Origin: a virus
Strand: one strand, 5' to 3'
DNA: 64,000 nucleotides
IMG/VR virus record: IMGVR_UViG_3300046673_000058
Coordinates: 1 to 64,000 of that record
Shown: in pieces, positions 1 through 64,000 of the stretch
Numbering within the stretch: position 1 is the stretch's first letter
How the letters are laid out: every line of letters begins with the position of its first letter
The notes under the pieces: model-generated
Seen by the model: only the letters and a program-made list of their open reading frames with translations
Database searches by the model: none
What the model was told of the DNA's origin: nothing
Made by a program: the position numbers and the translations under genes

Positions 1-222
1 TCCACCGAACAATCCACCAATCAAAAGCATCGCAACCGCCCACATCGCGTCGTTGAACTTTGAGCTGCTTTCTCCGATTTTCTTTAGTAGTTCTTCCTTC
101 GTGGTGGCGTCATTCGCGTCTTGTTCATCTAATCTTCTGAGAATGAAATCCCCTTGCACTTTAAGCGCGCTTATTTCGCATTCGTGGCGTATAATCGCGT
201 CGTGGTTTTCCGTGTCGGTCAT
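1..222 (-). CDS. Partial membrane protein (coiled coil plus C-terminal hydrophobic segment); runs off the window edge
   Basis: Manual translation MTDTENHDAIIRHECEISALKVQ...AMWAVAMLLIGGLFGG; its ATG overlaps the stop of 219..809 (ATGA). Confidence 0.6.
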   Translation of the reverse strand, partial: MTDTENHDAIIRHECEISALKVQGDFILRRLDEQDANDATTKEELLKKIGESSSKFNDAMWAVAMLLIGGLFGG

Positions 223-809
223 GGCAAACCGCCAAAAACGTGGAAAGAATATGAGATGAAGACCAAAATAAACAGAAACGCAAGTGACGAAAGTGCGCCT
301 ATAATCTTCCAGTGAAACGTGCTCGAATCTGTGGCGTTTTGTTTTATAAACTCCGCACGCAGTTCGCCTATGTCTTCTATAGTTGCTATTCTCGTTGCTG
401 CATCGCTGGCGAGTCGTGCTTTTTCGGCAGCGCTTTCTCGCTTTATGCCGTTTCGCTCAATCGAGTTCATCCGGTTTGCTATGTTTAAATCCATAGCGTC
501 GACTTTTGTTACAATGCCGTGAATATCTGTACCCAAGTCGTCGATTTTTTCGTCGAGCTTGTTAAGAATGCCGTTTTGTCGAATACTGTTAGCCTCGTAC
601 GCTCTAAGACGCTCGTTGTGCTGACCGATGCTTATTTGACACTGTTTCACGCAGTCTTCCATTGTGCTTAGCTCTTCTTTATGCACAAGCGAAACGTGCT
701 TCTGTTCGTCGCGTATGCTTTCTAACTTAGAATTAACATCATCAATTTTCTTAAGTTCCGCGTCTAGTTCAGTTTTAACGGCCCTAACGTCCTTCTTTAA
801 GTCTTCCAT
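219..809 (-). CDS. Coiled-coil protein with C-terminal transmembrane helix (possible lysis/membrane protein)
   Basis: Heptad-rich N-terminus; C-terminal IIGALSSLAFLFILVFISYSF; lies after the tail genes. Confidence 0.6.
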   Translation of the reverse strand: MEDLKKDVRAVKTELDAELKKIDDVNSKLESIRDEQKHVSLVHKEELSTMEDCVKQCQISIGQHNERLRAYEANSIRQNGILNKLDEKIDDLGTDIHGIVTKVDAMDLNIANRMNSIERNGIKRESAAEKARLASDAATRIATIEDIGELRAEFIKQNATDSSTFHWKIIGALSSLAFLFILVFISYSFHVFGGLP

Positions 810-822
810 AATTCCACCGCCG

Positions 823-1050
823 TTAGGTATTATCGTTAGGCCGCAACTTCACGTCGATTAACTTATTTTGCTCTTCTTTCTCGAGCGTTGCTAGCTTTAT
901 AAAACACGGATTACAGAGCCACTTTAGATGTTCGGGAGTTCCAAATAATGTGAATCGTTTCGATGAACCGTCGTCGTTAAACCACGACGTCTTACAGTTA
1001 GCGCAGTGGTCGGGCGGCATTAAGGTGATAATGGGTAATTTTGTAGGCAT
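823..1050 (-). CDS. Small zinc-finger protein
   Basis: CANC...CNPC; GAGGA RBS upstream. Confidence 0.5.
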   Translation of the reverse strand: MPTKLPIITLMPPDHCANCKTSWFNDDGSSKRFTLFGTPEHLKWLCNPCFIKLATLEKEEQNKLIDVKLRPNDNT

Positions 1051-1155
1051 TATTGTTTCCTCGGTCGTCGTGTGTATCGTTCTAAGTCGCGGAGTCGCTT
1101 CGTCTTCTTACCGCGAAGCTTTCCGAACGGCGTTTGAGTCTCGCCATATGCCTCT

Positions 1156-1383
1156 TTACCGGCTTGCGGTGGTGGCGCGACGCTGACCGGTCACAGCACG
1201 CATAGCGGCTTCAGTAATAAGTAATCTAGCCGATTCTGCGGCGACTTCGAGCAGTTCATTAGCTGCCTTCTCTGCAGCCACTAGCCGAACCTTAGCCGCT
1301 TCTTCAGCCACAACGCGACGCGTTTGCGCACGTTGTTCAATCTTTGCTTCTATCTTTCCGATAATCTCTTCTTTTTTGTCCAT
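1156..1383 (-). CDS. Hypothetical helical protein
   Basis: Ala/Glu-rich ORF in operon orientation. Confidence 0.45.
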   Translation of the reverse strand: MDKKEEIIGKIEAKIEQRAQTRRVVAEEAAKVRLVAAEKAANELLEVAAESARLLITEAAMRAVTGQRRATTASR

Positions 1384-1393
1384 TTTTCAACTC

Positions 1394-2428
1394 CTAGCGT
1401 GTTTTCGGTTGATACTCTCTAACTCGTACTGTCATATTCAAGTTACATGCGCTTGTGCTTGTGATGGGGCCGTACACACTCGGCGGCGTAACGGGGTTGG
1501 TCGGCGTTGACCCCGTGGGTTGGAGTTCGGTTTCCATCGTAATGACCCAGACGTCCTCTGCGGCGTACCCCTGTAATAAATAATTATATGGCATCCATGC
1601 GTACGAGTTCGTACCCCATGTAGCCCCCCACGAGTTTTTTACGAGTAATGCACCTTTAGACCCATCAAGATTGGTGTGGGTGTCGTTATACCCATATATA
1701 ACGTTCTCATGCGCGCCGTATGACGTTTCCCCCGATGCAGGCATAGGAATATCAGTACCGCCAGATTGTAACTGCTCGTACCCCGCATAGATTGAGAGAC
1801 CTACGGCTGCAACTAGGCCGGGTAACGTAACTTTCGCGCCGGTTTTAGGATTTGTAGCGGTTACAGGGGTGCTTAACGTTGCCTTGATGCGGTCTAATCC
1901 GGTTTGCGTGTGCATATCACTTGCGCCGTTTACCCTCGCGTAATTACTCACCTTAAACCCTGCCGCCGCTGTCTTTGCCGATGCAGGGGGTTCAGCGTTT
2001 GTGGTGTTTGCATTATATGCAGTTCCACTTGGGTTTTCAGGTGTGAACGGCCATGGATAATTTGAGTTAGGCGATACACCCGTGTTTGACATAGCGTCAA
2101 AGTTTCCTAGCGGGGTTGACCCTGTGTCCCCACTTATCTCATCATCATCACGAGCCCACCGATATAGTGCGAGTACGCTTCCAGCCGTATATGAACCGAG
2201 TATGGCCTGCTGCAACCACTCAAAACAACCGACCGATGCACATGATACACAACAACCGACGCCGTCCTGATTCATCACACGCGTCGTAGCAGTAGAACGT
2301 AAGTCGATTGACGCTGCTACCCGAAGCAAGTGCTCGGGGGTTAGCTCGTATATCCTATCAGTCGGTAGGAAAGGAGAAGGGATATACCCTAAGCCGTGAC
2401 CGTTGGGTGTTATTGGTCTTTCAGTCAT
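1394..2428 (-). CDS. Papain-like C1A cysteine peptidase with Pro-rich linker and C-terminal tag
   Basis: QDGVGCC (oxyanion Gln and catalytic Cys), GAHENVIYGY (His), KNSWG (Asn), YAWMPYNY. Confidence 0.9.
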   Translation of the reverse strand: MTERPITPNGHGLGYIPSPFLPTDRIYELTPEHLLRVAASIDLRSTATTRVMNQDGVGCCVSCASVGCFEWLQQAILGSYTAGSVLALYRWARDDDEISGDTGSTPLGNFDAMSNTGVSPNSNYPWPFTPENPSGTAYNANTTNAEPPASAKTAAAGFKVSNYARVNGASDMHTQTGLDRIKATLSTPVTATNPKTGAKVTLPGLVAAVGLSIYAGYEQLQSGGTDIPMPASGETSYGAHENVIYGYNDTHTNLDGSKGALLVKNSWGATWGTNSYAWMPYNYLLQGYAAEDVWVITMETELQPTGSTPTNPVTPPSVYGPITSTSACNLNMTVRVREYQPKTR

Positions 2429-3321
2429 ATTGTCTTTGGCTGATACTCTTGAACGCGTATATTAGCAGTAAGTTTACAGAGTCCGGACGCTGTGTCGAGA
2501 GGGGGGCCGGGGGGTGTATAAGGGCCTGGCGTCGGCGGCGTTCCGCCTTTCCAAAGCACAACATCATCTGCCCAGTTGCCACCGCCAGAGAGGTCAAGCA
2601 CCGTATTATCTTCGCGCCAACTGTAAATGTAGCACCCGCACGGAAACCCCCCGCAGTTTGAAGTGTCGTTACACCCAGCACCCATTTGTATACAGTTACC
2701 TATGCAATACTCACCACCCGTAGGGCCCCCCGCATCTACTGAGACCTGAAAATAGTAATTGGTATTTAACTTCAAGGCATATCCATCGAAAGTAACATAT
2801 AGTGACTGGTTTGATTCACCACCTGGGGTGCCATGTATTTGGGTGGGTTTATTGCCTTCTACGCCAAGCCAGAACTGAGCATTTAAATAGCTTGCTTGTT
2901 GTATTTCAATGCTGAAATAATATATGCCCTCCTGAATTAATCCGCCACCGGTGGGGGGGCAGTTCGAGGAACCATCCCAACTACACTGTTCGTGGATATA
3001 ACCATAATAAAGGTCATTCGCAGCAGACCAGAGCTTCCCATCGTTACCAACTAGGGTACTATCGATTACACCATTAACAGGCCACCACTGACTGATATTT
3101 ATCCCAAACTGCCATGTGTGCTGATAAGGACTACTAATCCCCCCGGGTACTACTATTCCATCCTTATTACTGTTTAGGGGCCCCCACACAGGGTACCCAA
3201 CAGTGTCTTTCGCGTATTGCGCTCTAGCCGCTTGTCCGTTGTATGCAGATAATCCAGTTCCGTGGTTAGTTATAGTAGACGAGTTTTGGTCGAATTTGTA
3301 GTAAATGTATTGAGCTGACAT
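2425..3321 (-). CDS. LamG/ConA-like tail-tip accessory protein with Pro-rich linker and C-terminal tag
   Basis: N-terminus TITNHGTGLSAYNGQA resembles the repeats of 3326..12463 (TIINKGNAGAAYNATA); ends CKLTANIRVQEYQPKTI. Confidence 0.55.
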   Translation of the reverse strand: MSAQYIYYKFDQNSSTITNHGTGLSAYNGQAARAQYAKDTVGYPVWGPLNSNKDGIVVPGGISSPYQHTWQFGINISQWWPVNGVIDSTLVGNDGKLWSAANDLYYGYIHEQCSWDGSSNCPPTGGGLIQEGIYYFSIEIQQASYLNAQFWLGVEGNKPTQIHGTPGGESNQSLYVTFDGYALKLNTNYYFQVSVDAGGPTGGEYCIGNCIQMGAGCNDTSNCGGFPCGCYIYSWREDNTVLDLSGGGNWADDVVLWKGGTPPTPGPYTPPGPPLDTASGLCKLTANIRVQEYQPKTI

Positions 3322-3325
3322 CTTA

Positions 3326-6300
3326 TCACCCCTTCGGCGGCGTTACTTTTATGTAATGCCACCCCGGTGTCGGCGTGCCTGCGTGGTTCAACGTAAGGAA
3401 CGGGAGTATGTCTATCGAACCACATTCCCCTGATAATGAGTTTACGGTGGTGCCGTCAATTTCTATGACATGCCCAGATGCGGATGTAGCACTACCTGTC
3501 GTTAGCCCCCCGGTCCCGGCGGCTTGGAACGGCTGCGAGTTAAGACTGAACTCAACAGAGTGCACCCGCGTAGTAGAAGGTCTAATTTCAAATTCAAACC
3601 ACGCGGGGTTGTTTGTGTCCGCTTGTGTAGTGAGTGTATAAGGAGTCGCAACGACCTGCCCCCCCTCATACTTAGGTTTGTCCTGTAAGTCACCCATTGT
3701 CTCCGCGAGCAACCGAGGCGTGTTCTTGTAAATGGCGTCTAATGTGAGTTGTATATCATGAGGGGTATCTAAGTTTGTTTTCTGTAATTTGGAAATCATA
3801 CATAACTCATTCACGCCGAGTTTCTCATCCATAACTAGAACATTCGTTCCTAACTTCAGCTCTTCAGACCAGTTAATAGTCGGATTAAGGTCATACAAAT
3901 CCACCACCCCAACCGACCACGATAAAATAGGCTGTGAAACTTTCGTTAAATACTGCGTTCCGGACTTTAATAACGCATCTTGCGATGTAGCCGTGTCATC
4001 TTTATACGTCCCCTCTATCATGCCGTATTTATCAATAGCATCCTGATTCGACAGCCACGGCGCGAGCGGATACGCAACGTAGTACTCATCGGTTGGGATG
4101 TAGTTTGAAGCAATGATTCCGATTGTCTTTTCATCAACGAAGAAGAACTGGTCGGTGACGTCGGTGTTGATTTCGTTGATAATCACATCAAGATTGTAAT
4201 ATCCGTGTTTATTTTCATATGTGCTCGTCTTCTCATACCTTCCTGCGGGGGCCCAGGCGTTATGTTTTATACCTGTTTGCGTGTCGGATTCATTATCGAA
4301 TCCTGGATTCGTTGTTGTGAAGTATCCCCCACACTCTAGTCCACCCAAATAGTTAGAGAACGCCACAGATGATGGATATAGGGATATGACTACCCAATAC
4401 GACCCTGTTGCCAACCACGCGCCTTGTAGTGGAAAGTTATACCATCTAAAGTTATCAGACGCAATCGAGAAGAAGTCCCCCACATACCAGAGCAACGGCC
4501 CTTGGTATGGCTCTAATACGCCCGTTTTATCTTGTTTAATAGAGTTATAAATCCCCACACAGAACTTTATCGCGCCGCCCGTTTCTTCTATCAGTCGTGT
4601 GTACTCAAGTAAGTCGCTTTGGTTCACCAACCCTTTTGTTTTTGATGGGTCTATGCGCCACAATAGGAGGGATATATCGGTTATCTGCGCCCCCCCTTGT
4701 GGGATGTTGAACATCTGCGCCGCCGCCTCATTACGTGTTCCGCCAGCACTAGCATAACCCCCTACAGTTGCTGGTAAATCCCATGGTGGGTCGCTTGTCC
4801 CTGCCTGAGCTGCTGCATCAGCACCGTGCGCCACAGGGTTCCAAGCGGTGTATGCCCCTAAATTCTTCCGACCACGCCCTATCAACATACCAGCACTTCG
4901 CGGAGATACCCCCATCTCAAAATTATTATAGGATACATACTCATTATCCGGTTCGACGCTGAAATACACGTACTGGTCAACAATCGTAGGGTTCTTCAGC
5001 CTGACCATCGGCTGGAAGTATGGTGGACTGTTAAGCGTTAGCTCCCCGGGCGCAGAGCCCGCCCCGCGCGGATACAATTTTGTTATTATCGAAGAATAAT
5101 CAGACTGAACATCCACACCTGTTGCGTTTTTACCAATAGTTATAATCGGCGGCTGGTCTGTATGGAACCCGCTCGGGTTGTAACTTCCGTATAGAATCCA
5201 CTGGTCAGAATTATAGTTATTCGAGAGTTGGTCTGCGCTTAGTGCGCTAGAGTGTTCACGGTACAGCGCAAGGGAGCAGTTTAGGTTATTCGTTTGGGCT
5301 TTGTTATTACCTAAGTAAATATTAAAGTCGCCATCAATCGTCCAGTCGCCCCACGTATTTCCATCGTCAGTTGATGTATTAGTATAAAGCTGCGTATTTT
5401 GGTTTATGTATGCGTCGAGTTCTAGAGTGGATGGCGCGATAATCGCAGGTTGTGCGTTCAGTGAGCCGCCTAAAGGTATATAATTATCCACAGGGGTCTG
5501 CATGCTCACGAGCGCGTAAGGGGTTGTATTATTAAACAAATATGTAAACCCACCACATTGCACACGGATATAATCAGCTTTAACGTCGACCCCTTCCAGT
5601 TCTCCACCGTGTGTGAATGCAGAGTAAGGGATTATCCTCGTTACGCCCGTCCCATCGGTATTCATCATAAAAACGCCGCCAGTTGGGTCCATGTTCCCCC
5701 ACCCGCAGTCGTAGGTGGCCGCCGTCGCGGTATAATAATGACCGCCATAAAAATCCATCCCCTCGGTGTACCACAAGGGGCTATCGGGATTTATCGTGGC
5801 AATATATGCGTTTGTGGTTAAGTCAAAGGTGAAGAGTTGGCACGGGCCTGCGCCTGTGCCAGGGGCTGCGAGGTCTATATCAACTATTGTATTATTTACG
5901 GTGTTCACCGTTACAGACCCACACGGTTCATGAGGCATAAAAGAACTTATTTGTGCTAAAGTAGACGTGTCCCATGTCGCTATCCATGCGTCCATCGTCT
6001 CAGCATTCACGCAGCACCCGTACAGTTTTCCGTCATACACCGCCCCGTCGCCCATGTGGTCCCCTCCACAGTCGGCGGCGGCGGTTAAGTTCGACGCGAC
6101 GACGTTTAGATTAGAGTCAAGCTTATAGATGGCTGTTGTAGTTATATAATAAAAATAGGCCCCATCCCACGCTAGACCCTGCTGCGAACCCTGCACGAAT
6201 CCGCCTTCAGTCGTTATTATCCATGCGGCCCCTGTGCTGTCGATTACACAAACAGCGATGTACCCATCAGAGGTAACGCACGCAGAGGGTGCAACATTGG

Positions 6301-9300
6301 ACGCGATGACCGAGCCCCCTACTGTGGCCCACGTGCTCCACGACGAGCCGTTCCATTCCATAGACCAGAGCGTGCCGTCACTTCCCTGCGCGAATATAGT
6401 AATATCGCCGTTGTCAGTAGCGACCGCCGTGGGTCCGCAGTAGATAGTAGCACCAGTAAGGTGAACCCAACCACTCCACGATGAGCCGCCGTTTGTGCTT
6501 GTTTTTTGGTAGAGTGACCCCGCCGTTCCACCTTCAACAAACACGTCAATTCTGCTTCCGTACGAACACGCGGTAAGCCCAGCATTCGGATAGAGCGTAC
6601 CACCTAAACTAACCCACCCACTCCAGCTCGTGCCGTTCCACTTATTGTAGTAACAGTATCCGTTACTCCCTCGCCCAAATAGGTGAATGGTATTAGCAGC
6701 CGGGGATGTTGCGGCTGGCGTCGTGGTGAGCGTTCCCCCTAAATTTTCAAGCCCCGTGCCGCCGTTTCCATCATCCCATGTATGAGAGACTGTGGCGTTC
6801 GCACCGACCATGAATATGTCCTTTCTCCCGGAACCCCACGAACACGCAGCAGGACCAGTTCCGTTCAACATCATCCATCCGTCGTTTGACCAACTTGACG
6901 CTGCGCTAGTGGATGTTTTACTTAACGTTTGTTGTGTGTTGTTTAGGTAAATCGAAGGAGCGACCGCAGGGCTACTAGGCCATACGATTTGAAGGTCATA
7001 CCACGTTCCTAATGCAATAGAATTAACAGGAGTGGTGTACGTTACCTGGTCACTATTCGCAGTGGTTCGTGAGGTGACAATACACTGATTATTTTCATCA
7101 ATCCACACTTCCCACGGTCCGAGCTGTTGTTGCTTTGACCAAAGCCTTCCGGCGGTACTTGTTTCGTTAAGGTTAAACAGGAACTCAAACGTAGTTGCAG
7201 ATGTGTTATCAATTGCCCCACCGTGCGGGGCTTCGATGTAATCAGTTGCACCGTTAAAGGCCCACATCCCCGCGCCAGAGGAGATGGGTTCATAGTCGGG
7301 CTGTTGTGCTGTCGCATTATACGCCGCACCCGCGTTTCCTTTGTTTATAATCGTTGTCCCGGTGGTCGGCCACGTGCTGTACTCAACCTCAGACGATTCG
7401 GAATTTACCCCTTCGCGCCATTTGTTCGCGGCGTATTCTGCTTTTAGTGCCACATCACCAAGGGCCGTACTGTGTAATGATAAAAAGGAGAGGGTCATTG
7501 CTGAATTATTGGCGAGCGTAACGTCGTTGCCGATGTATATATCCTCACCTAAGTCAGATGCCCATGCGCCTGTCCCAGTTTTGCTGTGTGTGATTGTCAA
7601 CTTTGTACCGTTTAGGTACATCACAGGCACGCCAATACCCGGGCCTAAAGAACCATCCCACGCGATTTGTATATAATTCCATTGCCCTATGTTAACCGTA
7701 CCAGTGGTGCTCATTATATACTGGTCCATCGTTCCAGAACCAGTGCCGGTCGTTGTGCGCTGAACTAATATTCTCGCTGAACTATCCACCCACGCGATTA
7801 CAAAGCCACCTTTGGAATAAATATAACTATAATTAGTCGCACCAGCGGCGTCTATCCTGAATATCGCCTGGAAAGTGAAGTTGTATAAATTCTCAAGTTC
7901 AGGTACGTCAGGGATTACAATATAATCGGTAGTATCCTGGAACTGCCACGCCGGTGCGCCGTTGTTAGTTAACTCATAGTACCCTGGGCTGCTCGCTACC
8001 CCGTCACCATCAGCACCCGCAACGCCCCCGTCGTTAGGTATTAACAGACCTTGGCTCGGGAAGTAATCATATATAACTTGCGCTGCGTTGGTGACGTTCA
8101 CTGGGTCGTATGAGTTCTGTATAGCGGCGAATGTACTAGCAAGGGTTAGTATGCGTTTTGAGGGGTCAGATGGAGGTATATAAACCCTACAATATCCACC
8201 AGTCTGTTGGATTATTTTATCTATGCCTGTTTTTATCGTTTCCCAGCTAAGGTCAACATCAAGCGGCATGTTAAGTGTGGGGTCAACGTAAATACCCGTT
8301 ATGAACCCGTCATTGAGTATTTCAGTACTAATATCTTGTAGTACCTGTAACGTCATACGCTGAGAGCTTTTATACTCAAAAGCGATGTTATACCGATTAA
8401 GATATTCTTCCGGCCCGTCTGCGGTGACTAATAGATTGTACCCACTCCCTGCTCCCAGAGTAGAGCCACCACTCCCCTGCACCCCACCAAAGTCGCCATA
8501 CGCTTCTACTTTTTGTAGTACAAACGCCTGCTTAAATTGGTTGTCTCTGCCGTACCACCATATCTCATACCCTTTCGGGTTTCCTGAGAGTGCCGGAACT
8601 AATGGAGAATCAATATTAAGGTTAAACGTGAGTAAATCAGCGTTCCCCAACTCCTGCTGAACCTGCGGGGCGATTCTACCATCTAGCACTCCGATATAAT
8701 TAAACGCCCTGTTAATGAGTTTAGCCCACTTACTCCAACCGGCAATTCCCACGCTCGCGGGGGTCCATTCCGTGTACCACAGGGCGCCGTCCTGGCCGCG
8801 TCCGAAAAGGGTTATCTCATTCTCGTTATTTGAAGCGGCGGCTAAGGTGCTTGTGACGGGACCGCCGATGTTTACCCACGCCCCGCTAGTAGTCCAATTA
8901 GAACTGGTATTCGTCTTCGTCCAGATTGAATTATCAGAGCCTACACAGTACAGGTCAACCCGTCCGGATGTCATGGACACCGCAGCAGGTCCGGTGCCTG
9001 GGTGTAGTGAGCCACCTAAACTATACCACGGGTGCCACGTGGTGTTATCAGCAGACCACCTGTACCAACAAGCCCCATCAGTGCCTCTTACAAATACACA
9101 AATTCCTGTTTCGTAATAACACGCTGCGGGTGATGAAGATGCCGCCCCGCCAAGTTGCTGCCATGATGACGGGCTAGTAATGGCGGGGACTCCTGGGGAC
9201 GCATGGGTATCAAGTAGTGTATAAGGGTAAGTTCCAGAGAACGTGTAAATATCCCCCCCCACTATGACGCTGATTCCGGCGTCAGTGGTGCATAGCCCTT

Positions 9301-12300
9301 CGACCTCCAACCCCGCAGTTGTTGCCCCTGTATCTGGATATGTGATTATTATTGACTCACTACTGCCGTTGGGGTTCATCACTCCAACCACCGCAGTCTC
9401 GCCCGCCACCCAGTTCTCATTTGTTGAGTAATAATATTTACCGTTGTAAGGGCATATCCCTTGGTAGTAGATTCCTGCAGGGCCATCGCCTGTGATTGAA
9501 CCTTCGTATGCGAACGTATCTAAGTTGAACTTGAACACCTTTGTGTGCCCTAGTGCAGTGCTTCCGGATGTGCCGTATTGTATCGCTACTAAACAGTTGT
9601 TCTCAGCATCTACACCAACACCGCCTATGTTAAGCACCTCATACGTGAGTCCAGATAATTCACATAAATCATAATTCGTTATAAAGCTCAGGTCGCTCGT
9701 GTTGAACAACCCCACCATCTCTTTTTGAGGGAGTTCTTGCGTAGTACAGAAACAGTAAAGAATGCCGTTATTTAATCCAGCCCCCCCTAAGTGGTCGCCA
9801 CCACATAGGGTCCCTACATTTTCCCTATACATGACTACGTTCATGCTCTGGTCTAACTTGTAAATAGACCACGTAGTAACGTAATAATAATACGTCCCGT
9901 CAAACGAAATGCTTTGTGGCTGCAAATATGCCGTTCCTGGTGTGCCCTTTAAGTGGAATAATGCGTTGCCTTTCCCGACGGCGAACACATTGATTTTCCC
10001 ATCCGCGTCCATACAAACAGAGGGCCCGGCATTCGCAGCAAGCGTCCCGCCAAGGGTCATCCATTCCCCCCACGTTTTACCCCCGTCGATTGAACCTTTG
10101 TAATAAACCGCCCGGGTTAGCCCTTGCGCAAAGACAAATATCTGGTTTTCCGCTGGGGAGACCGCAGAGACCGACGAGACAATCATTCCCTGTAAATCCA
10201 ACGCGCTTTCATACCCATCTGCGCTTGTGATGTACATTACCTCTCCGTCGACTTTGGAGGAAAAGAATACGTCATCCCTACCTGGTGCGCTCGAACACGC
10301 TGCTGGTGCTCCACCGTTCACGACCTGCCAGCCAGGGTTGCGTTGCCGGACTTCTAAAGTGTATGGAACAGTTATCGGCGGTTCTTGGGTGGGGACATAG
10401 ATTATGTTTATGTCGGATGTTTCGGTTATAATCAGCGTATCTGTTTCTGCTACATTAATACTAGATGAGAACTCTTCGAGCGAATGCCCTTCGATATTTC
10501 TTAGGTTTATCGTTTCGTGCGACGTAATCTTGGGAAACGAAGACGTTTCCCTAACAGAGAGGTTCATCACCTCGGAGTTAGTGAATCCGAACGTATTGGT
10601 CTCGCTAACCGATAGTGTCGCCGTCTCGTCAGAAAAGTAAGTAGGGAGTATTTGAGTTGTTCCAGCGTCAGAATCAGTTAATATAGCCGTTTCAGTCGAT
10701 GTGACATACTTACAGCCTACCTTCTGAATATATGAATTCTCAGTTACGATAAGTGTTATTATTTCAGGTGTTGTGACCTCACTTATGGTAGTTACCGATA
10801 CGTATGACTTTTCAGTAATCGAAAGCGTTATAACTTCATCCGTATTTACAACCCTGTCGCCGCCGCTTATTTGGGTACTGTTGCGCTCTTTGGGTTTGAG
10901 CGTTATCATTTCTTTCGACGTTTGATGAATCGTAAACGATGAAAATTCTGTAGGTGTGAGGGTGTTAGTATCTGGAGAAGATACATCTACTGTGCTCGTA
11001 GCCCATATCGCGCTATCGGCGGCGTAATTACTAGCAAAGTCACCGCTTGCATCGTAGTTGTACCACCTGAAAACCGCGATAGTTCCGTCTAAACCTCGGT
11101 TATTATTCCAGTAGCCGTCTATGTTCCCAACTATTAGCGAACCAACCGGACAGTCATCCATCCAGTCGCCGGTTCCCGTGTCAAAGTGGTATAACGTCTG
11201 TTGAGTGCCGTTGATGAATATTGCAATTCCATAATCATTCGGCCCTTCCATCGCGTCATAAGAAATTTGGATATCATACCAGTTTCCGATTGTAACGGGG
11301 GTTCCGCTTGTGTAATACGCGTCCCAGTTGCCGTCAGTGGTAAATCGTTGCAGTTGAAGCCTGTTGTTTGGAGTATCAACAAACAGACACCACTCACTAT
11401 TCGTATTAGTCGCGGAGTCTATAGCCCGCTTAGAAAATAACCTCGGTTGTGTGCTCGCTCCAGAGAACGTGCCGTTGAGGTAAAACGCTATCTCGGCGGA
11501 GTAATAATCTAAATCACAGGTCTTTGAACCGTTAGGAATCCAAATATAATCAGTATTACTTGTGAACTTCCACGCCTTATGTCCAGACGGCAGGGTTATC
11601 TGTTTATTTGAGCTAAAGTGACCGTTATAGCCACTGCCTGTATTCGACCCCGTGTTGGTGATGAGTCCACCAGAAACAGCCCAAGTAGAGAGGTCAACGC
11701 TTGCATTTGAGGGTCTATACGTAGAGTTCCAAGTACTCCCTCGGTATTTATCATAATACCAGTGCCCGTGGTTCGCAGATGCAAAAGAAGCGGATTGATT
11801 GGTGTTATACTGCCGGTAGACCATAAGCCAACCGGCTGCGTTATAACCGCGCGATGACGACGGGCACGCTGAGTTGGCAGAGTAGTTCATTATATTGGCG
11901 CTGCCAACCGAATCGTTGTACCACGCACCAGTCGGATATGAATTATCAGTACCCGCGTTAACCGTTTGCTCTACGGGTGTTGCACCGTCAGTACCTATCC
12001 ATATCCTCGGCTTTGGGGTGCTGGCTCCGTTCGGAGTTGCTCCTGCAGACCACGCGATTTGAATATAATACTCATGTCCTGTCGGTGTTGAACCCGATGG
12101 AGTGTAAAAGTAAATATCATGGCCGCTCGTGTCGTAACGGGATAATATAAGATTCTGGCTGCTGTCCTGGAAGTAAATCTCATACGCGCCGACGCCTTTG
12201 TCCCATATCTTGTTCATCCCGTGGCCGCCAGCGTGGTAACTGACGTATATCTCCCAACTAACGGTGTTTTGGTTGTTAGTCGTTGAGTTGGCGGGGATGC

Positions 12301-12463
12301 AGATAAAGTCGTTACTACCCGTCAAGCCCCAGTACGATGTGCCACTTGCGGAGAGTGTGTGGAAAAGAGACGGCGTGCTACAATATCCATTACATCCCGA
12401 AGCGGTGCCTTTATTCGTCCATGTCGTCACGCCTTCTGGAACGTAATAAATCGTCTGCGCCAT
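3326..12463 (-). CDS. Giant baseplate hub (Tal-like)/receptor-binding protein with four LamG-like domains, PLL-type lectin propeller repeats and two extra beta-propellers
   Basis: Follows Dit; hub motifs QELGNADLLTF, IGKNATGV..IITKLYPRG, AIDKYGMIEG, ELKLGTNVLV; W-x-x-LGG/DVFxxGxDGALW repeats; LamG-like GNWYDIQI...IFING. Confidence 0.85.
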   Translation of the reverse strand: MAQTIYYVPEGVTTWTNKGTASGCNGYCSTPSLFHTLSASGTSYWGLTGSNDFICIPANSTTNNQNTVSWEIYVSYHAGGHGMNKIWDKGVGAYEIYFQDSSQNLILSRYDTSGHDIYFYTPSGSTPTGHEYYIQIAWSAGATPNGASTPKPRIWIGTDGATPVEQTVNAGTDNSYPTGAWYNDSVGSANIMNYSANSACPSSSRGYNAAGWLMVYRQYNTNQSASFASANHGHWYYDKYRGSTWNSTYRPSNASVDLSTWAVSGGLITNTGSNTGSGYNGHFSSNKQITLPSGHKAWKFTSNTDYIWIPNGSKTCDLDYYSAEIAFYLNGTFSGASTQPRLFSKRAIDSATNTNSEWCLFVDTPNNRLQLQRFTTDGNWDAYYTSGTPVTIGNWYDIQISYDAMEGPNDYGIAIFINGTQQTLYHFDTGTGDWMDDCPVGSLIVGNIDGYWNNNRGLDGTIAVFRWYNYDASGDFASNYAADSAIWATSTVDVSSPDTNTLTPTEFSSFTIHQTSKEMITLKPKERNSTQISGGDRVVNTDEVITLSITEKSYVSVTTISEVTTPEIITLIVTENSYIQKVGCKYVTSTETAILTDSDAGTTQILPTYFSDETATLSVSETNTFGFTNSEVMNLSVRETSSFPKITSHETINLRNIEGHSLEEFSSSINVAETDTLIITETSDINIIYVPTQEPPITVPYTLEVRQRNPGWQVVNGGAPAACSSAPGRDDVFFSSKVDGEVMYITSADGYESALDLQGMIVSSVSAVSPAENQIFVFAQGLTRAVYYKGSIDGGKTWGEWMTLGGTLAANAGPSVCMDADGKINVFAVGKGNALFHLKGTPGTAYLQPQSISFDGTYYYYVTTWSIYKLDQSMNVVMYRENVGTLCGGDHLGGAGLNNGILYCFCTTQELPQKEMVGLFNTSDLSFITNYDLCELSGLTYEVLNIGGVGVDAENNCLVAIQYGTSGSTALGHTKVFKFNLDTFAYEGSITGDGPAGIYYQGICPYNGKYYYSTNENWVAGETAVVGVMNPNGSSESIIITYPDTGATTAGLEVEGLCTTDAGISVIVGGDIYTFSGTYPYTLLDTHASPGVPAITSPSSWQQLGGAASSSPAACYYETGICVFVRGTDGACWYRWSADNTTWHPWYSLGGSLHPGTGPAAVSMTSGRVDLYCVGSDNSIWTKTNTSSNWTTSGAWVNIGGPVTSTLAAASNNENEITLFGRGQDGALWYTEWTPASVGIAGWSKWAKLINRAFNYIGVLDGRIAPQVQQELGNADLLTFNLNIDSPLVPALSGNPKGYEIWWYGRDNQFKQAFVLQKVEAYGDFGGVQGSGGSTLGAGSGYNLLVTADGPEEYLNRYNIAFEYKSSQRMTLQVLQDISTEILNDGFITGIYVDPTLNMPLDVDLSWETIKTGIDKIIQQTGGYCRVYIPPSDPSKRILTLASTFAAIQNSYDPVNVTNAAQVIYDYFPSQGLLIPNDGGVAGADGDGVASSPGYYELTNNGAPAWQFQDTTDYIVIPDVPELENLYNFTFQAIFRIDAAGATNYSYIYSKGGFVIAWVDSSARILVQRTTTGTGSGTMDQYIMSTTGTVNIGQWNYIQIAWDGSLGPGIGVPVMYLNGTKLTITHSKTGTGAWASDLGEDIYIGNDVTLANNSAMTLSFLSLHSTALGDVALKAEYAANKWREGVNSESSEVEYSTWPTTGTTIINKGNAGAAYNATAQQPDYEPISSGAGMWAFNGATDYIEAPHGGAIDNTSATTFEFLFNLNETSTAGRLWSKQQQLGPWEVWIDENNQCIVTSRTTANSDQVTYTTPVNSIALGTWYDLQIVWPSSPAVAPSIYLNNTQQTLSKTSTSAASSWSNDGWMMLNGTGPAACSWGSGRKDIFMVGANATVSHTWDDGNGGTGLENLGGTLTTTPAATSPAANTIHLFGRGSNGYCYYNKWNGTSWSGWVSLGGTLYPNAGLTACSYGSRIDVFVEGGTAGSLYQKTSTNGGSSWSGWVHLTGATIYCGPTAVATDNGDITIFAQGSDGTLWSMEWNGSSWSTWATVGGSVIASNVAPSACVTSDGYIAVCVIDSTGAAWIITTEGGFVQGSQQGLAWDGAYFYYITTTAIYKLDSNLNVVASNLTAAADCGGDHMGDGAVYDGKLYGCCVNAETMDAWIATWDTSTLAQISSFMPHEPCGSVTVNTVNNTIVDIDLAAPGTGAGPCQLFTFDLTTNAYIATINPDSPLWYTEGMDFYGGHYYTATAATYDCGWGNMDPTGGVFMMNTDGTGVTRIIPYSAFTHGGELEGVDVKADYIRVQCGGFTYLFNNTTPYALVSMQTPVDNYIPLGGSLNAQPAIIAPSTLELDAYINQNTQLYTNTSTDDGNTWGDWTIDGDFNIYLGNNKAQTNNLNCSLALYREHSSALSADQLSNNYNSDQWILYGSYNPSGFHTDQPPIITIGKNATGVDVQSDYSSIITKLYPRGAGSAPGELTLNSPPYFQPMVRLKNPTIVDQYVYFSVEPDNEYVSYNNFEMGVSPRSAGMLIGRGRKNLGAYTAWNPVAHGADAAAQAGTSDPPWDLPATVGGYASAGGTRNEAAAQMFNIPQGGAQITDISLLLWRIDPSKTKGLVNQSDLLEYTRLIEETGGAIKFCVGIYNSIKQDKTGVLEPYQGPLLWYVGDFFSIASDNFRWYNFPLQGAWLATGSYWVVISLYPSSVAFSNYLGGLECGGYFTTTNPGFDNESDTQTGIKHNAWAPAGRYEKTSTYENKHGYYNLDVIINEINTDVTDQFFFVDEKTIGIIASNYIPTDEYYVAYPLAPWLSNQDAIDKYGMIEGTYKDDTATSQDALLKSGTQYLTKVSQPILSWSVGVVDLYDLNPTINWSEELKLGTNVLVMDEKLGVNELCMISKLQKTNLDTPHDIQLTLDAIYKNTPRLLAETMGDLQDKPKYEGGQVVATPYTLTTQADTNNPAWFEFEIRPSTTRVHSVEFSLNSQPFQAAGTGGLTTGSATSASGHVIEIDGTTVNSLSGECGSIDILPFLTLNHAGTPTPGWHYIKVTPPKG

Positions 12464-12948
12464 TATCGAATCACCTTTACAACCGTCTTAACAGGGTTCG
12501 CGTTTACAATCGGAGGGTAATGTTGGTGGCACGTTATACCTTGCATATATCTATGTAACCACACATCTAATAACTTCCACTTAGGCACGGTAGACTTAGG
12601 ATATGGGTTATTTGAATCATCCCAAACGTCTGAATACTTTTCTATAAACTCACCACTAAACTTCGCAAGCGCGAGTGTCGGTGTAGTTCCGTCTTTAAAA
12701 GAATCCTCATTTGAAACTCCAAATGAACACCACCCCTCTGGACAGCGTTCTATCTCTTCAACCGCGCCAAACCAAAATACCGAATCATGCTCGCAATTAA
12801 GGAAGCTTTCTTTTTCTTCCCAGCGTTCCTTAAAATAGTCAAGATAGCTGTAGCTATCCGTTATCCAGACCGGCTCGTAGTCATAGTGCATAAGCACCAT
12901 TTTAGTTGCCGGTTGTATGGTAGTATAAGGAACGAAAAGCTTAGACAC
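12463..12948 (-). CDS. Hypothetical tail-region protein
   Basis: ORF adjoins the hub gene start. Confidence 0.5.
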   Translation of the reverse strand: MSKLFVPYTTIQPATKMVLMHYDYEPVWITDSYSYLDYFKERWEEKESFLNCEHDSVFWFGAVEEIERCPEGWCSFGVSNEDSFKDGTTPTLALAKFSGEFIEKYSDVWDDSNNPYPKSTVPKWKLLDVWLHRYMQGITCHQHYPPIVNANPVKTVVKVIR

Positions 12949-12961
12949 GTTTAACCGCGCC

Positions 12962-13411
12962 TTAGCTCTGTATAGTTATCGTCTTTTGGTAAACTACTGA
13001 TTCCGTACTTGTTTTTGGCTGTAATGGTAGTACTTCTACCGTTCTGCTAAGCATGCACAGCGGCTGTGCGCCGGTATAACTTGCATTGGTTAGGTTCGAT
13101 GCTCCGCCGTTAAATACTGCGTCTTCGTTCCAGTCAAAGTTTGCATCGGTAGGCCCGAACGTTGCCTGAAACGTTATCGTGTTCGTGGTTCCGCTGGACG
13201 TTGATGGGTAACTCGTATCCATCCTTTTCAAAAGCGTATTCGTCGTACCCCCTAGCTTGTGGTTAGTGGTTGCCTGCGCGACTGAACCCCCGTTATCCCC
13301 TACACCTATCAACGCGTACGTATTACTAAATGGATTCCAGTTAGGTGTTGCACCAATCTCGGTAGTCATCAGGTCGCATATCGCATTCCATCCATCTGCT
13401 GTCAATGGCAT
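12962..13411 (-). CDS. Baseplate/tail-fibre-associated structural protein
   Basis: IGVGD...ITFQATFGPTDANFDWNE.AVFN...MLSRTV...KT pattern typical of viral tail-fibre N-terminal/gp53-like domains; GAGGA RBS. Confidence 0.65.
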   Translation of the reverse strand: MPLTADGWNAICDLMTTEIGATPNWNPFSNTYALIGVGDNGGSVAQATTNHKLGGTTNTLLKRMDTSYPSTSSGTTNTITFQATFGPTDANFDWNEDAVFNGGASNLTNASYTGAQPLCMLSRTVEVLPLQPKTSTESVVYQKTITIQS

Positions 13412-13432
13412 TTCTTTTTATTCCTCCTTAAA

Positions 13433-13600
13433 TTAAATGTAGTATTCTCTTTCGCGTTCTACGACTCGCCTTTCGCTCGCCGTTCGATACATTCCCCCCG
13501 CCCAAAAAGATTCGGGGTAGATTTTTATCACATCGTGTTCGATAATCTTAATTTTTCCGTGTTCCGTAATGTTAAGGTTTGCTTTCTCTCCGCCTTCCAT
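13433..13600 (-). CDS. Small hypothetical protein
   Basis: Probable start MEGGEK.. after GAGG RBS within ORF 13433..13651. Confidence 0.4.
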   Translation of the reverse strand: MEGGEKANLNITEHGKIKIIEHDVIKIYPESFWAGGMYRTASERRVVEREREYYI

Positions 13601-13617
13601 TTTAGCCTCCAATTCTA

Positions 13618-14427
13618 CTACTGTAATCCCACAAGGTACCTGTCTCTCCACCGCGTTTCCAACGTGCCACTACTCGGCCCACTAAACAAAATATCATTAT
13701 CCCCTGGGGTAAGATACGGCCACGATGGGGCAACAACACCCGCCGAATTTGGGTTGCCGTTGATTAGAACCGTGTGTGGGATTCCATACTCGTCGGTAAT
13801 CACGTCGAGTACGTCTCCGGTTGTTAAACTACCGTACCATGTAAATGTTTGATTGGTGGTGTTATTCACCCACGAAACCGGCCCAAGATACGCCCCGCTT
13901 GACGTGAACCGCCAGCGAGGTAATGCGTTAGTGTCGCCGTTCGTGGTGAGGGTATATTCTGTTGTGCCTGTGAGTACTCCTATTGTTTGTACTGATTCAT
14001 TGTATGTGTACGCTGGACCAGTACACCCGAAATCCACCGCTAGTTCCATCATATAGGGTATAGCAGCCTCATTCTGCGGGGTGCTTGTCAGCTTCTTCGC
14101 CATGAAATAACTACCCGAGTATTCTGCGAATGTAAGCATCTGCTCGCCTAGTGACGGGTCAAGCACCGAAGTGAGTTGCGTAAGGGCGTAGAGCATAGAG
14201 GTACGGGTTCCGTCCGGCGGTTCGATTCTGAATATCGCGTGAATAGGGTATGAGGTAAAGATAGGTTGTGTGCTTACCAGACTCTCAGCGCCGGTTGGGA
14301 ACTGTTGACTTACTTGTCCGTCCATAAACCAGTAATTCGCATCCGTGGTGAGGTGCGCGTAATACGGGGCGCTCGTAAGGTCAACTCCGCCGAAGGTAAC
14401 TTTGCCAATTCCTGTGCTTTGTGCCAT
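13618..14427 (-). CDS. Distal tail protein (Dit)
   Basis: Directly after tape measure; VTFGGVDL start, NGDTNALPRW, WPYLTPGDNDI...TRWRDRY end. Confidence 0.85.
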   Translation of the reverse strand: MAQSTGIGKVTFGGVDLTSAPYYAHLTTDANYWFMDGQVSQQFPTGAESLVSTQPIFTSYPIHAIFRIEPPDGTRTSMLYALTQLTSVLDPSLGEQMLTFAEYSGSYFMAKKLTSTPQNEAAIPYMMELAVDFGCTGPAYTYNESVQTIGVLTGTTEYTLTTNGDTNALPRWRFTSSGAYLGPVSWVNNTTNQTFTWYGSLTTGDVLDVITDEYGIPHTVLINGNPNSAGVVAPSWPYLTPGDNDILFSGPSSGTLETRWRDRYLVGLQ

Positions 14428-14432
14428 CTTAG

Positions 14433-16784
14433 TTAACCTCGCGCGTGTCCGCTTCTACGGGAGTACGATTCGGTCTTAAACGCCAATTTCCGCGAGATAA
14501 GGTCAGCTAGGTTTTCAACGTCCTGTGGGTTGTTCATCTGCGGGTTATTGATTTGAATTGCTCCGGGGTGTACGTGAATATCCCCACCGGCAGTGTTTGT
14601 TGTCGCGCTCGCGCTCGTTAACGCTCCAGCTCCTGCCGCCGCGCTTATACCCCCTCGAATACCACTCAGCGGTACAACGAGTTCTGGACCTGCTTCACCT
14701 ATGAGTGCTACCGTAGGCTTGGTGACGAGGCCGCCACCTGCCATCGCAGGAAGCTTAGCACTTGTGATTGAACCTACCGCATTACTAACCGCAGAGGTTA
14801 ATCCGCTAAAGAATCCGGCAGCCGCTGAGAGCATCCAGTCCCCTAACCCGCCAATCGCACCCTGTATACCCCCTGGGAGCCCGCTAAAGAACCCCTCCGC
14901 CGCGCCGAGTAGCCACGTTCCAAAGCTGACAAGCGCAGTTGTAATACCATTCCACAGCTCCCCGGGAATGGGAGAAAGTAAGTTCCAGAGCCACGTTCCT
15001 ATCTGCACCCATATGCCAACATATGCAGTCCATAATTGCATAGGAAGTGGCGAGATAAGACCCCACAGCCAGGTTCCTATTTGAATCCATATACCTATAT
15101 ACGCGGTCCATAGTTTCATCGGAAGTGTGGTGATTAAACCCCAGAGCCACGTTCCTATCTGCACCCATATGCCAACATATGCAGTCCATAATTGCATAGG
15201 AAGTGGCGAGATAAGACCCCACAGCCACGTGCCAAACTGTCCAAGCGCGCTCACTAAGGCGCTCCATGCTTTCGCTGCCATGCCACCCCAGTTGAAGCTC
15301 GTGATAGCAGAAAACCCCGCTAAGATGCCTTTTTTGAAGTCATCACCTAACTTGCCGAAGTTACCACTCATCAGGTCGCCTAAGAGTGTTTTAATCCATC
15401 CGGCTACTTCGTTGACCGCATCGTGGAATGGCTTGAAATATGTGTAAAGTAGGTAGAGGGCAATGCCGATTGCGGCGACTGCAATGATGATTGGGAGTAG
15501 TGGGATAAGTATTGCCAAAACCGCAGGGAGAACCGTTGTCATTAACGCAACCCCGATGGCAGATACAATAGGCGCGATAACTCCGAACCCTGTTGCAAGT
15601 GGACCTATTATCATCAAGATAGGCCCAATAGCTGCGAGTATTCCTAAAATAGCAACAACAACCATTTGAACCGGCGCGGGCATGTTTGAGAAGACCCCCA
15701 TGACGCTAGTAAGAATGTCCAAAATTGGTTTTGCCGCGTCGAGAACATTTTCCAGTACATTTATAAGCACCTTACCAAACGGCGCAAAAGCGACTTCGGC
15801 CTTGTTCTTAAACTCATCAAGCTTTTCGCTAAGGGTCATGGTGGCTTCTGACTGCTTCTCAATAGAGCCCGCAGAACTATCTTGAGCGGCCTTCAGTTGA
15901 TTATAACCAGTCGTCGTGTTCCCAAGCGACGCGCTTAACTTATCATAGTTCTTCTGTCCTAGGAGCGTCTTGTCGGAGGCCGTTGCAGTTCCCGTAGCAA
16001 TGCGCTGCATCATCGCGTTCCACTCATTGCCGACATCTTGTTTTCCAAGTTGGGTTTGCAGCTTTGTCACACCGTCAGTGAGAAGGGCGTTTCCCTGTCG
16101 TGCGGGAATACCCGATGCCGCGAGAGACCCTATCGCCGCCGAGTAGTCATCCATAGGAATCTTAGCTGAATATGCTACGGAACCCGCCTTCGCTAACGTA
16201 CCCGTCAGGTCATTGATTGGTGCTCCGGTCTTTGTGGAAATAACATACAGCTTATCCATCTCATTACCAGCTTCAGAAGCAGGCATGTGGAACGCATTCA
16301 TGGCGGTTGATAACCCAGTTACGGCGCCTGTAGCATCAACGCCAAGCATACGGGACATATCTAATCCTTGTTTGGTAACATTTTCAAGAGCGGGGCCCGC
16401 AATATGCAGTTTATCGCTTACTACCGCCATCACGTTTGCTACGGTGGTCGCATCGTCAGGAGTGTTGCCGAAAACGTTAGTAAAAGAAGTTTTCATCTGG
16501 GTGGCGGCTGCGCCTGTTGAATTAGTTTGGCGTATTAAGCTTGTTTCAGCGGTGTTGATGGTCTCAAAGCTTTTAACGGCGAATAATGCCCCGGCGACTA
16601 TGGGTGCGGTGATACCTGCGGTCATAATGCCACCAGCCCCCTTCATTGACCCCGCTATGTCATTGCCGAAGTTTGAGAATAAGCCCTGCCCTTTACTTAA
16701 TGCGCTTGTTATGTCGCTAATAAACCCACTAGTATCAGACTTTAAGTTTACAATTGCAGTCCCAACAACGTCGCCGCCACCCAT
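14433..16784 (-). CDS. Tail tape measure protein
   Basis: Ala/Gly-rich helical; hydrophobic central region; Trp-periodic repeats; AGGGLVTKPTVALIGEAGPELVVPL C-terminal motif. Confidence 0.93.
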   Translation of the reverse strand: MGGGDVVGTAIVNLKSDTSGFISDITSALSKGQGLFSNFGNDIAGSMKGAGGIMTAGITAPIVAGALFAVKSFETINTAETSLIRQTNSTGAAATQMKTSFTNVFGNTPDDATTVANVMAVVSDKLHIAGPALENVTKQGLDMSRMLGVDATGAVTGLSTAMNAFHMPASEAGNEMDKLYVISTKTGAPINDLTGTLAKAGSVAYSAKIPMDDYSAAIGSLAASGIPARQGNALLTDGVTKLQTQLGKQDVGNEWNAMMQRIATGTATASDKTLLGQKNYDKLSASLGNTTTGYNQLKAAQDSSAGSIEKQSEATMTLSEKLDEFKNKAEVAFAPFGKVLINVLENVLDAAKPILDILTSVMGVFSNMPAPVQMVVVAILGILAAIGPILMIIGPLATGFGVIAPIVSAIGVALMTTVLPAVLAILIPLLPIIIAVAAIGIALYLLYTYFKPFHDAVNEVAGWIKTLLGDLMSGNFGKLGDDFKKGILAGFSAITSFNWGGMAAKAWSALVSALGQFGTWLWGLISPLPMQLWTAYVGIWVQIGTWLWGLITTLPMKLWTAYIGIWIQIGTWLWGLISPLPMQLWTAYVGIWVQIGTWLWNLLSPIPGELWNGITTALVSFGTWLLGAAEGFFSGLPGGIQGAIGGLGDWMLSAAAGFFSGLTSAVSNAVGSITSAKLPAMAGGGLVTKPTVALIGEAGPELVVPLSGIRGGISAAAGAGALTSASATTNTAGGDIHVHPGAIQINNPQMNNPQDVENLADLISRKLAFKTESYSRRSGHARG
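14985..15235 (-). repeat. Tandem 78-bp (26-aa) repeats inside the tape measure gene
   Basis: WLWGLISPLPMQLWTAYVGIWVQIGT units; about 80 nt identical at ~14989 and ~15145 (156 bp apart). Confidence 0.9.
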
Positions 16785-16791
16785 TTTTTAT

Positions 16792-17259
16792 TTACTCTTT
16801 CTCTATATCAACGCCGTCTCTAAACGCCGCCTGTTGTTTATCCCACAAGTCCATCGATTCTTTGTACGCTTTCTCATCTACCGGGGCGCCGATGGCTTTG
16901 GCTAGGTTATGAAGCAAACTGCTAAACGCTTTCATACGGTTTTCAAACGGCGTAGCATCCCAGATAGCTTCAACGTCTTCGATTCGTATATCGGGATACT
17001 CGTGAATCATCCCCGCCCAGATTAGATTAATCGTATCTTCGTGGGACCAGTCCTGGACGTTAAGCGCCGCTAGAATCTTCCACGACTTTTTCTGGAACGC
17101 GCGTTCCATCTGAATGATGCCGCGCGACTTAAAATCAATACGTCTTTCTCGGTCAAGCTTTACCGGAACGACATTGCTGACCGTTTTACCTATTTTGAGA
17201 GTTCTCCTATCCTCAGCTATCTCTTGGGGGGTCCTCTCATCTTCATTTTCATATCCCAT
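16792..17259 (-). CDS. Tail assembly chaperone (gpG-like)
   Basis: Immediately before tape measure; LDRERRIDF..GIIQMERAF..LIWAGM pattern. Confidence 0.7.
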   Translation of the reverse strand: MGYENEDERTPQEIAEDRRTLKIGKTVSNVVPVKLDRERRIDFKSRGIIQMERAFQKKSWKILAALNVQDWSHEDTINLIWAGMIHEYPDIRIEDVEAIWDATPFENRMKAFSSLLHNLAKAIGAPVDEKAYKESMDLWDKQQAAFRDGVDIEKE

Positions 17260-17272
17260 ATTTTTTCACCTT

Positions 17273-18175
17273 TCATTTTTCCACCGTATCACTCTGTTTC
17301 GCTGTATCACTAGGTTTCCGTGCTTTGAGCATACGCTCTGCTTCTTCTGCTTCTGCTTTGTCGCTGTTGATAATCGCTTGCGCTTCTTCTTTGGTGAATT
17401 TCGATTTCGTTTCTTTGTCAGATTGCCGTGCAATCCGACGCAACATAGGTTCTAGGTCTGGTAGTTTACCGTCTGATAGAAACTTACCCGTAAATGCCCC
17501 CGCGTGCCATGCTTCAAACATCGCCATCTGTTGTAAATAGACTAACCGTTTATCGTGAGCCGTAAAGAAAGCCTCTAATTCACGAGGCATCATGTTTAAT
17601 ATTTCGTTAATTGGAATAGTGACACCCATCTGAAATAACGTATTGAGGGCTAATTCGTACCACTGCCCGAACGTTTCCAGTTTGGGTTTCTTTAATGCGA
17701 AGTTCTCAGCGTCACGAACGTCTGCGCGTTTGTATGAGTCAACTACACGGGGTTTTACGCTGACCGGCTCACCGTTCTCATTATACTCAATCTCAAACTG
17801 CCCCGTTGCCCGCTGGAGCTCAACTTGACTCTGTTTAAACGCTTTTATTACTTCGGGTCGTTCTAGGGTGTTAAGTATCGCGGGTATGTCCATGCGAGAC
17901 TGAAGCCCTTTTTGCAGGATGCGGCTCTGTTCTTCTTCTCCGAGCGTGCCGAGTAGTGCTTGTTCAATAAGCACCCACAAACTTCTATTAAACGTCTGTT
18001 CTAATTCAAGTAACGCGCCTATTGTATAGCGTATCTTAAACGGGTCATACTCACCAAGAGTAATAATGGCGAACGGCAGTAAGGTGCAGCCCTCATGCAC
18101 GTTTATCGGCGCGTCCCTGTCGGCCCGGTCTAATCGAGGGGCCATGTCATCGTACTCTGGTCTCTGGTAAGCCAT
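17273..18175 (-). CDS. Tail assembly chaperone, gpG- and gpT-like parts fused in frame
   Basis: N-part IRYTIGALLELEQTF..ILQKGL; C-part EILNMMPRELEAF..AWHAG; true start may lie downstream of the annotated ATG. Confidence 0.65.
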   Translation of the reverse strand: MAYQRPEYDDMAPRLDRADRDAPINVHEGCTLLPFAIITLGEYDPFKIRYTIGALLELEQTFNRSLWVLIEQALLGTLGEEEQSRILQKGLQSRMDIPAILNTLERPEVIKAFKQSQVELQRATGQFEIEYNENGEPVSVKPRVVDSYKRADVRDAENFALKKPKLETFGQWYELALNTLFQMGVTIPINEILNMMPRELEAFFTAHDKRLVYLQQMAMFEAWHAGAFTGKFLSDGKLPDLEPMLRRIARQSDKETKSKFTKEEAQAIINSDKAEAEEAERMLKARKPSDTAKQSDTVEK

Positions 18176-18597
18176 ACGGTCAATCCAACTATTCTTCCAT
18201 ACACATATTCATCCGGACTATGCACATTAGAAACCCTCGGGCCGTCAGCCCAGCAACGCACTACCGTGTAATCAGTCATATACTGCGCTAACGTGGCTTC
18301 GTGCCGGTGAAATAGCTCTTTAACCGCTTCACCTAGTTCTTCTACAAGGGCTTGGTCGCCGGTTTCATCGGTGTAACAGCGAATGTCCCTCATGATAGAC
18401 TGCCCAATTGTGGTCTTTGTCTCTCGCGCAACGTCACGGATGCTACCTTCGGTGATGATAAGGGGCCTTTGTGCGCCTTCGGGGTATGGTGCAAACGTAA
18501 AGACTGCAGGAACGCCGTGGAAGGTGGTGAGCATTCCGGTTACCGTGGGGTCGTTGATGAGGACTTGATAGATTGCTTTGGTGAGTTGGTGAACCAT
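18130..18597 (-). CDS. Tail terminator/completion protein (DUF3168-like)
   Basis: LTKAIYQVL.ND, P..A.RP.I..E, AVKELFH; position after gp10-like gene. Confidence 0.8.
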   Translation of the reverse strand: MVHQLTKAIYQVLINDPTVTGMLTTFHGVPAVFTFAPYPEGAQRPLIITEGSIRDVARETKTTIGQSIMRDIRCYTDETGDQALVEELGEAVKELFHRHEATLAQYMTDYTVVRCWADGPRVSNVHSPDEYVYGRIVGLTVWLTRDQSTMTWPLD

Positions 18598-18598
18598 G

Positions 18599-18931
18599 TT
18601 AGTCCTTAGCCGCTAGTATTGCCGGGCGTAAGTAAGGCTGGGCGTCCATCTTCGATGTACCTTCCTCAACATACCGGGCATAACTCCCCGTTCCGTTAAG
18701 CACCGGAGGGTCAAAGATAATCTCATACCACTGCCCGCCATCTTTCTCGTCAATGTGCCCTGAGTCCCTGAGTGCGCCAGTGTCTACGGGTGCGTTATCT
18801 TTTGCGGCGTCAAGTATGCGCTCGGCTTTCTCCTTCATCATTGTGCCTGCTTTCTTGCGGCCAATCTCCATGATGGCGTCATTGTCGATGTTGCTTGTAA
18901 ACGCGGCTGAGAAGTCGATTCCGTTACTCAT
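18599..18931 (-). CDS. HK97 gp10-like neck protein
   Basis: AKDNAPVDTGALRDS, YARYVEEGTSKMDAQPYLRPA. Confidence 0.9.
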   Translation of the reverse strand: MSNGIDFSAAFTSNIDNDAIMEIGRKKAGTMMKEKAERILDAAKDNAPVDTGALRDSGHIDEKDGGQWYEIIFDPPVLNGTGSYARYVEEGTSKMDAQPYLRPAILAAKD

Positions 18932-18940
18932 GGCTAACAC

Positions 18941-19369
18941 CTAAGAACCTAAAATGTCAAACCCTGCCGGTGTTTCACTGCTACCCATAATGAATGACTT
19001 GGCTTTGATTTCAAAGTGGTGCATCACATTATCAGGCAGATGTGGGTGTATAACCAGAAAGGTAGTAGAACCTGCAGAAGGTGCGTTCGTAACCACGATT
19101 ACGTCTCCGCGCTGCACGTCTAACGATGGGCGAGTGTAGAGCTTGTGCGTGAGTTTGTCCTTACGCGCGTCGTTAGCTAAACGTTCGTGGTCGTTGAGCT
19201 CTCTAGTCCTGCCAACTCCGGTATCAACTATGTTCCATGAGTTCGTAACAGCGCCGCTACCTGTAGTCGTACCGTCCATTGACACAGTATTGCGGTAGAC
19301 CTCGAACGTGGAGTTGAAAGCCACGTCTGAAATCCACGGGTCGAGGGAGTAGGCGCTCTGGTTGGGCAT
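18941..19369 (-). CDS. Head closure (stopper) protein
   Basis: THKLYTRPSLDVQRGDVI..HHFEI pattern and position. Confidence 0.75.
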   Translation of the reverse strand: MPNQSAYSLDPWISDVAFNSTFEVYRNTVSMDGTTTGSGAVTNSWNIVDTGVGRTRELNDHERLANDARKDKLTHKLYTRPSLDVQRGDVIVVTNAPSAGSTTFLVIHPHLPDNVMHHFEIKAKSFIMGSSETPAGFDILGS

Positions 19370-19375
19370 TTTGCC

Positions 19376-19795
19376 TTATAGGGAAGCGTTCGGCACGTTT
19401 ATGACAGCTATACTAATGTCCGCCGCTACGTCGTAACTCACTGTACACGTGTAGTCGCCCGTATCAGGTGAGTCCTTCTCACCCCATCGGTCGCGCAGCC
19501 AAACCCCAGTTATTACTGTTTTGGTTCCCTTGACCGTGATTACTTTGTCCATACACGCACCTGAGTTGCCCCACTGGTCTTTCTGACTTGTGAAGGTTAC
19601 GGTGTGCTCGGATGCGTCGCTGTTTGTGATTACAACGACCGTCCGCATCACGTCATTGATGGGTACATAGACATACTCGTCCGCTACTTTGTACTTGCCA
19701 GCATCTTCCGAAAGTTCTTCGGACACAACGGAGGTCATTGTAAACGCTACTCCGCCCAGCGTCGGTACGAGCGGCGTAAATGTTAAACTTGTCAT
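19376..19795 (-). CDS. Putative virion structural protein (paralog of 19812..20234)
   Basis: Shared LTP.(I/V)PTL, HTVTFT, DK.(I/V)TV, TGVWL..(R/H)WG, (I/M)SIAV(I/V).VP. Confidence 0.6.
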   Translation of the reverse strand: MTSLTFTPLVPTLGGVAFTMTSVVSEELSEDAGKYKVADEYVYVPINDVMRTVVVITNSDASEHTVTFTSQKDQWGNSGACMDKVITVKGTKTVITGVWLRDRWGEKDSPDTGDYTCTVSYDVAADISIAVINVPNASL

Positions 19796-19811
19796 TTCTG
19801 TTGTCCTCCGG

Positions 19812-20216
19812 TTATATACTCGCGTAGGGTACTTGCACGACCGCTATACTCATGTTAGTCAAACTAGCTTCTGCGTGCCACGTAAGCTCACAGCCGCCGT
19901 ATGCGCCGCTTGTATTGTCTCTGTTTCCCCAGTGATACGGGAGCCACACGCCTGTTAGTGTTGTGCCGCTTGCTGCCGTAACCGTCTTGTCACTACCTCC
20001 TACTGTCTGGTAGTTCGTAAACGTGACCGTCTGGGTGGTACTAGTGTTCTTAATGAACACAAGGGTCATGAGCGTGTCGCTTAGAGGCACCACCTGGTTT
20101 GCCGCTGCGGATGTAAAGATAAGCTCCGCAGGGTCAAGTGGTGCAACCCCGGACGTTGCGTTCGGCCCAGGGTCTAGCGTGGGGATTATCGGAGTTAAAA
20201 CCGAGAATGTTGTCAT
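19812..20216 (-). CDS. Putative virion structural protein (paralog of 19376..19795)
   Basis: Same shared motifs; directly after tail tube gene; probable start MTTFSV. Confidence 0.6.
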   Translation of the reverse strand: MTTFSVLTPIIPTLDPGPNATSGVAPLDPAELIFTSAAANQVVPLSDTLMTLVFIKNTSTTQTVTFTNYQTVGGSDKTVTAASGTTLTGVWLPYHWGNRDNTSGAYGGCELTWHAEASLTNMSIAVVQVPYASI

Positions 20217-20233
20217 TCGTATCGTGCCCCACA

Positions 20234-20734
20234 CTAGATTGCAACGTAATCGTATGCGCCGTTTCCAGTAAGTTTTCCTGTGTAAGTAATGAGGTTGTCG
20301 TGCGGCCCGTCGAGTGAGAAGTCACTGATTATCGCCCATCCGGTGTACGTTGAACCTGTCCCTGCGGGTTCTCCGTATTTGGGTGTGACAATCTGAACAT
20401 AGATTTGTCCTTCGTCGTTATCGTATGACCCGCTCTCCTCAAACGCGTCCTGTAACGCTACGAGACTTGGGTCCATAGCGCCAGTTGAATCGTCAGTAAT
20501 CCATACGCCGTCAAAGTCGAACGTCCACTGGATAAATCCTCTGACTACCCTGTACCACGGGAATGAATCTTTATGCTGTGCCTTGATAACATCCCCAGTC
20601 CGGCCAAATGTTCCTTTTCTTTGACCTGCGACCTTCGTAAATACCGGGGTGTCTGGCCCTGTTCCGCCAACAGTTCCGGCTGTCATTATATACAGCAGAA
20701 ACTTGCCGCCTAATTGTTCCGTAGGATTCGTCAT
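20234..20734 (-). CDS. Major tail tube protein (TP901-1-like)
   Basis: VAGQRKGTF, WTFDFDG, YTGWAIISDFSLDGPHDNLITYTGKLTGNG. Confidence 0.88.
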   Translation of the reverse strand: MTNPTEQLGGKFLLYIMTAGTVGGTGPDTPVFTKVAGQRKGTFGRTGDVIKAQHKDSFPWYRVVRGFIQWTFDFDGVWITDDSTGAMDPSLVALQDAFEESGSYDNDEGQIYVQIVTPKYGEPAGTGSTYTGWAIISDFSLDGPHDNLITYTGKLTGNGAYDYVAI

Positions 20735-20832
20735 TTATGCCTTGTTTCTCCGATTTACCTATAGTCCTTTAATTCCTTTAGTTCCTTAATCCCATTTTTT
20801 CCATGCATAAGGTATACTCTTTTCTTAATTCC

Positions 20833-21153
20833 TTAGGCTGTCACACCACCCCCGTAGGTTGGTGTGATAATAACAGAGCCGCTGTCGAGCAACTCATCTG
20901 TGGTGCCGTGACCCCACAGCTCATAGTAAAATGCCCCCACGTACGGCGCTGTGTCTGCGGCGGTTAAGTCAACTTCAACGTTAATTGTGGATGTTCCGGT
21001 TATTTTCTTTGGGTCAATATCCTTCGTAATAACTGCGTCTTTTGTGCCGCGGTCAATCATAACCCACACAACAGATGTACCGAACGCTGGGGTGCTACTA
21101 ATTGTGAGTGTAAAGCTTTGGTCTTCACCCTGTACTTCCGCCAAATCAGCCAT
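20833..21153 (-). CDS. BppU-like Ig-fold structural protein
   Basis: QGEDQSFTLT..VITK..VDLTAADT..G.FYYEL. Confidence 0.6.
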   Translation of the reverse strand: MADLAEVQGEDQSFTLTISSTPAFGTSVVWVMIDRGTKDAVITKDIDPKKITGTSTINVEVDLTAADTAPYVGAFYYELWGHGTTDELLDSGSVIITPTYGGGVTA

Positions 21154-21515
21154 TACGGGGTCACCCCATCAGTCAATGACGTGTCAATATCGAACGTCGC
21201 CGTCGCCCCAGGTGCCGGGTAAATCACGCGTGCCTCCGCGCTGATGGTGAGTTTAATTTCATACTGAAACGTTTTACCCCCCATTCCTGTAGTATTGGTA
21301 GAGGCAACGTCCACCGTGAACGCTCCGTCAGTCCCGTCTGTCTTAAAACTAACACCACCAACACTTTTACTCTTCTTAATCTGTGTGGTGCCGTTGTCAG
21401 CCACGAACAATATCTCACTAGCTGTTGAAATGTTGATGCCGTTGTTTGAGGCGTCCACATACTGAAACGTCTGCGGCCAGTCCTCTCCTGCGTAAATCGT
21501 AAAGTCTGCTGTCAT
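21153..21515 (-). CDS. BppU-like Ig-fold structural protein
   Basis: IYAGEDW..F..VD...INIS..GTDGAFTVDV.S.NT..YEIKL; probable start MTADF. Confidence 0.65.
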   Translation of the reverse strand: MTADFTIYAGEDWPQTFQYVDASNNGINISTASEILFVADNGTTQIKKSKSVGGVSFKTDGTDGAFTVDVASTNTTGMGGKTFQYEIKLTISAEARVIYPAPGATATFDIDTSLTDGVTP

Positions 21516-23449
21516 GTTTGTTTTCCTCTTTTGCCGCACGGTAAGACGGTTATCATCTCAGGCGCGCGTTCGGTAATCGGTATTAATGTGACTAGGCGCT
21601 GCCTGCCAGGGATTGTCGAAGGCGCGCGTTCTACCAGTGCTTTTGTTGTCGCACTCAGCCGCGTGGTCGGTACAGTCTGAACCAATCGCTCAGTAATGGT
21701 CATGTCCTCCATAAAGCACGTGTCTATGACAGACTCTAGTGTGAGCGTTCCCGAATATGTCTGCGCCCTAACATCTGTGGGGATGCTGCTCGTCAAGTCC
21801 CTGTGTGTTACGGTTAGCTGATGCTGAACAGTTCCAGAAAGTTGTGCCAAGTCATCTGGTGTTAATAGAATAACAAACGTCGGGGGCGTCGGGTCATAAA
21901 TAGCCCTGACTATTGACGGGTGTACTCTGAATATCGTAGAATCTGCAGTTGTCTTTGTTATACTGGTTCCCAAAACTTCCCACGTTACCGTTGCCTCGCT
22001 GAAATCGCTTACGCTGCCGTTTGCGTCGCGGATAGTGAGGTATAAAAGGTTCTGATGCGTTTGGTTACTAACCGCGATATTGATTGCGGGATTTGTGGCC
22101 TCCGTAAACAAGAACGGAACGCTTATGTCCGTTATATCCGCAGGTACTGTAAGTCCTAACCTGTCGGTTCGGTCAAGCCACCATTCTGCCGTTTGTGCGT
22201 CAGGCGCCCACGGCCAGCAGGAACCTGTTTGCATACAGGATATCCCGTCAAAAGCGCCCCGAAGACCGTTAGCCACGCGGAGTTCTCTGAGTAGGTTCAT
22301 ATCCTGTGACTCCGCCAGCCATTCCCAATAGTGTCGGTTGTTTGGTTCTCCAACACTCTGATACATCCACCACGTCTTACCAGTAGCGTGTTCGGTTCCG
22401 TCGGAATTGATGTTATAGAGCGTGTCAAAGTTTTGTATTACAGGAATCGACGGGAAATTAGTTGCTGCATACGCTTCAAGCGGCATGATTTGTTGAAACA
22501 TCGTCGACGTATAGCATTCAAACTGAACCTCATCGATTTGATTAAGACGATAATCACTATCAGGGGTCGGCGTAATTGTTGAGCCGTCTGGGTTAGTGCC
22601 GCTTAATGAACCTCCGGCGGGTGGTTGCCCTGGTGGAGTAGTAAGCGTGTTCCACGGATACGCATACGCATTATTGGCGCGTGGGTTGTAGCCGCCGGCC
22701 ATTGTTCCACCGCCGACTGAATCAGTGACATAAAATTTAGAGGCCCCGGTTAACCAGCGAAGCTCATTTGTGTACGCAAACTCGCAGGCCCAACCTCTGA
22801 AGTTCGTGCTGTAATTTGTTTCAAGGTATCGCAGTCCCGGGCCGTACAACGAATCGAATGAATAGCCTGTTATGTTCCCCCCCGTATTCTTATGGTCATC
22901 AACATTCCAACCCTGCTCGTCTGCTTCAGCGTCGGTAGCAGGAGTGTTCCACATATATAACCCATCAGGGTCAATGCCCCCCAGCGGCTTATCGGCAGGG
23001 TTAGCAAAACACATATAAAGTCGCCATTCGAGGTCGTAGTCTATCAGAGGAGCGATATATGTGTCATACCAGATGTCCATCGCGGCGTGGGCCGATGCTG
23101 GATATGTTTTGCCGTACACGGTGTTGTCTTGGGTAGTAAATATGCTTTTAAGGGTTGATGGGTCAAGTGATAAGTCATAAATGGCCCTAAGGTCGATTAT
23201 CTGAGTAAGCGACCAGCCATTATCTTTAAAATATTGTAGGTAATCTACATCACCTGTAACCAAGGCCGGTTGTAAAACATTTTGTGAGTAAAGTGTGCAA
23301 CTCCCTTGATAACCGCGCGGCCACGTTAAGAGGGTAGAATCACCCCATGAAGAGCCAGACTCCCAGTGCAGTTGCCCGCTGCACGGGCACGTGCTACTCG
23401 GATTGATGTATTTTACTGGATAGCGCGGTCTTTTTCTCGTCATCATCAC
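21512..23449 (-). CDS. Virion protein: putative glycosidase-like barrel plus C-terminal BppU-like domain
   Basis: Aromatic/acidic core (GWACE, QFECYTS); C-terminal LTIRDANG..DFSEAT..SITKT..ILLTPDDL. Confidence 0.5.
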   Translation of the reverse strand: MMMTRKRPRYPVKYINPSSTCPCSGQLHWESGSSWGDSTLLTWPRGYQGSCTLYSQNVLQPALVTGDVDYLQYFKDNGWSLTQIIDLRAIYDLSLDPSTLKSIFTTQDNTVYGKTYPASAHAAMDIWYDTYIAPLIDYDLEWRLYMCFANPADKPLGGIDPDGLYMWNTPATDAEADEQGWNVDDHKNTGGNITGYSFDSLYGPGLRYLETNYSTNFRGWACEFAYTNELRWLTGASKFYVTDSVGGGTMAGGYNPRANNAYAYPWNTLTTPPGQPPAGGSLSGTNPDGSTITPTPDSDYRLNQIDEVQFECYTSTMFQQIMPLEAYAATNFPSIPVIQNFDTLYNINSDGTEHATGKTWWMYQSVGEPNNRHYWEWLAESQDMNLLRELRVANGLRGAFDGISCMQTGSCWPWAPDAQTAEWWLDRTDRLGLTVPADITDISVPFLFTEATNPAINIAVSNQTHQNLLYLTIRDANGSVSDFSEATVTWEVLGTSITKTTADSTIFRVHPSIVRAIYDPTPPTFVILLTPDDLAQLSGTVQHQLTVTHRDLTSSIPTDVRAQTYSGTLTLESVIDTCFMEDMTITERLVQTVPTTRLSATTKALVERAPSTIPGRQRLVTLIPITERAPEMITVLPCGKRGKQT

Positions 23450-25461
23450 ACCGGAGTAAATTGTAGTCGTGCGCCGTACGCACCTGTGGTAAGTGATTGT
23501 CCAATACGCGCCCCGAACAATTCAGGAAGAAATCCAGCCCCACTTCCGACAACCACCGGCGATGGGTACGAAGTCCCTTCGTTAAATACCACACTCGTTC
23601 TACCACTCACTATTAAGGAACCAGGAAGCAAAAACCAGTTTTGTGTTTGACTTGGTCCGAATAACGCCCAATCGCCAATGATTGTGTCCGCGCTTGCGGG
23701 AATCTGGATATTGGTATCAGTGTAATTAGTAAAGACCTCCCAATTATAAGTATAATCAGAAACAAGCAGGTGATAGGTTCCGTCTACATTGAGCTGAACT
23801 ATTGCGCCGTCAACAAGTGTTGGAAGGAACCCGAATAAGAACTCTAACCCCCTGTAACTGTGGCCCCATAACTGGGACGTAGTTCCACTTGACGTCGTCT
23901 CGGTCCCATCCCACGGCACGATGCCCGTCGTACTGCCGAGTTGCGTTCCAAAACTCCCAGTACGTCCGACGTATGCTAAATTAGAGGTGCTTGCAGGACT
24001 TCGCTGAAGTGGTGGGAGGTTTGTAGGCGTCCACGATGCAAACTCCATCAGAGCCAAGCATTGTATCCCTGCGTACGCTCGAAGCGTCATGATGCCCCAC
24101 CCTGTAGCAGGGCGGTCTAAATATATAGGGGCAGCACCCAAATGCCACGGTGTCGCATAGCCCCCGCCAGTGTATTGTATGTATTCAACCGGACTTGGAT
24201 ACGCCGTCGTGTCGTACACCTCAAACTGCAAGTCATCGAGGTACATAGTCATAGCGCCAACCCCTAAATTGTCAGAGGTGAGTACTCTTATTCCAAACAA
24301 CGCATACGCGGTCGTCGGTTGTGTAAACGTGACTGTGTAAGCATACCGGGTCGGCGCATTATTGGCAAGATTAATCGTCGCCGATTGGTGCTCCAGTAGG
24401 AGCGTTCCGCCTGCGTTGTACTCTCGGATATATATACGAATCTTCCACGGAGTCCCGCTTGGGGATGACGGTGAATTTATCCACAAGCTTGCGGTGTATT
24501 GCGCCCCAGTGGTGGCAACGAGGTGAGAACTAGGCCCTACGTTACTGGTCGCTGCGGGATTCGTAACAAACTCAAGGGAATGCGTCCCGTCCTGAGCCCA
24601 AAACGTTGATGATGAAATTGCCCCTGTAGGGTAGTACTGCATGTCATAAACCGTGCCGCTTTCCAGGCCTGATGCTGCGTTAGTGTCTGTGATTAGATTT
24701 GGGGGATACGTCGCAACTAAGCCGCCACGATTCTGTGCAAAGGTGCATAAGTTTTGTGCGGTATCCGTGTGCGGCCGTTCCCCACCTACAGCAGAAACCC
24801 GCGACTCTAGTTTTGTGCCATCGGCAGAGAGCACACTGGGAAATGCACCAAGTATAATATGTGGTTTCGGATGGGCGGTATCCCCATCAACCACAAACAT
24901 AGGGTCAGGCGGTAGGTCTTCCCCGTCCAAATTATCGCTTATCGACCACGTATAACCGGCTCCTGATACTGTGCCGCTTACATACGTGTGCAATAAGGGG
25001 TACGTCATTGTTAAAGCATTACTGTCTACTGAACTAATCAGATTAATCTCTGAGTGCGTTGCGTCGCTAATAGCAACAGGTCTCGAGGTTCCGATGAAAG
25101 GTGTAAATAAAGAAGCGTTTTCGACCGTTACAACTTCACCGTTAATCGTGCTTATGTTAGAGGTAACGAGTGTGTCCTCTTCTGTGGCACTGTAAAATAA
25201 AGGAACAGCAACACCTACGTTGTTGACTGTATCGTCATAGTTCGGGTCGCCATAGTAGTAGGTAATATCTCCTACATTGGTGAAATTGCAACGGCGCATA
25301 CCGGCCCATGGGAGCACCTTACTGAAGTCGGTCCCTGCATACCAGTTCGCACTTGCGTTCCCGCGAATTAAAAAAGCCCCACCGGATACCAGAGCTCCGC
25401 CACCCCACGGAAACGGGATGCTTGCCGTTGATGTCGGCCATGTTACTGTGTAAAGTGCCAC
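23446..25461 (-). CDS. Tail-fibre-like protein with inserted carbohydrate-binding module
   Basis: PWAGMRRCN, IILGAF, FAQNRG, SYRGLE scaffold; CBM-like NLI..SGLE..DGTHSL..YTASLW..YLDDLQFE. Confidence 0.6.
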   Translation of the reverse strand: MALYTVTWPTSTASIPFPWGGGALVSGGAFLIRGNASANWYAGTDFSKVLPWAGMRRCNFTNVGDITYYYGDPNYDDTVNNVGVAVPLFYSATEEDTLVTSNISTINGEVVTVENASLFTPFIGTSRPVAISDATHSEINLISSVDSNALTMTYPLLHTYVSGTVSGAGYTWSISDNLDGEDLPPDPMFVVDGDTAHPKPHIILGAFPSVLSADGTKLESRVSAVGGERPHTDTAQNLCTFAQNRGGLVATYPPNLITDTNAASGLESGTVYDMQYYPTGAISSSTFWAQDGTHSLEFVTNPAATSNVGPSSHLVATTGAQYTASLWINSPSSPSGTPWKIRIYIREYNAGGTLLLEHQSATINLANNAPTRYAYTVTFTQPTTAYALFGIRVLTSDNLGVGAMTMYLDDLQFEVYDTTAYPSPVEYIQYTGGGYATPWHLGAAPIYLDRPATGWGIMTLRAYAGIQCLALMEFASWTPTNLPPLQRSPASTSNLAYVGRTGSFGTQLGSTTGIVPWDGTETTSSGTTSQLWGHSYRGLEFLFGFLPTLVDGAIVQLNVDGTYHLLVSDYTYNWEVFTNYTDTNIQIPASADTIIGDWALFGPSQTQNWFLLPGSLIVSGRTSVVFNEGTSYPSPVVVGSGAGFLPELFGARIGQSLTTGAYGARLQFTPV

Positions 25462-25490
25462 TGTTTTATCCTAACGCCTAAATCCTAAAG

Positions 25491-27578
25491 TTAAAGCACG
25501 TACATCTTTTTCTTTTTGAATGATTGTTCAATCGGTAGAACGTCCGCGTACGCATTGCCTGACGTTGTAGTGTTTTGGAATAACAATCGGACAATAACGG
25601 GTTGCCCATTAATATTCGTTGATTTGTAGTTCACTGTGTAGTTACCCCATGTAGGTGTTGCGATATTTGCTGAGTATGCCGCATCCATGTTCGCTTCCGC
25701 GAGGACTGCATTTGAACTACTCCAGAGTGGGTCAGCGGTGGGGTCGATTATCTGTAACCTGAACGTGCCCCCTACAATGTCTTTCGTTCCTACAACGGAA
25801 AAAGAGATAGTTTGATTCGGGGGTGCGTAGGTTCTCCAGTTCCAGAATATTGGATTGTTCGCGCCGTATGTCCCATCAACCGCAAGTCTCAGCGTTTCTC
25901 TTGCACCGTGTACGGTTGTGCTCTGTGTATACGCTGTACCCCCTTTCGTCCAACAGTACATCGTATAAAGAGTCCCACCAATGGTACACGCTCGCGCTTG
26001 ATTGTTTGACCACGTCGGTTGAAGGTTGGCGGATGTCAACGTCGTCGTGGTTAGTGTGGAGTTGTAAAGTTCAGTATCAAACGCGGCACCCATATCTGAA
26101 GCAGTTCCGGCGGATGTGCAGTTGTAAATTTTGGTACCCGCGATGTTCATCCCAAGCGTAGTATTCGTCGAATTTTTTGAAACGCAATTTGATAGTGTGC
26201 AGTCAGCAGCAATGTTAAGCATACCGCGCGTCGTATTTTGTAGAGCACACCCACTGTATAACGCTTGTCTCGTACCAGCGGAGTTGTATTCAAATGTCGA
26301 TGCGACGTTAATACCGGCACATCGGTTATACTGATTCCCGTATGCGCCACCACAGAACGCTTCGTTTTGCGTGGTATTGAACAGAACCGAATCGGTAACT
26401 GATGCACCCACACCTAACGTAAGGTATATAACTGCGGCGAGATTGCCATCAAACGTCACCCCGTTCATTGCCCACGATGCGCCAGACGTGATAGATGTTT
26501 GATACGACCGCACGCCGTTCATGACCTGTGATGCGGCAGTTCCTGCTGTTGTTGTAGCGTAGGTGCTCTTGTAAATGAGAATCGGACGTGAATAGATTGC
26601 GACAATATCCCCTACTGTGCGAGCGCCGTCCGTTGCTGGCAACGGCACCGTTAAAACAACAGGATACGCAGAGGTAGCGCCTATTGTCGCTGCGGCCCCA
26701 GAGGTAAGCGCGGAGACCGTATAGAGTCCATTGGCCGCCTCAGTCATTACGGCGTTCTTTGAACCGTTACCGATAAGAATCTGTTGACCGACCTGAAGCC
26801 CCATATTTGCAGCAAGCCATATCGTATCGGTGCCTGAATTGGTTGACCCCGCGCCTGTTAATGTTGTATAAGGAAGGGTTTGAAGTTGGCCGTAATATTT
26901 TTGCGCGCTTGCGGTGATAGCACCCGCCGCGATAAGCTCAATAGTAGTCTGATTGCCCGACGCCCATGTGCCAGGCGATGCGCCGCCAGTTGTCCATGTG
27001 GCAGGAAACGGGATATAATCTGTTGTGGAGTTGCCGACCTGGAGCGTACCTGTGCCGCTTATGCTAATTCCCGTTTTCATCTTGAGGTACGGGTGGAGCA
27101 CCTGATAGCCGACTTCAAAATACGCTATGGGTGCTGTTGATGTGTATGAATACGTAGTAACGGGGATGGTGAGGGTATCCCCTGACACGGTCGTAATGAC
27201 AACGGTTTCACTGTGAACGCCATCTGTAAGCGTTGTCGTCATCCCGCTTGAGAACTTCTTACCTTCGTTGGTTGCTACGGTGACTGATGTAGTCGATGCC
27301 GCCGTTATGTTTGACGTAATTGCAGTACGTAATGCTGCGTCAGAAGTAGCATCGGGAACTGTGCAAGGGTTCGCGGTCGGGAAGGTTAGTTTGCCCGTTG
27401 AGGTTATTGTGAGCCCGGCTAACCCAGTTGTGAAAGCATGTTGGTCAACGTCAAAGACAACGGTCATCCCCGTGGGAATCGCGACGGTCTTATTGTCCAT
27501 GTTCGTGCCGGACGGGTCGGCACCCCATGTTTTATAGGCACTCCATGCACCATCAGAAACAGCTGTGAAGTCGGTCAT
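25491..27578 (-). CDS. Fibre/spike protein (G8-like N-terminus, pectin-lyase-like beta-helix)
   Basis: SDGAWS..TW, V.IPTG..VVFD; Asn/Cys-ladder repeats (LSNC, IYNC, LYNS). Confidence 0.55.
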   Translation of the reverse strand: MTDFTAVSDGAWSAYKTWGADPSGTNMDNKTVAIPTGMTVVFDVDQHAFTTGLAGLTITSTGKLTFPTANPCTVPDATSDAALRTAITSNITAASTTSVTVATNEGKKFSSGMTTTLTDGVHSETVVITTVSGDTLTIPVTTYSYTSTAPIAYFEVGYQVLHPYLKMKTGISISGTGTLQVGNSTTDYIPFPATWTTGGASPGTWASGNQTTIELIAAGAITASAQKYYGQLQTLPYTTLTGAGSTNSGTDTIWLAANMGLQVGQQILIGNGSKNAVMTEAANGLYTVSALTSGAAATIGATSAYPVVLTVPLPATDGARTVGDIVAIYSRPILIYKSTYATTTAGTAASQVMNGVRSYQTSITSGASWAMNGVTFDGNLAAVIYLTLGVGASVTDSVLFNTTQNEAFCGGAYGNQYNRCAGINVASTFEYNSAGTRQALYSGCALQNTTRGMLNIAADCTLSNCVSKNSTNTTLGMNIAGTKIYNCTSAGTASDMGAAFDTELYNSTLTTTTLTSANLQPTWSNNQARACTIGGTLYTMYCWTKGGTAYTQSTTVHGARETLRLAVDGTYGANNPIFWNWRTYAPPNQTISFSVVGTKDIVGGTFRLQIIDPTADPLWSSSNAVLAEANMDAAYSANIATPTWGNYTVNYKSTNINGQPVIVRLLFQNTTTSGNAYADVLPIEQSFKKKKMYVL

Positions 27579-27586
27579 TGTTCACC

Positions 27587-28468
27587 TCACGCTACTGCTC
27601 GAGCAAATACTGTCACAGTCCCAGTGCCGCCACCGGTGGTGACGTTTATCCTCACGGACTTGAACCCTGCACACATCAACTGATACCCATTGTTCAGCGA
27701 CGTGGCCAATGTTACCGAAGTGGCATCGCTGCCGCTCGTTATATCCGTAACGTCTACTAATGGGACGTAGTTCGTACCGTCGATAGATGCCTCAAATGAA
27801 AGCGTCGCCGTTCCGGTAATCGCCGGAGAAGTAGAGCATACGACTGAGAGTGCGAGCATCTTGTAACCCGTTACGTTCATCGCCGTTCCGTATGACTGTC
27901 CCCCTGTAATAGCGTATGCGTTGAGCAGATACCCTGAGACTCTATCCTCTGATGTTTGAAGGGCCTGCTTGAGTATGAAAATGGTCTGGTCGTTCGTAGT
28001 CAAAGAGCCGCCGCTGACGAACCTGTACCTGTAATAAACTGACGATAGAGCCTGTGGTGCAAGGTCAAACGCCTGTGCGGTCGCTGGCGCGGTAACGGTG
28101 ATTGTATGCGTTTGTGTTGCCGTCCAGCTCGAATTGTCTGCGCTTTCGTCTAGGTAAAGCGTGCCCGACTGGTCAACGACAAGCCAACCACGTATACCCC
28201 AAGGTACTGGACTCGTAGTAAAACGATTGACTCCGGTTTGTGTGTATGTTCCCGCTGTCGACCCGCCGCCTTTTAGGGGTGTTGAGGTGAGCGTTGGCGC
28301 TGGGTCGCGATAGCGGCCCGCTTGACCGATGTATGCCGTGCCTGCACCCAGCGTAAGGGCCCCGACGTCGGTTGTTACGTTGACTCCAAGATTACCACTA
28401 GCGTCTACGTTAAGTGGATATTCTTTATTGTTAGTGTCGAGGGCTACTAATGTGATTCTTTGTGTCAT
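27587..28468 (-). CDS. Virion structural protein (Thr/Gly-rich beta protein)
   Basis: DQSGTLY..ESAD..SW, YYRYRF, FEASIDGTNY. Confidence 0.55.
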   Translation of the reverse strand: MTQRITLVALDTNNKEYPLNVDASGNLGVNVTTDVGALTLGAGTAYIGQAGRYRDPAPTLTSTPLKGGGSTAGTYTQTGVNRFTTSPVPWGIRGWLVVDQSGTLYLDESADNSSWTATQTHTITVTAPATAQAFDLAPQALSSVYYRYRFVSGGSLTTNDQTIFILKQALQTSEDRVSGYLLNAYAITGGQSYGTAMNVTGYKMLALSVVCSTSPAITGTATLSFEASIDGTNYVPLVDVTDITSGSDATSVTLATSLNNGYQLMCAGFKSVRINVTTGGGTGTVTVFARAVA

Positions 28469-28477
28469 TTTTTTACC

Positions 28478-29218
28478 TCACGCTAGAGCCACGTAGACGC
28501 AGTACACAGTCGTTGCACCTGTCGCGCCTGCGCTACCACCTACCGTTCCCACTAAATTAACGGGTGATGCGCCAGTGTAGTATTGTAATGGGCTTCCTTG
28601 CGTGGTTATCGTGTCAGCAGCGCCAGCGCTATATGTCAAAACCAGAGGCTGCCATAACAAGGTACCCCTCGTGGAGAGAGTCGTGCCTGTTACATTAGTT
28701 GCCGTAAGCCCCATGCTCGCTATGGGTATGAAGCCTTCAAGCGTGCCGGATATTCCTAATTTTAATGAAGCACTAGCACCGTTCCATGTCTCTGTGCATA
28801 CTGCAATGACGTCAGTGACCAGTGCGTTTGCCGGCATTGCGATAACGTTCTTAGTCGTATCAGCGTGCCCTATCGTCCCTGTTAGAACCTTTACCACGCC
28901 TGCAGCCAACTGAGTGGATGCTATGGCTGCGTTGGAATCCAACTGCGTTCCTAAAATTCCCGCAGAGTCAGAAAGCGAAGCGTGAGTGAATGTCTTTGCA
29001 GTCGTCACCGATTCAGTCACCGCGTTAGCAGCTAGTTTATCGTTTGTAATCGTTCCGGCTGCGATATCGGTTGCTACCACCGTGCCAGGGGCTATATTGG
29101 CGGCAGTTATCGTCGCATTGGCGGGCTGCGTGCCTACAATGCCCGCGCTGTCTGAGAGCATCGGGCCTGTGAGCCACTTACCTCTAAAAAATTTAGCTAA
29201 TTCTGTTTTATATCCCAT
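28478..29218 (-). CDS. Head/neck fibre-like protein
   Basis: 10-aa repeats ATITAANIAP/GTVVATDIAA/GTITNDKLAA; C-terminal MPANALVTDV domain. Confidence 0.55.
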   Translation of the reverse strand: MGYKTELAKFFRGKWLTGPMLSDSAGIVGTQPANATITAANIAPGTVVATDIAAGTITNDKLAANAVTESVTTAKTFTHASLSDSAGILGTQLDSNAAIASTQLAAGVVKVLTGTIGHADTTKNVIAMPANALVTDVIAVCTETWNGASASLKLGISGTLEGFIPIASMGLTATNVTGTTLSTRGTLLWQPLVLTYSAGAADTITTQGSPLQYYTGASPVNLVGTVGGSAGATGATTVYCVYVALA

Positions 29219-29271
29219 TCTTAAACCTCCTCCTCCGTCGCATGGGAATTGCGACTAATCCTAAGACTAGA

Positions 29272-29535
29272 TTACGTACCCTGCCTATTTCCTTTCATCC
29301 GGTTTATTTGCCGGTTCATGTCTTTTAGTAATTTGGCGTTGTATGCACCTTTCGGCACGGATGCGGTTCCGATGTCTGTTACACATATCGTCGTCATTAG
29401 CGTGCCTGCGGTGCCTATGTCGGTAACAAAGCCCGCTTGGGTTTTCAGTTTACCTTCTGAGGCTTTCTTTTCATTTTGTGTTTCAATCGTCTTCTTCTGA
29501 GGTTCCGTCTTCTTCGTTTCTACCTTGTCCATCAT
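29272..29535 (-). CDS. Small basic hypothetical protein
   Basis: GGTGA RBS before MMDKVE..; internal repeat VTDIGTA. Confidence 0.5.
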   Translation of the reverse strand: MMDKVETKKTEPQKKTIETQNEKKASEGKLKTQAGFVTDIGTAGTLMTTICVTDIGTASVPKGAYNAKLLKDMNRQINRMKGNRQGT

Positions 29536-29536
29536 T

Positions 29537-29941
29537 TCACCATGTCTTATCAACCATCTGGTCACGCTTGAACGCCCGCTGGTGCCAATCGGCTTCATCT
29601 TCGGCAGGCGATATTCCACCCACGAAAATCCTAATCTGCCTGGCAGCCTTGCGGCGCAGTTCCTTAGCAAGTGCAACGAAATGGTCATAACGCTGTTGAT
29701 ACGCCCCTTCCCAATCTCCTAACTTTTCCTGCGTAGAAGGTGCGAATTTAGCAACGAGTGCGTCTGCCGCCATAGCAGCAGCCATATAATAATTATTTTG
29801 TTGTTGAATAAAAAAACCCAGCTCCTCGTCTGAAAGGAGCTGGTGGTTGGTGTCGGTGTCCCCTATGAGGAACCGTACTAGGTCAACGTTGTATGTGCCA
29901 TCCGGAAGGACGGCAGGCGTATTTCCGTATGTCCACGTCAT
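29537..29941 (-). CDS. Head-tail adaptor (connector) protein
   Basis: MTWTY, VRFLIGDTD..LLSDEEL; follows the major capsid gene. Confidence 0.85.
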   Translation of the reverse strand: MTWTYGNTPAVLPDGTYNVDLVRFLIGDTDTNHQLLSDEELGFFIQQQNNYYMAAAMAADALVAKFAPSTQEKLGDWEGAYQQRYDHFVALAKELRRKAARQIRIFVGGISPAEDEADWHQRAFKRDQMVDKTW

Positions 29942-29987
29942 AGTTTAGAACACCTCTACCTAATTTTGCACTTTACGCTTCTAGCGT

Positions 29988-31058
29988 TTACGCGCTCGTG
30001 ACTCCACTCATAAAGATGCCCAGGTCAGAAGCGATAAGCTTCATATCCATAGCCATCTCAGCCTCTATGCGCAGCGCACGTCTCCACTCAATGCGGAAGT
30101 CGCGGACAGCGAACCATCCGGCCCCTCCGGCATTTCCGTAGCCGCCGCCACCCATCAAGTAGCCAGTCCACCCGAAGGTGTAGCCAGCGCTCGGAGTGAG
30201 TAGCGAAGGTTGTGGGTTGCTGTAGCAGAGCAGAGCGTTCAACCCGTAAAGGAAGTCGGTGTCGGCTTCTGCCGTTGCAGCACTTAGACCTTCTGCGCCG
30301 GAGTTCATCACGGCCATTGGCACAACTACGCGGTCAACACCGAGCACTTGTGCGAGGGCCTGCTCGCTCATAACTGCGGGGCTTCCCGGAGTTCCGCCGT
30401 ATTTGATACGCTCGATGATGTCTGGGTGCATGCAGAGTGTTTCAAACACTTTCGGCCCGAGGACCAAAGTATTGGGAACAAACCCTGTCTGTGCGGCCAT
30501 TGCCATCTTGTAGTGGCGTATGTCCTGTACTGGAGTCGAATTTGTGTAGTCGTTCCAGTAGCAGATTGCCGAAGCGTGTGTACCGTAGCCTGCGGTCAGG
30601 TTGTTGGCGGTGACGCCTGCGGGGTCCTGAAGAGCCCCTCCCTGGTTCCACTTGCCGGTTACGAAGTAGTTGTCAATAAACTTCTTCTCTCTAGCAAGCA
30701 AAAGCTTCTGCGTCAGGAAGAGCGTCGAGTCACGCTGCATGTTCAACGGACTGTCTGCGTTCAACACTACCCTGTCGCCAAGGTCGTGGTGCAGTGCGTA
30801 GATGTCGCAGGAATAACTGTTTGACGAGTCAATCCCGTAGCCCGTACCTTCTGACTCAGCTCCGTCTGCACGAATCTTAGCCTCATTGGTGAACCAATAG
30901 GACTTCGTGTAGTAGAAGTATTTGTCACTCATCTTCTGGACTGGAATCATCGGGAAGATTTCTGCGGCTCTGTACGCCTGTTGCTGTTGTATATACGCAA
31001 TCGATATGTTAGTCAACGGAACGTTCACGTGCACATCGGTTACAGTTGGTTGTGGCAT
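29988..31058 (-). CDS. Major capsid protein (HK97 fold)
   Basis: HVNVPLTNISIAY, IFPMIPV, PNTLVLG..L.MHP.IIERIKY, PSAGYTFGW. Confidence 0.93.
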   Translation of the reverse strand: MPQPTVTDVHVNVPLTNISIAYIQQQQAYRAAEIFPMIPVQKMSDKYFYYTKSYWFTNEAKIRADGAESEGTGYGIDSSNSYSCDIYALHHDLGDRVVLNADSPLNMQRDSTLFLTQKLLLAREKKFIDNYFVTGKWNQGGALQDPAGVTANNLTAGYGTHASAICYWNDYTNSTPVQDIRHYKMAMAAQTGFVPNTLVLGPKVFETLCMHPDIIERIKYGGTPGSPAVMSEQALAQVLGVDRVVVPMAVMNSGAEGLSAATAEADTDFLYGLNALLCYSNPQPSLLTPSAGYTFGWTGYLMGGGGYGNAGGAGWFAVRDFRIEWRRALRIEAEMAMDMKLIASDLGIFMSGVTSA

Positions 31059-31071
31059 TTTTGTTTACCTC

Positions 31072-31854
31072 TTAGTTGTACATTATGTGCACTTCGAGCA
31101 GCCCGGTGTCACCTGCAAAGGTAAGTGTAGAAAGGCTTGCTATCGAGATTGTGTCCGTCGCTGGCGTTGAGAACGCCCCCCCACCTGTTACTGTACCTGT
31201 CTCTGTGATTGGCGTCCCTAACAGCTTTAGAGCCGCATTAGAACACACGCACGTGAGGCCAGTAACTGCCGTGGAATTGACAACCAACGAGAGCGTCGTC
31301 GCGCCGCTTGTGCTTGCGACCTTCACAGGAACTGCATACATACCGGTAATCGTTCCGGTCCACCCAAGGGGTACTTGAATAGCAGTAACTGAACCACCTG
31401 CAGTGCCAAAGTTCACCATCGGAACGGTGACTGAGAACTGCCCTGCGCGGTAAACTGCGCCTTCTGCGATTCGGTTGGTGAGTGCAACTTCAATGATGCA
31501 CGACACACCGCCGTTGCCTTCAACGGCAATAGCAACAACCACGTCGCTACCTTGGCTCTTTCGCAGCATTCCTGCGGTACTGGAGATTATAAGTCCGTCG
31601 CCCGCATTTATCGTGTCGTCAGCAGTGACCCAACACTTCGAGTGTCCGAGTTCACGGACTGCGCCTACTGTTGCTTTGGTTGACCCATCAGGGTTGTCCT
31701 GTAGGATGCCCAGCATCTTTTGGATTCCCGACGTTGCGAGTGCAAGGGTTGTGTTGTTCAGGTAGACTGCGCTAAACTGACCCGCTTGCGCGGCGCTCAT
31801 GTTCGAGGTTACTGGATACGTAAAGTCCCCAATAGGGATGTCGCCTGCGGTCAT
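31072..31854 (-). CDS. Capsid cement/decoration protein with extra C-terminal domain
   Basis: LGILQDNP..G.SK..INAGD..VVAIAVE; between scaffold and major capsid genes. Confidence 0.75.
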   Translation of the reverse strand: MTAGDIPIGDFTYPVTSNMSAAQAGQFSAVYLNNTTLALATSGIQKMLGILQDNPDGSTKATVGAVRELGHSKCWVTADDTINAGDGLIISSTAGMLRKSQGSDVVVAIAVEGNGGVSCIIEVALTNRIAEGAVYRAGQFSVTVPMVNFGTAGGSVTAIQVPLGWTGTITGMYAVPVKVASTSGATTLSLVVNSTAVTGLTCVCSNAALKLLGTPITETGTVTGGGAFSTPATDTISIASLSTLTFAGDTGLLEVHIMYN

Positions 31855-32834
31855 AGTGTTTTCCTCTCGCGCATCATTTCCTCGTAAATCTCGGGGTGCG
31901 CTAATGTTTCTGCTGCCATCGCTGCTTCGATTGTCATACCTTCAGACTTCTCCACACGCGCTTTTGCGAGCGCAGCGAGCTTGCCTTCCGGAGTCCCTTC
32001 AATAGCGGCGGTCGAACCGACCTCTACGAAAAGATTTGACTCCTTGAGCCCCGCATCTGCGGCCTTGAAGATTCCTTCGACAGCTTTAAAGGTTTCAGGC
32101 GAGAGTTTCTCGTCCATCTCCTTCAATAGCATGGCGAATTTCTCCGTCTTGGGCAGGTGCGTAAATTCGTCAGCCTTTGCGACGAACTCTTTGACGCGCT
32201 TCTCTTCCTCCATCTTCTCTATCTTAGTCTCAAGTGTTTCATTGGCCTTGAACAGATAGCGAACGGGACCTTGAACGTCCTCAGGAAGGAGGTCGATGTC
32301 AGCCTCTTTGGTTATTTTTTCGAGGGCCTTCTGCACTGCAGAATCCTCGTCGGCTTTAGCCATTTTAGTGGCTTTCTTTGCCATTTTCTTTGCCTTCTTT
32401 TGTGGAACTTCTTCTTCGTCGTCTTCGTCGCCGTCAGGCTCTTCGTCCTCGTCGTCTTCCGTAGGTGCAGGTTTGGCTTTTTTCGTAGCCGCCTTCTTGA
32501 ACCCAGCGGATTCCGCAAGCGTGTCGAAGATGTCAGAAGGAAGTTCTTCAGCATATGCCGTAGCCAGCTTCATGAGTGCAACTGATACCTCAGTCGCATC
32601 CGTGGACAGGTCCGGCGTCTTCTTTTTTAGTGTTTCTCGCAGGTTGTCCTCTGTGCCCAAATCGGCCTTGAGGACTTCTGCATAAGGTAATTCTTCCATG
32701 AATACCTCGTTGTTCTCTATGGGTGCGCCGTCTTCTTTCAGGATTTTGAACCGCTTACGATTCGCACCCTGTTTGACTAGCGAGATTTCAGTTACCACAA
32801 GGTCTTGGAGCTCGGTCGGCTCTTTATTAGCCAT
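31851..32834 (-). CDS. Scaffold protein with protease-completing N-terminal motif
   Basis: LQDLVVTEISLVKQGAN; acidic/Lys coiled coil; C-terminal HPEIYEE. Confidence 0.8.
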   Translation of the reverse strand: MANKEPTELQDLVVTEISLVKQGANRKRFKILKEDGAPIENNEVFMEELPYAEVLKADLGTEDNLRETLKKKTPDLSTDATEVSVALMKLATAYAEELPSDIFDTLAESAGFKKAATKKAKPAPTEDDEDEEPDGDEDDEEEVPQKKAKKMAKKATKMAKADEDSAVQKALEKITKEADIDLLPEDVQGPVRYLFKANETLETKIEKMEEEKRVKEFVAKADEFTHLPKTEKFAMLLKEMDEKLSPETFKAVEGIFKAADAGLKESNLFVEVGSTAAIEGTPEGKLAALAKARVEKSEGMTIEAAMAAETLAHPEIYEEMMRERKTL

Positions 32835-32929
32835 GGCTCATGCCTCCTTGAGATTTCCCAAATAAAACGAGCAGCGAAGCTAAGGCTAGTGCGCCATTTG
32901 TATCAACCTTGTCGGTCACTCGCGCCTGG

Positions 32930-33358
32930 TTACTCCGCTGTTGGGTTTGCTTCTACGCGCACCCCGGTGCCTCCGATTGAAAACGCTGAAAGTTCTCCAC
33001 TCTCAACTTTCTTCCAGAGGGCATCGTCATTTATCTTGACGCCTACGACCCAGGACCCCTTGACGATTTTTTCGCCGTCCACGACCATATCAACGGGCGT
33101 GATTTGGTTCTCCACGATTACGGCTTTTGCCGTGCCTTTGTGCTGATTTCCGACAATGCGGCTTTTTTCCATAAAGTCCCAAGCCGCTTTTCTCAAGGTT
33201 TCTGGTTTTATCCAGTCTCCTTGCGAATCGGTTTCACACGTACCACCCTTTTGACAAGGTGAGTAGACCACGCCGTAAACAACGCGTGGTTTTTTGGCAT
33301 CGGCCTGCTTCAACAGGCGTATCGTGTGTTGCCAGGTCGCTTTGTTTTTGTTTAACAT
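32930..33358 (-). CDS. XkdF-like prohead serine protease
   Basis: VVYGVVYSP, DSQGD, KAAWDFM, KGSWV, LWKKVESGELSAFSIGG. Confidence 0.9.
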   Translation of the reverse strand: MLNKNKATWQHTIRLLKQADAKKPRVVYGVVYSPCQKGGTCETDSQGDWIKPETLRKAAWDFMEKSRIVGNQHKGTAKAVIVENQITPVDMVVDGEKIVKGSWVVGVKINDDALWKKVESGELSAFSIGGTGVRVEANPTAE

Positions 33359-33382
33359 GTAAAGATTCTCATTGGTGACTAT

Positions 33383-34009
33383 TTAACTATTACGTAATTG
33401 TAGGTACTCTTCGTGCGTCTTTGTGCCCTTTTGTAGGTTACATCGTGCACAGCTTATGGCTATATTTGAGATATCATTCTTGCCGCCACGCGATATTGGG
33501 GTCTTGTGCTCAATATGAACTTCCTTATCGAATGAGGCGTAAAGCAGTTCACCACAATAGAAACAGAATCCTTCTTGCTGCTCAAATAACTCGTTTAGTT
33601 CTTTGAAAGTGAATGTGCCGCCATTATTCTTTTTGCGTGCGCGGTGATTGTTATTGTTTATCCGTCGCTTTTCGGGGTTATCCCTGCGCCATCTGCGCGA
33701 TTTTTCTCGGTTGTATTCTCTGCGGGTCTTTCTGTATTCGCGCTCATATTCTGGGTGCTCTTCCCGCCACGTAATATCATAGTCGTGTTTTTTATCGTGG
33801 TTATTTACACACCATTCGCGTTTGGCTTCGAGACATTGTTCACACGTTTTATAATGAGGGGAGCTCACAGGTTTACCACAGCTAGAGCACACCCCGTCAT
33901 GAAACGTATCTCTACGTCTTTGCATCCATTCGCGAGCGCGTTTGCGGCAAGACGCACACCTCTTATAGCGGTCTTCTTCAACCTCACGACTACAATGGGT
34001 GCACTTCAT
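33383..34009 (-). CDS. HNH homing endonuclease with N-terminal zinc fingers
   Basis: CFYCG..HIEHKTPISRGG..NIAISCARCN; four N-terminal CxxC pairs. Confidence 0.9.
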   Translation of the reverse strand: MKCTHCSREVEEDRYKRCASCRKRAREWMQRRRDTFHDGVCSSCGKPVSSPHYKTCEQCLEAKREWCVNNHDKKHDYDITWREEHPEYEREYRKTRREYNREKSRRWRRDNPEKRRINNNNHRARKKNNGGTFTFKELNELFEQQEGFCFYCGELLYASFDKEVHIEHKTPISRGGKNDISNIAISCARCNLQKGTKTHEEYLQLRNS

Positions 34010-34072
34010 CTCGATTCTAACTCACCATTTGCCCCGATTCGTTATAAAGGAACGTAGCGTGCCCTGGAAGTA

Positions 34073-35398
34073 TTATCTGCGCTTCTCCAGACTCTTTCTA
34101 AGTCTGCCGTATTCCAGATAATTAAGCTTAGCCTGCACCATCTTCTTGAGTTGCTCCCGCTTGCGTATGAGCTCTTGATTGGTTCGAGGGGTTCCCAACG
34201 CATTCGGGTGGGGCAATGTCACCGCGACCTCTGTCCCTAACGACTTCTTCACAGTATGCCCCAATGCTACGACTATCGGCTCACTTGCCGCAGAGCGCCT
34301 CACTTGCTGCTCATCTTTCCAGAATGACTCAGCTTTAATCTCCGACTCTGTTGGCTCTCTTACCTTACCCGCTTCATCCTTCAACAGACGCGGGATTAAG
34401 TACGTAATAGCTATATCATCCCTCGTGATGCCCATTGGCTCAAGGTACTGTTCGTTGAATATTCTACCACTAGGGCCAACGAGTGCTTCCTTGCGGAGGG
34501 ATTCAATTACGCCGGGACTCGCCGCTACAAACGTAACGAGTGGCTGCGAGCCGGTGAATGGCTCCACGGTTGTATCAACCTTTGTGACTTCTTTAATTTC
34601 TTCAACTTCTTCTGCTTCTTCTGCCTTCACGGTTTTCTCCTGCTTTTTGGCCTTCTCTTCTTTTTTAGCGGATTTAGAACTAGACTCTTCATCTTTTGCA
34701 CGCGCTGCTATCTCATCGACCGTTCCAAAGTGACACTTTTCAACGTCACTCTCTGCGGACTTCTGCGTGATAGCACCCCATTTAAGCGGCGCCCCTGCGG
34801 TACTCTCCGTTCCTGCGGCGTCCGCCTTTGCTTTGAGCGCGGCTACAAGCTGTGCGTGGAACCAGTTCATATCGGCCTGTGAGAATCCGGACAGGAGATT
34901 ACCCTGCGCGGCCCACATCGCCATGCGCCGATTGTATGCGGTGAGGTCTGCGGTGCTCTTGGTCTTAACTTCCGCGGCGAGTTTTGATTTCTCCGGGTCC
35001 GTGAGTGACTTTTCTATTTCTGAACCTTCATCGGATTTCTTCATCTTCATGCAGTTGTCTGCGACTTTTTGGCAGTCAGGGTGTAGTTTTTCTTCTTGCT
35101 TCTCAACTTCTGGCTCTTCTTTAGCTACAGGTGGCTGCATCTCTACCGCTGCTGGTGCACTTTCAGGCTCCGATGATGCAGTAGTGGCGCTTGTAGCAGC
35201 CGACCTTGCCTTTCCAGAGTTGCGTCCGCCTGCTTTATTCCGTGCCTTCGAGTTTATATGGTCCCAGACCGTCTTAGGCAGGTATTCTTTCGCAGCGGCG
35301 CGCAGTTCTTCGAAATACTCTTTAGAGTACTCCCTAGCGGCGCCGTCTTTCTCTATTTCGTCAGTCTCAACTTTTTCAACAGTTGTTTCTTCACTCAT
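34073..35398 (-). CDS. Multidomain head-module protein with C-terminal uracil-DNA-glycosylase-like domain
   Basis: VTFVAASPG..E...LVGPSG, GITRDDIAIT, REPTESEI, IVVALG, LPHP in the order of family-4 UDG motifs. Confidence 0.7.
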   Translation of the reverse strand: MSEETTVEKVETDEIEKDGAAREYSKEYFEELRAAAKEYLPKTVWDHINSKARNKAGGRNSGKARSAATSATTASSEPESAPAAVEMQPPVAKEEPEVEKQEEKLHPDCQKVADNCMKMKKSDEGSEIEKSLTDPEKSKLAAEVKTKSTADLTAYNRRMAMWAAQGNLLSGFSQADMNWFHAQLVAALKAKADAAGTESTAGAPLKWGAITQKSAESDVEKCHFGTVDEIAARAKDEESSSKSAKKEEKAKKQEKTVKAEEAEEVEEIKEVTKVDTTVEPFTGSQPLVTFVAASPGVIESLRKEALVGPSGRIFNEQYLEPMGITRDDIAITYLIPRLLKDEAGKVREPTESEIKAESFWKDEQQVRRSAASEPIVVALGHTVKKSLGTEVAVTLPHPNALGTPRTNQELIRKREQLKKMVQAKLNYLEYGRLRKSLEKRR

Positions 35399-35643
35399 TT
35401 CTTTACCTTTATAGGGGCGTCCGCAATGTGCATCTTCAACGCACGATTGACCCCTTTTAGCTGATTTCGTATGTCTTTTAGTTGTAACGTAAGCACCTTG
35501 ACCTGTGAATCTAAGTCGAGGTCCGGTGCGTAGTTCTCGGCAGTCTGATACTCGGGTTCTTCAATAGCCGGTTTCATTGTGAGCCATGAGTAATCATGGT
35601 ATTCTTGGCTTTGGTTTCCGCAAGAGATTTTATTCTGCTTCAT
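35395..35643 (-). CDS. Small coiled-coil protein
   Basis: Overlap-coupled ORF; LDSQVKVLTLQLKDIRNQL. Confidence 0.5.
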   Translation of the reverse strand: MKQNKISCGNQSQEYHDYSWLTMKPAIEEPEYQTAENYAPDLDLDSQVKVLTLQLKDIRNQLKGVNRALKMHIADAPIKVKK

Positions 35644-35726
35644 CGCTTGACCTTAGGATACGCGCGTCGTGATGGCACTATCCTCTTTGAATACCACTTA
35701 CGGTAAGCAGTTCTTAGAATACTCAT
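35640..35726 (-). CDS. 28-aa basic microprotein resembling a portal helix
   Basis: MSILRTAYRKWYSKRIVPSRRAYPKVKR; ATGA overlaps at both ends. Confidence 0.5.
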   Translation of the reverse strand: MSILRTAYRKWYSKRIVPSRRAYPKVKR

Positions 35727-38521
35727 CGCTTTGCCTTCTTCTTCTTGCCGCCAAGTGGTGCGTTAACGTGAACATCCCCCGCACTCGGCTGCCCCGACTT
35801 AGCCTGCGACCCATACTCACTCGTCGCCGGTGTCTCCACGTTTAACCTTTGTTGGCGTTCAGTAGTATCCGCCGCCGTTTGCCCCGGAAGCATTGCGTCC
35901 GCCGCTGTCTGTTGCGGTGGCGCGGCCGTCTGTCCCGGAAGTAATGAATCAGCCGGTGGTTTTACCTCTGCGTCCTCGGGTTCAGGCTCTGTGGGGAGGT
36001 GTAAGATGTTCCAAATCTTGTTTCTAAAGTCCACAGTGTCTGGAATTGTGACACCCCCGCGTGCAAGTAGGGATATTGCATTTGCTATGTCAAGTCCCGC
36101 ACTTGAGGCGATATCTCCGTGGGTGAGTTTTGGTAGTGACTGGGGGTTTATGTTGGCGTTGAGCCTCGCTAATCTCGGTACCGCATACGAGTTAATCGTC
36201 TCTGCTATCGAATCGAGTATTGCGGTTATTGATAGACTAAAGATGTCGTTCCGCGTTTCCGCTAAGGCGTATGAGCCGGTTTGGTCCTGCCCCAACATCA
36301 GGAAATCCGCGAGAACAGTCATCGCTATCATCTTGTTGTATCTGTTGATTATATCCCCCGTCATGAACTGCCGCTGGCTCGAGGGGCCTAAGAGTTGAAT
36401 GTCGTACATTAACCCAGGGCCGCCGTCTTCGGGTGGGTAAAGTGTGGAGGGGAGGATTATGCCCTCGTCCTGGTTCCTGTGGATGTTGGTGATGACTTGT
36501 TTATAATAATCGCGGGCGCTAACAGCGTCCGCGTCTGAACCGAGCAGGACATTCTCAGGTACTCTCATAATAGGAATGCCTGCGAGGTCACGCTCAACGC
36601 CGATGGCTTCGATGTCTTCGATATTTTTCTTCAAATACCACGAACGGTACGCACCACGAAGCATACTGACGCCTTCTGGGTTCCCTTTGCGTGGTTTAAC
36701 CCTGAAGAGTAGGGATTTCTCCATCGGTATCTCAGTTATGCGGTAGTGTGGTGGGGCCAATTGAACCATGGCCACGACGCCGCCGTTAACGTCGAAGTCC
36801 CACCTAAGCAAACTTTCTTGGGTTCTGATGGCCCATTTTCTCCACCCTATGCGGCCGTCGTCGAAGTTGCTGTCGAGGGTTGGGTCGTCAGGGTGCGGCC
36901 CCTCGCGCTTTTTATAAACTTGCTCAAGCCAGCAGTTAGAAACAATTATTGGCCCCGCACAGAACGTGTGGTCTTCCTCTACTTCTAAGTCATAGACCGG
37001 CCCTTCATAATACACACGTTTAATCGAAACTATCTTATGTCCTAATGCTTCGTCATAAACTTTAACTTGAAGACCCTGCTGCTTTGCTCCACCGTTGGTT
37101 TCAGATTTCTCCGAGAGCCACCGCCACGCGGTGACGTAAGATACACCACATTCTTTAGCAACTTCGTGTAGTGTTTTTCCGTCTTCCCTAAGCTTCCGCG
37201 CTTTACCTTCTAATTCTGAGCGTTTCCAATCTGTTATTCTTGCAGGAAGCGCACCTACCTTGTACGCCACACCATCAAAACGTATGGGTGATGGTAATCC
37301 GAGTGCACCCGCGATTAGTTGCATTTGCTGCGCTAGTGACTTGCTTACTGTTGTTACTGCGCTTATTGTGAACCCTTTGGACTGGGATACAAAACCATCA
37401 CCCCATAACCAACCGTCAAATAGGCCACACGCAAATTCTTTTTCTTCGGGCAATTTTGAGAGCCGCTTATCGTGCGCATTATCACCCAACACCCACGAAT
37501 CAATAAGCTCTCGGAAACGCGGGTGTGAGATAGTAACCCGCCCTGAATTTGGCCTATCTTTACCTATAACTGGATACCGCCCCGCTTTCAAAGAACTAAG
37601 GTGGTGGTGTTTCTCAGCACCTTCACGTTCCATCCATTCGTCTATCTGGTTAGCAAGTTCTTCAACTTCTTTTGTGTGAACGTCAAACATAACGCGGGTT
37701 CTATCTGGTGCTCTACTCCCTTCTGCTACATACGCACCAACTAGCCACCCGGATAAGTAGTCGCCACCTTCTTTGAGTTTAGGGCGCGGACGTAATACGA
37801 TGTCCCCGGTGTTCAGCTCACCTGCGGTTTTCCATCCGTCCTTTGTTGGGAGTTGGTGCTCAGGCGTCATCTGTATCGGATGTGGGTACCCAAGTATCTT
37901 TAGTTCCACCAAATCGCCAGTGTATTCGCGGGTGTAAATTTTTGTTACTGCGCGTGCGCGGCCATGCTTAGTGAGAACTAAATCACCTAGTTTGACGTCC
38001 TGTATCTTGATAGGAACGCCTGTACCGTTTAGAATCATTTGATTAGTAGGTATGCACCAACCAAATATAAACATACTGAGTATTTCAGCTAACGTGTCTT
38101 CCCAGTTGACACTCATATCTTCAAACAAACACTGGCTAAAGAACTCTGCGGCCTGTTCGTCTTCCGGTGAATCGCCACCGGGTTCAAACGACCAATCTAC
38201 CGAGCGACATACCATTTCAACGGCGTAAAAGATTGACGAGATAATGGCATCATTGGTTGCCATTTCCTTATAAATCTTGACGCCTTTTTGCTGTTGGAGC
38301 TCTGGTAACCACTCTTCCCAGATGTACGGGCCCAAACGGAATAATCCGGTCGTGCCGTATTCCTGGAAGTAATTAATATTACTGGGCCGCGTGATTGAGG
38401 CCCCTTGTGAATCAAGCGTGGGGAAATCTGCAGGACTCAACCCGCCGCCACCAGACGTAACAGGCTGCTTGGAGATACGTTCAGCATCTTCTTTTGTTAT
38501 CTTCTTTTTTCTTGGCGGCAT
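35723..38521 (-). CDS. Portal protein (DUF935-like) containing an intein
   Basis: After TerL; IYKEMATNDA, RIGWRKWAIR.QE, NPEGVSMLRGAY..W, IGVERDLAG; probable start MPPRKKK. Confidence 0.92.
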   Translation of the reverse strand: MPPRKKKITKEDAERISKQPVTSGGGGLSPADFPTLDSQGASITRPSNINYFQEYGTTGLFRLGPYIWEEWLPELQQQKGVKIYKEMATNDAIISSIFYAVEMVCRSVDWSFEPGGDSPEDEQAAEFFSQCLFEDMSVNWEDTLAEILSMFIFGWCIPTNQMILNGTGVPIKIQDVKLGDLVLTKHGRARAVTKIYTREYTGDLVELKILGYPHPIQMTPEHQLPTKDGWKTAGELNTGDIVLRPRPKLKEGGDYLSGWLVGAYVAEGSRAPDRTRVMFDVHTKEVEELANQIDEWMEREGAEKHHHLSSLKAGRYPVIGKDRPNSGRVTISHPRFRELIDSWVLGDNAHDKRLSKLPEEKEFACGLFDGWLWGDGFVSQSKGFTISAVTTVSKSLAQQMQLIAGALGLPSPIRFDGVAYKVGALPARITDWKRSELEGKARKLREDGKTLHEVAKECGVSYVTAWRWLSEKSETNGGAKQQGLQVKVYDEALGHKIVSIKRVYYEGPVYDLEVEEDHTFCAGPIIVSNCWLEQVYKKREGPHPDDPTLDSNFDDGRIGWRKWAIRTQESLLRWDFDVNGGVVAMVQLAPPHYRITEIPMEKSLLFRVKPRKGNPEGVSMLRGAYRSWYLKKNIEDIEAIGVERDLAGIPIMRVPENVLLGSDADAVSARDYYKQVITNIHRNQDEGIILPSTLYPPEDGGPGLMYDIQLLGPSSQRQFMTGDIINRYNKMIAMTVLADFLMLGQDQTGSYALAETRNDIFSLSITAILDSIAETINSYAVPRLARLNANINPQSLPKLTHGDIASSAGLDIANAISLLARGGVTIPDTVDFRNKIWNILHLPTEPEPEDAEVKPPADSLLPGQTAAPPQQTAADAMLPGQTAADTTERQQRLNVETPATSEYGSQAKSGQPSAGDVHVNAPLGGKKKKAKR
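36935..38056 (-). mobile_element. Intein (374 aa) with LAGLIDADG homing endonuclease
   Basis: GW|CIPTNQ.. block A, MTPEH block B, LVGAYVAEG and FDGWLWGDG, VYDLEVEEDHTF..VSN|C. Confidence 0.93.
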
Positions 38522-38552
38522 TTTGTTAAAACCTTTTGAACCTTTCGAATGC

Positions 38553-38582
38553 AATCATCATTTAATCATCAGCTAATCATCA
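38553..38582. repeat. Three TGATGATT repeats (minus strand) at 11-bp spacing upstream of portal
   Basis: aatcatca at 38553, 38564, 38575. Confidence 0.8.
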
Positions 38583-38731
38583 GAATAATCACTTCAATTC
38601 AGAAACGCACGTGCGCCTTGACCAACGTGATTTTCTCTCTCCGTAAGATGATAACTTACGTGATTGGTTGGCCTGTGCGTGGCATTGTGAGCACCACCCC
38701 TGAATTGTGCACCATTGGCGGCAATCGGAGC

Positions 38732-40039
38732 TCATCGTAAGTCCCTCCAACGCCCGCCGTCTTCGCCTACAATCACCGGTGCAATCACACGACCACCGCG
38801 ACGGCCCTTGAGCGTGTACGAATAACAACTATATCTTAAACTGTCCATCAAATCATCGAAGCCACGCTTCTTATCGGGTAATTCTTGGATGTTTCCGTCT
38901 TTGTCGCGTTGGCGGGTGTAGCCGTGTATTTCTTTAACGAAATTAACAGCCCTAGGGTTTACGACAATCTTGTATTGCCTTACTGTGTTTATTCCGTCTA
39001 AGACGTCTTTCTTAGCAGGGTATACATTCAACTCAGACTGCTTCATCTCTGCGATTCGCGCTGGCTCAGCTGCGTCGCAATATATAGGGATTTGTCGGTG
39101 TAATCGCCGGTCCGGGATGTGCTCTTCTAATTTAGCTTTAATCGCGGTAATAAAATCAGAAGTAAGAACCCCCCGCATGTAGAGCTCATCGACGATATAG
39201 AGTGTGTGTTCTTTTATACCGAGTAGCACGAACGCACACGGGTGCTCGTAGCCAAAATCTGCACCGGCGATAGTAGCGTCAAAGTCCTCGTATTGGTAAC
39301 CAAAGAGTTCTTGGGTCCAGTTCGTGTAGACCTGATTTTCGAGTTTACCCCATTCACCAAGGGTGTAGATAGTGTAAAGATTCGAGTCTATACCTTTCAG
39401 CTCTTCTAGGGACCTGACGTATTCAGCGTCTAAGAACTGATTATCTTTGTAGGTGTAATGTTGTATCTCTACGTCTTCGGGCTGACTTAAAAAGAAGTAG
39501 TTATTCAACCAATGGTTCTGGTCGATTGGATTAAAAGTAAGGAGTAGTTGGCGGTAATTGTTCTTGAGTGGTGCACCGCGCAGTCTGAGTTTAATCATCT
39601 CAAACTCTTCCTTGCGGATTTCTGTGGGTTCTTCAATCCATATATCGGTAACATCGGTCAACGATTTGATGCGGTCCGCTGCTTCTCCTTGGGCCGTGTT
39701 GACGATTGGTATACACTGGATACTTGAGCCGTTTGGGAAGTGGATGCTCATGTCGGTCTTGTTAATCGAACATGGAATACGCTTCTCAGCGATTAAGTCG
39801 CAAAAGAGCTTGAATGATGTAATGCGGAGTGACGGGCCATACTTACGGATGGCTATGACGCGGTTGTTGGGGTATAAAAGACAGCGGACAAGGAGTTTTT
39901 GCGCGACGCTGTAAGTCTTCCCCGCACCGGCACTTCCAAATATAACAAGATACCGCGCTCGTGAGGTGAAAACAGGTTCAAAAGAAGGCTGCGGCCATTC
40001 GGATACGTCTATTTCACGTGCGTATTCCTGAGCAATCAA
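38732..40039 (-). CDS. terL: Terminase large subunit (PBSX/SPP1-like)
   Basis: GSAGAGKT Walker A, IWIEE Walker B, LTFNP, GADFG, YCDAAEP, DDLMDSLRY nuclease motifs. Confidence 0.96.
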   Translation of the reverse strand: MIAQEYAREIDVSEWPQPSFEPVFTSRARYLVIFGSAGAGKTYSVAQKLLVRCLLYPNNRVIAIRKYGPSLRITSFKLFCDLIAEKRIPCSINKTDMSIHFPNGSSIQCIPIVNTAQGEAADRIKSLTDVTDIWIEEPTEIRKEEFEMIKLRLRGAPLKNNYRQLLLTFNPIDQNHWLNNYFFLSQPEDVEIQHYTYKDNQFLDAEYVRSLEELKGIDSNLYTIYTLGEWGKLENQVYTNWTQELFGYQYEDFDATIAGADFGYEHPCAFVLLGIKEHTLYIVDELYMRGVLTSDFITAIKAKLEEHIPDRRLHRQIPIYCDAAEPARIAEMKQSELNVYPAKKDVLDGINTVRQYKIVVNPRAVNFVKEIHGYTRQRDKDGNIQELPDKKRGFDDLMDSLRYSCYSYTLKGRRGGRVIAPVIVGEDGGRWRDLR

Positions 40040-40485
40040 GGCACAACCTCTTTATTAATCGTAATCTTAATCTCCCCCGAGTGCTCAGTCTTCTGTGGCT
40101 TGTCCAAACCGTTAACCTTCAGCACCACATCAGTCGCCGCAACCCAGCGGTCTGTTGTTGAGCGTGGGGATGGGTTGTCATCTTTCATAAACTCAGCAGA
40201 GCGCTTTCTAATCTCTATTGCCTCGTTGGTGACTTCTTCTCGGAACTTTGCGAGTTTGGCCTCGAATCTCTTTTGGTCTTTGGCGAGGAGATGGGCGTCG
40301 TATTGCCTGGCGCGTTCAACCCAGTCGTATTTGCCGCCCCATTTGTTCATAAGAGACACAGACTTACTGCAATGTTCTGCTACCGCATCATACGTGCGTT
40401 CTTGACCTAAATCGCGATAAACACAAAAAGCAGCGTAAGCTTTTGAGGTCTCTTTGTCTTCTAGTCTCTCCCACGGATTCGTCAA
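40036..40485 (-). CDS. terS: Terminase small subunit
   Basis: ETSKAYAAFCVYRDLG..W...YDWVERA HTH; ends KTEHSGEI; directly upstream of TerL. Confidence 0.8.
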   Translation of the reverse strand: MTNPWERLEDKETSKAYAAFCVYRDLGQERTYDAVAEHCSKSVSLMNKWGGKYDWVERARQYDAHLLAKDQKRFEAKLAKFREEVTNEAIEIRKRSAEFMKDDNPSPRSTTDRWVAATDVVLKVNGLDKPQKTEHSGEIKITINKEVVP

Positions 40486-40514
40486 GAAATAGCTCCAGCT
40501 AGGTTAACTCTATG

Positions 40515-40620
40515 CATGTTAAAATGGTCATTGAAGCCTATTTAAGCGTTACTTAATTGCGGCTTGTTAGCCATGTCTAAATTAAACAACTTTAAATACC
40601 GCGTTTTATAGATTAGAGAG
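40515..40620. promoter_or_regulatory. Divergent archaeal-type promoters with a palindromic site between them
   Basis: Minus CTTAAATA (40546-40539) ~22-29 nt before ATG 40517; plus TTTAAATA (40591-40598) ~22-29 nt before GTG 40620; TTAGCCATGTCTAA at 40567-40580. Confidence 0.65.
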
Positions 40621-40964
40621 TGGCAAAGACTATCATGCTTCCTTTTCTATCTGATGTACAGCACCCTACCGAACAGACGCGCATAATGAGGATTGCTCAC
40701 CAACTTTATAAGGTGGAGCGAGAGCTGCAAGGAAACACCCACTGGACCTACATCAGACAGGATAACCCCCTTGACAACATTGAATACCAAGCGAGCATTT
40801 TAGAGTCCATTGGCGCGGATTTGCGCGATATTGAGGGGGATATTGACGCGTTGGATGATGAAGGTGTGCGTTCTGTGCTGACTGTATGGTATAGTGGGGT
40901 CTACCGACTCTATTTTGACATGTTTACTGAACACAACCAACTGATTGATGGTAGTGCCGATTAG
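40620..40964 (+). CDS. Hypothetical helical protein; the only convincing plus-strand gene
   Basis: Fills a gap in minus-strand coding; has its own TATA box; protein-like composition. Confidence 0.7.
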   Translation: MAKTIMLPFLSDVQHPTEQTRIMRIAHQLYKVERELQGNTHWTYIRQDNPLDNIEYQASILESIGADLRDIEGDIDALDDEGVRSVLTVWYSGVYRLYFDMFTEHNQLIDGSAD

Positions 40965-41059
40965 TGAACTAACGCAGCATAGAGTAACTCAGCGACCAAC
41001 ACTCCGGCTACGATTACGATAAATTCTGCTAACCAGTTGTAGACTTCTTCTTGCGTCAT
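40961..41059 (-). CDS. 32-aa single-TM microprotein
   Basis: MTQEEVYNWLAEFIVIVAGVLVAELLYAALVH; GGTGA RBS. Confidence 0.55.
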   Translation of the reverse strand: MTQEEVYNWLAEFIVIVAGVLVAELLYAALVH

Positions 41060-41063
41060 TTTC

Positions 41064-41159
41064 TCACCTTAGCGGGTTTATCCACATATAGATGATAAGC
41101 ACTACTGCCAGTATAATACAGTAGTACATCATCATGTTGTCTAATTCTTCGTGGGTCAT
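41064..41159 (-). CDS. 31-aa single-TM microprotein
   Basis: MTHEELDNMMMYYCIILAVVLIIYMWINPLR. Confidence 0.5.
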   Translation of the reverse strand: MTHEELDNMMMYYCIILAVVLIIYMWINPLR

Positions 41160-41165
41160 CGCTTA

Positions 41166-42059
41166 TTATTGTAGTATGCTAGGCGTTGAAGCAAACTGCA
41201 CTGACGCTGGCGGCGGAGTTACGAAATCCGACTCTGTAATGATTGCCCATGCGTCGCCTGACTCGTACGAAACATTATCAAAGAACGAGTACGGCATCCA
41301 CCACAGCCCGTTCGCACCCCATCCAGTACCCCAACTGTTCTTAGCAAACAACGCGCCTTTTGAACCGTCGTAATTGCCTACATGGTTGTCGTCATAGCCG
41401 ATGAACACATTCGCGTGCCCTCCTGCGATTCCGCCGCTAGGTGTGGGCATGTTGCCGTCACTACCTGTGTTAAAGAAGGAATTTGGCACGTCAAAGCCGA
41501 ACATGACGGGGTAACACGGGGGGAGAACGGCGTTAGGCGCGATGGCTGCCTTTATGTTGGCGAGTGTAATTGATTGGTCATTGGCGTCGAGTCGTGTTGC
41601 TTTGGTGGTTTTGTCCTTTGCTGCGTCGTTGAGGACTTTTGTTGGGACGGGTGTGCCGAGTTGCGCGGTGTATGGGAACTCGGTTTCTGGTGCTACGCCT
41701 TTGTTTTCTAGTACCCATGCCATTGTTGAAAGACTACTGCCGACGTCCTGCGTTGGCGGTGACGATTGCCCGTCGTGGACGAGCGCACATTGGTACAACT
41801 GCATCCTAGAACCGTTGAAGTATGTTCCTATAGCTGTGTAACTTCTTATCTTAGAACAATTGTCACCAGCGTTGGCCGTACACGAACCCATGCTCATCTG
41901 GTCCTCAACAGGAGTCCCATCTTTTATTATATAACTAGCCGGTAGTGTTTCAATCTGTTCGCGGCTTAACAATAGTTTAGCGTCTTTATGCGCAGGGTCG
42001 CGCAGGCATCCCATATAGTATTTTCTTTCGTTCGTTTCATGATATACTTTATTTCCCAT
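41166..42059 (-). CDS. Papain-like C1A cysteine peptidase
   Basis: DQMSMGSCTANA, GGHANVFIGYDD, KNSWGTGWG, WMPYSF. Confidence 0.93.
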   Translation of the reverse strand: MGNKVYHETNERKYYMGCLRDPAHKDAKLLLSREQIETLPASYIIKDGTPVEDQMSMGSCTANAGDNCSKIRSYTAIGTYFNGSRMQLYQCALVHDGQSSPPTQDVGSSLSTMAWVLENKGVAPETEFPYTAQLGTPVPTKVLNDAAKDKTTKATRLDANDQSITLANIKAAIAPNAVLPPCYPVMFGFDVPNSFFNTGSDGNMPTPSGGIAGGHANVFIGYDDNHVGNYDGSKGALFAKNSWGTGWGANGLWWMPYSFFDNVSYESGDAWAIITESDFVTPPPASVQFASTPSILQ

Positions 42060-42328
42060 TTTTACGTATCTCCTTCCTTAAGTTTTCTATTGCGTTTAAC
42101 AAAAACATATAACGACATTCTGCACAATCGCTACTAGTAGCCATATGGGTCCTGTGCTCACACGGCTTTCCAACCACTCCACAAAAGTTTGCTGGCTTTC
42201 CCATCTACCTTACCTCTTTACGTAACTCAAACACGGTCTGTAATCGAAAATCACGGTATCTGGTTCAGAGCAGTACACCAAACCGTCGCGTTCGTCTTCT
42301 TGGAAGTGGACACAGATTTCGCATGGAC

Positions 42329-42796
42329 TCACAATACGCCTTCAACCCCTACCTCAAGCACGTCCGGGTAGGATTCAATCACTTCACGAGTCAACCCATT
42401 TAACCCTTTCACGTAATTCTCCTCAACAACATCAAACGGTATGAAATAAATATGATTCTTCGGTCTTGCGCGGATTTCCATTGCCAAGTATCCTTTTAGC
42501 CCTGTTTTCGCGAGGTATTCACACGTGCGTGTTACTTGGTGGCCGTCTTTTGCCATTGTGAAGTAGCGTGAGAAGTACAGAATGCTGAAGGGGCGCCCAT
42601 TCGCGTCTTTCTCTACCGCGCTTTTACATTCAACACCGATGTAGTAACGTGGTTCCGCAGAGAGGGACAACAAATCGATGTGTTGAGATGTGTACCCCGC
42701 TTGGCGAAGTCGATGTGCATACGCAGGGATGTCGTTCTCTTCGTAGTGGCTGTTGAGTAATTGAACCACTCGACGCTCTGTGTTACTTCCGGGCAT
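42329..42796 (-). CDS. Holliday-junction resolvase-like PD-(D/E)XK nuclease
   Basis: GSNTERRVVQLL, IDLL, GVECKS as in archaeal Hjc. Confidence 0.75.
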   Translation of the reverse strand: MPGSNTERRVVQLLNSHYEENDIPAYAHRLRQAGYTSQHIDLLSLSAEPRYYIGVECKSAVEKDANGRPFSILYFSRYFTMAKDGHQVTRTCEYLAKTGLKGYLAMEIRARPKNHIYFIPFDVVEENYVKGLNGLTREVIESYPDVLEVGVEGVL

Positions 42797-42971
42797 TGTT
42801 AAAATGGTGGTTTAAAATTTACGATAGTATCTTTTAATTCGAGATAATCCTGTTCAACAAGCTCTTCGTGCTCTATTGGCATCAGTTCCGCGATAATATC
42901 AGGAACCTCATTAGCTACACGCGCTACTAAAACTTCAAATTGATATGCTACTATATTACAGACTGACATCT

Positions 42972-43172
42972 TTAGAACTGCCGTATAATCGGTTCTGCGG
43001 CGCGCATTGCTTTTTCTATCTCTTCTTCCCTTGCGCGCATGAGATTGTAGGCTTGCGCCTGTACCTTCGTAAACTCCGCCATGTTATCCCCTAGTTTCTC
43101 AATGACTGGCTGTAGGGCTTCAAGGACGTTGGCGATTCGTAGTATGGCATCCGCTTGAACTAGGTCCATCAT
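42972..43172 (-). CDS. Hypothetical protein
   Basis: Coupled ORF in operon. Confidence 0.45.
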   Translation of the reverse strand: MMDLVQADAILRIANVLEALQPVIEKLGDNMAEFTKVQAQAYNLMRAREEEIEKAMRAAEPIIRQF

Positions 43173-43531
43173 CTCTCCTTTTCAAATTCCCACCAAGGAA
43201 AAACGTGTCCTTTCATCATTTCTTTGCGATGATACTGGCTACAATATGCTTCAAAATTCCTTGGATTATAAATTGAACACCCGTCCGGTTTGAAATTGTG
43301 GATGCCGCACTCTCCTTGCGTCCAAAACCTACACGGGCTCCCTTGTTTGAAAGCCCACGGCTTCCCTTCAGCCATCCGGACGTTCACCACATAAAGTTCT
43401 TTAAAAACGGTTATTGGAATCTCTAAATTATCGGCTATTCTGTGTATTTCTACATCACTTAGCATACATGGTGTCGAGTAGGCAGCGCAACAGAACCCCC
43501 CGCATTCCTGACACTCCGGATGTTCGGTCAT
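43169..43531 (-). CDS. YkgJ-family CxxCxxCC cysteine-cluster protein
   Basis: CQECGGFCC...PCRF...CGIH..KPDGCSIY. Confidence 0.85.
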   Translation of the reverse strand: MTEHPECQECGGFCCAAYSTPCMLSDVEIHRIADNLEIPITVFKELYVVNVRMAEGKPWAFKQGSPCRFWTQGECGIHNFKPDGCSIYNPRNFEAYCSQYHRKEMMKGHVFPWWEFEKER

Positions 43532-43534
43532 CTT

Positions 43535-43798
43535 TCACTCCTGCTCAAACGTGGCGATTATTTCTTGCTCGTCGTGCCTTTCTGGGGATTTCCAATATTC
43601 ATCAATCAACAATTTTATTATTTGCTCCCACGTGCTGATTTCCGCAGTGCGCTCATACTCCACATCGTTCTTAAGTATCCTTCGCGCCAACTTATCAATC
43701 TTTTTGTAGGTTTTCGTGTGGTAGTCTTGTACTTCCTTGAGCTCTTTCTCCGTCTCGGGGCTTATAAAGCTGGTTTCTATCATTTTCTTCTTAACCAT
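43535..43798 (-). CDS. Hypothetical, RHH-like N-terminus
   Basis: TSFISPETEKELK...TWEQIIKLLI. Confidence 0.4.
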   Translation of the reverse strand: MVKKKMIETSFISPETEKELKEVQDYHTKTYKKIDKLARRILKNDVEYERTAEISTWEQIIKLLIDEYWKSPERHDEQEIIATFEQE

Positions 43799-44017
43799 GA
43801 TTCCCTACAACTAGGATGCAGTGTGTAAGGCACCCCGTCACGCATACCCATATACACCGCCTCGCGGCTATTGAGCGGTTTGCCGCACTGCGAGCATACT
43901 TCAGTCATTTGCTGCCTCCTTGCGGCGTTTAACCTCGGCCTCTAGATTCCTGCTGCACGTACAACACCTTGGGTCGTGCATATCCCCTGTGCATTCGTTA
44001 CAATCGAGTTTCGTCAT

Positions 44018-44344
44018 CTATTTGCTACCTCCGCAGCCACAGTATTCACAACAGGCACAGCAGCAGCACGGTGCGGGTGGTGTCGGTGTAGGTGGATTTG
44101 GTGTAGGGCCTGGGGGTGTTGGCGTCACTGTGGGTGTTGGGCTAACCGTCGGGGTTGGTTTCGGTGAGGGGGTTGGTTGTGGTGGGGGCCTCGGCGAAGG
44201 TGTAACTGACGAACTTACCGAAGGCACAACCGATGGTGTAGGCGTAACACTATGTTGATTAATCGCCAGATACGCGCCAACAACACCAAGTGCGAGTAAG
44301 GCAAGGAGAAGCAACACTACGGCGCGTTTCCATTTACAGAGCAC
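44018..44344 (-). CDS. Membrane-anchored Pro/Thr/Ser-rich protein with Cys-cluster tail
   Basis: N-terminal TM; PTPS repeats; CCCCACCEYCGC. Confidence 0.7.
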   Translation of the reverse strand: MLCKWKRAVVLLLLALLALGVVGAYLAINQHSVTPTPSVVPSVSSSVTPSPRPPPQPTPSPKPTPTVSPTPTVTPTPPGPTPNPPTPTPPAPCCCCACCEYCGCGGSK

Positions 44345-45408
44345 TATTCCACCCGCCTAAACCGCTTAAAGCACCAACCCAGACAGCATTCCGTCCACGT
44401 CAATTCCCTCCTGCGGCCTGTTAAGAAGTCAATCCACGCGGCCTTTGCGCGGTCACCTTCTCTCGCGAGGTTTTCCTTGTTCTGCCGCACGAGCGGGGGG
44501 TTGTGCAGCACGTTGCCCATTGTTTTTACGATTGCCTCTATGTCGTTAGGGTCTGTCATACACTGCGGCGATGCCCAAAACACTTCGCTGGATACGACGA
44601 TGGGAATGTCTAAATTCACGGCGTCCCCCGTAACTAGGTTAAAAGTCTCACTGAACGACACCTGCATACTCATGTCGATGTAACTCTCTAGCAGGTGGAT
44701 AAACTGATGATGTTTTAACCACGGGAGTTCAATAAGCTCATGCTTTGTGTTCCTGAATAACGCTCTAATGTTCTTCAGAATCCTATCCCCGCAGGCTTCG
44801 ACGCGTCCTGTGTTGATGTAGAACTTTAACCTTTTACCGTGCGTTTCTGCAAAGCGGATAGCGGCGATTGCTTGCAACAACCCATTCTTTAGCGGACGTA
44901 TCGCACCGAAACAACCAATGTGGATTTCTCCGCGATTTTGAGGCATTGATGTGGTGCGTCGTGTTACTGGATAGTAGTTTGGTAGATACGCAACGGGCTT
45001 ACCTAACACCCTACCTAACTCTTTAGCGGTTTCGTATTTGTTTGCCGCGACGGTAACGCCGTATTTAAGGTACTCGAACATCCACTCGATAGCGATTCCT
45101 TCTGTTTCCATAAAGGGAAAATCACTGTGGTCGCGGACTACCCACTTAACACGGGGGTGTAGTTTCTTGAGGACTTCAAATTTGGATGGCACACACCAGA
45201 ATGCCTCAATGATAACATTCGTGGGCCTGTAGTCGTGGACTTCTTTGTCGATGCTATTCGCGTCAACACAATCAACCATCTTGGCTTCGATGCCCATAGA
45301 GTTGAGCATGTCTACGATAAACCGGACTGAGTTGAATAGTCCGGACGAGAGGTAGCCGTACGAGCCTCTACGTTTCGTTAGGAATAAAACTTTCATTTCT
45401 TTTGACAT
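44344..45408 (-). CDS. GT-B-fold glycosyltransferase
   Basis: YLPNYY, IGCFGAIRPLKN, QVSFSETFNLVTGDA..IPIVVS. Confidence 0.85.
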   Translation of the reverse strand: MSKEMKVLFLTKRRGSYGYLSSGLFNSVRFIVDMLNSMGIEAKMVDCVDANSIDKEVHDYRPTNVIIEAFWCVPSKFEVLKKLHPRVKWVVRDHSDFPFMETEGIAIEWMFEYLKYGVTVAANKYETAKELGRVLGKPVAYLPNYYPVTRRTTSMPQNRGEIHIGCFGAIRPLKNGLLQAIAAIRFAETHGKRLKFYINTGRVEACGDRILKNIRALFRNTKHELIELPWLKHHQFIHLLESYIDMSMQVSFSETFNLVTGDAVNLDIPIVVSSEVFWASPQCMTDPNDIEAIVKTMGNVLHNPPLVRQNKENLAREGDRAKAAWIDFLTGRRRELTWTECCLGWCFKRFRRVE

Positions 45409-45426
45409 TATTTTAACATCTCTTCT

Positions 45427-45717
45427 TTACCCATACCCAACATCCCACGGTTGCGGCTTAACCACCCCGCCTTTCATCTCTTGTAACTTCGCTTGGATAG
45501 CCAGCGCGGTTTCGAGTCGTTCTAAGTATTCAAAGTAATCGTTGTGCATCTTAACCACTTCAGGGTCGGTGTCGGGGACCCCCCTGCGTTGTAGAATGTT
45601 GAGTAACGTAGCAAGTCCGGATACCATGTTTTGACAACAGAGTATCATCAGGGCCGCTATGTCGCTTCCGTTGAGTATGAGTTCAACTTCTTTTAGTTCT
45701 GGAATTTCATCGGTCAT
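45427..45717 (-). CDS. Hypothetical protein
   Basis: GGGTGA RBS. Confidence 0.55.
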   Translation of the reverse strand: MTDEIPELKEVELILNGSDIAALMILCCQNMVSGLATLLNILQRRGVPDTDPEVVKMHNDYFEYLERLETALAIQAKLQEMKGGVVKPQPWDVGYG

Positions 45718-46315
45718 TTGTCACCCCTTAACTCATTTATGATATCTTCAAGCACACCTAACTGAAGTTCTAAGTTAAAGCGTTCGGTATCGCTTAGCTG
45801 GTCTAAATCCCTGTATGTGGCTCGGAATCTTATCTCTCTGGTTTGATTTCTTTCATCATTGTATTTGATGATTTGAAACGTCATTTTTCACCTTCCGATA
45901 AAGTCAAGCACTTGTGAAAAGAAGTATGACTTAAATGAAATCGTATCGCGTTCGTCTGAATACGATGGGGTTTTTTCATACAGTGTATCTGCGGCGGCAA
46001 TCTCTGCGTTAAGAAACTGTATTACCTGCTCGATTGTTTTGGTCATTTTTCACCCCTCACTTTTTGCTCGTTTTCAAGCTTTGTTATGCGCGTTTCAAGA
46101 TTTACTAAGGCATCTACCACCATTTGTAGTGAAGCTATTGTAAATCCTTTTGGCAAATCGTCAGTCATTCTTCTTCCTCCCAACGCTCAGGGTGTAAGTC
46201 AATCTCGACGCTATTTTCTTCTTCATCATCCCCCAGCCAAATGCTAATCCGCTCATCTCCCGTGCGCATATACCGTTCTATCAGTTCGGCTTTTATTTCA
46301 TCTAGCGTTGCGTCT

Positions 46316-46534
46316 TTAAGCTTGGTCATTAGCGTACCCTAGTTTTTGATAAATCAGATTAAACTCTTTATTATACCACAGCTCAATGCAATCAAGATGA
46401 ACCTGTAACGCGCGGGCGTTGTGTCCTTCGACCTCGTCGTCTATGGCGATTAACACGACTTCCTTCTCGTCTTTCGTGCCGCAGATTGGGCACGGTTCGT
46501 CTGTGGTTGTGTTAAATTGTTTAAAGACCTTCAT
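46316..46534 (-). CDS. Small zinc-binding protein
   Basis: CPIC..HLDC; GGGTGA RBS. Confidence 0.6.
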   Translation of the reverse strand: MKVFKQFNTTTDEPCPICGTKDEKEVVLIAIDDEVEGHNARALQVHLDCIELWYNKEFNLIYQKLGYANDQA

Positions 46535-46920
46535 TTTTCACCCATGGCTAATGGTTCCTCACTCTCTTTGTCCGTGTGGTTGCGAGGTACATTCGTGCCT
46601 GCTTCCTGTCCGGTATCCAATCGCAAATCACCGCAGTATCGGTCATGCCCTGGAACCACCTACACGCTTGTCTGCATTTGTGTGTGGTGCGCCCTTTTCC
46701 GTTTAAAGGCTTCCATCTAGGGACTGGGCAGTCAACGTAATGACAGTTACCTATAACCGTCCATTCAAGAAGGTTCATTCGATTTTCTCCGTGAGGTATA
46801 TACAGCGGCCCTTATCTCGTTCAACGTAGCTACTACACTCCGGCGATTTGCCGAAGAGCCAGAGGCAAGTGACTGGTGAGGGGCGGACGTCGTGATAGAG
46901 CCATGTGCAGTAGTATTGTT

Positions 46921-47118
46921 TCATTTCCGTTTGTTGTCCTCCACCCAGCTACGCAATTCAGGATTGCCGTTCTCCCCGCCTTCAAACGGCATCCAGTTAA
47001 TTGTTTGACAATTTGCGAAGGGACATAACACATACGGGTTTCCTTCTTTGTTGAATACTACATGACCCTTCGTGATTAGTGGCTTTTTACACCTGCGGCA
47101 CTTAATTGTTGTACTCAT
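46921..47118 (-). CDS. Small zinc-ribbon protein
   Basis: CRRC...CPFANC. Confidence 0.55.
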   Translation of the reverse strand: MSTTIKCRRCKKPLITKGHVVFNKEGNPYVLCPFANCQTINWMPFEGGENGNPELRSWVEDNKRK

Positions 47119-47121
47119 CTA

Positions 47122-48300
47122 GTGACTACTCCGCTAGCTTTCGCAAGCGGCTTCTATGGTTTTGACACCAACAGACGTTAGCCCGCGTCTGAGTATGTTG
47201 ATTGCGGCATTTTCGTCACGGTCTGCGACGTATCCGCAGTCACACGAATGTTTGCGGTCTTTTAGTTCCTTCTTGACTATCTGACCACATCTCGAACATT
47301 CCTGAGTTGTATTGTTAGGGTTCACCAACACCACAATAGAACCAGCTTCCTCCGCTTTGTTCTGTGTTGCGTTGATGAATTGTGTCCACGCTGCATCACC
47401 TATTGACTTGGCGAGATACCTATTCTGAACCATCCCTTTTACGTTCAGGTCTTCAAAGGCAACGATACCGAATCGGTTAACGATTGCGCGGCTTAGTTGA
47501 TGCACGAAGTCGTTACGTCTACTTCCTATCCGTTCGTGTATTCTCGACACGACCTTACGGGCTTTCGCTCTTTTAGGTGTTCCCTTCTCTTGCGCCGATA
47601 GTTTACGCTGTGCTTTCGCTAATGCTTTCTCGTCGTGTCTAAAGAATCGAGGGTTCTCTACCTTCTCACCGTTTGATAGGGTGGCAAATGATGTTAGTCC
47701 TACGTCGATACCCACAACCGCGCCGTCTTTGAACGGTTGTGTCTTTGGTTCATATTCCGTCGTGAAACACGCAAACCATTTTCCTGATGAACGGCGATTG
47801 ATGTTTAGCCGTTTGACTGTGCCTTCTATTGCTCTGTGAAGTTTGATTTTAACGTCACCTATCTTTGAGAGTTTCAACGTCGTTTCTTTTAACGAGAATC
47901 CCAACTGTGGGTAGGTGAACGAATCGTAACGCCCTTTACCTTTGAAACGTGGGTAGCCAACTTCTTTTTCTCCGGCTTTTACCCTTCTAAAGAACGCTTT
48001 GAATGCTAAATCGACACGCTGTTGGGTTTCCTGCAACACTTGAGAATGAACCGTTTTCAGCTCAAGATGTTGCGCTTTCCACGACGGCAACAAGTTATGC
48101 GTGTCATAGTTAGAAATGGATTTTTGTTCTTGTTCCCACGCGTCTTTACGTATCGCTAACGTTTGATTGTAGACAAACCGACACAGTTCTAGCGTCTGAT
48201 TCATTATCGTTTCCTGTGCTTTTGTCGGATAGAGTCGATAGCGATACACTTTATGCATTGTTTATCTATTGGTGTTTATGGCATAAGTATGTTGTGTGTT
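47122..48300 (-). mobile_element. TnpB-only IS605/IS1341-like element; omegaRNA overlaps tnpB 3' end
   Basis: Right-end hairpin GAAGCCGCTTGCGAAAGCTAGCGGAGTAGTCAC; no tnpA; left end not clearly defined. Confidence 0.7.
47134..48258 (-). CDS. tnpB: TnpB RNA-guided endonuclease (IS200/IS605 family)
   Basis: YRYRLYPT HTH, GYPRFK, GIDVG (D), FEDL (E), CSRCG..CDCG zinc finger, DRDENAAINI (D). Confidence 0.96.
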   Translation of the reverse strand: MHKVYRYRLYPTKAQETIMNQTLELCRFVYNQTLAIRKDAWEQEQKSISNYDTHNLLPSWKAQHLELKTVHSQVLQETQQRVDLAFKAFFRRVKAGEKEVGYPRFKGKGRYDSFTYPQLGFSLKETTLKLSKIGDVKIKLHRAIEGTVKRLNINRRSSGKWFACFTTEYEPKTQPFKDGAVVGIDVGLTSFATLSNGEKVENPRFFRHDEKALAKAQRKLSAQEKGTPKRAKARKVVSRIHERIGSRRNDFVHQLSRAIVNRFGIVAFEDLNVKGMVQNRYLAKSIGDAAWTQFINATQNKAEEAGSIVVLVNPNNTTQECSRCGQIVKKELKDRKHSCDCGYVADRDENAAINILRRGLTSVGVKTIEAACES

Positions 48301-49261
48301 TGTCCGCTATCATCTCCCAGCTATCGCAGGGAGTCTTCCCGCTCTAATTGATAAGAACGCGACAACAAAGACCACAAAGAGGATGAGTAAGCCCATCTTT
48401 TGCTCGTGTTCGTTCGGGGGTGCTATGTCGTTCCATTCATCGGTCATTACTTCACCTTGTCTAAGTCCTTATAGCCGTTTAGCGTAAGTACCATGTCGAG
48501 TTCGCACCAATTACATAAGAGTACCCCACTGATGTAAACAGCATGTCCGGTTACTTCTTTACTGCAGCGTGAGCAGAGGCCAAATGATAGGGGGTTTGCA
48601 GTTCGGTCAGTCATTTCCACCTCTCTTTTCTTCTTTCAATTCTTTTAAATCGAAATCGTGAATAAATTTTACATATTTAAGTATTGTATCTATCTTATCT
48701 TCAATCCGGTTTAATTGTTCTAAATTAGTCATTTTACAAACCCCCTCACTTAAAACATATTGCTAAGACTACTAACATCAACATAATTTGAATCCCAAAT
48801 AATTGAATTTTTATTGTTTCTACATCAGTTGGAGCTCTCATCTTACCCCCCCATGCGACATTTCATCTCGACAGCTTGCCATCGCAGCACTCGCACTCCT
48901 ACCCGATGTTGTGGTATTTGTTCACATAACTTACACCACATTTTTCTTCACCTTCGTGCTCTTATCCTTGAGTAGAGTGTTCGCTCGCAACTAACGCACA
49001 ATAGTCTACGCATCGGTCAACAATTTGATACACCGTAGTCTCATGACGTTCGGCCCACGCTTTGAGAATGGCATACGCTCGGTCGCTAATCTCTATATGT
49101 TGCATTTTTCACCTCTCTTTTTCTTCTTCCTACCATATACGGTCGTTCTTCTAACCATAAAGCAACAACCCACATACCGACCATAGAAAGTATAATTGCC
49201 GCTAGAATAATTGCTACTTCAGGAGTCATTTTTCACCCATGGCTAATTTCTTCACCAACCT

Positions 49262-49510
49262 TCACTCGCGTTTTGTGTGCGAGGCTATGAACTTCATTGC
49301 TTCTGCTTCGGTTGTTTCTTCATAAGGATTATCCCCCCCAATACCCGAAGCCGCAATCACACCAGAGCTGGCTTCCCACTCTTTGCTTTTAGGGTTCCAC
49401 CGCTCAGGTTTTGTTCCGTCGCGCATGCGGTGTACTGAAATGGGCTTCATATAGTTAGGTGATTCTTTACGGTATGAGCTAATAAAGAAGAAGTATCTAG
49501 TTTTAGTCAT
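49262..49510 (-). CDS. Candidate immunity protein for the MuF RelA/SpoT-like toxin
   Basis: YFF..P.SVHR...ERW....WE...YEETTEAEAMKFI resembles small proteins I recall downstream of RelA/SpoT toxin domains (unverified). Confidence 0.5.
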   Translation of the reverse strand: MTKTRYFFFISSYRKESPNYMKPISVHRMRDGTKPERWNPKSKEWEASSGVIAASGIGGDNPYEETTEAEAMKFIASHTKRE

Positions 49511-49516
49511 GCTGTT

Positions 49517-49651
49517 TCACTCCTGGACATACGCTCTGCTTCCCCTGCTTACGTTTATAAGCCGAGTTATTATCTCGTCGAATGTTTCTCCTTTCTCCCC
49601 TAGTTTCCTGAGCTTTTCGTGCGTCTCGTCCCTTACTACAATGGTTTTCAT
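49517..49651 (-). CDS. Ribbon-helix-helix (archaeal antitoxin-like) microprotein
   Basis: MKTIVVRDETHEKLRKLGEKGETFDEIITRLI. Confidence 0.75.
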   Translation of the reverse strand: MKTIVVRDETHEKLRKLGEKGETFDEIITRLINVSRGSRAYVQE

Positions 49652-49657
49652 ACTCGT

Positions 49658-50572
49658 TCACCTGCGGAGTGGGTTTGGTGTGTGAACTTCCGCTTGACCC
49701 GCTGCTGTCAATTCCCGTAGTCTCTGTTCGTGCTCTCTGTTTGCCGCTGAAATCCGTCGGGCTACTTCTTTTTCCTTCTGTTGGCGCTCGCGTATCGCCT
49801 CTCGGCGTGCGAGGTCTTCGGGGTGTTCAACCTCAGCTACTGGCTCTACTAACGGTTTTTCTGAACCCCCAACTTCGAAGTGCACTGCGTAGTTGACGTC
49901 GTAGTAGTCGGTCATTGGGTCGCTGTTGTCCCAGTTGTCTTTGTTGATAATCTCTTGCGCACGGTTGAGGAGGGTCTTTCCTTCCTCAGTGAAGGTTTTG
50001 TAGTTCACAACGTTTCCGTGAACTTGGGTCCACTTTCGCTCTGCCATTATGATTACATTGTCGCGCTCGTTGGTTTGCCACTGCTCTTCTCCGTGAACTG
50101 CGTCTTCCCTGATTTCTTCGGGAGTTCGGAACACACGGACGTCTGCCTGCGAGAGTTCAATGTTTAGGCTTTGTCCCATCGAGTAGTACTCTGTCCTCAC
50201 TGACCACTTGCATCCAGGAAACTCAGCCTTGAGTTGTTCGCGAACTTCCTTGGCGATTCTCTTAAGAGGCTTGTGCTTAGGGTTGGGGTCTGACAGTTCT
50301 TTTGCTTCCCTCTCTTTGCGCTCAATCTTCTGCGCGGCTTTAAATTCATTGTACGCACGCGCGTTTTCTAGTTGTTTTTCTATGTATGCCGCCCTGTTTT
50401 CGCTTGTTGGAAATACGTAGTTTGCGAAAGGCTTTACCGCTCGTGGGCGGAAGAGCATCAGTTGGCAGGGATGATGAGTATTGGGCATATCCTTTTTCCA
50501 GATTTTTACCCCTGTTGCTTCGTCAACAATCGCAGCATTTCGCTCCGTTTCGAAAAGGTCAATAACCCGCAT
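49658..50572 (-). CDS. LPD29-domain protein
   Basis: AKEVREQLKAEFPGCKWSVRTEYYSMGQSLNI...DNSDPMTDYYDVNY. Confidence 0.8.
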   Translation of the reverse strand: MRVIDLFETERNAAIVDEATGVKIWKKDMPNTHHPCQLMLFRPRAVKPFANYVFPTSENRAAYIEKQLENARAYNEFKAAQKIERKEREAKELSDPNPKHKPLKRIAKEVREQLKAEFPGCKWSVRTEYYSMGQSLNIELSQADVRVFRTPEEIREDAVHGEEQWQTNERDNVIIMAERKWTQVHGNVVNYKTFTEEGKTLLNRAQEIINKDNWDNSDPMTDYYDVNYAVHFEVGGSEKPLVEPVAEVEHPEDLARREAIRERQQKEKEVARRISAANREHEQRLRELTAAGQAEVHTPNPLRR

Positions 50573-50607
50573 TTTTCTTTCACTCCTAGGGTTCTACACT
50601 TCATAAC

Positions 50608-50663
50608 CCCAATACCCTATACGCAACTATACTATTTATATCTATTGTATCGTTTGTATTGGG
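50608..50663 (-). promoter_or_regulatory. TATA-box promoter flanked by an inverted repeat
   Basis: Minus-strand TATAAATA (~50640-50633) between CCCAATAC (50608) and GTATTGGG (50656). Confidence 0.55.
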
Positions 50664-50672
50664 TATATCCTC

Positions 50673-52073
50673 TCATCTTCTTAGGGTTGGGAGTTCATCA
50701 TAATTGGCCGGGGGTGTAAAGTCCTTCCATTTATCATCCATCTCTTGCTCCATTCTCTCTCTTTCGTCAAGGTCAGGTTCGACTCTAGCATTCTCGTAAA
50801 TAAGATGAGTCTCCTCTTTGATTTTAAGCGATTCATCTGTGTGATACTGTAACTCAACAGCGTTACCTTCCTTATCCGTCCAAACGGTGTTGTAACCCTG
50901 GTACCCACCTGCTTGATTATCACCAAAATAATTTCTCATCTTAAGTGGCTCGTATCCTTCGGATTCAAGCGTTTTTTGGGATTCCAATACATTATCGACA
51001 AAATTTTCAGGGTCATAAATAATCGTGTAACGTAATGAATCTGTAACGCTCTCTGCTGCCTCTTTGGCTGTAAGGTCCGGTTCTTCAGCCATATAACCTG
51101 CAATCTTTCGAGCGGTGCTATCTTCCGACTTGAGTGCAAAGTCGAGACCTTCAAGATTCCCATCTGTTGAAGCCGCTATATCCGTCATCATAGCGGTTGT
51201 TTCGCTTTCCCGTTCCGCAGCGTTATTATATAGTGCCTCAGCTTCGGCGCTGACGTCTTCCCCTTCCGCTGGTACACCTTCTTCGCCTTCGCCTTCAGGC
51301 ACCTCTTCACCAGGCGCAGCTTCAGTCGGATAATTATATTCCATGATGCACATACAATTGATGACGTTACCCTCTGAACCGTCCGGGTCGCCAGGATACA
51401 TTAAGTCCTCACCATCAACGTCAAACGGTTCATCTATCGGCACTTCCTGCCCATCCGCTTCCTCATGTGCTGGGCGTGGGTTGTCGCTGGTGGTGCTCCA
51501 GACCTTCGTCGCCCCGTCAGGCATAATGTCCTGCGCAGTATCCATAGAAGCAAAATTATAAGCGCCTGCGGTTTCGGTACGGGCGATAGTCCCCGCACGA
51601 CCTATACTCATGTTATCAAAGCTATCAGACAAATCAGCAGCCATCTCTGTCGTACTCTTCCCTTCAGACTCACCGCTTCTCAGCGTGTTAGCTAACCACT
51701 GCTGGTCGGTATCAGTTATTCCATCAATCTTTGCGCCTGCGTTGTCTTTCATCCATTGGTCCGCAGAGTCTTCCCAATCCTTCTTAACCGCGTTAGGAGC
51801 CAACCATTCTTTCGTGTTGCCTTCTGCCTCTTGCGCGGCGTTCTGCCAAATTTGCTTGAGCGTCGCCTTCCAGAGTGGCGTAATAGAGTCCTTAAAAAAC
51901 TGCTTCGTGTGGTCGGGGAGCTCATCGAGTGGAATACCTGAGACTACAAATTCTAATATTCTGGGTCGTTGCTTACGATAACACCGTAATACTAATTTGT
52001 GGGCGTGCTGCTCTAGCAACTTCATAGCCTGCAAATGGCGTTTCACATAGACTGCACGCAACTGTTTATTCAT
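50673..52073 (-). CDS. MuF/SPP1-gp7-like minor head protein with C-terminal RelA/SpoT-like nucleotidyltransferase
   Basis: RAGTIARTE, KVW, RPAH..ADGQ, LMYPGDP..NVINCMC; then LKSEDSTARK, DSLRYT, YQG.N, ELQYHT, H..YE. Confidence 0.88.
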   Translation of the reverse strand: MNKQLRAVYVKRHLQAMKLLEQHAHKLVLRCYRKQRPRILEFVVSGIPLDELPDHTKQFFKDSITPLWKATLKQIWQNAAQEAEGNTKEWLAPNAVKKDWEDSADQWMKDNAGAKIDGITDTDQQWLANTLRSGESEGKSTTEMAADLSDSFDNMSIGRAGTIARTETAGAYNFASMDTAQDIMPDGATKVWSTTSDNPRPAHEEADGQEVPIDEPFDVDGEDLMYPGDPDGSEGNVINCMCIMEYNYPTEAAPGEEVPEGEGEEGVPAEGEDVSAEAEALYNNAAERESETTAMMTDIAASTDGNLEGLDFALKSEDSTARKIAGYMAEEPDLTAKEAAESVTDSLRYTIIYDPENFVDNVLESQKTLESEGYEPLKMRNYFGDNQAGGYQGYNTVWTDKEGNAVELQYHTDESLKIKEETHLIYENARVEPDLDERERMEQEMDDKWKDFTPPANYDELPTLRR

Positions 52074-52825
52074 TTCAACCCGCCTAAAAGTAACTTTCCA
52101 ATATGTTCGGTGTATGCTGGGGGGATGGCCTGTGTGAGGTCATATTTGTTTTTCGTAAGCGTTGGGTGTTTGTTCATCCAAGCAATACCCATAGCATCGC
52201 ACCAGTCGAGATACCGCGCAGAACCGTTGCCTCCGTGTCCTACCACGGTGCAATATCGGGTATTCACTCTTTCAGCATATTCTTTATTTAATTTCTTACG
52301 CAGTTCCTTATCTCCACCTGCGGAATAATTTCCAATAGGACTGCAATTAATGACTACGGCATAGTCGCCGTTCCTGACTGAACCGTTGTGCCTACATCCA
52401 CACGGCGGATAAATCCATTGTTCTGCGCTTATCTCGAATAATCTGTGCCTAATTACTCGTAGATTAAACATTGTGCCGCATAGTTTCAATGGTTTTATAA
52501 GTTTCGCGCCAACTACGTTTTCGATGATATACGGCTTGTTTGTTTCCGTCAGCATATCGCGTGTTGGTTCCAACAGATCAGGATATTTCTTTCCTTTGTT
52601 TCTCCATGATAAAGATGCAAACGAATATGCCTGACACGGCGGACTAGCGTGGATAACGTCAAACTGCTGCAGAAAATCTGGTTCCAGATCAAAAACGTCT
52701 GATTGAATAAATTCAAACGGATAATTCGGTTGTTCTTTTAGATCAACGCCTACCACATCAAACCCTGCGCGATTGTAGCCCATAGCGGCCCCGCCCGCAC
52801 CACAATACAAGTCGAGAAGCTTCAT
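52070..52825 (-). CDS. C5-cytosine DNA methyltransferase
   Basis: DLYCGAGG, HASPPCQ, IIENV, RHRLFE, QAIPPAY. Confidence 0.9.
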   Translation of the reverse strand: MKLLDLYCGAGGAAMGYNRAGFDVVGVDLKEQPNYPFEFIQSDVFDLEPDFLQQFDVIHASPPCQAYSFASLSWRNKGKKYPDLLEPTRDMLTETNKPYIIENVVGAKLIKPLKLCGTMFNLRVIRHRLFEISAEQWIYPPCGCRHNGSVRNGDYAVVINCSPIGNYSAGGDKELRKKLNKEYAERVNTRYCTVVGHGGNGSARYLDWCDAMGIAWMNKHPTLTKNKYDLTQAIPPAYTEHIGKLLLGGLK

Positions 52826-53160
52826 TCTTAATTATACCCTACAACACGTAAATTGTAAATACCAAACATGATAGCCCCAGACCCATAAGAATACCAGGGC
52901 ACCACACATCACTAAATCACTTATTTTTCGTTTCACAAGTCACTTCCTTACGCGCTTCTTCCCGTTTTTTACGTCGTTCGTCCATCAGTTTAAACAGATT
53001 TGGGGGCCGACCTCGCGGCTTTTTCATTTCTTCTTGTCCCAAAACGTACATATTTTGGGATAAAGCACTGTGTCATCAAGCAGGTGAAACCCCCGGGCAG
53101 AGCAGTAGTATCCAGTACCTGATGTGCCTGCGTGTTGGCAACTCGCACAGGGTTCTAAAA

Positions 53161-54369
53161 TCATTTTATAACCTTAGCCACTGCAACCCAGCCGGACCAC
53201 ACCGTGCCATTCCACGTCTTACGGTAAAGTGCCTTGTCAACTCCTACCGCTTCGAGAGTTACGTTGGTGCCGTCGAAGTACGCTGCTGGTCCAGTTCCCG
53301 CGAGAACCTGCCCACCGAGGTTGAACCACGTACTCCACGCGGTGCCGTTCCACGATTTCATATACACTCCATCGGGCGAACCGCGAACGTAGACATCCAT
53401 ACCAGTCCCACGGGTTATTGCCGATGGTGCTGAAGTGAGATTGCCACCTAGCGACGTCCATGTTTTGCCGTCGTCAGGACTGTGCCATAATGCGTTGTCT
53501 GAACCTTTTACAAATATATCCATTCCTAAACCTCCTGGTGTTGATGCGAAGTTGATTGTTGTCGGGGGTGGCGTTACGCCTCCAGCACGTTTCAGTATCG
53601 GCGTCATATTTGGTGGATACATTTTCATGAGGTCGGTAAATAAGCTAGGCATCGAAAAGCCCCCCTGGTTATACCACCATTGGAACCCGCAACATGGTGC
53701 TTTCTGACTTGCCATCGCGTCGACCATTTCTGCGTAGGTGCTCGCGTCAGCGCCGTAATCAGTTTGTGCCCACGTTCCGATACAGAGCCCCTGTTCAAAT
53801 GTTCCGTGGTCTTTGTTAACCCCTGCTTCCGTGCCTATTTCACTCGCGCTAATCATGCTGCTTGAGGTGTAGGTCTCAAGCCACACGTTTAGCGTGCCGG
53901 GTTTTATCGTGCAGTTCGGTGTGTATTGGTTACCGGCAAATATGTCATTGTTCCCCGTGGGGCCTCCTGTGCCTTGGCCGCCATAAGTTCCTGCGACCAT
54001 CTTACCTGGTGAAGCACTCATCATCGTGCACATCTCAGCTCCAGATTCTGATTCGCCGATTACCCATTGTACTCCGGAACTGGCGAGTTGTTGATAGTAA
54101 CTGAGGGACCAATTCGTTGAGGTGCCGTCATTGGAGTTGTTGACCCCGCACGTAACGCCGTTCGCCTGGCAGTCTGCAATGAAGGATTGGTTGGGGTAGC
54201 CCCCGTCGGAGATTACTAAGAGGAAATCTATTATTCCCTGTGCTTTTAACGGCGCTACAGCTTGGACCGTTGACGCTGGTAGCGGTGTTGTCGATGTTCG
54301 TTTTAATTTATAGGGTGTTGGGTTGGAGTCGCTTGAAGCAGCGAGGCCGTAAACCATCTGTTGTGTCAT
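53161..54369 (-). CDS. Putative glycosidase-like enzyme with three C-terminal PLL-type lectin blades
   Basis: DIFVKGSDNALWH..WTSLGG repeats; N-terminal alpha/beta core with WVIGES and WLETYTS. Confidence 0.6.
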   Translation of the reverse strand: MTQQMVYGLAASSDSNPTPYKLKRTSTTPLPASTVQAVAPLKAQGIIDFLLVISDGGYPNQSFIADCQANGVTCGVNNSNDGTSTNWSLSYYQQLASSGVQWVIGESESGAEMCTMMSASPGKMVAGTYGGQGTGGPTGNNDIFAGNQYTPNCTIKPGTLNVWLETYTSSSMISASEIGTEAGVNKDHGTFEQGLCIGTWAQTDYGADASTYAEMVDAMASQKAPCCGFQWWYNQGGFSMPSLFTDLMKMYPPNMTPILKRAGGVTPPPTTINFASTPGGLGMDIFVKGSDNALWHSPDDGKTWTSLGGNLTSAPSAITRGTGMDVYVRGSPDGVYMKSWNGTAWSTWFNLGGQVLAGTGPAAYFDGTNVTLEAVGVDKALYRKTWNGTVWSGWVAVAKVIK

Positions 54370-54380
54370 TTTAACTCTCC

Positions 54381-54632
54381 TTATCTATTAGCCCACCGTT
54401 TGAACTCGGTGCGCATATCCTTTATTTCATTAGCTAGGTATTCTAATAATTGGATTTTGGTGAGCTCCAGCCCGAACCTTGCAACCTCGGCTTCTATCTG
54501 GACATCGAGACTGAAAACCATAAGGTCTTCGGGCTTTGCTTCCTTTTTCCGTGATGCTTCCTGAATCGCATGCATCCGGTCAACGAAGTCGGCCAGTAAC
54601 AACATGGGGTCTTCGGTTGGCTTGATTATCAT
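54381..54632 (-). CDS. Hypothetical protein
   Basis: Coupled ORF. Confidence 0.45.
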   Translation of the reverse strand: MIIKPTEDPMLLLADFVDRMHAIQEASRKKEAKPEDLMVFSLDVQIEAEVARFGLELTKIQLLEYLANEIKDMRTEFKRWANR

Positions 54633-54862
54633 TTGATTGGGTCGCCTCCCATCATTTCTCGTTGCTTGTTGACCAATGATTTAGACCGTTCTACCCCATC
54701 GGCACAAATGATTGTAGGCTCAATTATTAAGGATGTGAACTTGGTGTGCGCTCTCTTGGGCACAACCCCGCCTTTCGCGGCGTGCTTGAGTATCCCGTCC
54801 TGGAAGAATCTATCATTAGGTAAGCTATACTTTCTCCCGTAAATCACGCGCTTGATTATCAT
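54629..54862 (-). CDS. Hypothetical protein
   Basis: Coupled ORF. Confidence 0.4.
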   Translation of the reverse strand: MIIKRVIYGRKYSLPNDRFFQDGILKHAAKGGVVPKRAHTKFTSLIIEPTIICADGVERSKSLVNKQREMMGGDPIK

Positions 54863-55137
54863 AACAACTTACACGGCCTTTCCCGCGCGACCTGTGAGCG
54901 CATCGCGAAGTCCGCTGCACGCTCAGGCCAATCGTATTCGTGGGCACACGGGCGGGCCCTACCTTCTGCTATTTCCTTATTGATGTCGACGGGCCACGCG
55001 CATTGGCCAACTATATCCGTGAAATCGCAACTAATGCAGTGCGTGAACCGTTGTCCAATCGGGCACACAAAGCCCTCGTCTGATAGGTAGCTGTGTGCTA
55101 CGGTGGGTTTGGCGTTGGCAGTGTCTTCAGCGGTCAT
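54859..55137 (-). CDS. Cys-rich hypothetical protein
   Basis: C..C..C..C spacing; coupled ORF. Confidence 0.4.
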   Translation of the reverse strand: MTAEDTANAKPTVAHSYLSDEGFVCPIGQRFTHCISCDFTDIVGQCAWPVDINKEIAEGRARPCAHEYDWPERAADFAMRSQVARERPCKLL

Positions 55138-55414
55138 TATGTTTCCCCTCAATCGCTAAGTCAAAGATTATCTTAACGAGTTCTGATGATATTTCCACAT
55201 AACAAATCCCGTCTTCTAATACCCCGCCGTTTCGTAAAACTTCGAGACTTAAATCGCTAATATTCCGGCCAGTATAATCGTAAAAATGGTCTTTAGGTAC
55301 TCCATCTTCAGGGTCGAATATCCCCGCTAAGATTGCGGCCTCATCCTCTAGATGCCCTTTAGCGATTTTATTCAACTCATTTAACCGGAGATATACTGAT
55401 TCAGAGTAAAGCAT
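55127..55414 (-). CDS. Hypothetical protein
   Basis: GAGG RBS; coupled ORF. Confidence 0.5.
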   Translation of the reverse strand: MLYSESVYLRLNELNKIAKGHLEDEAAILAGIFDPEDGVPKDHFYDYTGRNISDLSLEVLRNGGVLEDGICYVEISSELVKIIFDLAIEGKHNDR

Positions 55415-55576
55415 TTCTCAAACCTCAGCGGTCATAGGGGTTAAACGGATACGTAACCTTGCATTGTGCTTTCTTCAATGCTTTGACTTCACTTTTAAGC
55501 TCAGTAATCTGCATTCCCTGTGTTATGTCTACTTCCATCAATAATCGTATGAATCCTTCCACTTCTTTAGCTTTCA

Positions 55577-56314
55577 TTATAACATCTCCTTTACGCGGCG
55601 TTCCGCGATTTTACAGTATTCAGCTTCTTTTTCTATGCAGATGTAGTGGCGATTTGAACGTTTACAAGCGACGGCGGTTGTTCCTGACCCACAAGTCGGG
55701 TCAAGAACGGTGTCGCCTTCGTTGGTGTAGGTTCGTATGAGATATTCGAAAAGAGCGACGGGTTTTTGGGTTGGGTGCTGACCTACCTGCCGTTCTGTGC
55801 TATTGTTTACAAGGGCATTAATACGGATAACCGATGTCGGAAAACGTAACTCGGGAGATGATTCATTTACAGTCGAACGGGTGCCATAACATTCTTGTTT
55901 ATTGTTGCCGCTTTTAAAGTTACGTTGGTGTGCTTTTCGTGCTTCTTTTGTCTTTTGTGGATTATATGTCGGTTGTTTCTGTGTGAACACCAATACGTTT
56001 TCGTGTGCGCGTAGTGGTGCACGTTGTGCGTTAAGGAACCCGGATACGCGGCGTTTATCCCACACCAAATCGTAACGGAAAGTATCTGAGTTTGAGCTGA
56101 TTAGTGTAGTTGCGAATGGTTGTGCCGCCGTGAGGACCACTAACCCTTTACAGACCCTCCACCATTCTTTCCACAATTCACCAAGCGGTAGTGGGGTATC
56201 CCATTTACATGCAGTGACGCCATATGGTAAATCAGCGAGAATCATATCAACTGATTTATCCTCAATCGTCGGCATAACCTCAAGACAATCGCCGCAGATT
56301 ATTTGGTCTAGCAA
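55577..56314 (-). CDS. Beta-class N6-adenine/N4-cytosine DNA methyltransferase
   Basis: GDCLE, DLPYG, HPTQKP, VLDPTCGSGTT. Confidence 0.92.
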   Translation of the reverse strand: MLDQIICGDCLEVMPTIEDKSVDMILADLPYGVTACKWDTPLPLGELWKEWWRVCKGLVVLTAAQPFATTLISSNSDTFRYDLVWDKRRVSGFLNAQRAPLRAHENVLVFTQKQPTYNPQKTKEARKAHQRNFKSGNNKQECYGTRSTVNESSPELRFPTSVIRINALVNNSTERQVGQHPTQKPVALFEYLIRTYTNEGDTVLDPTCGSGTTAVACKRSNRHYICIEKEAEYCKIAERRVKEML

Positions 56315-56466
56315 TTAAACCTCATTTTTCTGCTTTAAACATATCCCACACATCACGCGTCGTTCTAATGCCGTCTATATAATATTCATCTTCGCCTTCG
56401 TTAACTATGTGGTGCAGTGTTATACATGGGAATGCGCGTATCGTTTCTACAGTCATATTTCAAACC

Positions 56467-56850
56467 TCATCGCTTATCCAAGAACACCTTAATGCCATCC
56501 TTCAGACAGCACCCCGTTCCTTTTTTCCACTCACAACGTCTGCGGTATGAATCAACCGTTGTATCCGCCATTATAATCTCATCAGTGTAGGGGGTTTTAT
56601 GGGAGGTTATAAATGCAATCGTCGGCCCTACGCGCTCTAACCCATCACATAGCCGCTCAATGGCGAGTTGTTGGCCCCATGGTATGTCTGCACTCATGTA
56701 TTTCGTTTCTCCGATGATAAAGAACCTGCCGCCGATGTCATAGAACATGTCTAGGTCTGTGGGGGTTTTTGTTCCCAACTCAAGACCCCTGAAGGAGATG
56801 AGCTGCTTCGCCGCTTCCTTGTTGCGCCATACGCTAGTTAAAGAAGACAC
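56467..56850 (-). CDS. Putative PD-(D/E)XK-fold nuclease
   Basis: PTDLD..IIGETK..GQ. Confidence 0.5.
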   Translation of the reverse strand: MSSLTSVWRNKEAAKQLISFRGLELGTKTPTDLDMFYDIGGRFFIIGETKYMSADIPWGQQLAIERLCDGLERVGPTIAFITSHKTPYTDEIIMADTTVDSYRRRCEWKKGTGCCLKDGIKVFLDKR

Positions 56851-57350
56851 GTCTGCTGTACCTCATTACCCCATGTAGCCCATCCTGGGTACTCTTTTCG
56901 TGCAAATAACTCTAAGTACCGCCCTTCCGGGTACATAGCCTCAATTATCTGGTGAACTATCGGGGGTTTTTCACTGTGCTTGGTGCGCTTCTGTCTGATT
57001 ACTGAGCGCGGACGTGCTGATGGGGTAGGGACCGGCATAGACCCTTTCCGCCCTACTAACAATAGTTCGTGCTGTATTCTGAACCAGTGTCCCATGCCTA
57101 AGTTTTCCTTGTCCCATACTGCACACGAACGATAATTAAAGCCCCATGAATTCAGGACTTCTAATGCTTCCTGGAGTTTCGGCGCGGGCGTCCAAAGAAA
57201 GAGCACCGCGTTGTTAGCAATGGGAATCTCTAGTTCTTTTATATCGTTCAGTTCCATTGTGGGGTAGTGCTTTTCTATCTGGCGCTTTGGTGTGGTGGTG
57301 CCTGAGTCGTATCTCCACGGGGGGTCGGCGTAAATCACGTCGTAGGTCAT
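56838..57350 (-). CDS. MT-A70-family adenine methyltransferase
   Basis: YADPPW, LFLW, WGFNY, HELLLVG, HSEKP, LELFAR, WGNE. Confidence 0.93.
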   Translation of the reverse strand: MTYDVIYADPPWRYDSGTTTPKRQIEKHYPTMELNDIKELEIPIANNAVLFLWTPAPKLQEALEVLNSWGFNYRSCAVWDKENLGMGHWFRIQHELLLVGRKGSMPVPTPSARPRSVIRQKRTKHSEKPPIVHQIIEAMYPEGRYLELFARKEYPGWATWGNEVQQTCLL

Positions 57351-57515
57351 GCCTTGCAGAACTCCAGTATTTCTAGCCATTCCACGTCGATGTCCTGCGC
57401 GGCTTTATACCTGCTTTTACCGCTGGCCGCATCGCGCAACGCCCTGGCGCACGACTTGCAGTATTTAGCGTGAGGGCGGCGTTGTCCTATTAGCTTGCCG
57501 CAGATTTCGCAGGAT

Positions 57516-57720
57516 TTAAGGTTTGATTCCTTCATCGGTCAGTTTCCGTATGGCTTCGCGAAGGTCGCAATTTTCGTCTAAAAGCCGGTAAACCTTTTCT
57601 TCAAACACCCGTAGTTTTGCTTTAGCTTCCGCAGAGGTGCTCGATGCTTTAATTGCCGTTATTTCGACCTTGGCTATGTGTTCGTAAATTCTTTCAATTT
57701 GTTCTTCTATGGTCATCATG
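57516..57720 (-). CDS. Coiled-coil hypothetical protein
   Basis: GGAGGTGA RBS. Confidence 0.5.
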
Positions 57721-57733
57721 GCGGTCACCTCCT

Positions 57734-58027
57734 TTAGCGCGGATAACAACGTCGTTCCATGCCTTTTTTCGAGGGTTCTTTTTTCGTGACGATTAGCCCC
57801 TCTTTTTCTAATGAGCTAACCCTATACAATATTTGATAATAGTTAGGGCCGACCTCTTCCGACGGGTCATCTTTATTAAAATATCTGATGCTGCGTGTGA
57901 GTTCCACAACGCAGATTCCGGGATAGCTTTCGATTCGTCGCATGAGTAACACGTCGAGGTCGTCTGTGCCTTCATCAGAGGGGTGGAAACTCATTGTTGA
58001 TGGTGAACGCTGCCTCATGATAGCCAT
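57734..58027 (-). CDS. Winged-helix DNA-binding protein
   Basis: IESYPGI..EL...ILYRVSSLEKEGLI. Confidence 0.65.
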   Translation of the reverse strand: MAIMRQRSPSTMSFHPSDEGTDDLDVLLMRRIESYPGICVVELTRSIRYFNKDDPSEEVGPNYYQILYRVSSLEKEGLIVTKKEPSKKGMERRCYPR

Positions 58028-58440
58028 TTATTTATCCCCTCACTACCTTTAACACGTCAAGCTTAAATTGCACGCAGCCTTTTTCCGGATGTGTTTCTGC
58101 TGGTTCGCAGTGTTCTTTGTGAGTGCATTGGTCGCAGGTCTTCATTGTTTATCAGCTCTGTCTTCGAATTCTTCTTCGCGCAGTTCTAATTCATTCAGGC
58201 GCTCTTCTATCTCTTGGACCCTCACGCAGAGGACGTGCCACGCGCAGTCATTATCGCATGCCCTTTTGCCTTCTATCATGTCGTGCAGGTAGCAGAATGT
58301 CATTTATCAACCCCGTAGTCCACGTTCTCGAAGTCATAAAAGCCCAACTCACGCGCTTTAATAAGATGCTTGATGAGTGACCCGCATTTTTTCCTACATG
58401 CGCCAAGTTGTTCTTCTGGTGTTTGTTCGTCAGTCATTTT

Positions 58441-59220
58441 TCACACCAACGTCAACTGCTTAACCGCATTGCGCTTATCAAACTCGTCTTGCATTTCCGT
58501 CAGCGTTATCATCGGTTTAAACCCGTGTGGACTATCCGATTCATACTTCAATAACTGACCCCATAACTCAGGGTAATGCGTGTACAGATTGTATAATGAG
58601 TCTTTTCGTTGGTAAACACACAACCAACAACCAATTCTTTTAAATCTGTCATAAAGCGGGTTCAGCATGTCCCGTTCTTCTAAATACTTGATGCATTCTG
58701 CTTCTGTCCATTTCCATGTGATTAAAGGGAATTTATAATATTTTGATACTTGAAGTGCGAGTGTATTGCAGTGGTCGGCAAACGGCGCACAGCCGACGCA
58801 CTCAACTTCTTCTGAGTACATCTTCCTATTGGTGCGGTGGCGTTCGTCGTAAGCGATTCCTATCATGTGACAGTCATCATCCCCGGGTTTGGGAAACGCT
58901 TTAAACTCGCGGCGTATCCAGCAATTTCGTGGAAATGCTGCGTATGGGAAGCCTAAGACGGTTCCTTTTAATTGTCCTCTTTCACGGACCCGATAGAACC
59001 GCTCATCGAATGGTGTTGATGATGTGACGCGTCGTTCGATTTTTATGCCGTAGTCTGCGATGTATGCGTCTAGCTTATCGAGATAAGTGTAAAGTTCCGG
59101 GAACTCAAGCGTGGTGTCCAGGAAGAGTGCTGAGTCGACCGGGTCGCCGTTCTCAAGGGCGTGGAGAAGCATAGCGGTTGAATCCTTGCCGCCAGATACG
59201 AGATAGATATTATTACTCAT
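58441..59220 (-). CDS. PAPS-reductase-family (PP-loop) protein
   Basis: SGGKDS, DTTLEFPE, GIAYDE, RIGCWLC. Confidence 0.9.
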   Translation of the reverse strand: MSNNIYLVSGGKDSTAMLLHALENGDPVDSALFLDTTLEFPELYTYLDKLDAYIADYGIKIERRVTSSTPFDERFYRVRERGQLKGTVLGFPYAAFPRNCWIRREFKAFPKPGDDDCHMIGIAYDERHRTNRKMYSEEVECVGCAPFADHCNTLALQVSKYYKFPLITWKWTEAECIKYLEERDMLNPLYDRFKRIGCWLCVYQRKDSLYNLYTHYPELWGQLLKYESDSPHGFKPMITLTEMQDEFDKRNAVKQLTLV

Positions 59221-59993
59221 TGCTTATTTTTCTCCAGTTCCCGTTTCCATTTAGCTTTAAAAGCGCTGAATATGTCCAAAAATTCGCCGAACTTCTCCGG
59301 GACGTCGTAATTATGTAAGTGAAATTCCTCTGCTATAGTTTGGTGCTCAACGTCAATATGTAACAGAAATGAAATGTCTGGAATTTTGCCGTAAGTTTCA
59401 TTATAACAGGCAGCGTACGCCGCGAGTTGCCATTGGCTCTCTTCAGTCAGCGTCGAACCCGTTTTAAAATCTACTAAAATAATTTGTTCACCGTGTCTTT
59501 TTGTGTTTTGTTTGGCTACTAAATCACACGCGCCTGCATAGCCGTGTTTTTTACTTACAAGATAGGCTTCGACGAGTAAGGGGGATAATTCGTTTTCTTT
59601 AATCCACTTCTCTATCTGAAACATAATTGCGCTTATTTTATGGTCTGCCTTCCGCTCTTCAGAGATGTCTTGGTTGTTAAAGCGTTTTTCGATGATGTGG
59701 TGGATTTTTGTACCTATTGCGCCTTTCTCATCTCGGTAGTTATCCGCTGCTTTCTTGGCGTTTTTAATTATTTTTTCAATGTTGAGTTCGCATGTGCCTT
59801 CGATGGAACAGATAAGTTGACTTTTTATTTCTCCTTCCATCATTTTGAGTTGCCAAGGGGTAAGGAACGGTTTAGCTAACACATTTAAGATACTTGTCAC
59901 TGAAGGATATTCTCGACCCTCGCCATCGACGTAACACCTGCCATAAGCGCGGTATTTTTGCTTAAGCATCATTTTCTCCTGATTCTGCGACAC
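59217..59993 (-). CDS. PD-(D/E)XK exonuclease (Cas4/RecB-like)
   Basis: YPSVTSIL, GTKIH, YAGACD, VDFKTG, QLAAY. Confidence 0.85.
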   Translation of the reverse strand: MSQNQEKMMLKQKYRAYGRCYVDGEGREYPSVTSILNVLAKPFLTPWQLKMMEGEIKSQLICSIEGTCELNIEKIIKNAKKAADNYRDEKGAIGTKIHHIIEKRFNNQDISEERKADHKISAIMFQIEKWIKENELSPLLVEAYLVSKKHGYAGACDLVAKQNTKRHGEQIILVDFKTGSTLTEESQWQLAAYAACYNETYGKIPDISFLLHIDVEHQTIAEEFHLHNYDVPEKFGEFLDIFSAFKAKWKRELEKNKQ

Positions 59994-60115
59994 AACGTTG
60001 GCAGTGTTGACTTATGCCCTTCCTCGCGTGCACCGCGCTAAATCCCTTCACACACACATACCCTTTATTGCGCGAACGCTCATCACCACACACAATCACC
60101 GGCTTTTTCGACTTC

Positions 60116-60331
60116 TTAGGACTCATCAGCCACCTTTCTCCTATTGTGCCACCAGAAACGCTGGTATGCGGCGTGGTCTTGATATAACGCTTGGGGAATA
60201 CAGTTTGTACAAAATCGTTTATTTTGCCACCCGTTTACTCTTACTACATAGCGGCCCTTTTTTTGAGCGGTTACGATGGTGAAAGGCTGATTGCATAAGC
60301 GACAGATGCGTGTGATTGTTTTTTCTCTCAT
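60116..60331 (-). CDS. Small zinc-finger protein
   Basis: CRLC...CTNC. Confidence 0.5.
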   Translation of the reverse strand: MREKTITRICRLCNQPFTIVTAQKKGRYVVRVNGWQNKRFCTNCIPQALYQDHAAYQRFWWHNRRKVADES

Positions 60332-60334
60332 GTT

Positions 60335-60622
60335 TTAGCCTTCAAACACCACGTTGTATCGATTAATCAACCAATTAACACACTTTTTTGTCGTGTTCAT
60401 TAGTTCAACCGTATATGGAGAGATTAACGATATAACCTGAAAAGGGACTATATACGTATCTTCAAATCGCACATCTACTTGGTCACCAATCATACAATTG
60501 TATACGGCTTCGATTGAGTTGATGTATAGGCGCACGGATGTTCGCGAGAAACGAAAGTCCAGAATATCGATGCTGCTGCACGCGGTTGGTTTTTCTAATG
60601 GCGTATTACATATTAGGGTCAT
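60335..60622 (-). CDS. Hypothetical protein
   Basis: ORF in operon. Confidence 0.45.
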   Translation of the reverse strand: MTLICNTPLEKPTACSSIDILDFRFSRTSVRLYINSIEAVYNCMIGDQVDVRFEDTYIVPFQVISLISPYTVELMNTTKKCVNWLINRYNVVFEG

Positions 60623-60625
60623 GTT

Positions 60626-60961
60626 TTAAACCGTTAAAAATGGTTTCCACTTCGGCCTCGTATCAATCCGCTTTCTCCAAATCTCTGCGTCCCTGACGAC
60701 GTGTTCGTTATGCGATTTAAATGACATCAGATGGCCGAACATAAGGTGATGGTTCGCCCCAGTAGTGCAGAGCGTTATGAGATTAGTAGGCTCTAACTCC
60801 AACGCTGGATAGAGATAATAAGGATAGATATGATGCGCGGTTAATCGCTTCCGGGCGCCACATACGGCACATTCGGGATGTTGTTTAATAAAGAGTCTTC
60901 GGACTTTAGGCCAATCGTCGCTGCGTTTGAACGTGGATAAGAAGAGCTCGTCTTTCTTCAT
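60626..60961 (-). CDS. Small HNH endonuclease
   Basis: W.KVR..HPECAVCG..AHHI..NLITLC..HH. Confidence 0.8.
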   Translation of the reverse strand: MKKDELFLSTFKRSDDWPKVRRLFIKQHPECAVCGARKRLTAHHIYPYYLYPALELEPTNLITLCTTGANHHLMFGHLMSFKSHNEHVVRDAEIWRKRIDTRPKWKPFLTV

Positions 60962-61270
60962 CTAGTCACAACTTATATCATTATCGTAGCACACCAAAGA
61001 AGGGTCGCTGCCGTCTGGTAGTCGCTCACCCTCATCATCCCTACATACAAAAATCTTCTCGATTGTTTGCTCTATGTAATATTTTCCTGCACTGTACGGG
61101 TGTACTGCTACTGCTTGCGGAGCCATCATCATGTAGCCAATTCTCCCTTTATACCGCGCGTTTAATGTATCCCAGTCTGGTTCGTCATAATACTCTCTTT
61201 GATACACGAGCCTATACAGCTCGTCTTTTCTAAACCTAGCCTGGCTGACTTCTTCTTCTGTTTCAGTCAT
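60962..61270 (-). CDS. Hypothetical protein
   Basis: AGGT RBS. Confidence 0.5.
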   Translation of the reverse strand: MTETEEEVSQARFRKDELYRLVYQREYYDEPDWDTLNARYKGRIGYMMMAPQAVAVHPYSAGKYYIEQTIEKIFVCRDDEGERLPDGSDPSLVCYDNDISCD

Positions 61271-61319
61271 TTTTACCTAAAGGAGGTTTTGTTAGCCATG
61301 TCTCATTTTTAGTTAGTGC

Positions 61320-61391
61320 CGGGGACGGGGGGACTCGAACCCCCAATAGTTACGCCCACAGCCGGCCTGCGCTGCACCACGCGTCGCCCCC
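61320..61391 (-). tRNA. tRNA-like element, probably a degenerate tRNA-His(GTG)
   Basis: Acceptor GGGGGCG/CGTCCCC, T arm GGGGG-TTCGAGT-CCCCC, D stem GCGT/GCGC; anticodon stem poorly paired; no encoded CCA. Confidence 0.7.
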
Positions 61392-61446
61392 ATAGCCTAA
61401 TCCTTCATCTACTTTCTGAAACACAGCAATAAAAGAAAAGACGCCG

Positions 61447-61728
61447 CTATAGAGCCCTTATAGGAGGTCTAACTACCGCTTGCAGTTCCTTTATCTGCCG
61501 CTGCTGCTCGTTAACGATTTGCTTGAGTTCTATTACGGTATGATACATCTCCGTGGCCAGCTTGCCGTGTGTAGCCATACGGGCCTCGAAGTCGCGCAGC
61601 CACGCGTCTGATTGTTCCATGTGTTCGTCGATGCGTGTGTGTGCGTTATTCACGTCGTCGAGTATGTTCTCTTTCCATAACGCTTCAATCGGACTTGTGT
61701 TAGTCCCGGGCCCTACCCCCCCTTGCAT
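61447..61728 (-). CDS. Coiled-coil hypothetical protein
   Basis: GGGGGT RBS; heptad pattern. Confidence 0.55.
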   Translation of the reverse strand: MQGGVGPGTNTSPIEALWKENILDDVNNAHTRIDEHMEQSDAWLRDFEARMATHGKLATEMYHTVIELKQIVNEQQRQIKELQAVVRPPIRAL

Positions 61729-61781
61729 TGTTTTACCCCCTCACAGTACTCAAACAACTTACTAAGTGTTCGTTATGTTAC

Positions 61782-62282
61782 TTAACCCTTCTTCAACGTC
61801 TGCGATTGTAAAAATTCCTCTGGTGTTTTTGTACCCTTCTTTAAATTACAAGAGGCACATGAGATTACTATATTTTCTATGGTGTTTGAACCACCGCGTG
61901 ATACTGGGATTTTATGGTCTACATGAATCACATTGTCAAACGATGAATAAAGCAGTTCACCGCAGTAAAAACAAAAACCTTCTTGTTGTTCGAACTGCCC
62001 ATATAATTCATCAATCGTATAATCACCTTTCCCATTAAGCCTAGCACGGCGCCTGTGTTGTGATAGTCTACAATTCTCTGGATGCTCTTTCTGCCACTTT
62101 CTCACTCGTTTGAACTCTTTTTCAGTGTGCGCTTTATAATATTTGCGGTCTGATTCGCGCTTTCTTATGTATGCCGTACAGTCTTGACAATACTTACGAT
62201 TACTCCACCCTAGCACAGACGTATTAATAATTACAGATTCGCCACATCGCTCACACGTCTTCTTAAATGATAAGCCAGTCAT
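61782..62282 (-). CDS. HNH homing endonuclease (paralog of 33383..34009)
   Basis: FEQQEGFCFYCGELLY..HVDHKIPVSRGG..SCASCN. Confidence 0.9.
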   Translation of the reverse strand: MTGLSFKKTCERCGESVIINTSVLGWSNRKYCQDCTAYIRKRESDRKYYKAHTEKEFKRVRKWQKEHPENCRLSQHRRRARLNGKGDYTIDELYGQFEQQEGFCFYCGELLYSSFDNVIHVDHKIPVSRGGSNTIENIVISCASCNLKKGTKTPEEFLQSQTLKKG

Positions 62283-62632
62283 CTTTATTTTCCGGTAAGG
62301 ACTGGCATATTCGCAGGGGTTTTTACCTTTGGTTTTACTCCTGTCACCAGTTCAGTCATCGCTAGGGGTATTGCGCATATCGTCAACAGTATTAACGCGA
62401 CAACACTCTGCGAATACACTTTAGTTCGCGTGAACATCTTTTACCTCCTCTACTACTTTAATCGCTTCCAGAAGCTTACACATCTTCAATCCGCACGAGT
62501 CACAGACTTCTGTTCCTATATCTACCAGCATCGGGCAGTGTTCTGGGTCGAATTCACCCTGAATTGTCATGGTCTACGCCCCGAGCTTCAACAACCGACA
62601 GAGCACATTAAGAATGTGTGTGAACATCCTTC

Positions 62633-62914
62633 CTACGCCGCCACAATCCGGATTAATACCTCAGGGGCATTATAGTGTGCGAAAATTGCGTATGCTAGGG
62701 GGATTATAAAGCTAATTCCCACGGTGAATACTGCAAGGACCAGCGCCACAATGAGCGACACAATCCAACCAGCCGCGGAGCCCCATGACTTCTTCTTCAT
62801 AAGGATGCTATTTTCCCCTTCCTCTTTGACAGTGTACCCCTGCGTTATGAAATCATCACGCAGTGCGTCCATGTCGTCATAATCTCGTGCGTTTCTAAAT
62901 CTCGGACTTGACAT
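62633..62914 (-). CDS. Small membrane protein
   Basis: GGTGA RBS before MSSPRF..; hydrophobic hairpin. Confidence 0.65.
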   Translation of the reverse strand: MSSPRFRNARDYDDMDALRDDFITQGYTVKEEGENSILMKKKSWGSAAGWIVSLIVALVLAVFTVGISFIIPLAYAIFAHYNAPEVLIRIVAA

Positions 62915-63330
62915 TTTTTTCACCTTCGTAGTCTTCGACCGCGCGGATGACGTCAACAACGACTTCACCTATCGACGTGCGGAGTGTTCTGGCCTGTTCA
63001 GCCAACCATTCGTGTGCCTCGAGGGGCACTACTATGCTTTTCTTGTCGTTCATTCGTGTATCACCTCATTTTCTTACTGATAATATGAATTGCCTCGCCA
63101 ACGAGTATGCAAATGGCGACAGGCAGTGTAAGTATAACTGCTACGATTAGGCAGCACGTGTCGTTAAAGTTCATTTTCTACCTTTCTTCTCTACGTAAAC
63201 ACCCGGCGTATCAGGGAGGCCGACTACTTTCCGCGCGTAGCAGGAGGGGCACACATAACTATCAGGATTCGCGACCGTGAACTCCGCCATGCAGTTGGGG
63301 CATTTGATTTTGTGTCGTCTCCGGGTTGGC

Positions 63331-63555
63331 TTAATGGTAGTCATTTCTTCGCCTTCTTCCGCGCTCCAACTGTGTTATGCGCTCATTTTGCTGCTCTAAA
63401 ATTTGAAACAATACAAAAACTTCCCGCGTGAGTAATGTAGTCTCCGGCACGTCGCCCCGTTCCCACGCGTCATACGTTGCGCGTAATACCTTAGCTTCTG
63501 GATGTTCGGTTATTTCGCGCATCCTATCAAGCATCGCTTTTGCTATTTCAGTCAT
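63331..63555 (-). CDS. Hypothetical protein
   Basis: ORF in operon orientation. Confidence 0.45.
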   Translation of the reverse strand: MTEIAKAMLDRMREITEHPEAKVLRATYDAWERGDVPETTLLTREVFVLFQILEQQNERITQLERGRRRRNDYH

Positions 63556-64000
63556 TTCTTCGCCTTCTTCCGCAGTTTCTTCTCTGCCTTTCGTTTCTTT
63601 TCAGCGCTGCGTTGAATTACCTCTATCGAGAATTGTACGACGTCCATGGCAGGAATCATAACATAGTTACCTGCTTTGAACCATTGTTCATCGATTCTTT
63701 TGAGGTTTAATACCATCTTTCACCTTAAGAAGTGTAACAAGGACCGCCAACCCGTTCGGCAGGAGTCACTCTTCCGAACAGACGCCAGGGCTTTCTCTCC
63801 TGATATACCTTTCAAGCCTAACTTTTTGTTCCTAGATTGGCGGTCCTCGATTACTTTGTCGCATTCGGTAGTCGCTTCGTAGTCGCATAGTAAGCATGAA
63901 TAGAAAAGGGAGCGGCACGGTGTTACGAATGCAGCATTTGGAGGTGAATCGATATGGCCAGAAATTCCGTTCATCGTGTTACTCCCTTTTTTTGTTGTTA

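Follow-up and report, generated by a model that had tools for sequence, protein, structure and literature searches.

The window analysed here, a 64-kb stretch of the 72,781-bp viral record IMGVR_UViG_3300046673_000058 (completeness 100% according to CheckV), covers the larger part of the genome of a siphovirus-like phage that has not been cultured, in which terminase, portal, capsid, tape-measure, Dit, and Prophage_tail genes have been identified. An initial annotation had singled out four ORFs, P0001 to P0004, as two peptidases and two glycosidase-like proteins, each pair comprising a virion-borne and a soluble copy. The four ORFs are all present on the minus strand at the coordinates given there, and their translations contain every motif quoted for them.

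The tail-tip cluster and its terminal modules

The cluster, encoded on the minus strand, follows a giant tail-tip protein of 3045 aa (3326..12463), which matches Prophage_tail (PF06605, E 1.5e-14) through a domain at aa 2441-2913. The same protein bears PLL-lectin repeats (aa ~725-2088, nt ~6200-10291), recognized by their similarity to the PLL part of P0004, and a C-terminal module A (aa 3017-3045, nt 3329-3415), detected by regular expression and BLAST. Next comes protein X (2425..3321), a Cys-rich protein of 298 aa, for which family searches in Pfam, PHROG, and NCBIfam gave no match and all Atlas leads stood at 0.80 or below. The last of the three is P0001 (1394..2428, 344 aa), a C1A papain-family peptidase whose assignment to the tail module holds, its gene sitting at the module end. 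In relatives, the cluster that follows the tail-tip protein comprises the peptidase, a protein X of ~300 aa, and a P0004-type TIM barrel.

P0001 terminates, after a Pro/Thr linker, in a short tag B (...V.VREYQPK.., 1397..1447, minus strand), and a B tag also ends protein X (2428-2478, minus strand). Among the 1440 ORFs of 15 records, a strict regular expression for the tag matched 8, each of them a tail-cluster protein. With protein X of the window found by a loosened pattern and three variant tags of the relative G006 recognized by eye, the tag ends 12 of the 13 tail-cluster proteins in five records, and the thirteenth, the TIM barrel of the contig G001:C5 (C5 hereafter), has the companion module A at its end instead. 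The B tags of one genome resemble each other more closely than those of different genomes. In the window and in G002, module A terminates the tail-tip protein, while in C5 and G004 the tail-tip protein ends at 'KIDG..V' and module A is found on the TIM gene that follows, which looks as if this barrel had been inserted into the C-terminus of the tail-tip protein. In both G004 and G006, modules A and B adjoin in a single chain.

Siphovirus lysis genes are commonly sited after tail-fibre genes, which favors regarding the post-tail genes (X and P0001, joined in relatives by the TIM barrel) as a lysis cassette and not as a part of the virion. In that case, tag B would act in export, membrane targeting, or regulation, and the untagged PLL-fused copies would be accessory, virion-independent enzymes. 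The genes downstream of P0001 fit such a cassette, as they comprise a 75-aa Zn-ribbon-like ORF followed by a coiled-coil protein of 196 aa that has a hydrophobic helix at its C-terminus, and so does a cultured Alicyclobacillus phage, where a C1 'endolysin' is encoded a few genes after the tail-fibre gene. However, protein X starts 4 nt after the stop of the tail-tip protein, and its own stop overlaps the start of P0001 (ATGA); the tail-tip protein itself has module A as its C-terminus, into which the barrel of C5 and G004 is apparently inserted; in G004 and G006, A and B are joined in one chain; and the tag is not hydrophobic. A lysis cassette thus appears rather unlikely, and association of these enzymes with the tail tip is the reading followed below.

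Tail-cluster and free copies of the enzymes

The second peptidase, P0002 (41166..42059, minus strand, 297 aa), is encoded outside the tail module, just upstream of the terminase genes. Both peptidases score above the curated PF00112 cut-off of 20.7 bits (P0001, 33.7 bits; P0002, 48.2 bits), and the best solved relative of both is the bacterial cysteine protease 3ois_A, with E about 1e-16 (8.5e-17 for P0001 and 1.2e-16 for P0002). The catalytic Gln, Cys, His, and Asn are aligned with those of 3ois_A and are also in register with cathepsins, in agreement with the earlier description of two papain peptidases with an intact tetrad; the tetrad is intact in all 11 tail and free copies examined. P0001 and P0002 share 29% identity over 294 columns (E 4e-24) and, judged by sequence, are true paralogs. 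The solved enzyme, a xylellain-like C1A cysteine protease, differs from them in being a cellular protein that has neither tag nor lectin module and a role unrelated to phage infection.

P0002 ends at the point where a PLL domain begins in its relatives, which are ~415 aa long and carry PF00112 together with PF26607. The linker of P0002 shows weak similarity to P0004 (E 0.012), and a search for a PLL remnant downstream of P0002 found none. Directly downstream of the gene lie two tiny minus-strand ORFs of 31 and 32 aa (41064-41159 and 40961-41059), for each of which a Kyte–Doolittle scan gave one hydrophobic helix, making them speculative holin-like candidates. They gave no family match and as such are not conserved in relatives, where different small membrane-anchored ORFs occur at least one gene downstream of the free peptidase.

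The other free enzyme, P0004 (53161..54369, minus strand; AF2 model with pLDDT 79.2), consists of a predicted TIM barrel (aa 1-267, nt 53569-54369) and a PLL-lectin module (aa 272-402, nt 53164-53556). The PLL fusion noted at the outset is borne out by the match of residues 272-402 to 8q82_A (E 2.7e-25), and in a Foldseek search with the P0004 model, PLL lectins came top (E 5e-9), followed by GH26, GH5, and TIM structures. The lectin part, ~130 residues, is about a third of the 340-370-residue lectins and makes no complete seven-bladed propeller; with about three blades only, a full propeller would presumably need oligomers. In the barrel, E106 and E165 are invariant among the 17 sequences of the family, and E106, E108, E112, E165, and E192 are all kept in 11 of 11 TIM copies.

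Co-occurrence of tail and free copies in related viruses, proposed as a check of the initial annotation, was found for the peptidase, the P0004-type TIM barrel, and protein X, the untagged paralogs lying outside the tail module. On C5, a 95-kb contig, the tail and free genes are at 13005-13991 and 62548-63804 for the peptidase, at 14005-14940 and 79822-80694 for protein X (60% identity), and at 14952-15896 and 83729-84964 for the TIM barrel (E 3e-21). The layouts of G002, G004, and G006 are similar. Homologs of protein X occur in the tail clusters of all four, and untagged X paralogs are found in C5 and L011. The window holds both peptidase forms, the free TIM-PLL protein, and the tail form of X. 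Its version of the scheme is incomplete, since a tail copy of the P0004-type barrel is absent from the window and P0002 has no binding module.

The free enzymes are also linked by their C-termini. In 10 of the 11 records that hold both a free TIM barrel and a free peptidase, the two proteins are homologous over their last 115 residues (identities of 36-89%, E 3e-19 to 3e-63), although these records are not independent, as G002 and L005-L010 are near-identical relatives and the count shrinks to about three lineages. The common module is a PLL lectin, an Ig-like domain, or a third type, and the exception is the window itself, with its bare P0002. A free peptidase and a free barrel of one genome that bear the same binding module would both be aimed at the same ligand.

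It might also be supposed that the peptidases leave the host envelope alone and process viral proteins, in tail or head maturation or in the trimming of linkers and tags. Maturation is the task of many cysteine peptidases of viruses, cleavage could plausibly occur in the Pro/Thr linkers and the tags, and the second peptidase of C5 adjoins a MuF-like head gene. Nevertheless, such a role seems improbable. A dedicated XkdF-type prohead protease is already encoded in the window (32930-33358, E 1.1e-26); the free peptidases are fused to the lectin or Ig-like modules that they have in common with the free barrel, suggesting a ligand that is extracellular or part of the envelope; and the cultured-phage precedent joins a C1 domain to a peptidoglycan-binding domain. 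MuF-like genes, together with LPD29 genes, are likewise found near P0004, and given these neighbors in C5 and in the window, the free enzymes may be packaged into the head.

P0003, P0004, and the host

The likely start codon of P0003 (21512..23449, minus strand), an ATG at 23446, overlaps the stop codon upstream. The AF2 model of the protein is of moderate confidence (pLDDT 64.8, pTM 0.70) and shows a predicted TIM barrel (aa ~3-435) and a beta-sandwich (aa ~437-573) followed by a low-confidence tail. Foldseek matches of P0003 include GH5/GH26 barrels and the BppU N-domain. The sandwich, on this pLDDT 64.8 model, matches 3uh8 with E 9.9e-6 and TMt 0.57 and is also similar to the neck/connector proteins 9mt4 and 9c39. 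It thus resembles the N-terminal domain of BppU (ORF48) of phage TP901-1 by Foldseek only, and the BppU fusion proposed before is a tentative likeness of fold, with no sequence match. Unlike what BppU would suggest, the gene is situated outside the baseplate region, between the capsid and head–tail connector genes, and the P0003 homolog of G006 also sits among head–tail connector gene homologs.

According to the initial annotation, P0003 and P0004 share two Glu-centred motifs and represent the virion and soluble forms of one glycosidase. No homology between them was detected by BLASTP (best E 0.84, with the motifs not aligned), by hhalign of the two family alignments (probability 0.25%), or by an HMM of the P0004 barrel, which misses P0003 even at E 10. 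In the P0003 family, E311 is invariant and E223 is kept in at least 90% of 12 sequences, and conservation within 'FECYTSTM' is limited to the Glu and, two positions further, an aromatic residue, so that its likeness to 'LETYTSSSM' of P0004 is not a family feature. What survives of the claim is the conserved Glu within each family and the fold predicted for both by AF2, a (beta/alpha)8 barrel of eight alternating strand/helix units, in whose models the conserved Glu, by DSSP strand order, terminate strands 4 and 6. Common ancestry, string likeness, and the pairing itself fall away, and the expectation of a tail copy and a free copy for each activity holds in the window for the peptidase and fails for P0003/P0004.

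The sequence comparisons identify the true tail partner of P0004 as the P0004-family gene beside the tail-tip protein in C5, G002, G004, and G006. G006 has a P0003 homolog in addition to its tail barrel, so P0003 is no stand-in for the missing tail copy. P0003 belongs to a separate TIM-barrel family unrelated to P0004 and, encoded among structural genes, is probably one more virion enzyme. In a distant viral contig (L055), a P0003-family gene directly adjoins a P0004-family gene. As for activity, catalytic Glu residues in clan GH-A lie after strands 4 and 7. In the models, the conserved Glu residues of both barrels fall after strands 4 and 6, the Foldseek matches include triose-phosphate isomerase as well as GH5 and GH26, and searches of Pfam, NCBIfam, and PHROG placed neither P0003, P0004, nor their relatives in a GH family; glycosidase activity is therefore a fold-level guess only.

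For the major capsid protein, matches were obtained in 160 phage records; among the 15 matches listed, the hosts are bacterial, as are all named hosts in the tallies, and the relatives of the terminase are bacterial phages too. A search for archaeal-type genes among the viral genes found none, and the earlier methanogen-virus frame gained no support. The names of C1 homologs come from both archaea and bacteria. A single tie to an Acidobacteriota MAG is doubtful by composition. That an archaeal virus of a methanogen or another S-layer host encodes P0003 and P0004 as related virion and soluble glycosidases, along with peptidases that attack a glycosylated S-layer, is very improbable: the similar barrels and their Glu positions, the adjacent genes of L055, and the archaeal C1 homologs speak for it, but P0003 and P0004 lack sequence or profile homology, G006 carries both a P0003 homolog and a tail P0004-type barrel, and capsid and terminase are like those of bacterial phages.

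Two proposed formats of envelope-degrading enzymes

That lysins and depolymerases come in virion-associated and in soluble form is textbook knowledge (PMC5380687), and the Alicyclobacillus phage C1 endolysin has been annotated, so the suggestion of an undescribed lysis system was overstated. As described there, VAPGH/TAME proteins with endolysins and the bound and soluble depolymerases likewise combine modular catalytic and binding parts and present one activity both particle-bound for entry and free at lysis (PMC5380687). In contrast to these, the two forms found here are separate paralogous genes in which the tag is swapped for a lectin or Ig-like module. Neither the C1A peptidase nor the two TIM barrels figure among the groups of peptidoglycan-cleaving phage enzymes that the consulted part of a papain-superfamily survey names, namely NlpC/P60, CHAP, and Amidase_5 (PMC10318531).

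The 'endolysin' of Alicyclobacillus phage MMB025 (PV686781.1, 753 aa; annotation automatic) combines Peptidase_C1, Rv2525c_GlyHyd-like, and PG_binding_1 domains, that is, the same three kinds of parts as P0002, P0004, and PLL. There, however, one chain unites them and the binding domain is for peptidoglycan, whereas in the window they are encoded by separate genes and the binding modules are lectins, and the P0004 barrel has no profile similarity to the MMB025 endolysin (hhalign 0.3%). The P0004 C-terminus and the repeats of the giant tail protein match PLL-family repeats. The PLL/PHL lectins of Photorhabdus, which are seven-bladed beta-propellers, stand alone, as does the short fucose lectin of Kordia (6htn), whereas in the window the lectin is fused to enzymes and to a tail protein. 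The enzyme families and the logic of the tag are new relative to the known virion and soluble lysins and depolymerases.

With a probability of about 0.55, we propose that viruses of this clade keep envelope-degrading enzymes in two formats, a tail-tip cluster and free paralogs. The proposal builds on the observed paralogy, catalytic residues, tags, common modules, and gene positions, from which we infer virion attachment, substrates, timing, and host. In the first format, X and P0001 (plus a P0004-type TIM barrel in relatives) directly follow the PLL-bearing tail-tip protein, on which tag B, preceded by a Pro/Thr linker, would dock them; the docked enzymes would cut protein and glycan layers locally during entry. 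In the second, P0002 and P0004-PLL, as free paralogs outside the tail module, would act at or after lysis, either like endolysins or in soluble form, breaking down matrix or receptor. A duplication for entry and exit is plausible and has its like in the known virion-associated and soluble lysins and depolymerases.

As a more tentative extension, modules A and B may together make up a small beta-sheet domain split in two, the strand B of an enzyme completing A of the tail-tip protein to give a tail socket for unrelated enzymes. In the untagged paralogs, the tag would be replaced by a lectin or Ig-like module matching the repeats with which the tail itself binds glycan. If so, a plug-in socket would mount a C1 peptidase, a TIM barrel, and protein X on the tail, and the free enzymes would home to the surface glycan bound by the virion, being receptor- or matrix-destroying at release.

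Gene map of the virus and its probable host

The record behind the window comprises 72,781 bp and is rated as 100% complete by CheckV; the window corresponds to its bases 1–64,000, and all long ORFs in it lie on the minus strand. Taken by decreasing coordinate, the Pfam matches reveal a typical siphovirus gene order: the large terminase (38732–40039), a Mu-type portal gene interrupted by an intein (35723–38554), an XkdF-type prohead protease (32930–33358), and a capsid protein of the E family (29988–31058). Then come three large ORFs (21512–27578), connector genes together with a tail-completion gene recognized by Pfam, the tape measure (14433–16784), Dit (13618–14427), and a giant 3045-aa protein with a Prophage_tail domain (3326–12463), all three of the latter also assigned by Pfam. 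The module ends with a 298-aa ORF designated X (2425–3321), for which searches for a family found none, and with the tail-cluster peptidase P0001 (1394–2428), a Pfam Peptidase_C1 protein. The 42–64 kb region bears methylases, a MuF-like gene, LPD29, TnpB, a PAPS-reductase-like gene, and nucleases. Scans for sigma-70 promoters (31 found, 27.5 expected) and for intrinsic terminators (21 found, 21.8 expected) gave no enrichment.

Several other minus-strand genes deserve mention. The portal intein, with LAGLIDADG and HTH domains, occupies about residues 197–540 and is absent from the 594-aa portal homolog of the related viral record G002. A 441-aa head-module protein (34073–35398) carries a C-terminal domain of the uracil-DNA-glycosylase superfamily (residues 285–412), and a 108-aa ORF (44018–44344) has a hydrophobic helix at its N-terminus, a long stretch rich in Pro and Thr, and a run of cysteines (CCCCACC..C.C) at its C-terminus. 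The head module (33383–34009) and the group of genes at the window's high-coordinate end (61782–62282) each contain an HNH endonuclease gene, the two being paralogs with 48% identity over 153 aa; more HNH-like ORFs are located at 60626–60961 and within the record's final 9 kb. The PAPS-reductase-like gene (58441–59220) is 93% identical to a gene (3945–4778) of L055, an otherwise distant 86.8-kb viral contig.

The initial annotation suggested that the genome may be that of an archaeal virus. The capsid protein matched 160 phage records, whose hosts are bacterial in all listed rows and named host tallies, and the terminase likewise matched bacterial phages; nothing among these listed matches points to an archaeon, and the host is probably bacterial. 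The only genome-linked relative, contig G001:C5 (hereafter C5), is binned in a Korobacteraceae (Acidobacteriota) MAG. Its GC content is 47.8% versus 56–60% in six other contigs of the MAG; the tetranucleotide profiles of those six correlate with one another at 0.87–0.97 and with that of C5 at about 0. Such a foreign composition makes the binning doubtful, and the host link through this MAG was rejected. A link through the TnpB (IS605 OrfB-type) gene (47134–48258, minus strand) was discarded as well: its close copy (91%) resides only in phage-like C5, and the other two of the 151 genomes of that family with matches show at most 47% identity. The 91–92% identity of TnpB to its counterpart in C5 (2442–3566), as opposed to 30–58% for other genes of the two phages, suggests that the element moved recently between related phages. 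The family of the free barrel protein P0004 (see below) is found in one of 401 genomes of that class, namely in C5 itself. Capsid relatives occur in 66 of the 401 (62 of 397 without four genomes flagged as unpublished, G103, G260, G300, and G356), and their 26–46% identity, similar to the 36–39% in phages of unrelated bacteria, provides weak host evidence.

Peptidases and TIM-barrel proteins of the window

Proteins P0001 and P0002 (the free peptidase, 41166–42059) are a real pair of C1A peptidases. Both pass Pfam Peptidase_C1, they align with 29% identity (E 4e-24), and both have as their best match 3ois_A, a solved bacterial cysteine protease, with Gln, Cys, His, and Asn in register. These four residues are invariant across 11 tail and free copies from eight records. 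Thus the intact catalytic residues initially reported for the two proteins were confirmed, and the sequence block described as common to both falls inside their alignment.

Some 700 nt separate P0002 from the terminase genes downstream, and two ORFs of 31–32 aa with one hydrophobic helix apiece follow it. P0002 ends inside a stretch resembling the linker ahead of the PLL domain of P0004 (E 0.012 only), and no PLL remnant was found after it. Among the 120 best relatives listed, many are forms of about 295 aa with PF00112 alone, like P0002, and 21 others, all with at least 49% identity, combine PF00112 with PF26607, a precomputed label also found on P0004 relatives. Two ORFs downstream of P0001, a 196-aa coiled-coil protein (219–809, minus strand) has a single C-terminal hydrophobic helix and weak matches to coiled-coil families only.

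The second proposed pair, P0003 (21512–23449) and P0004 (53161–54369), was not sustained. The Glu-centred motif strings are indeed present in both proteins. However, the best BLASTP match between them has E 0.84 and is located elsewhere than the motifs, an HMM of the P0004 barrel retrieves P0004-family proteins only, and an hhalign comparison of the two family alignments (12 sequences for P0003, 17 for P0004) yields a probability of 0.25%. Neither family matches Pfam, PHROGs, or NCBIfam, and both are small: residues 1–270 of P0004 matched 16 proteins in a word-indexed search of 5.8 billion, P0004 had zero matches among 50,697 phage records, and a search of 1.84 billion representatives gave 19 proteins matching P0003 at E up to 0.001.

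At the fold level, structure prediction bears out the expected TIM barrel with two glutamates in both. In the P0004 model (pLDDT 79.2), PLL-type blades come after an eight-fold beta/alpha barrel; the top Foldseek matches are PLL lectins, with GH26, GH5, chitinase, and triose-phosphate isomerase barrels behind them and assorted glycosidase-like barrels in the viral library. The P0003 model (pLDDT 64.8, pTM 0.70) predicts an eight-fold beta/alpha barrel, similar to GH5, GH26, and other glycosidase barrels, and then a beta-sandwich, matching the BppU N-domain and phage neck proteins, with a disordered tail. E106 and E165 are invariant in the P0004 family, as is E311 in the P0003 family, where E223 is near-invariant; by strand order, the models not being superposed, the conserved glutamates follow strands 4 and 6 in both. 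TIM barrels are a very common fold, and members of the P0003 family do not share the remaining part of the motif.

A structural role for P0003 is favoured by its homolog (40% identity) in the related record G006, which sits among head–tail connector gene homologs. The idea that P0003 substitutes for a missing tail TIM copy was rejected, as G006 has both this homolog and a tail P0004-type barrel. One observation alone hints at cooperation between the two barrel families: in L055, a 28%-identical P0003-family gene directly adjoins a P0004-family PLL gene in a non-structural region. Adjoining P0004 in the window and far from the head module, a 466-aa MuF-like protein, an LPD29 polyvalent-protein domain, and a C-5 cytosine methylase are grouped (49658–52825, minus strand); the proteins of this group may be packaged or ejected.

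Tail-cluster and free copies in related phages

Scanning for the P0004 family yielded 13 viral loci and one genome contig, the 95-kb C5, which by gene content is a related phage. C5 was compared in full along with the viral records G002 (57,956 bp, complete) and G004 (80 kb). The initially proposed co-occurrence of tail and free copies was borne out in C5 for three proteins: the peptidase (13005–13991 at the tail end and 62548–63804), X (14005–14940 and 79822–80694, 60% identity), and the P0004-type barrel (14952–15896 and 83729–84964, E 3e-21), but the window has a single P0004-type barrel and a single X. The tail cluster of G002 has the order TIM, peptidase, X, with a free TIM and a free peptidase also present; G004 carries a tail TIM and X plus a free TIM-PLL and a free peptidase-PLL, and in G006 the order is peptidase, X, TIM. 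The 664-aa tail-cluster peptidase of G002 (G002:C1:34467–36461, L040) has its C1 domain split into residues 13–279 and 605–642 by an insert ending in an intein-like HNS junction. In C5 (15893–25719) and G004 (14358–24043), two genes take the place of the window's giant tail protein, one for a PLL-bearing protein of about 2400 aa and one for a tail-tip protein of about 850 aa; the giant protein is either fused in the window or split in the relatives.

The C-terminus of tail-cluster proteins is a short tag, B, of the type V.VR.[YW]QP[KG].., preceded by a Pro/Thr linker. The strict pattern matched eight of 1440 ORFs (at least 60 aa, 15 records), all eight being tail-cluster proteins; X of the window fits a slightly looser pattern, and three G006 proteins bear a variant, RPREYQ.G.R, missed by the patterns and recognized by eye. 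Across five records, B is the C-terminus of 12 of the 13 tail-cluster proteins; the exception, the C5 barrel, terminates in module A (..IDILPYL..NH.G.PTPG.H..), which is also the end of the giant tail protein of the window and of the tail-tip protein of G002. A immediately precedes B in one chain in G004, in G006, and in proteins P0018 and P0020. The tail-tip protein of C5 and G004 ends at KIDG..V, with A carried by the next gene, the barrel, whereas in the window and G002 the same IDG runs straight into A; it looks as if the barrel had been inserted into the end of the tail-tip protein.

Within a genome, B tags resemble each other more than between genomes. Together with their distribution and the A/B arrangement, this likeness suggests a common docking role, in which the tags would hold the enzymes on the tail tip. 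A complex prediction for the C-termini of the tail-tip protein (residues 2900–3045) and P0001 (residues 285–344) gave a median of 0.32, with the mark at 0.34, and weighs neither for nor against this docking.

The free copies bear neither A nor B. An untagged peptidase is present in 11 of the 14 records having an untagged barrel, some represented by partial loci; partial loci L011, L012, and L014 showed none, and the whole 46-kb record behind L011 has no PF00112 match. In 10 of the 11 records, barrel and peptidase are homologous to each other over their last 115 residues (36–89% identity, E 3e-19 to 3e-63), the window being the exception. This common binding module is PLL in C5 and G004, of an Ig-like type in G002, L005, and L007–L010, and of a third type in L013 and L017; since G002 and L005–L010 are close relatives, the matching represents about three independent lineages. 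PLL repeats similar to those of P0004 occur in the giant tail protein (residues ~725–2088), so that, judging from sequence, the tail and the free barrel may have one type of glycan as their common ligand.

Only one small ORF lies between the free barrel and the free peptidase in G002 and its relatives, and in G002 both sit just ahead of a run of genes that closes with the portal homolog. C5 and G004 have small membrane-anchored ORFs one or more genes downstream of the free peptidase. Such a neighbourhood fits the position of a lysis cassette but does not prove it.

Implications for phage envelope-degrading enzymes

Passages of PMC5380687 describe phage depolymerases as virion-bound or soluble enzymes and virion-associated lysins as mirroring endolysins. 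Passages of a survey of papain-like enzymes (PMC10318531) assign those of phages that cleave the wall to NlpC/P60, CHAP, and Amidase_5, and a literature search found no paper describing C1-family peptidases as phage tail or lysis enzymes. The words peptidase, lectin, endolysin, and depolymerase do not occur in the main text of the Tunturi virus paper (PMC11924767), whose supplements may list annotations. A likeness is offered by the cultured Alicyclobacillus phage MMB025, in which a protein annotated as endolysin unites Peptidase_C1, a glycosidase-like barrel, and a peptidoglycan-binding domain; an hhalign comparison of this protein with the P0004 family found nothing.

The proposal of one enzyme copy for entry and another for exit is reasonable and has a real peptidase pair behind it, but its P0003/P0004 half and its archaeal frame are unsupported; the record is thus corrected in that an archaeal-virus lysis system finds no support here. 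Of greater interest is the logic of tag versus binding module seen across a clade of uncultured viruses. It would add a C1A papain-family peptidase and two unassigned TIM-barrel families to the phage envelope-degrading enzymes. It would also provide a genomic rule by which a tail tag or a binding module, the latter matching on partner enzymes, sorts one catalytic domain to the particle or to a free, ligand-targeted form, with the B tag offering a simple sequence signature by which tail-mounted enzymes could be found in uncultured viruses of soil and peat.
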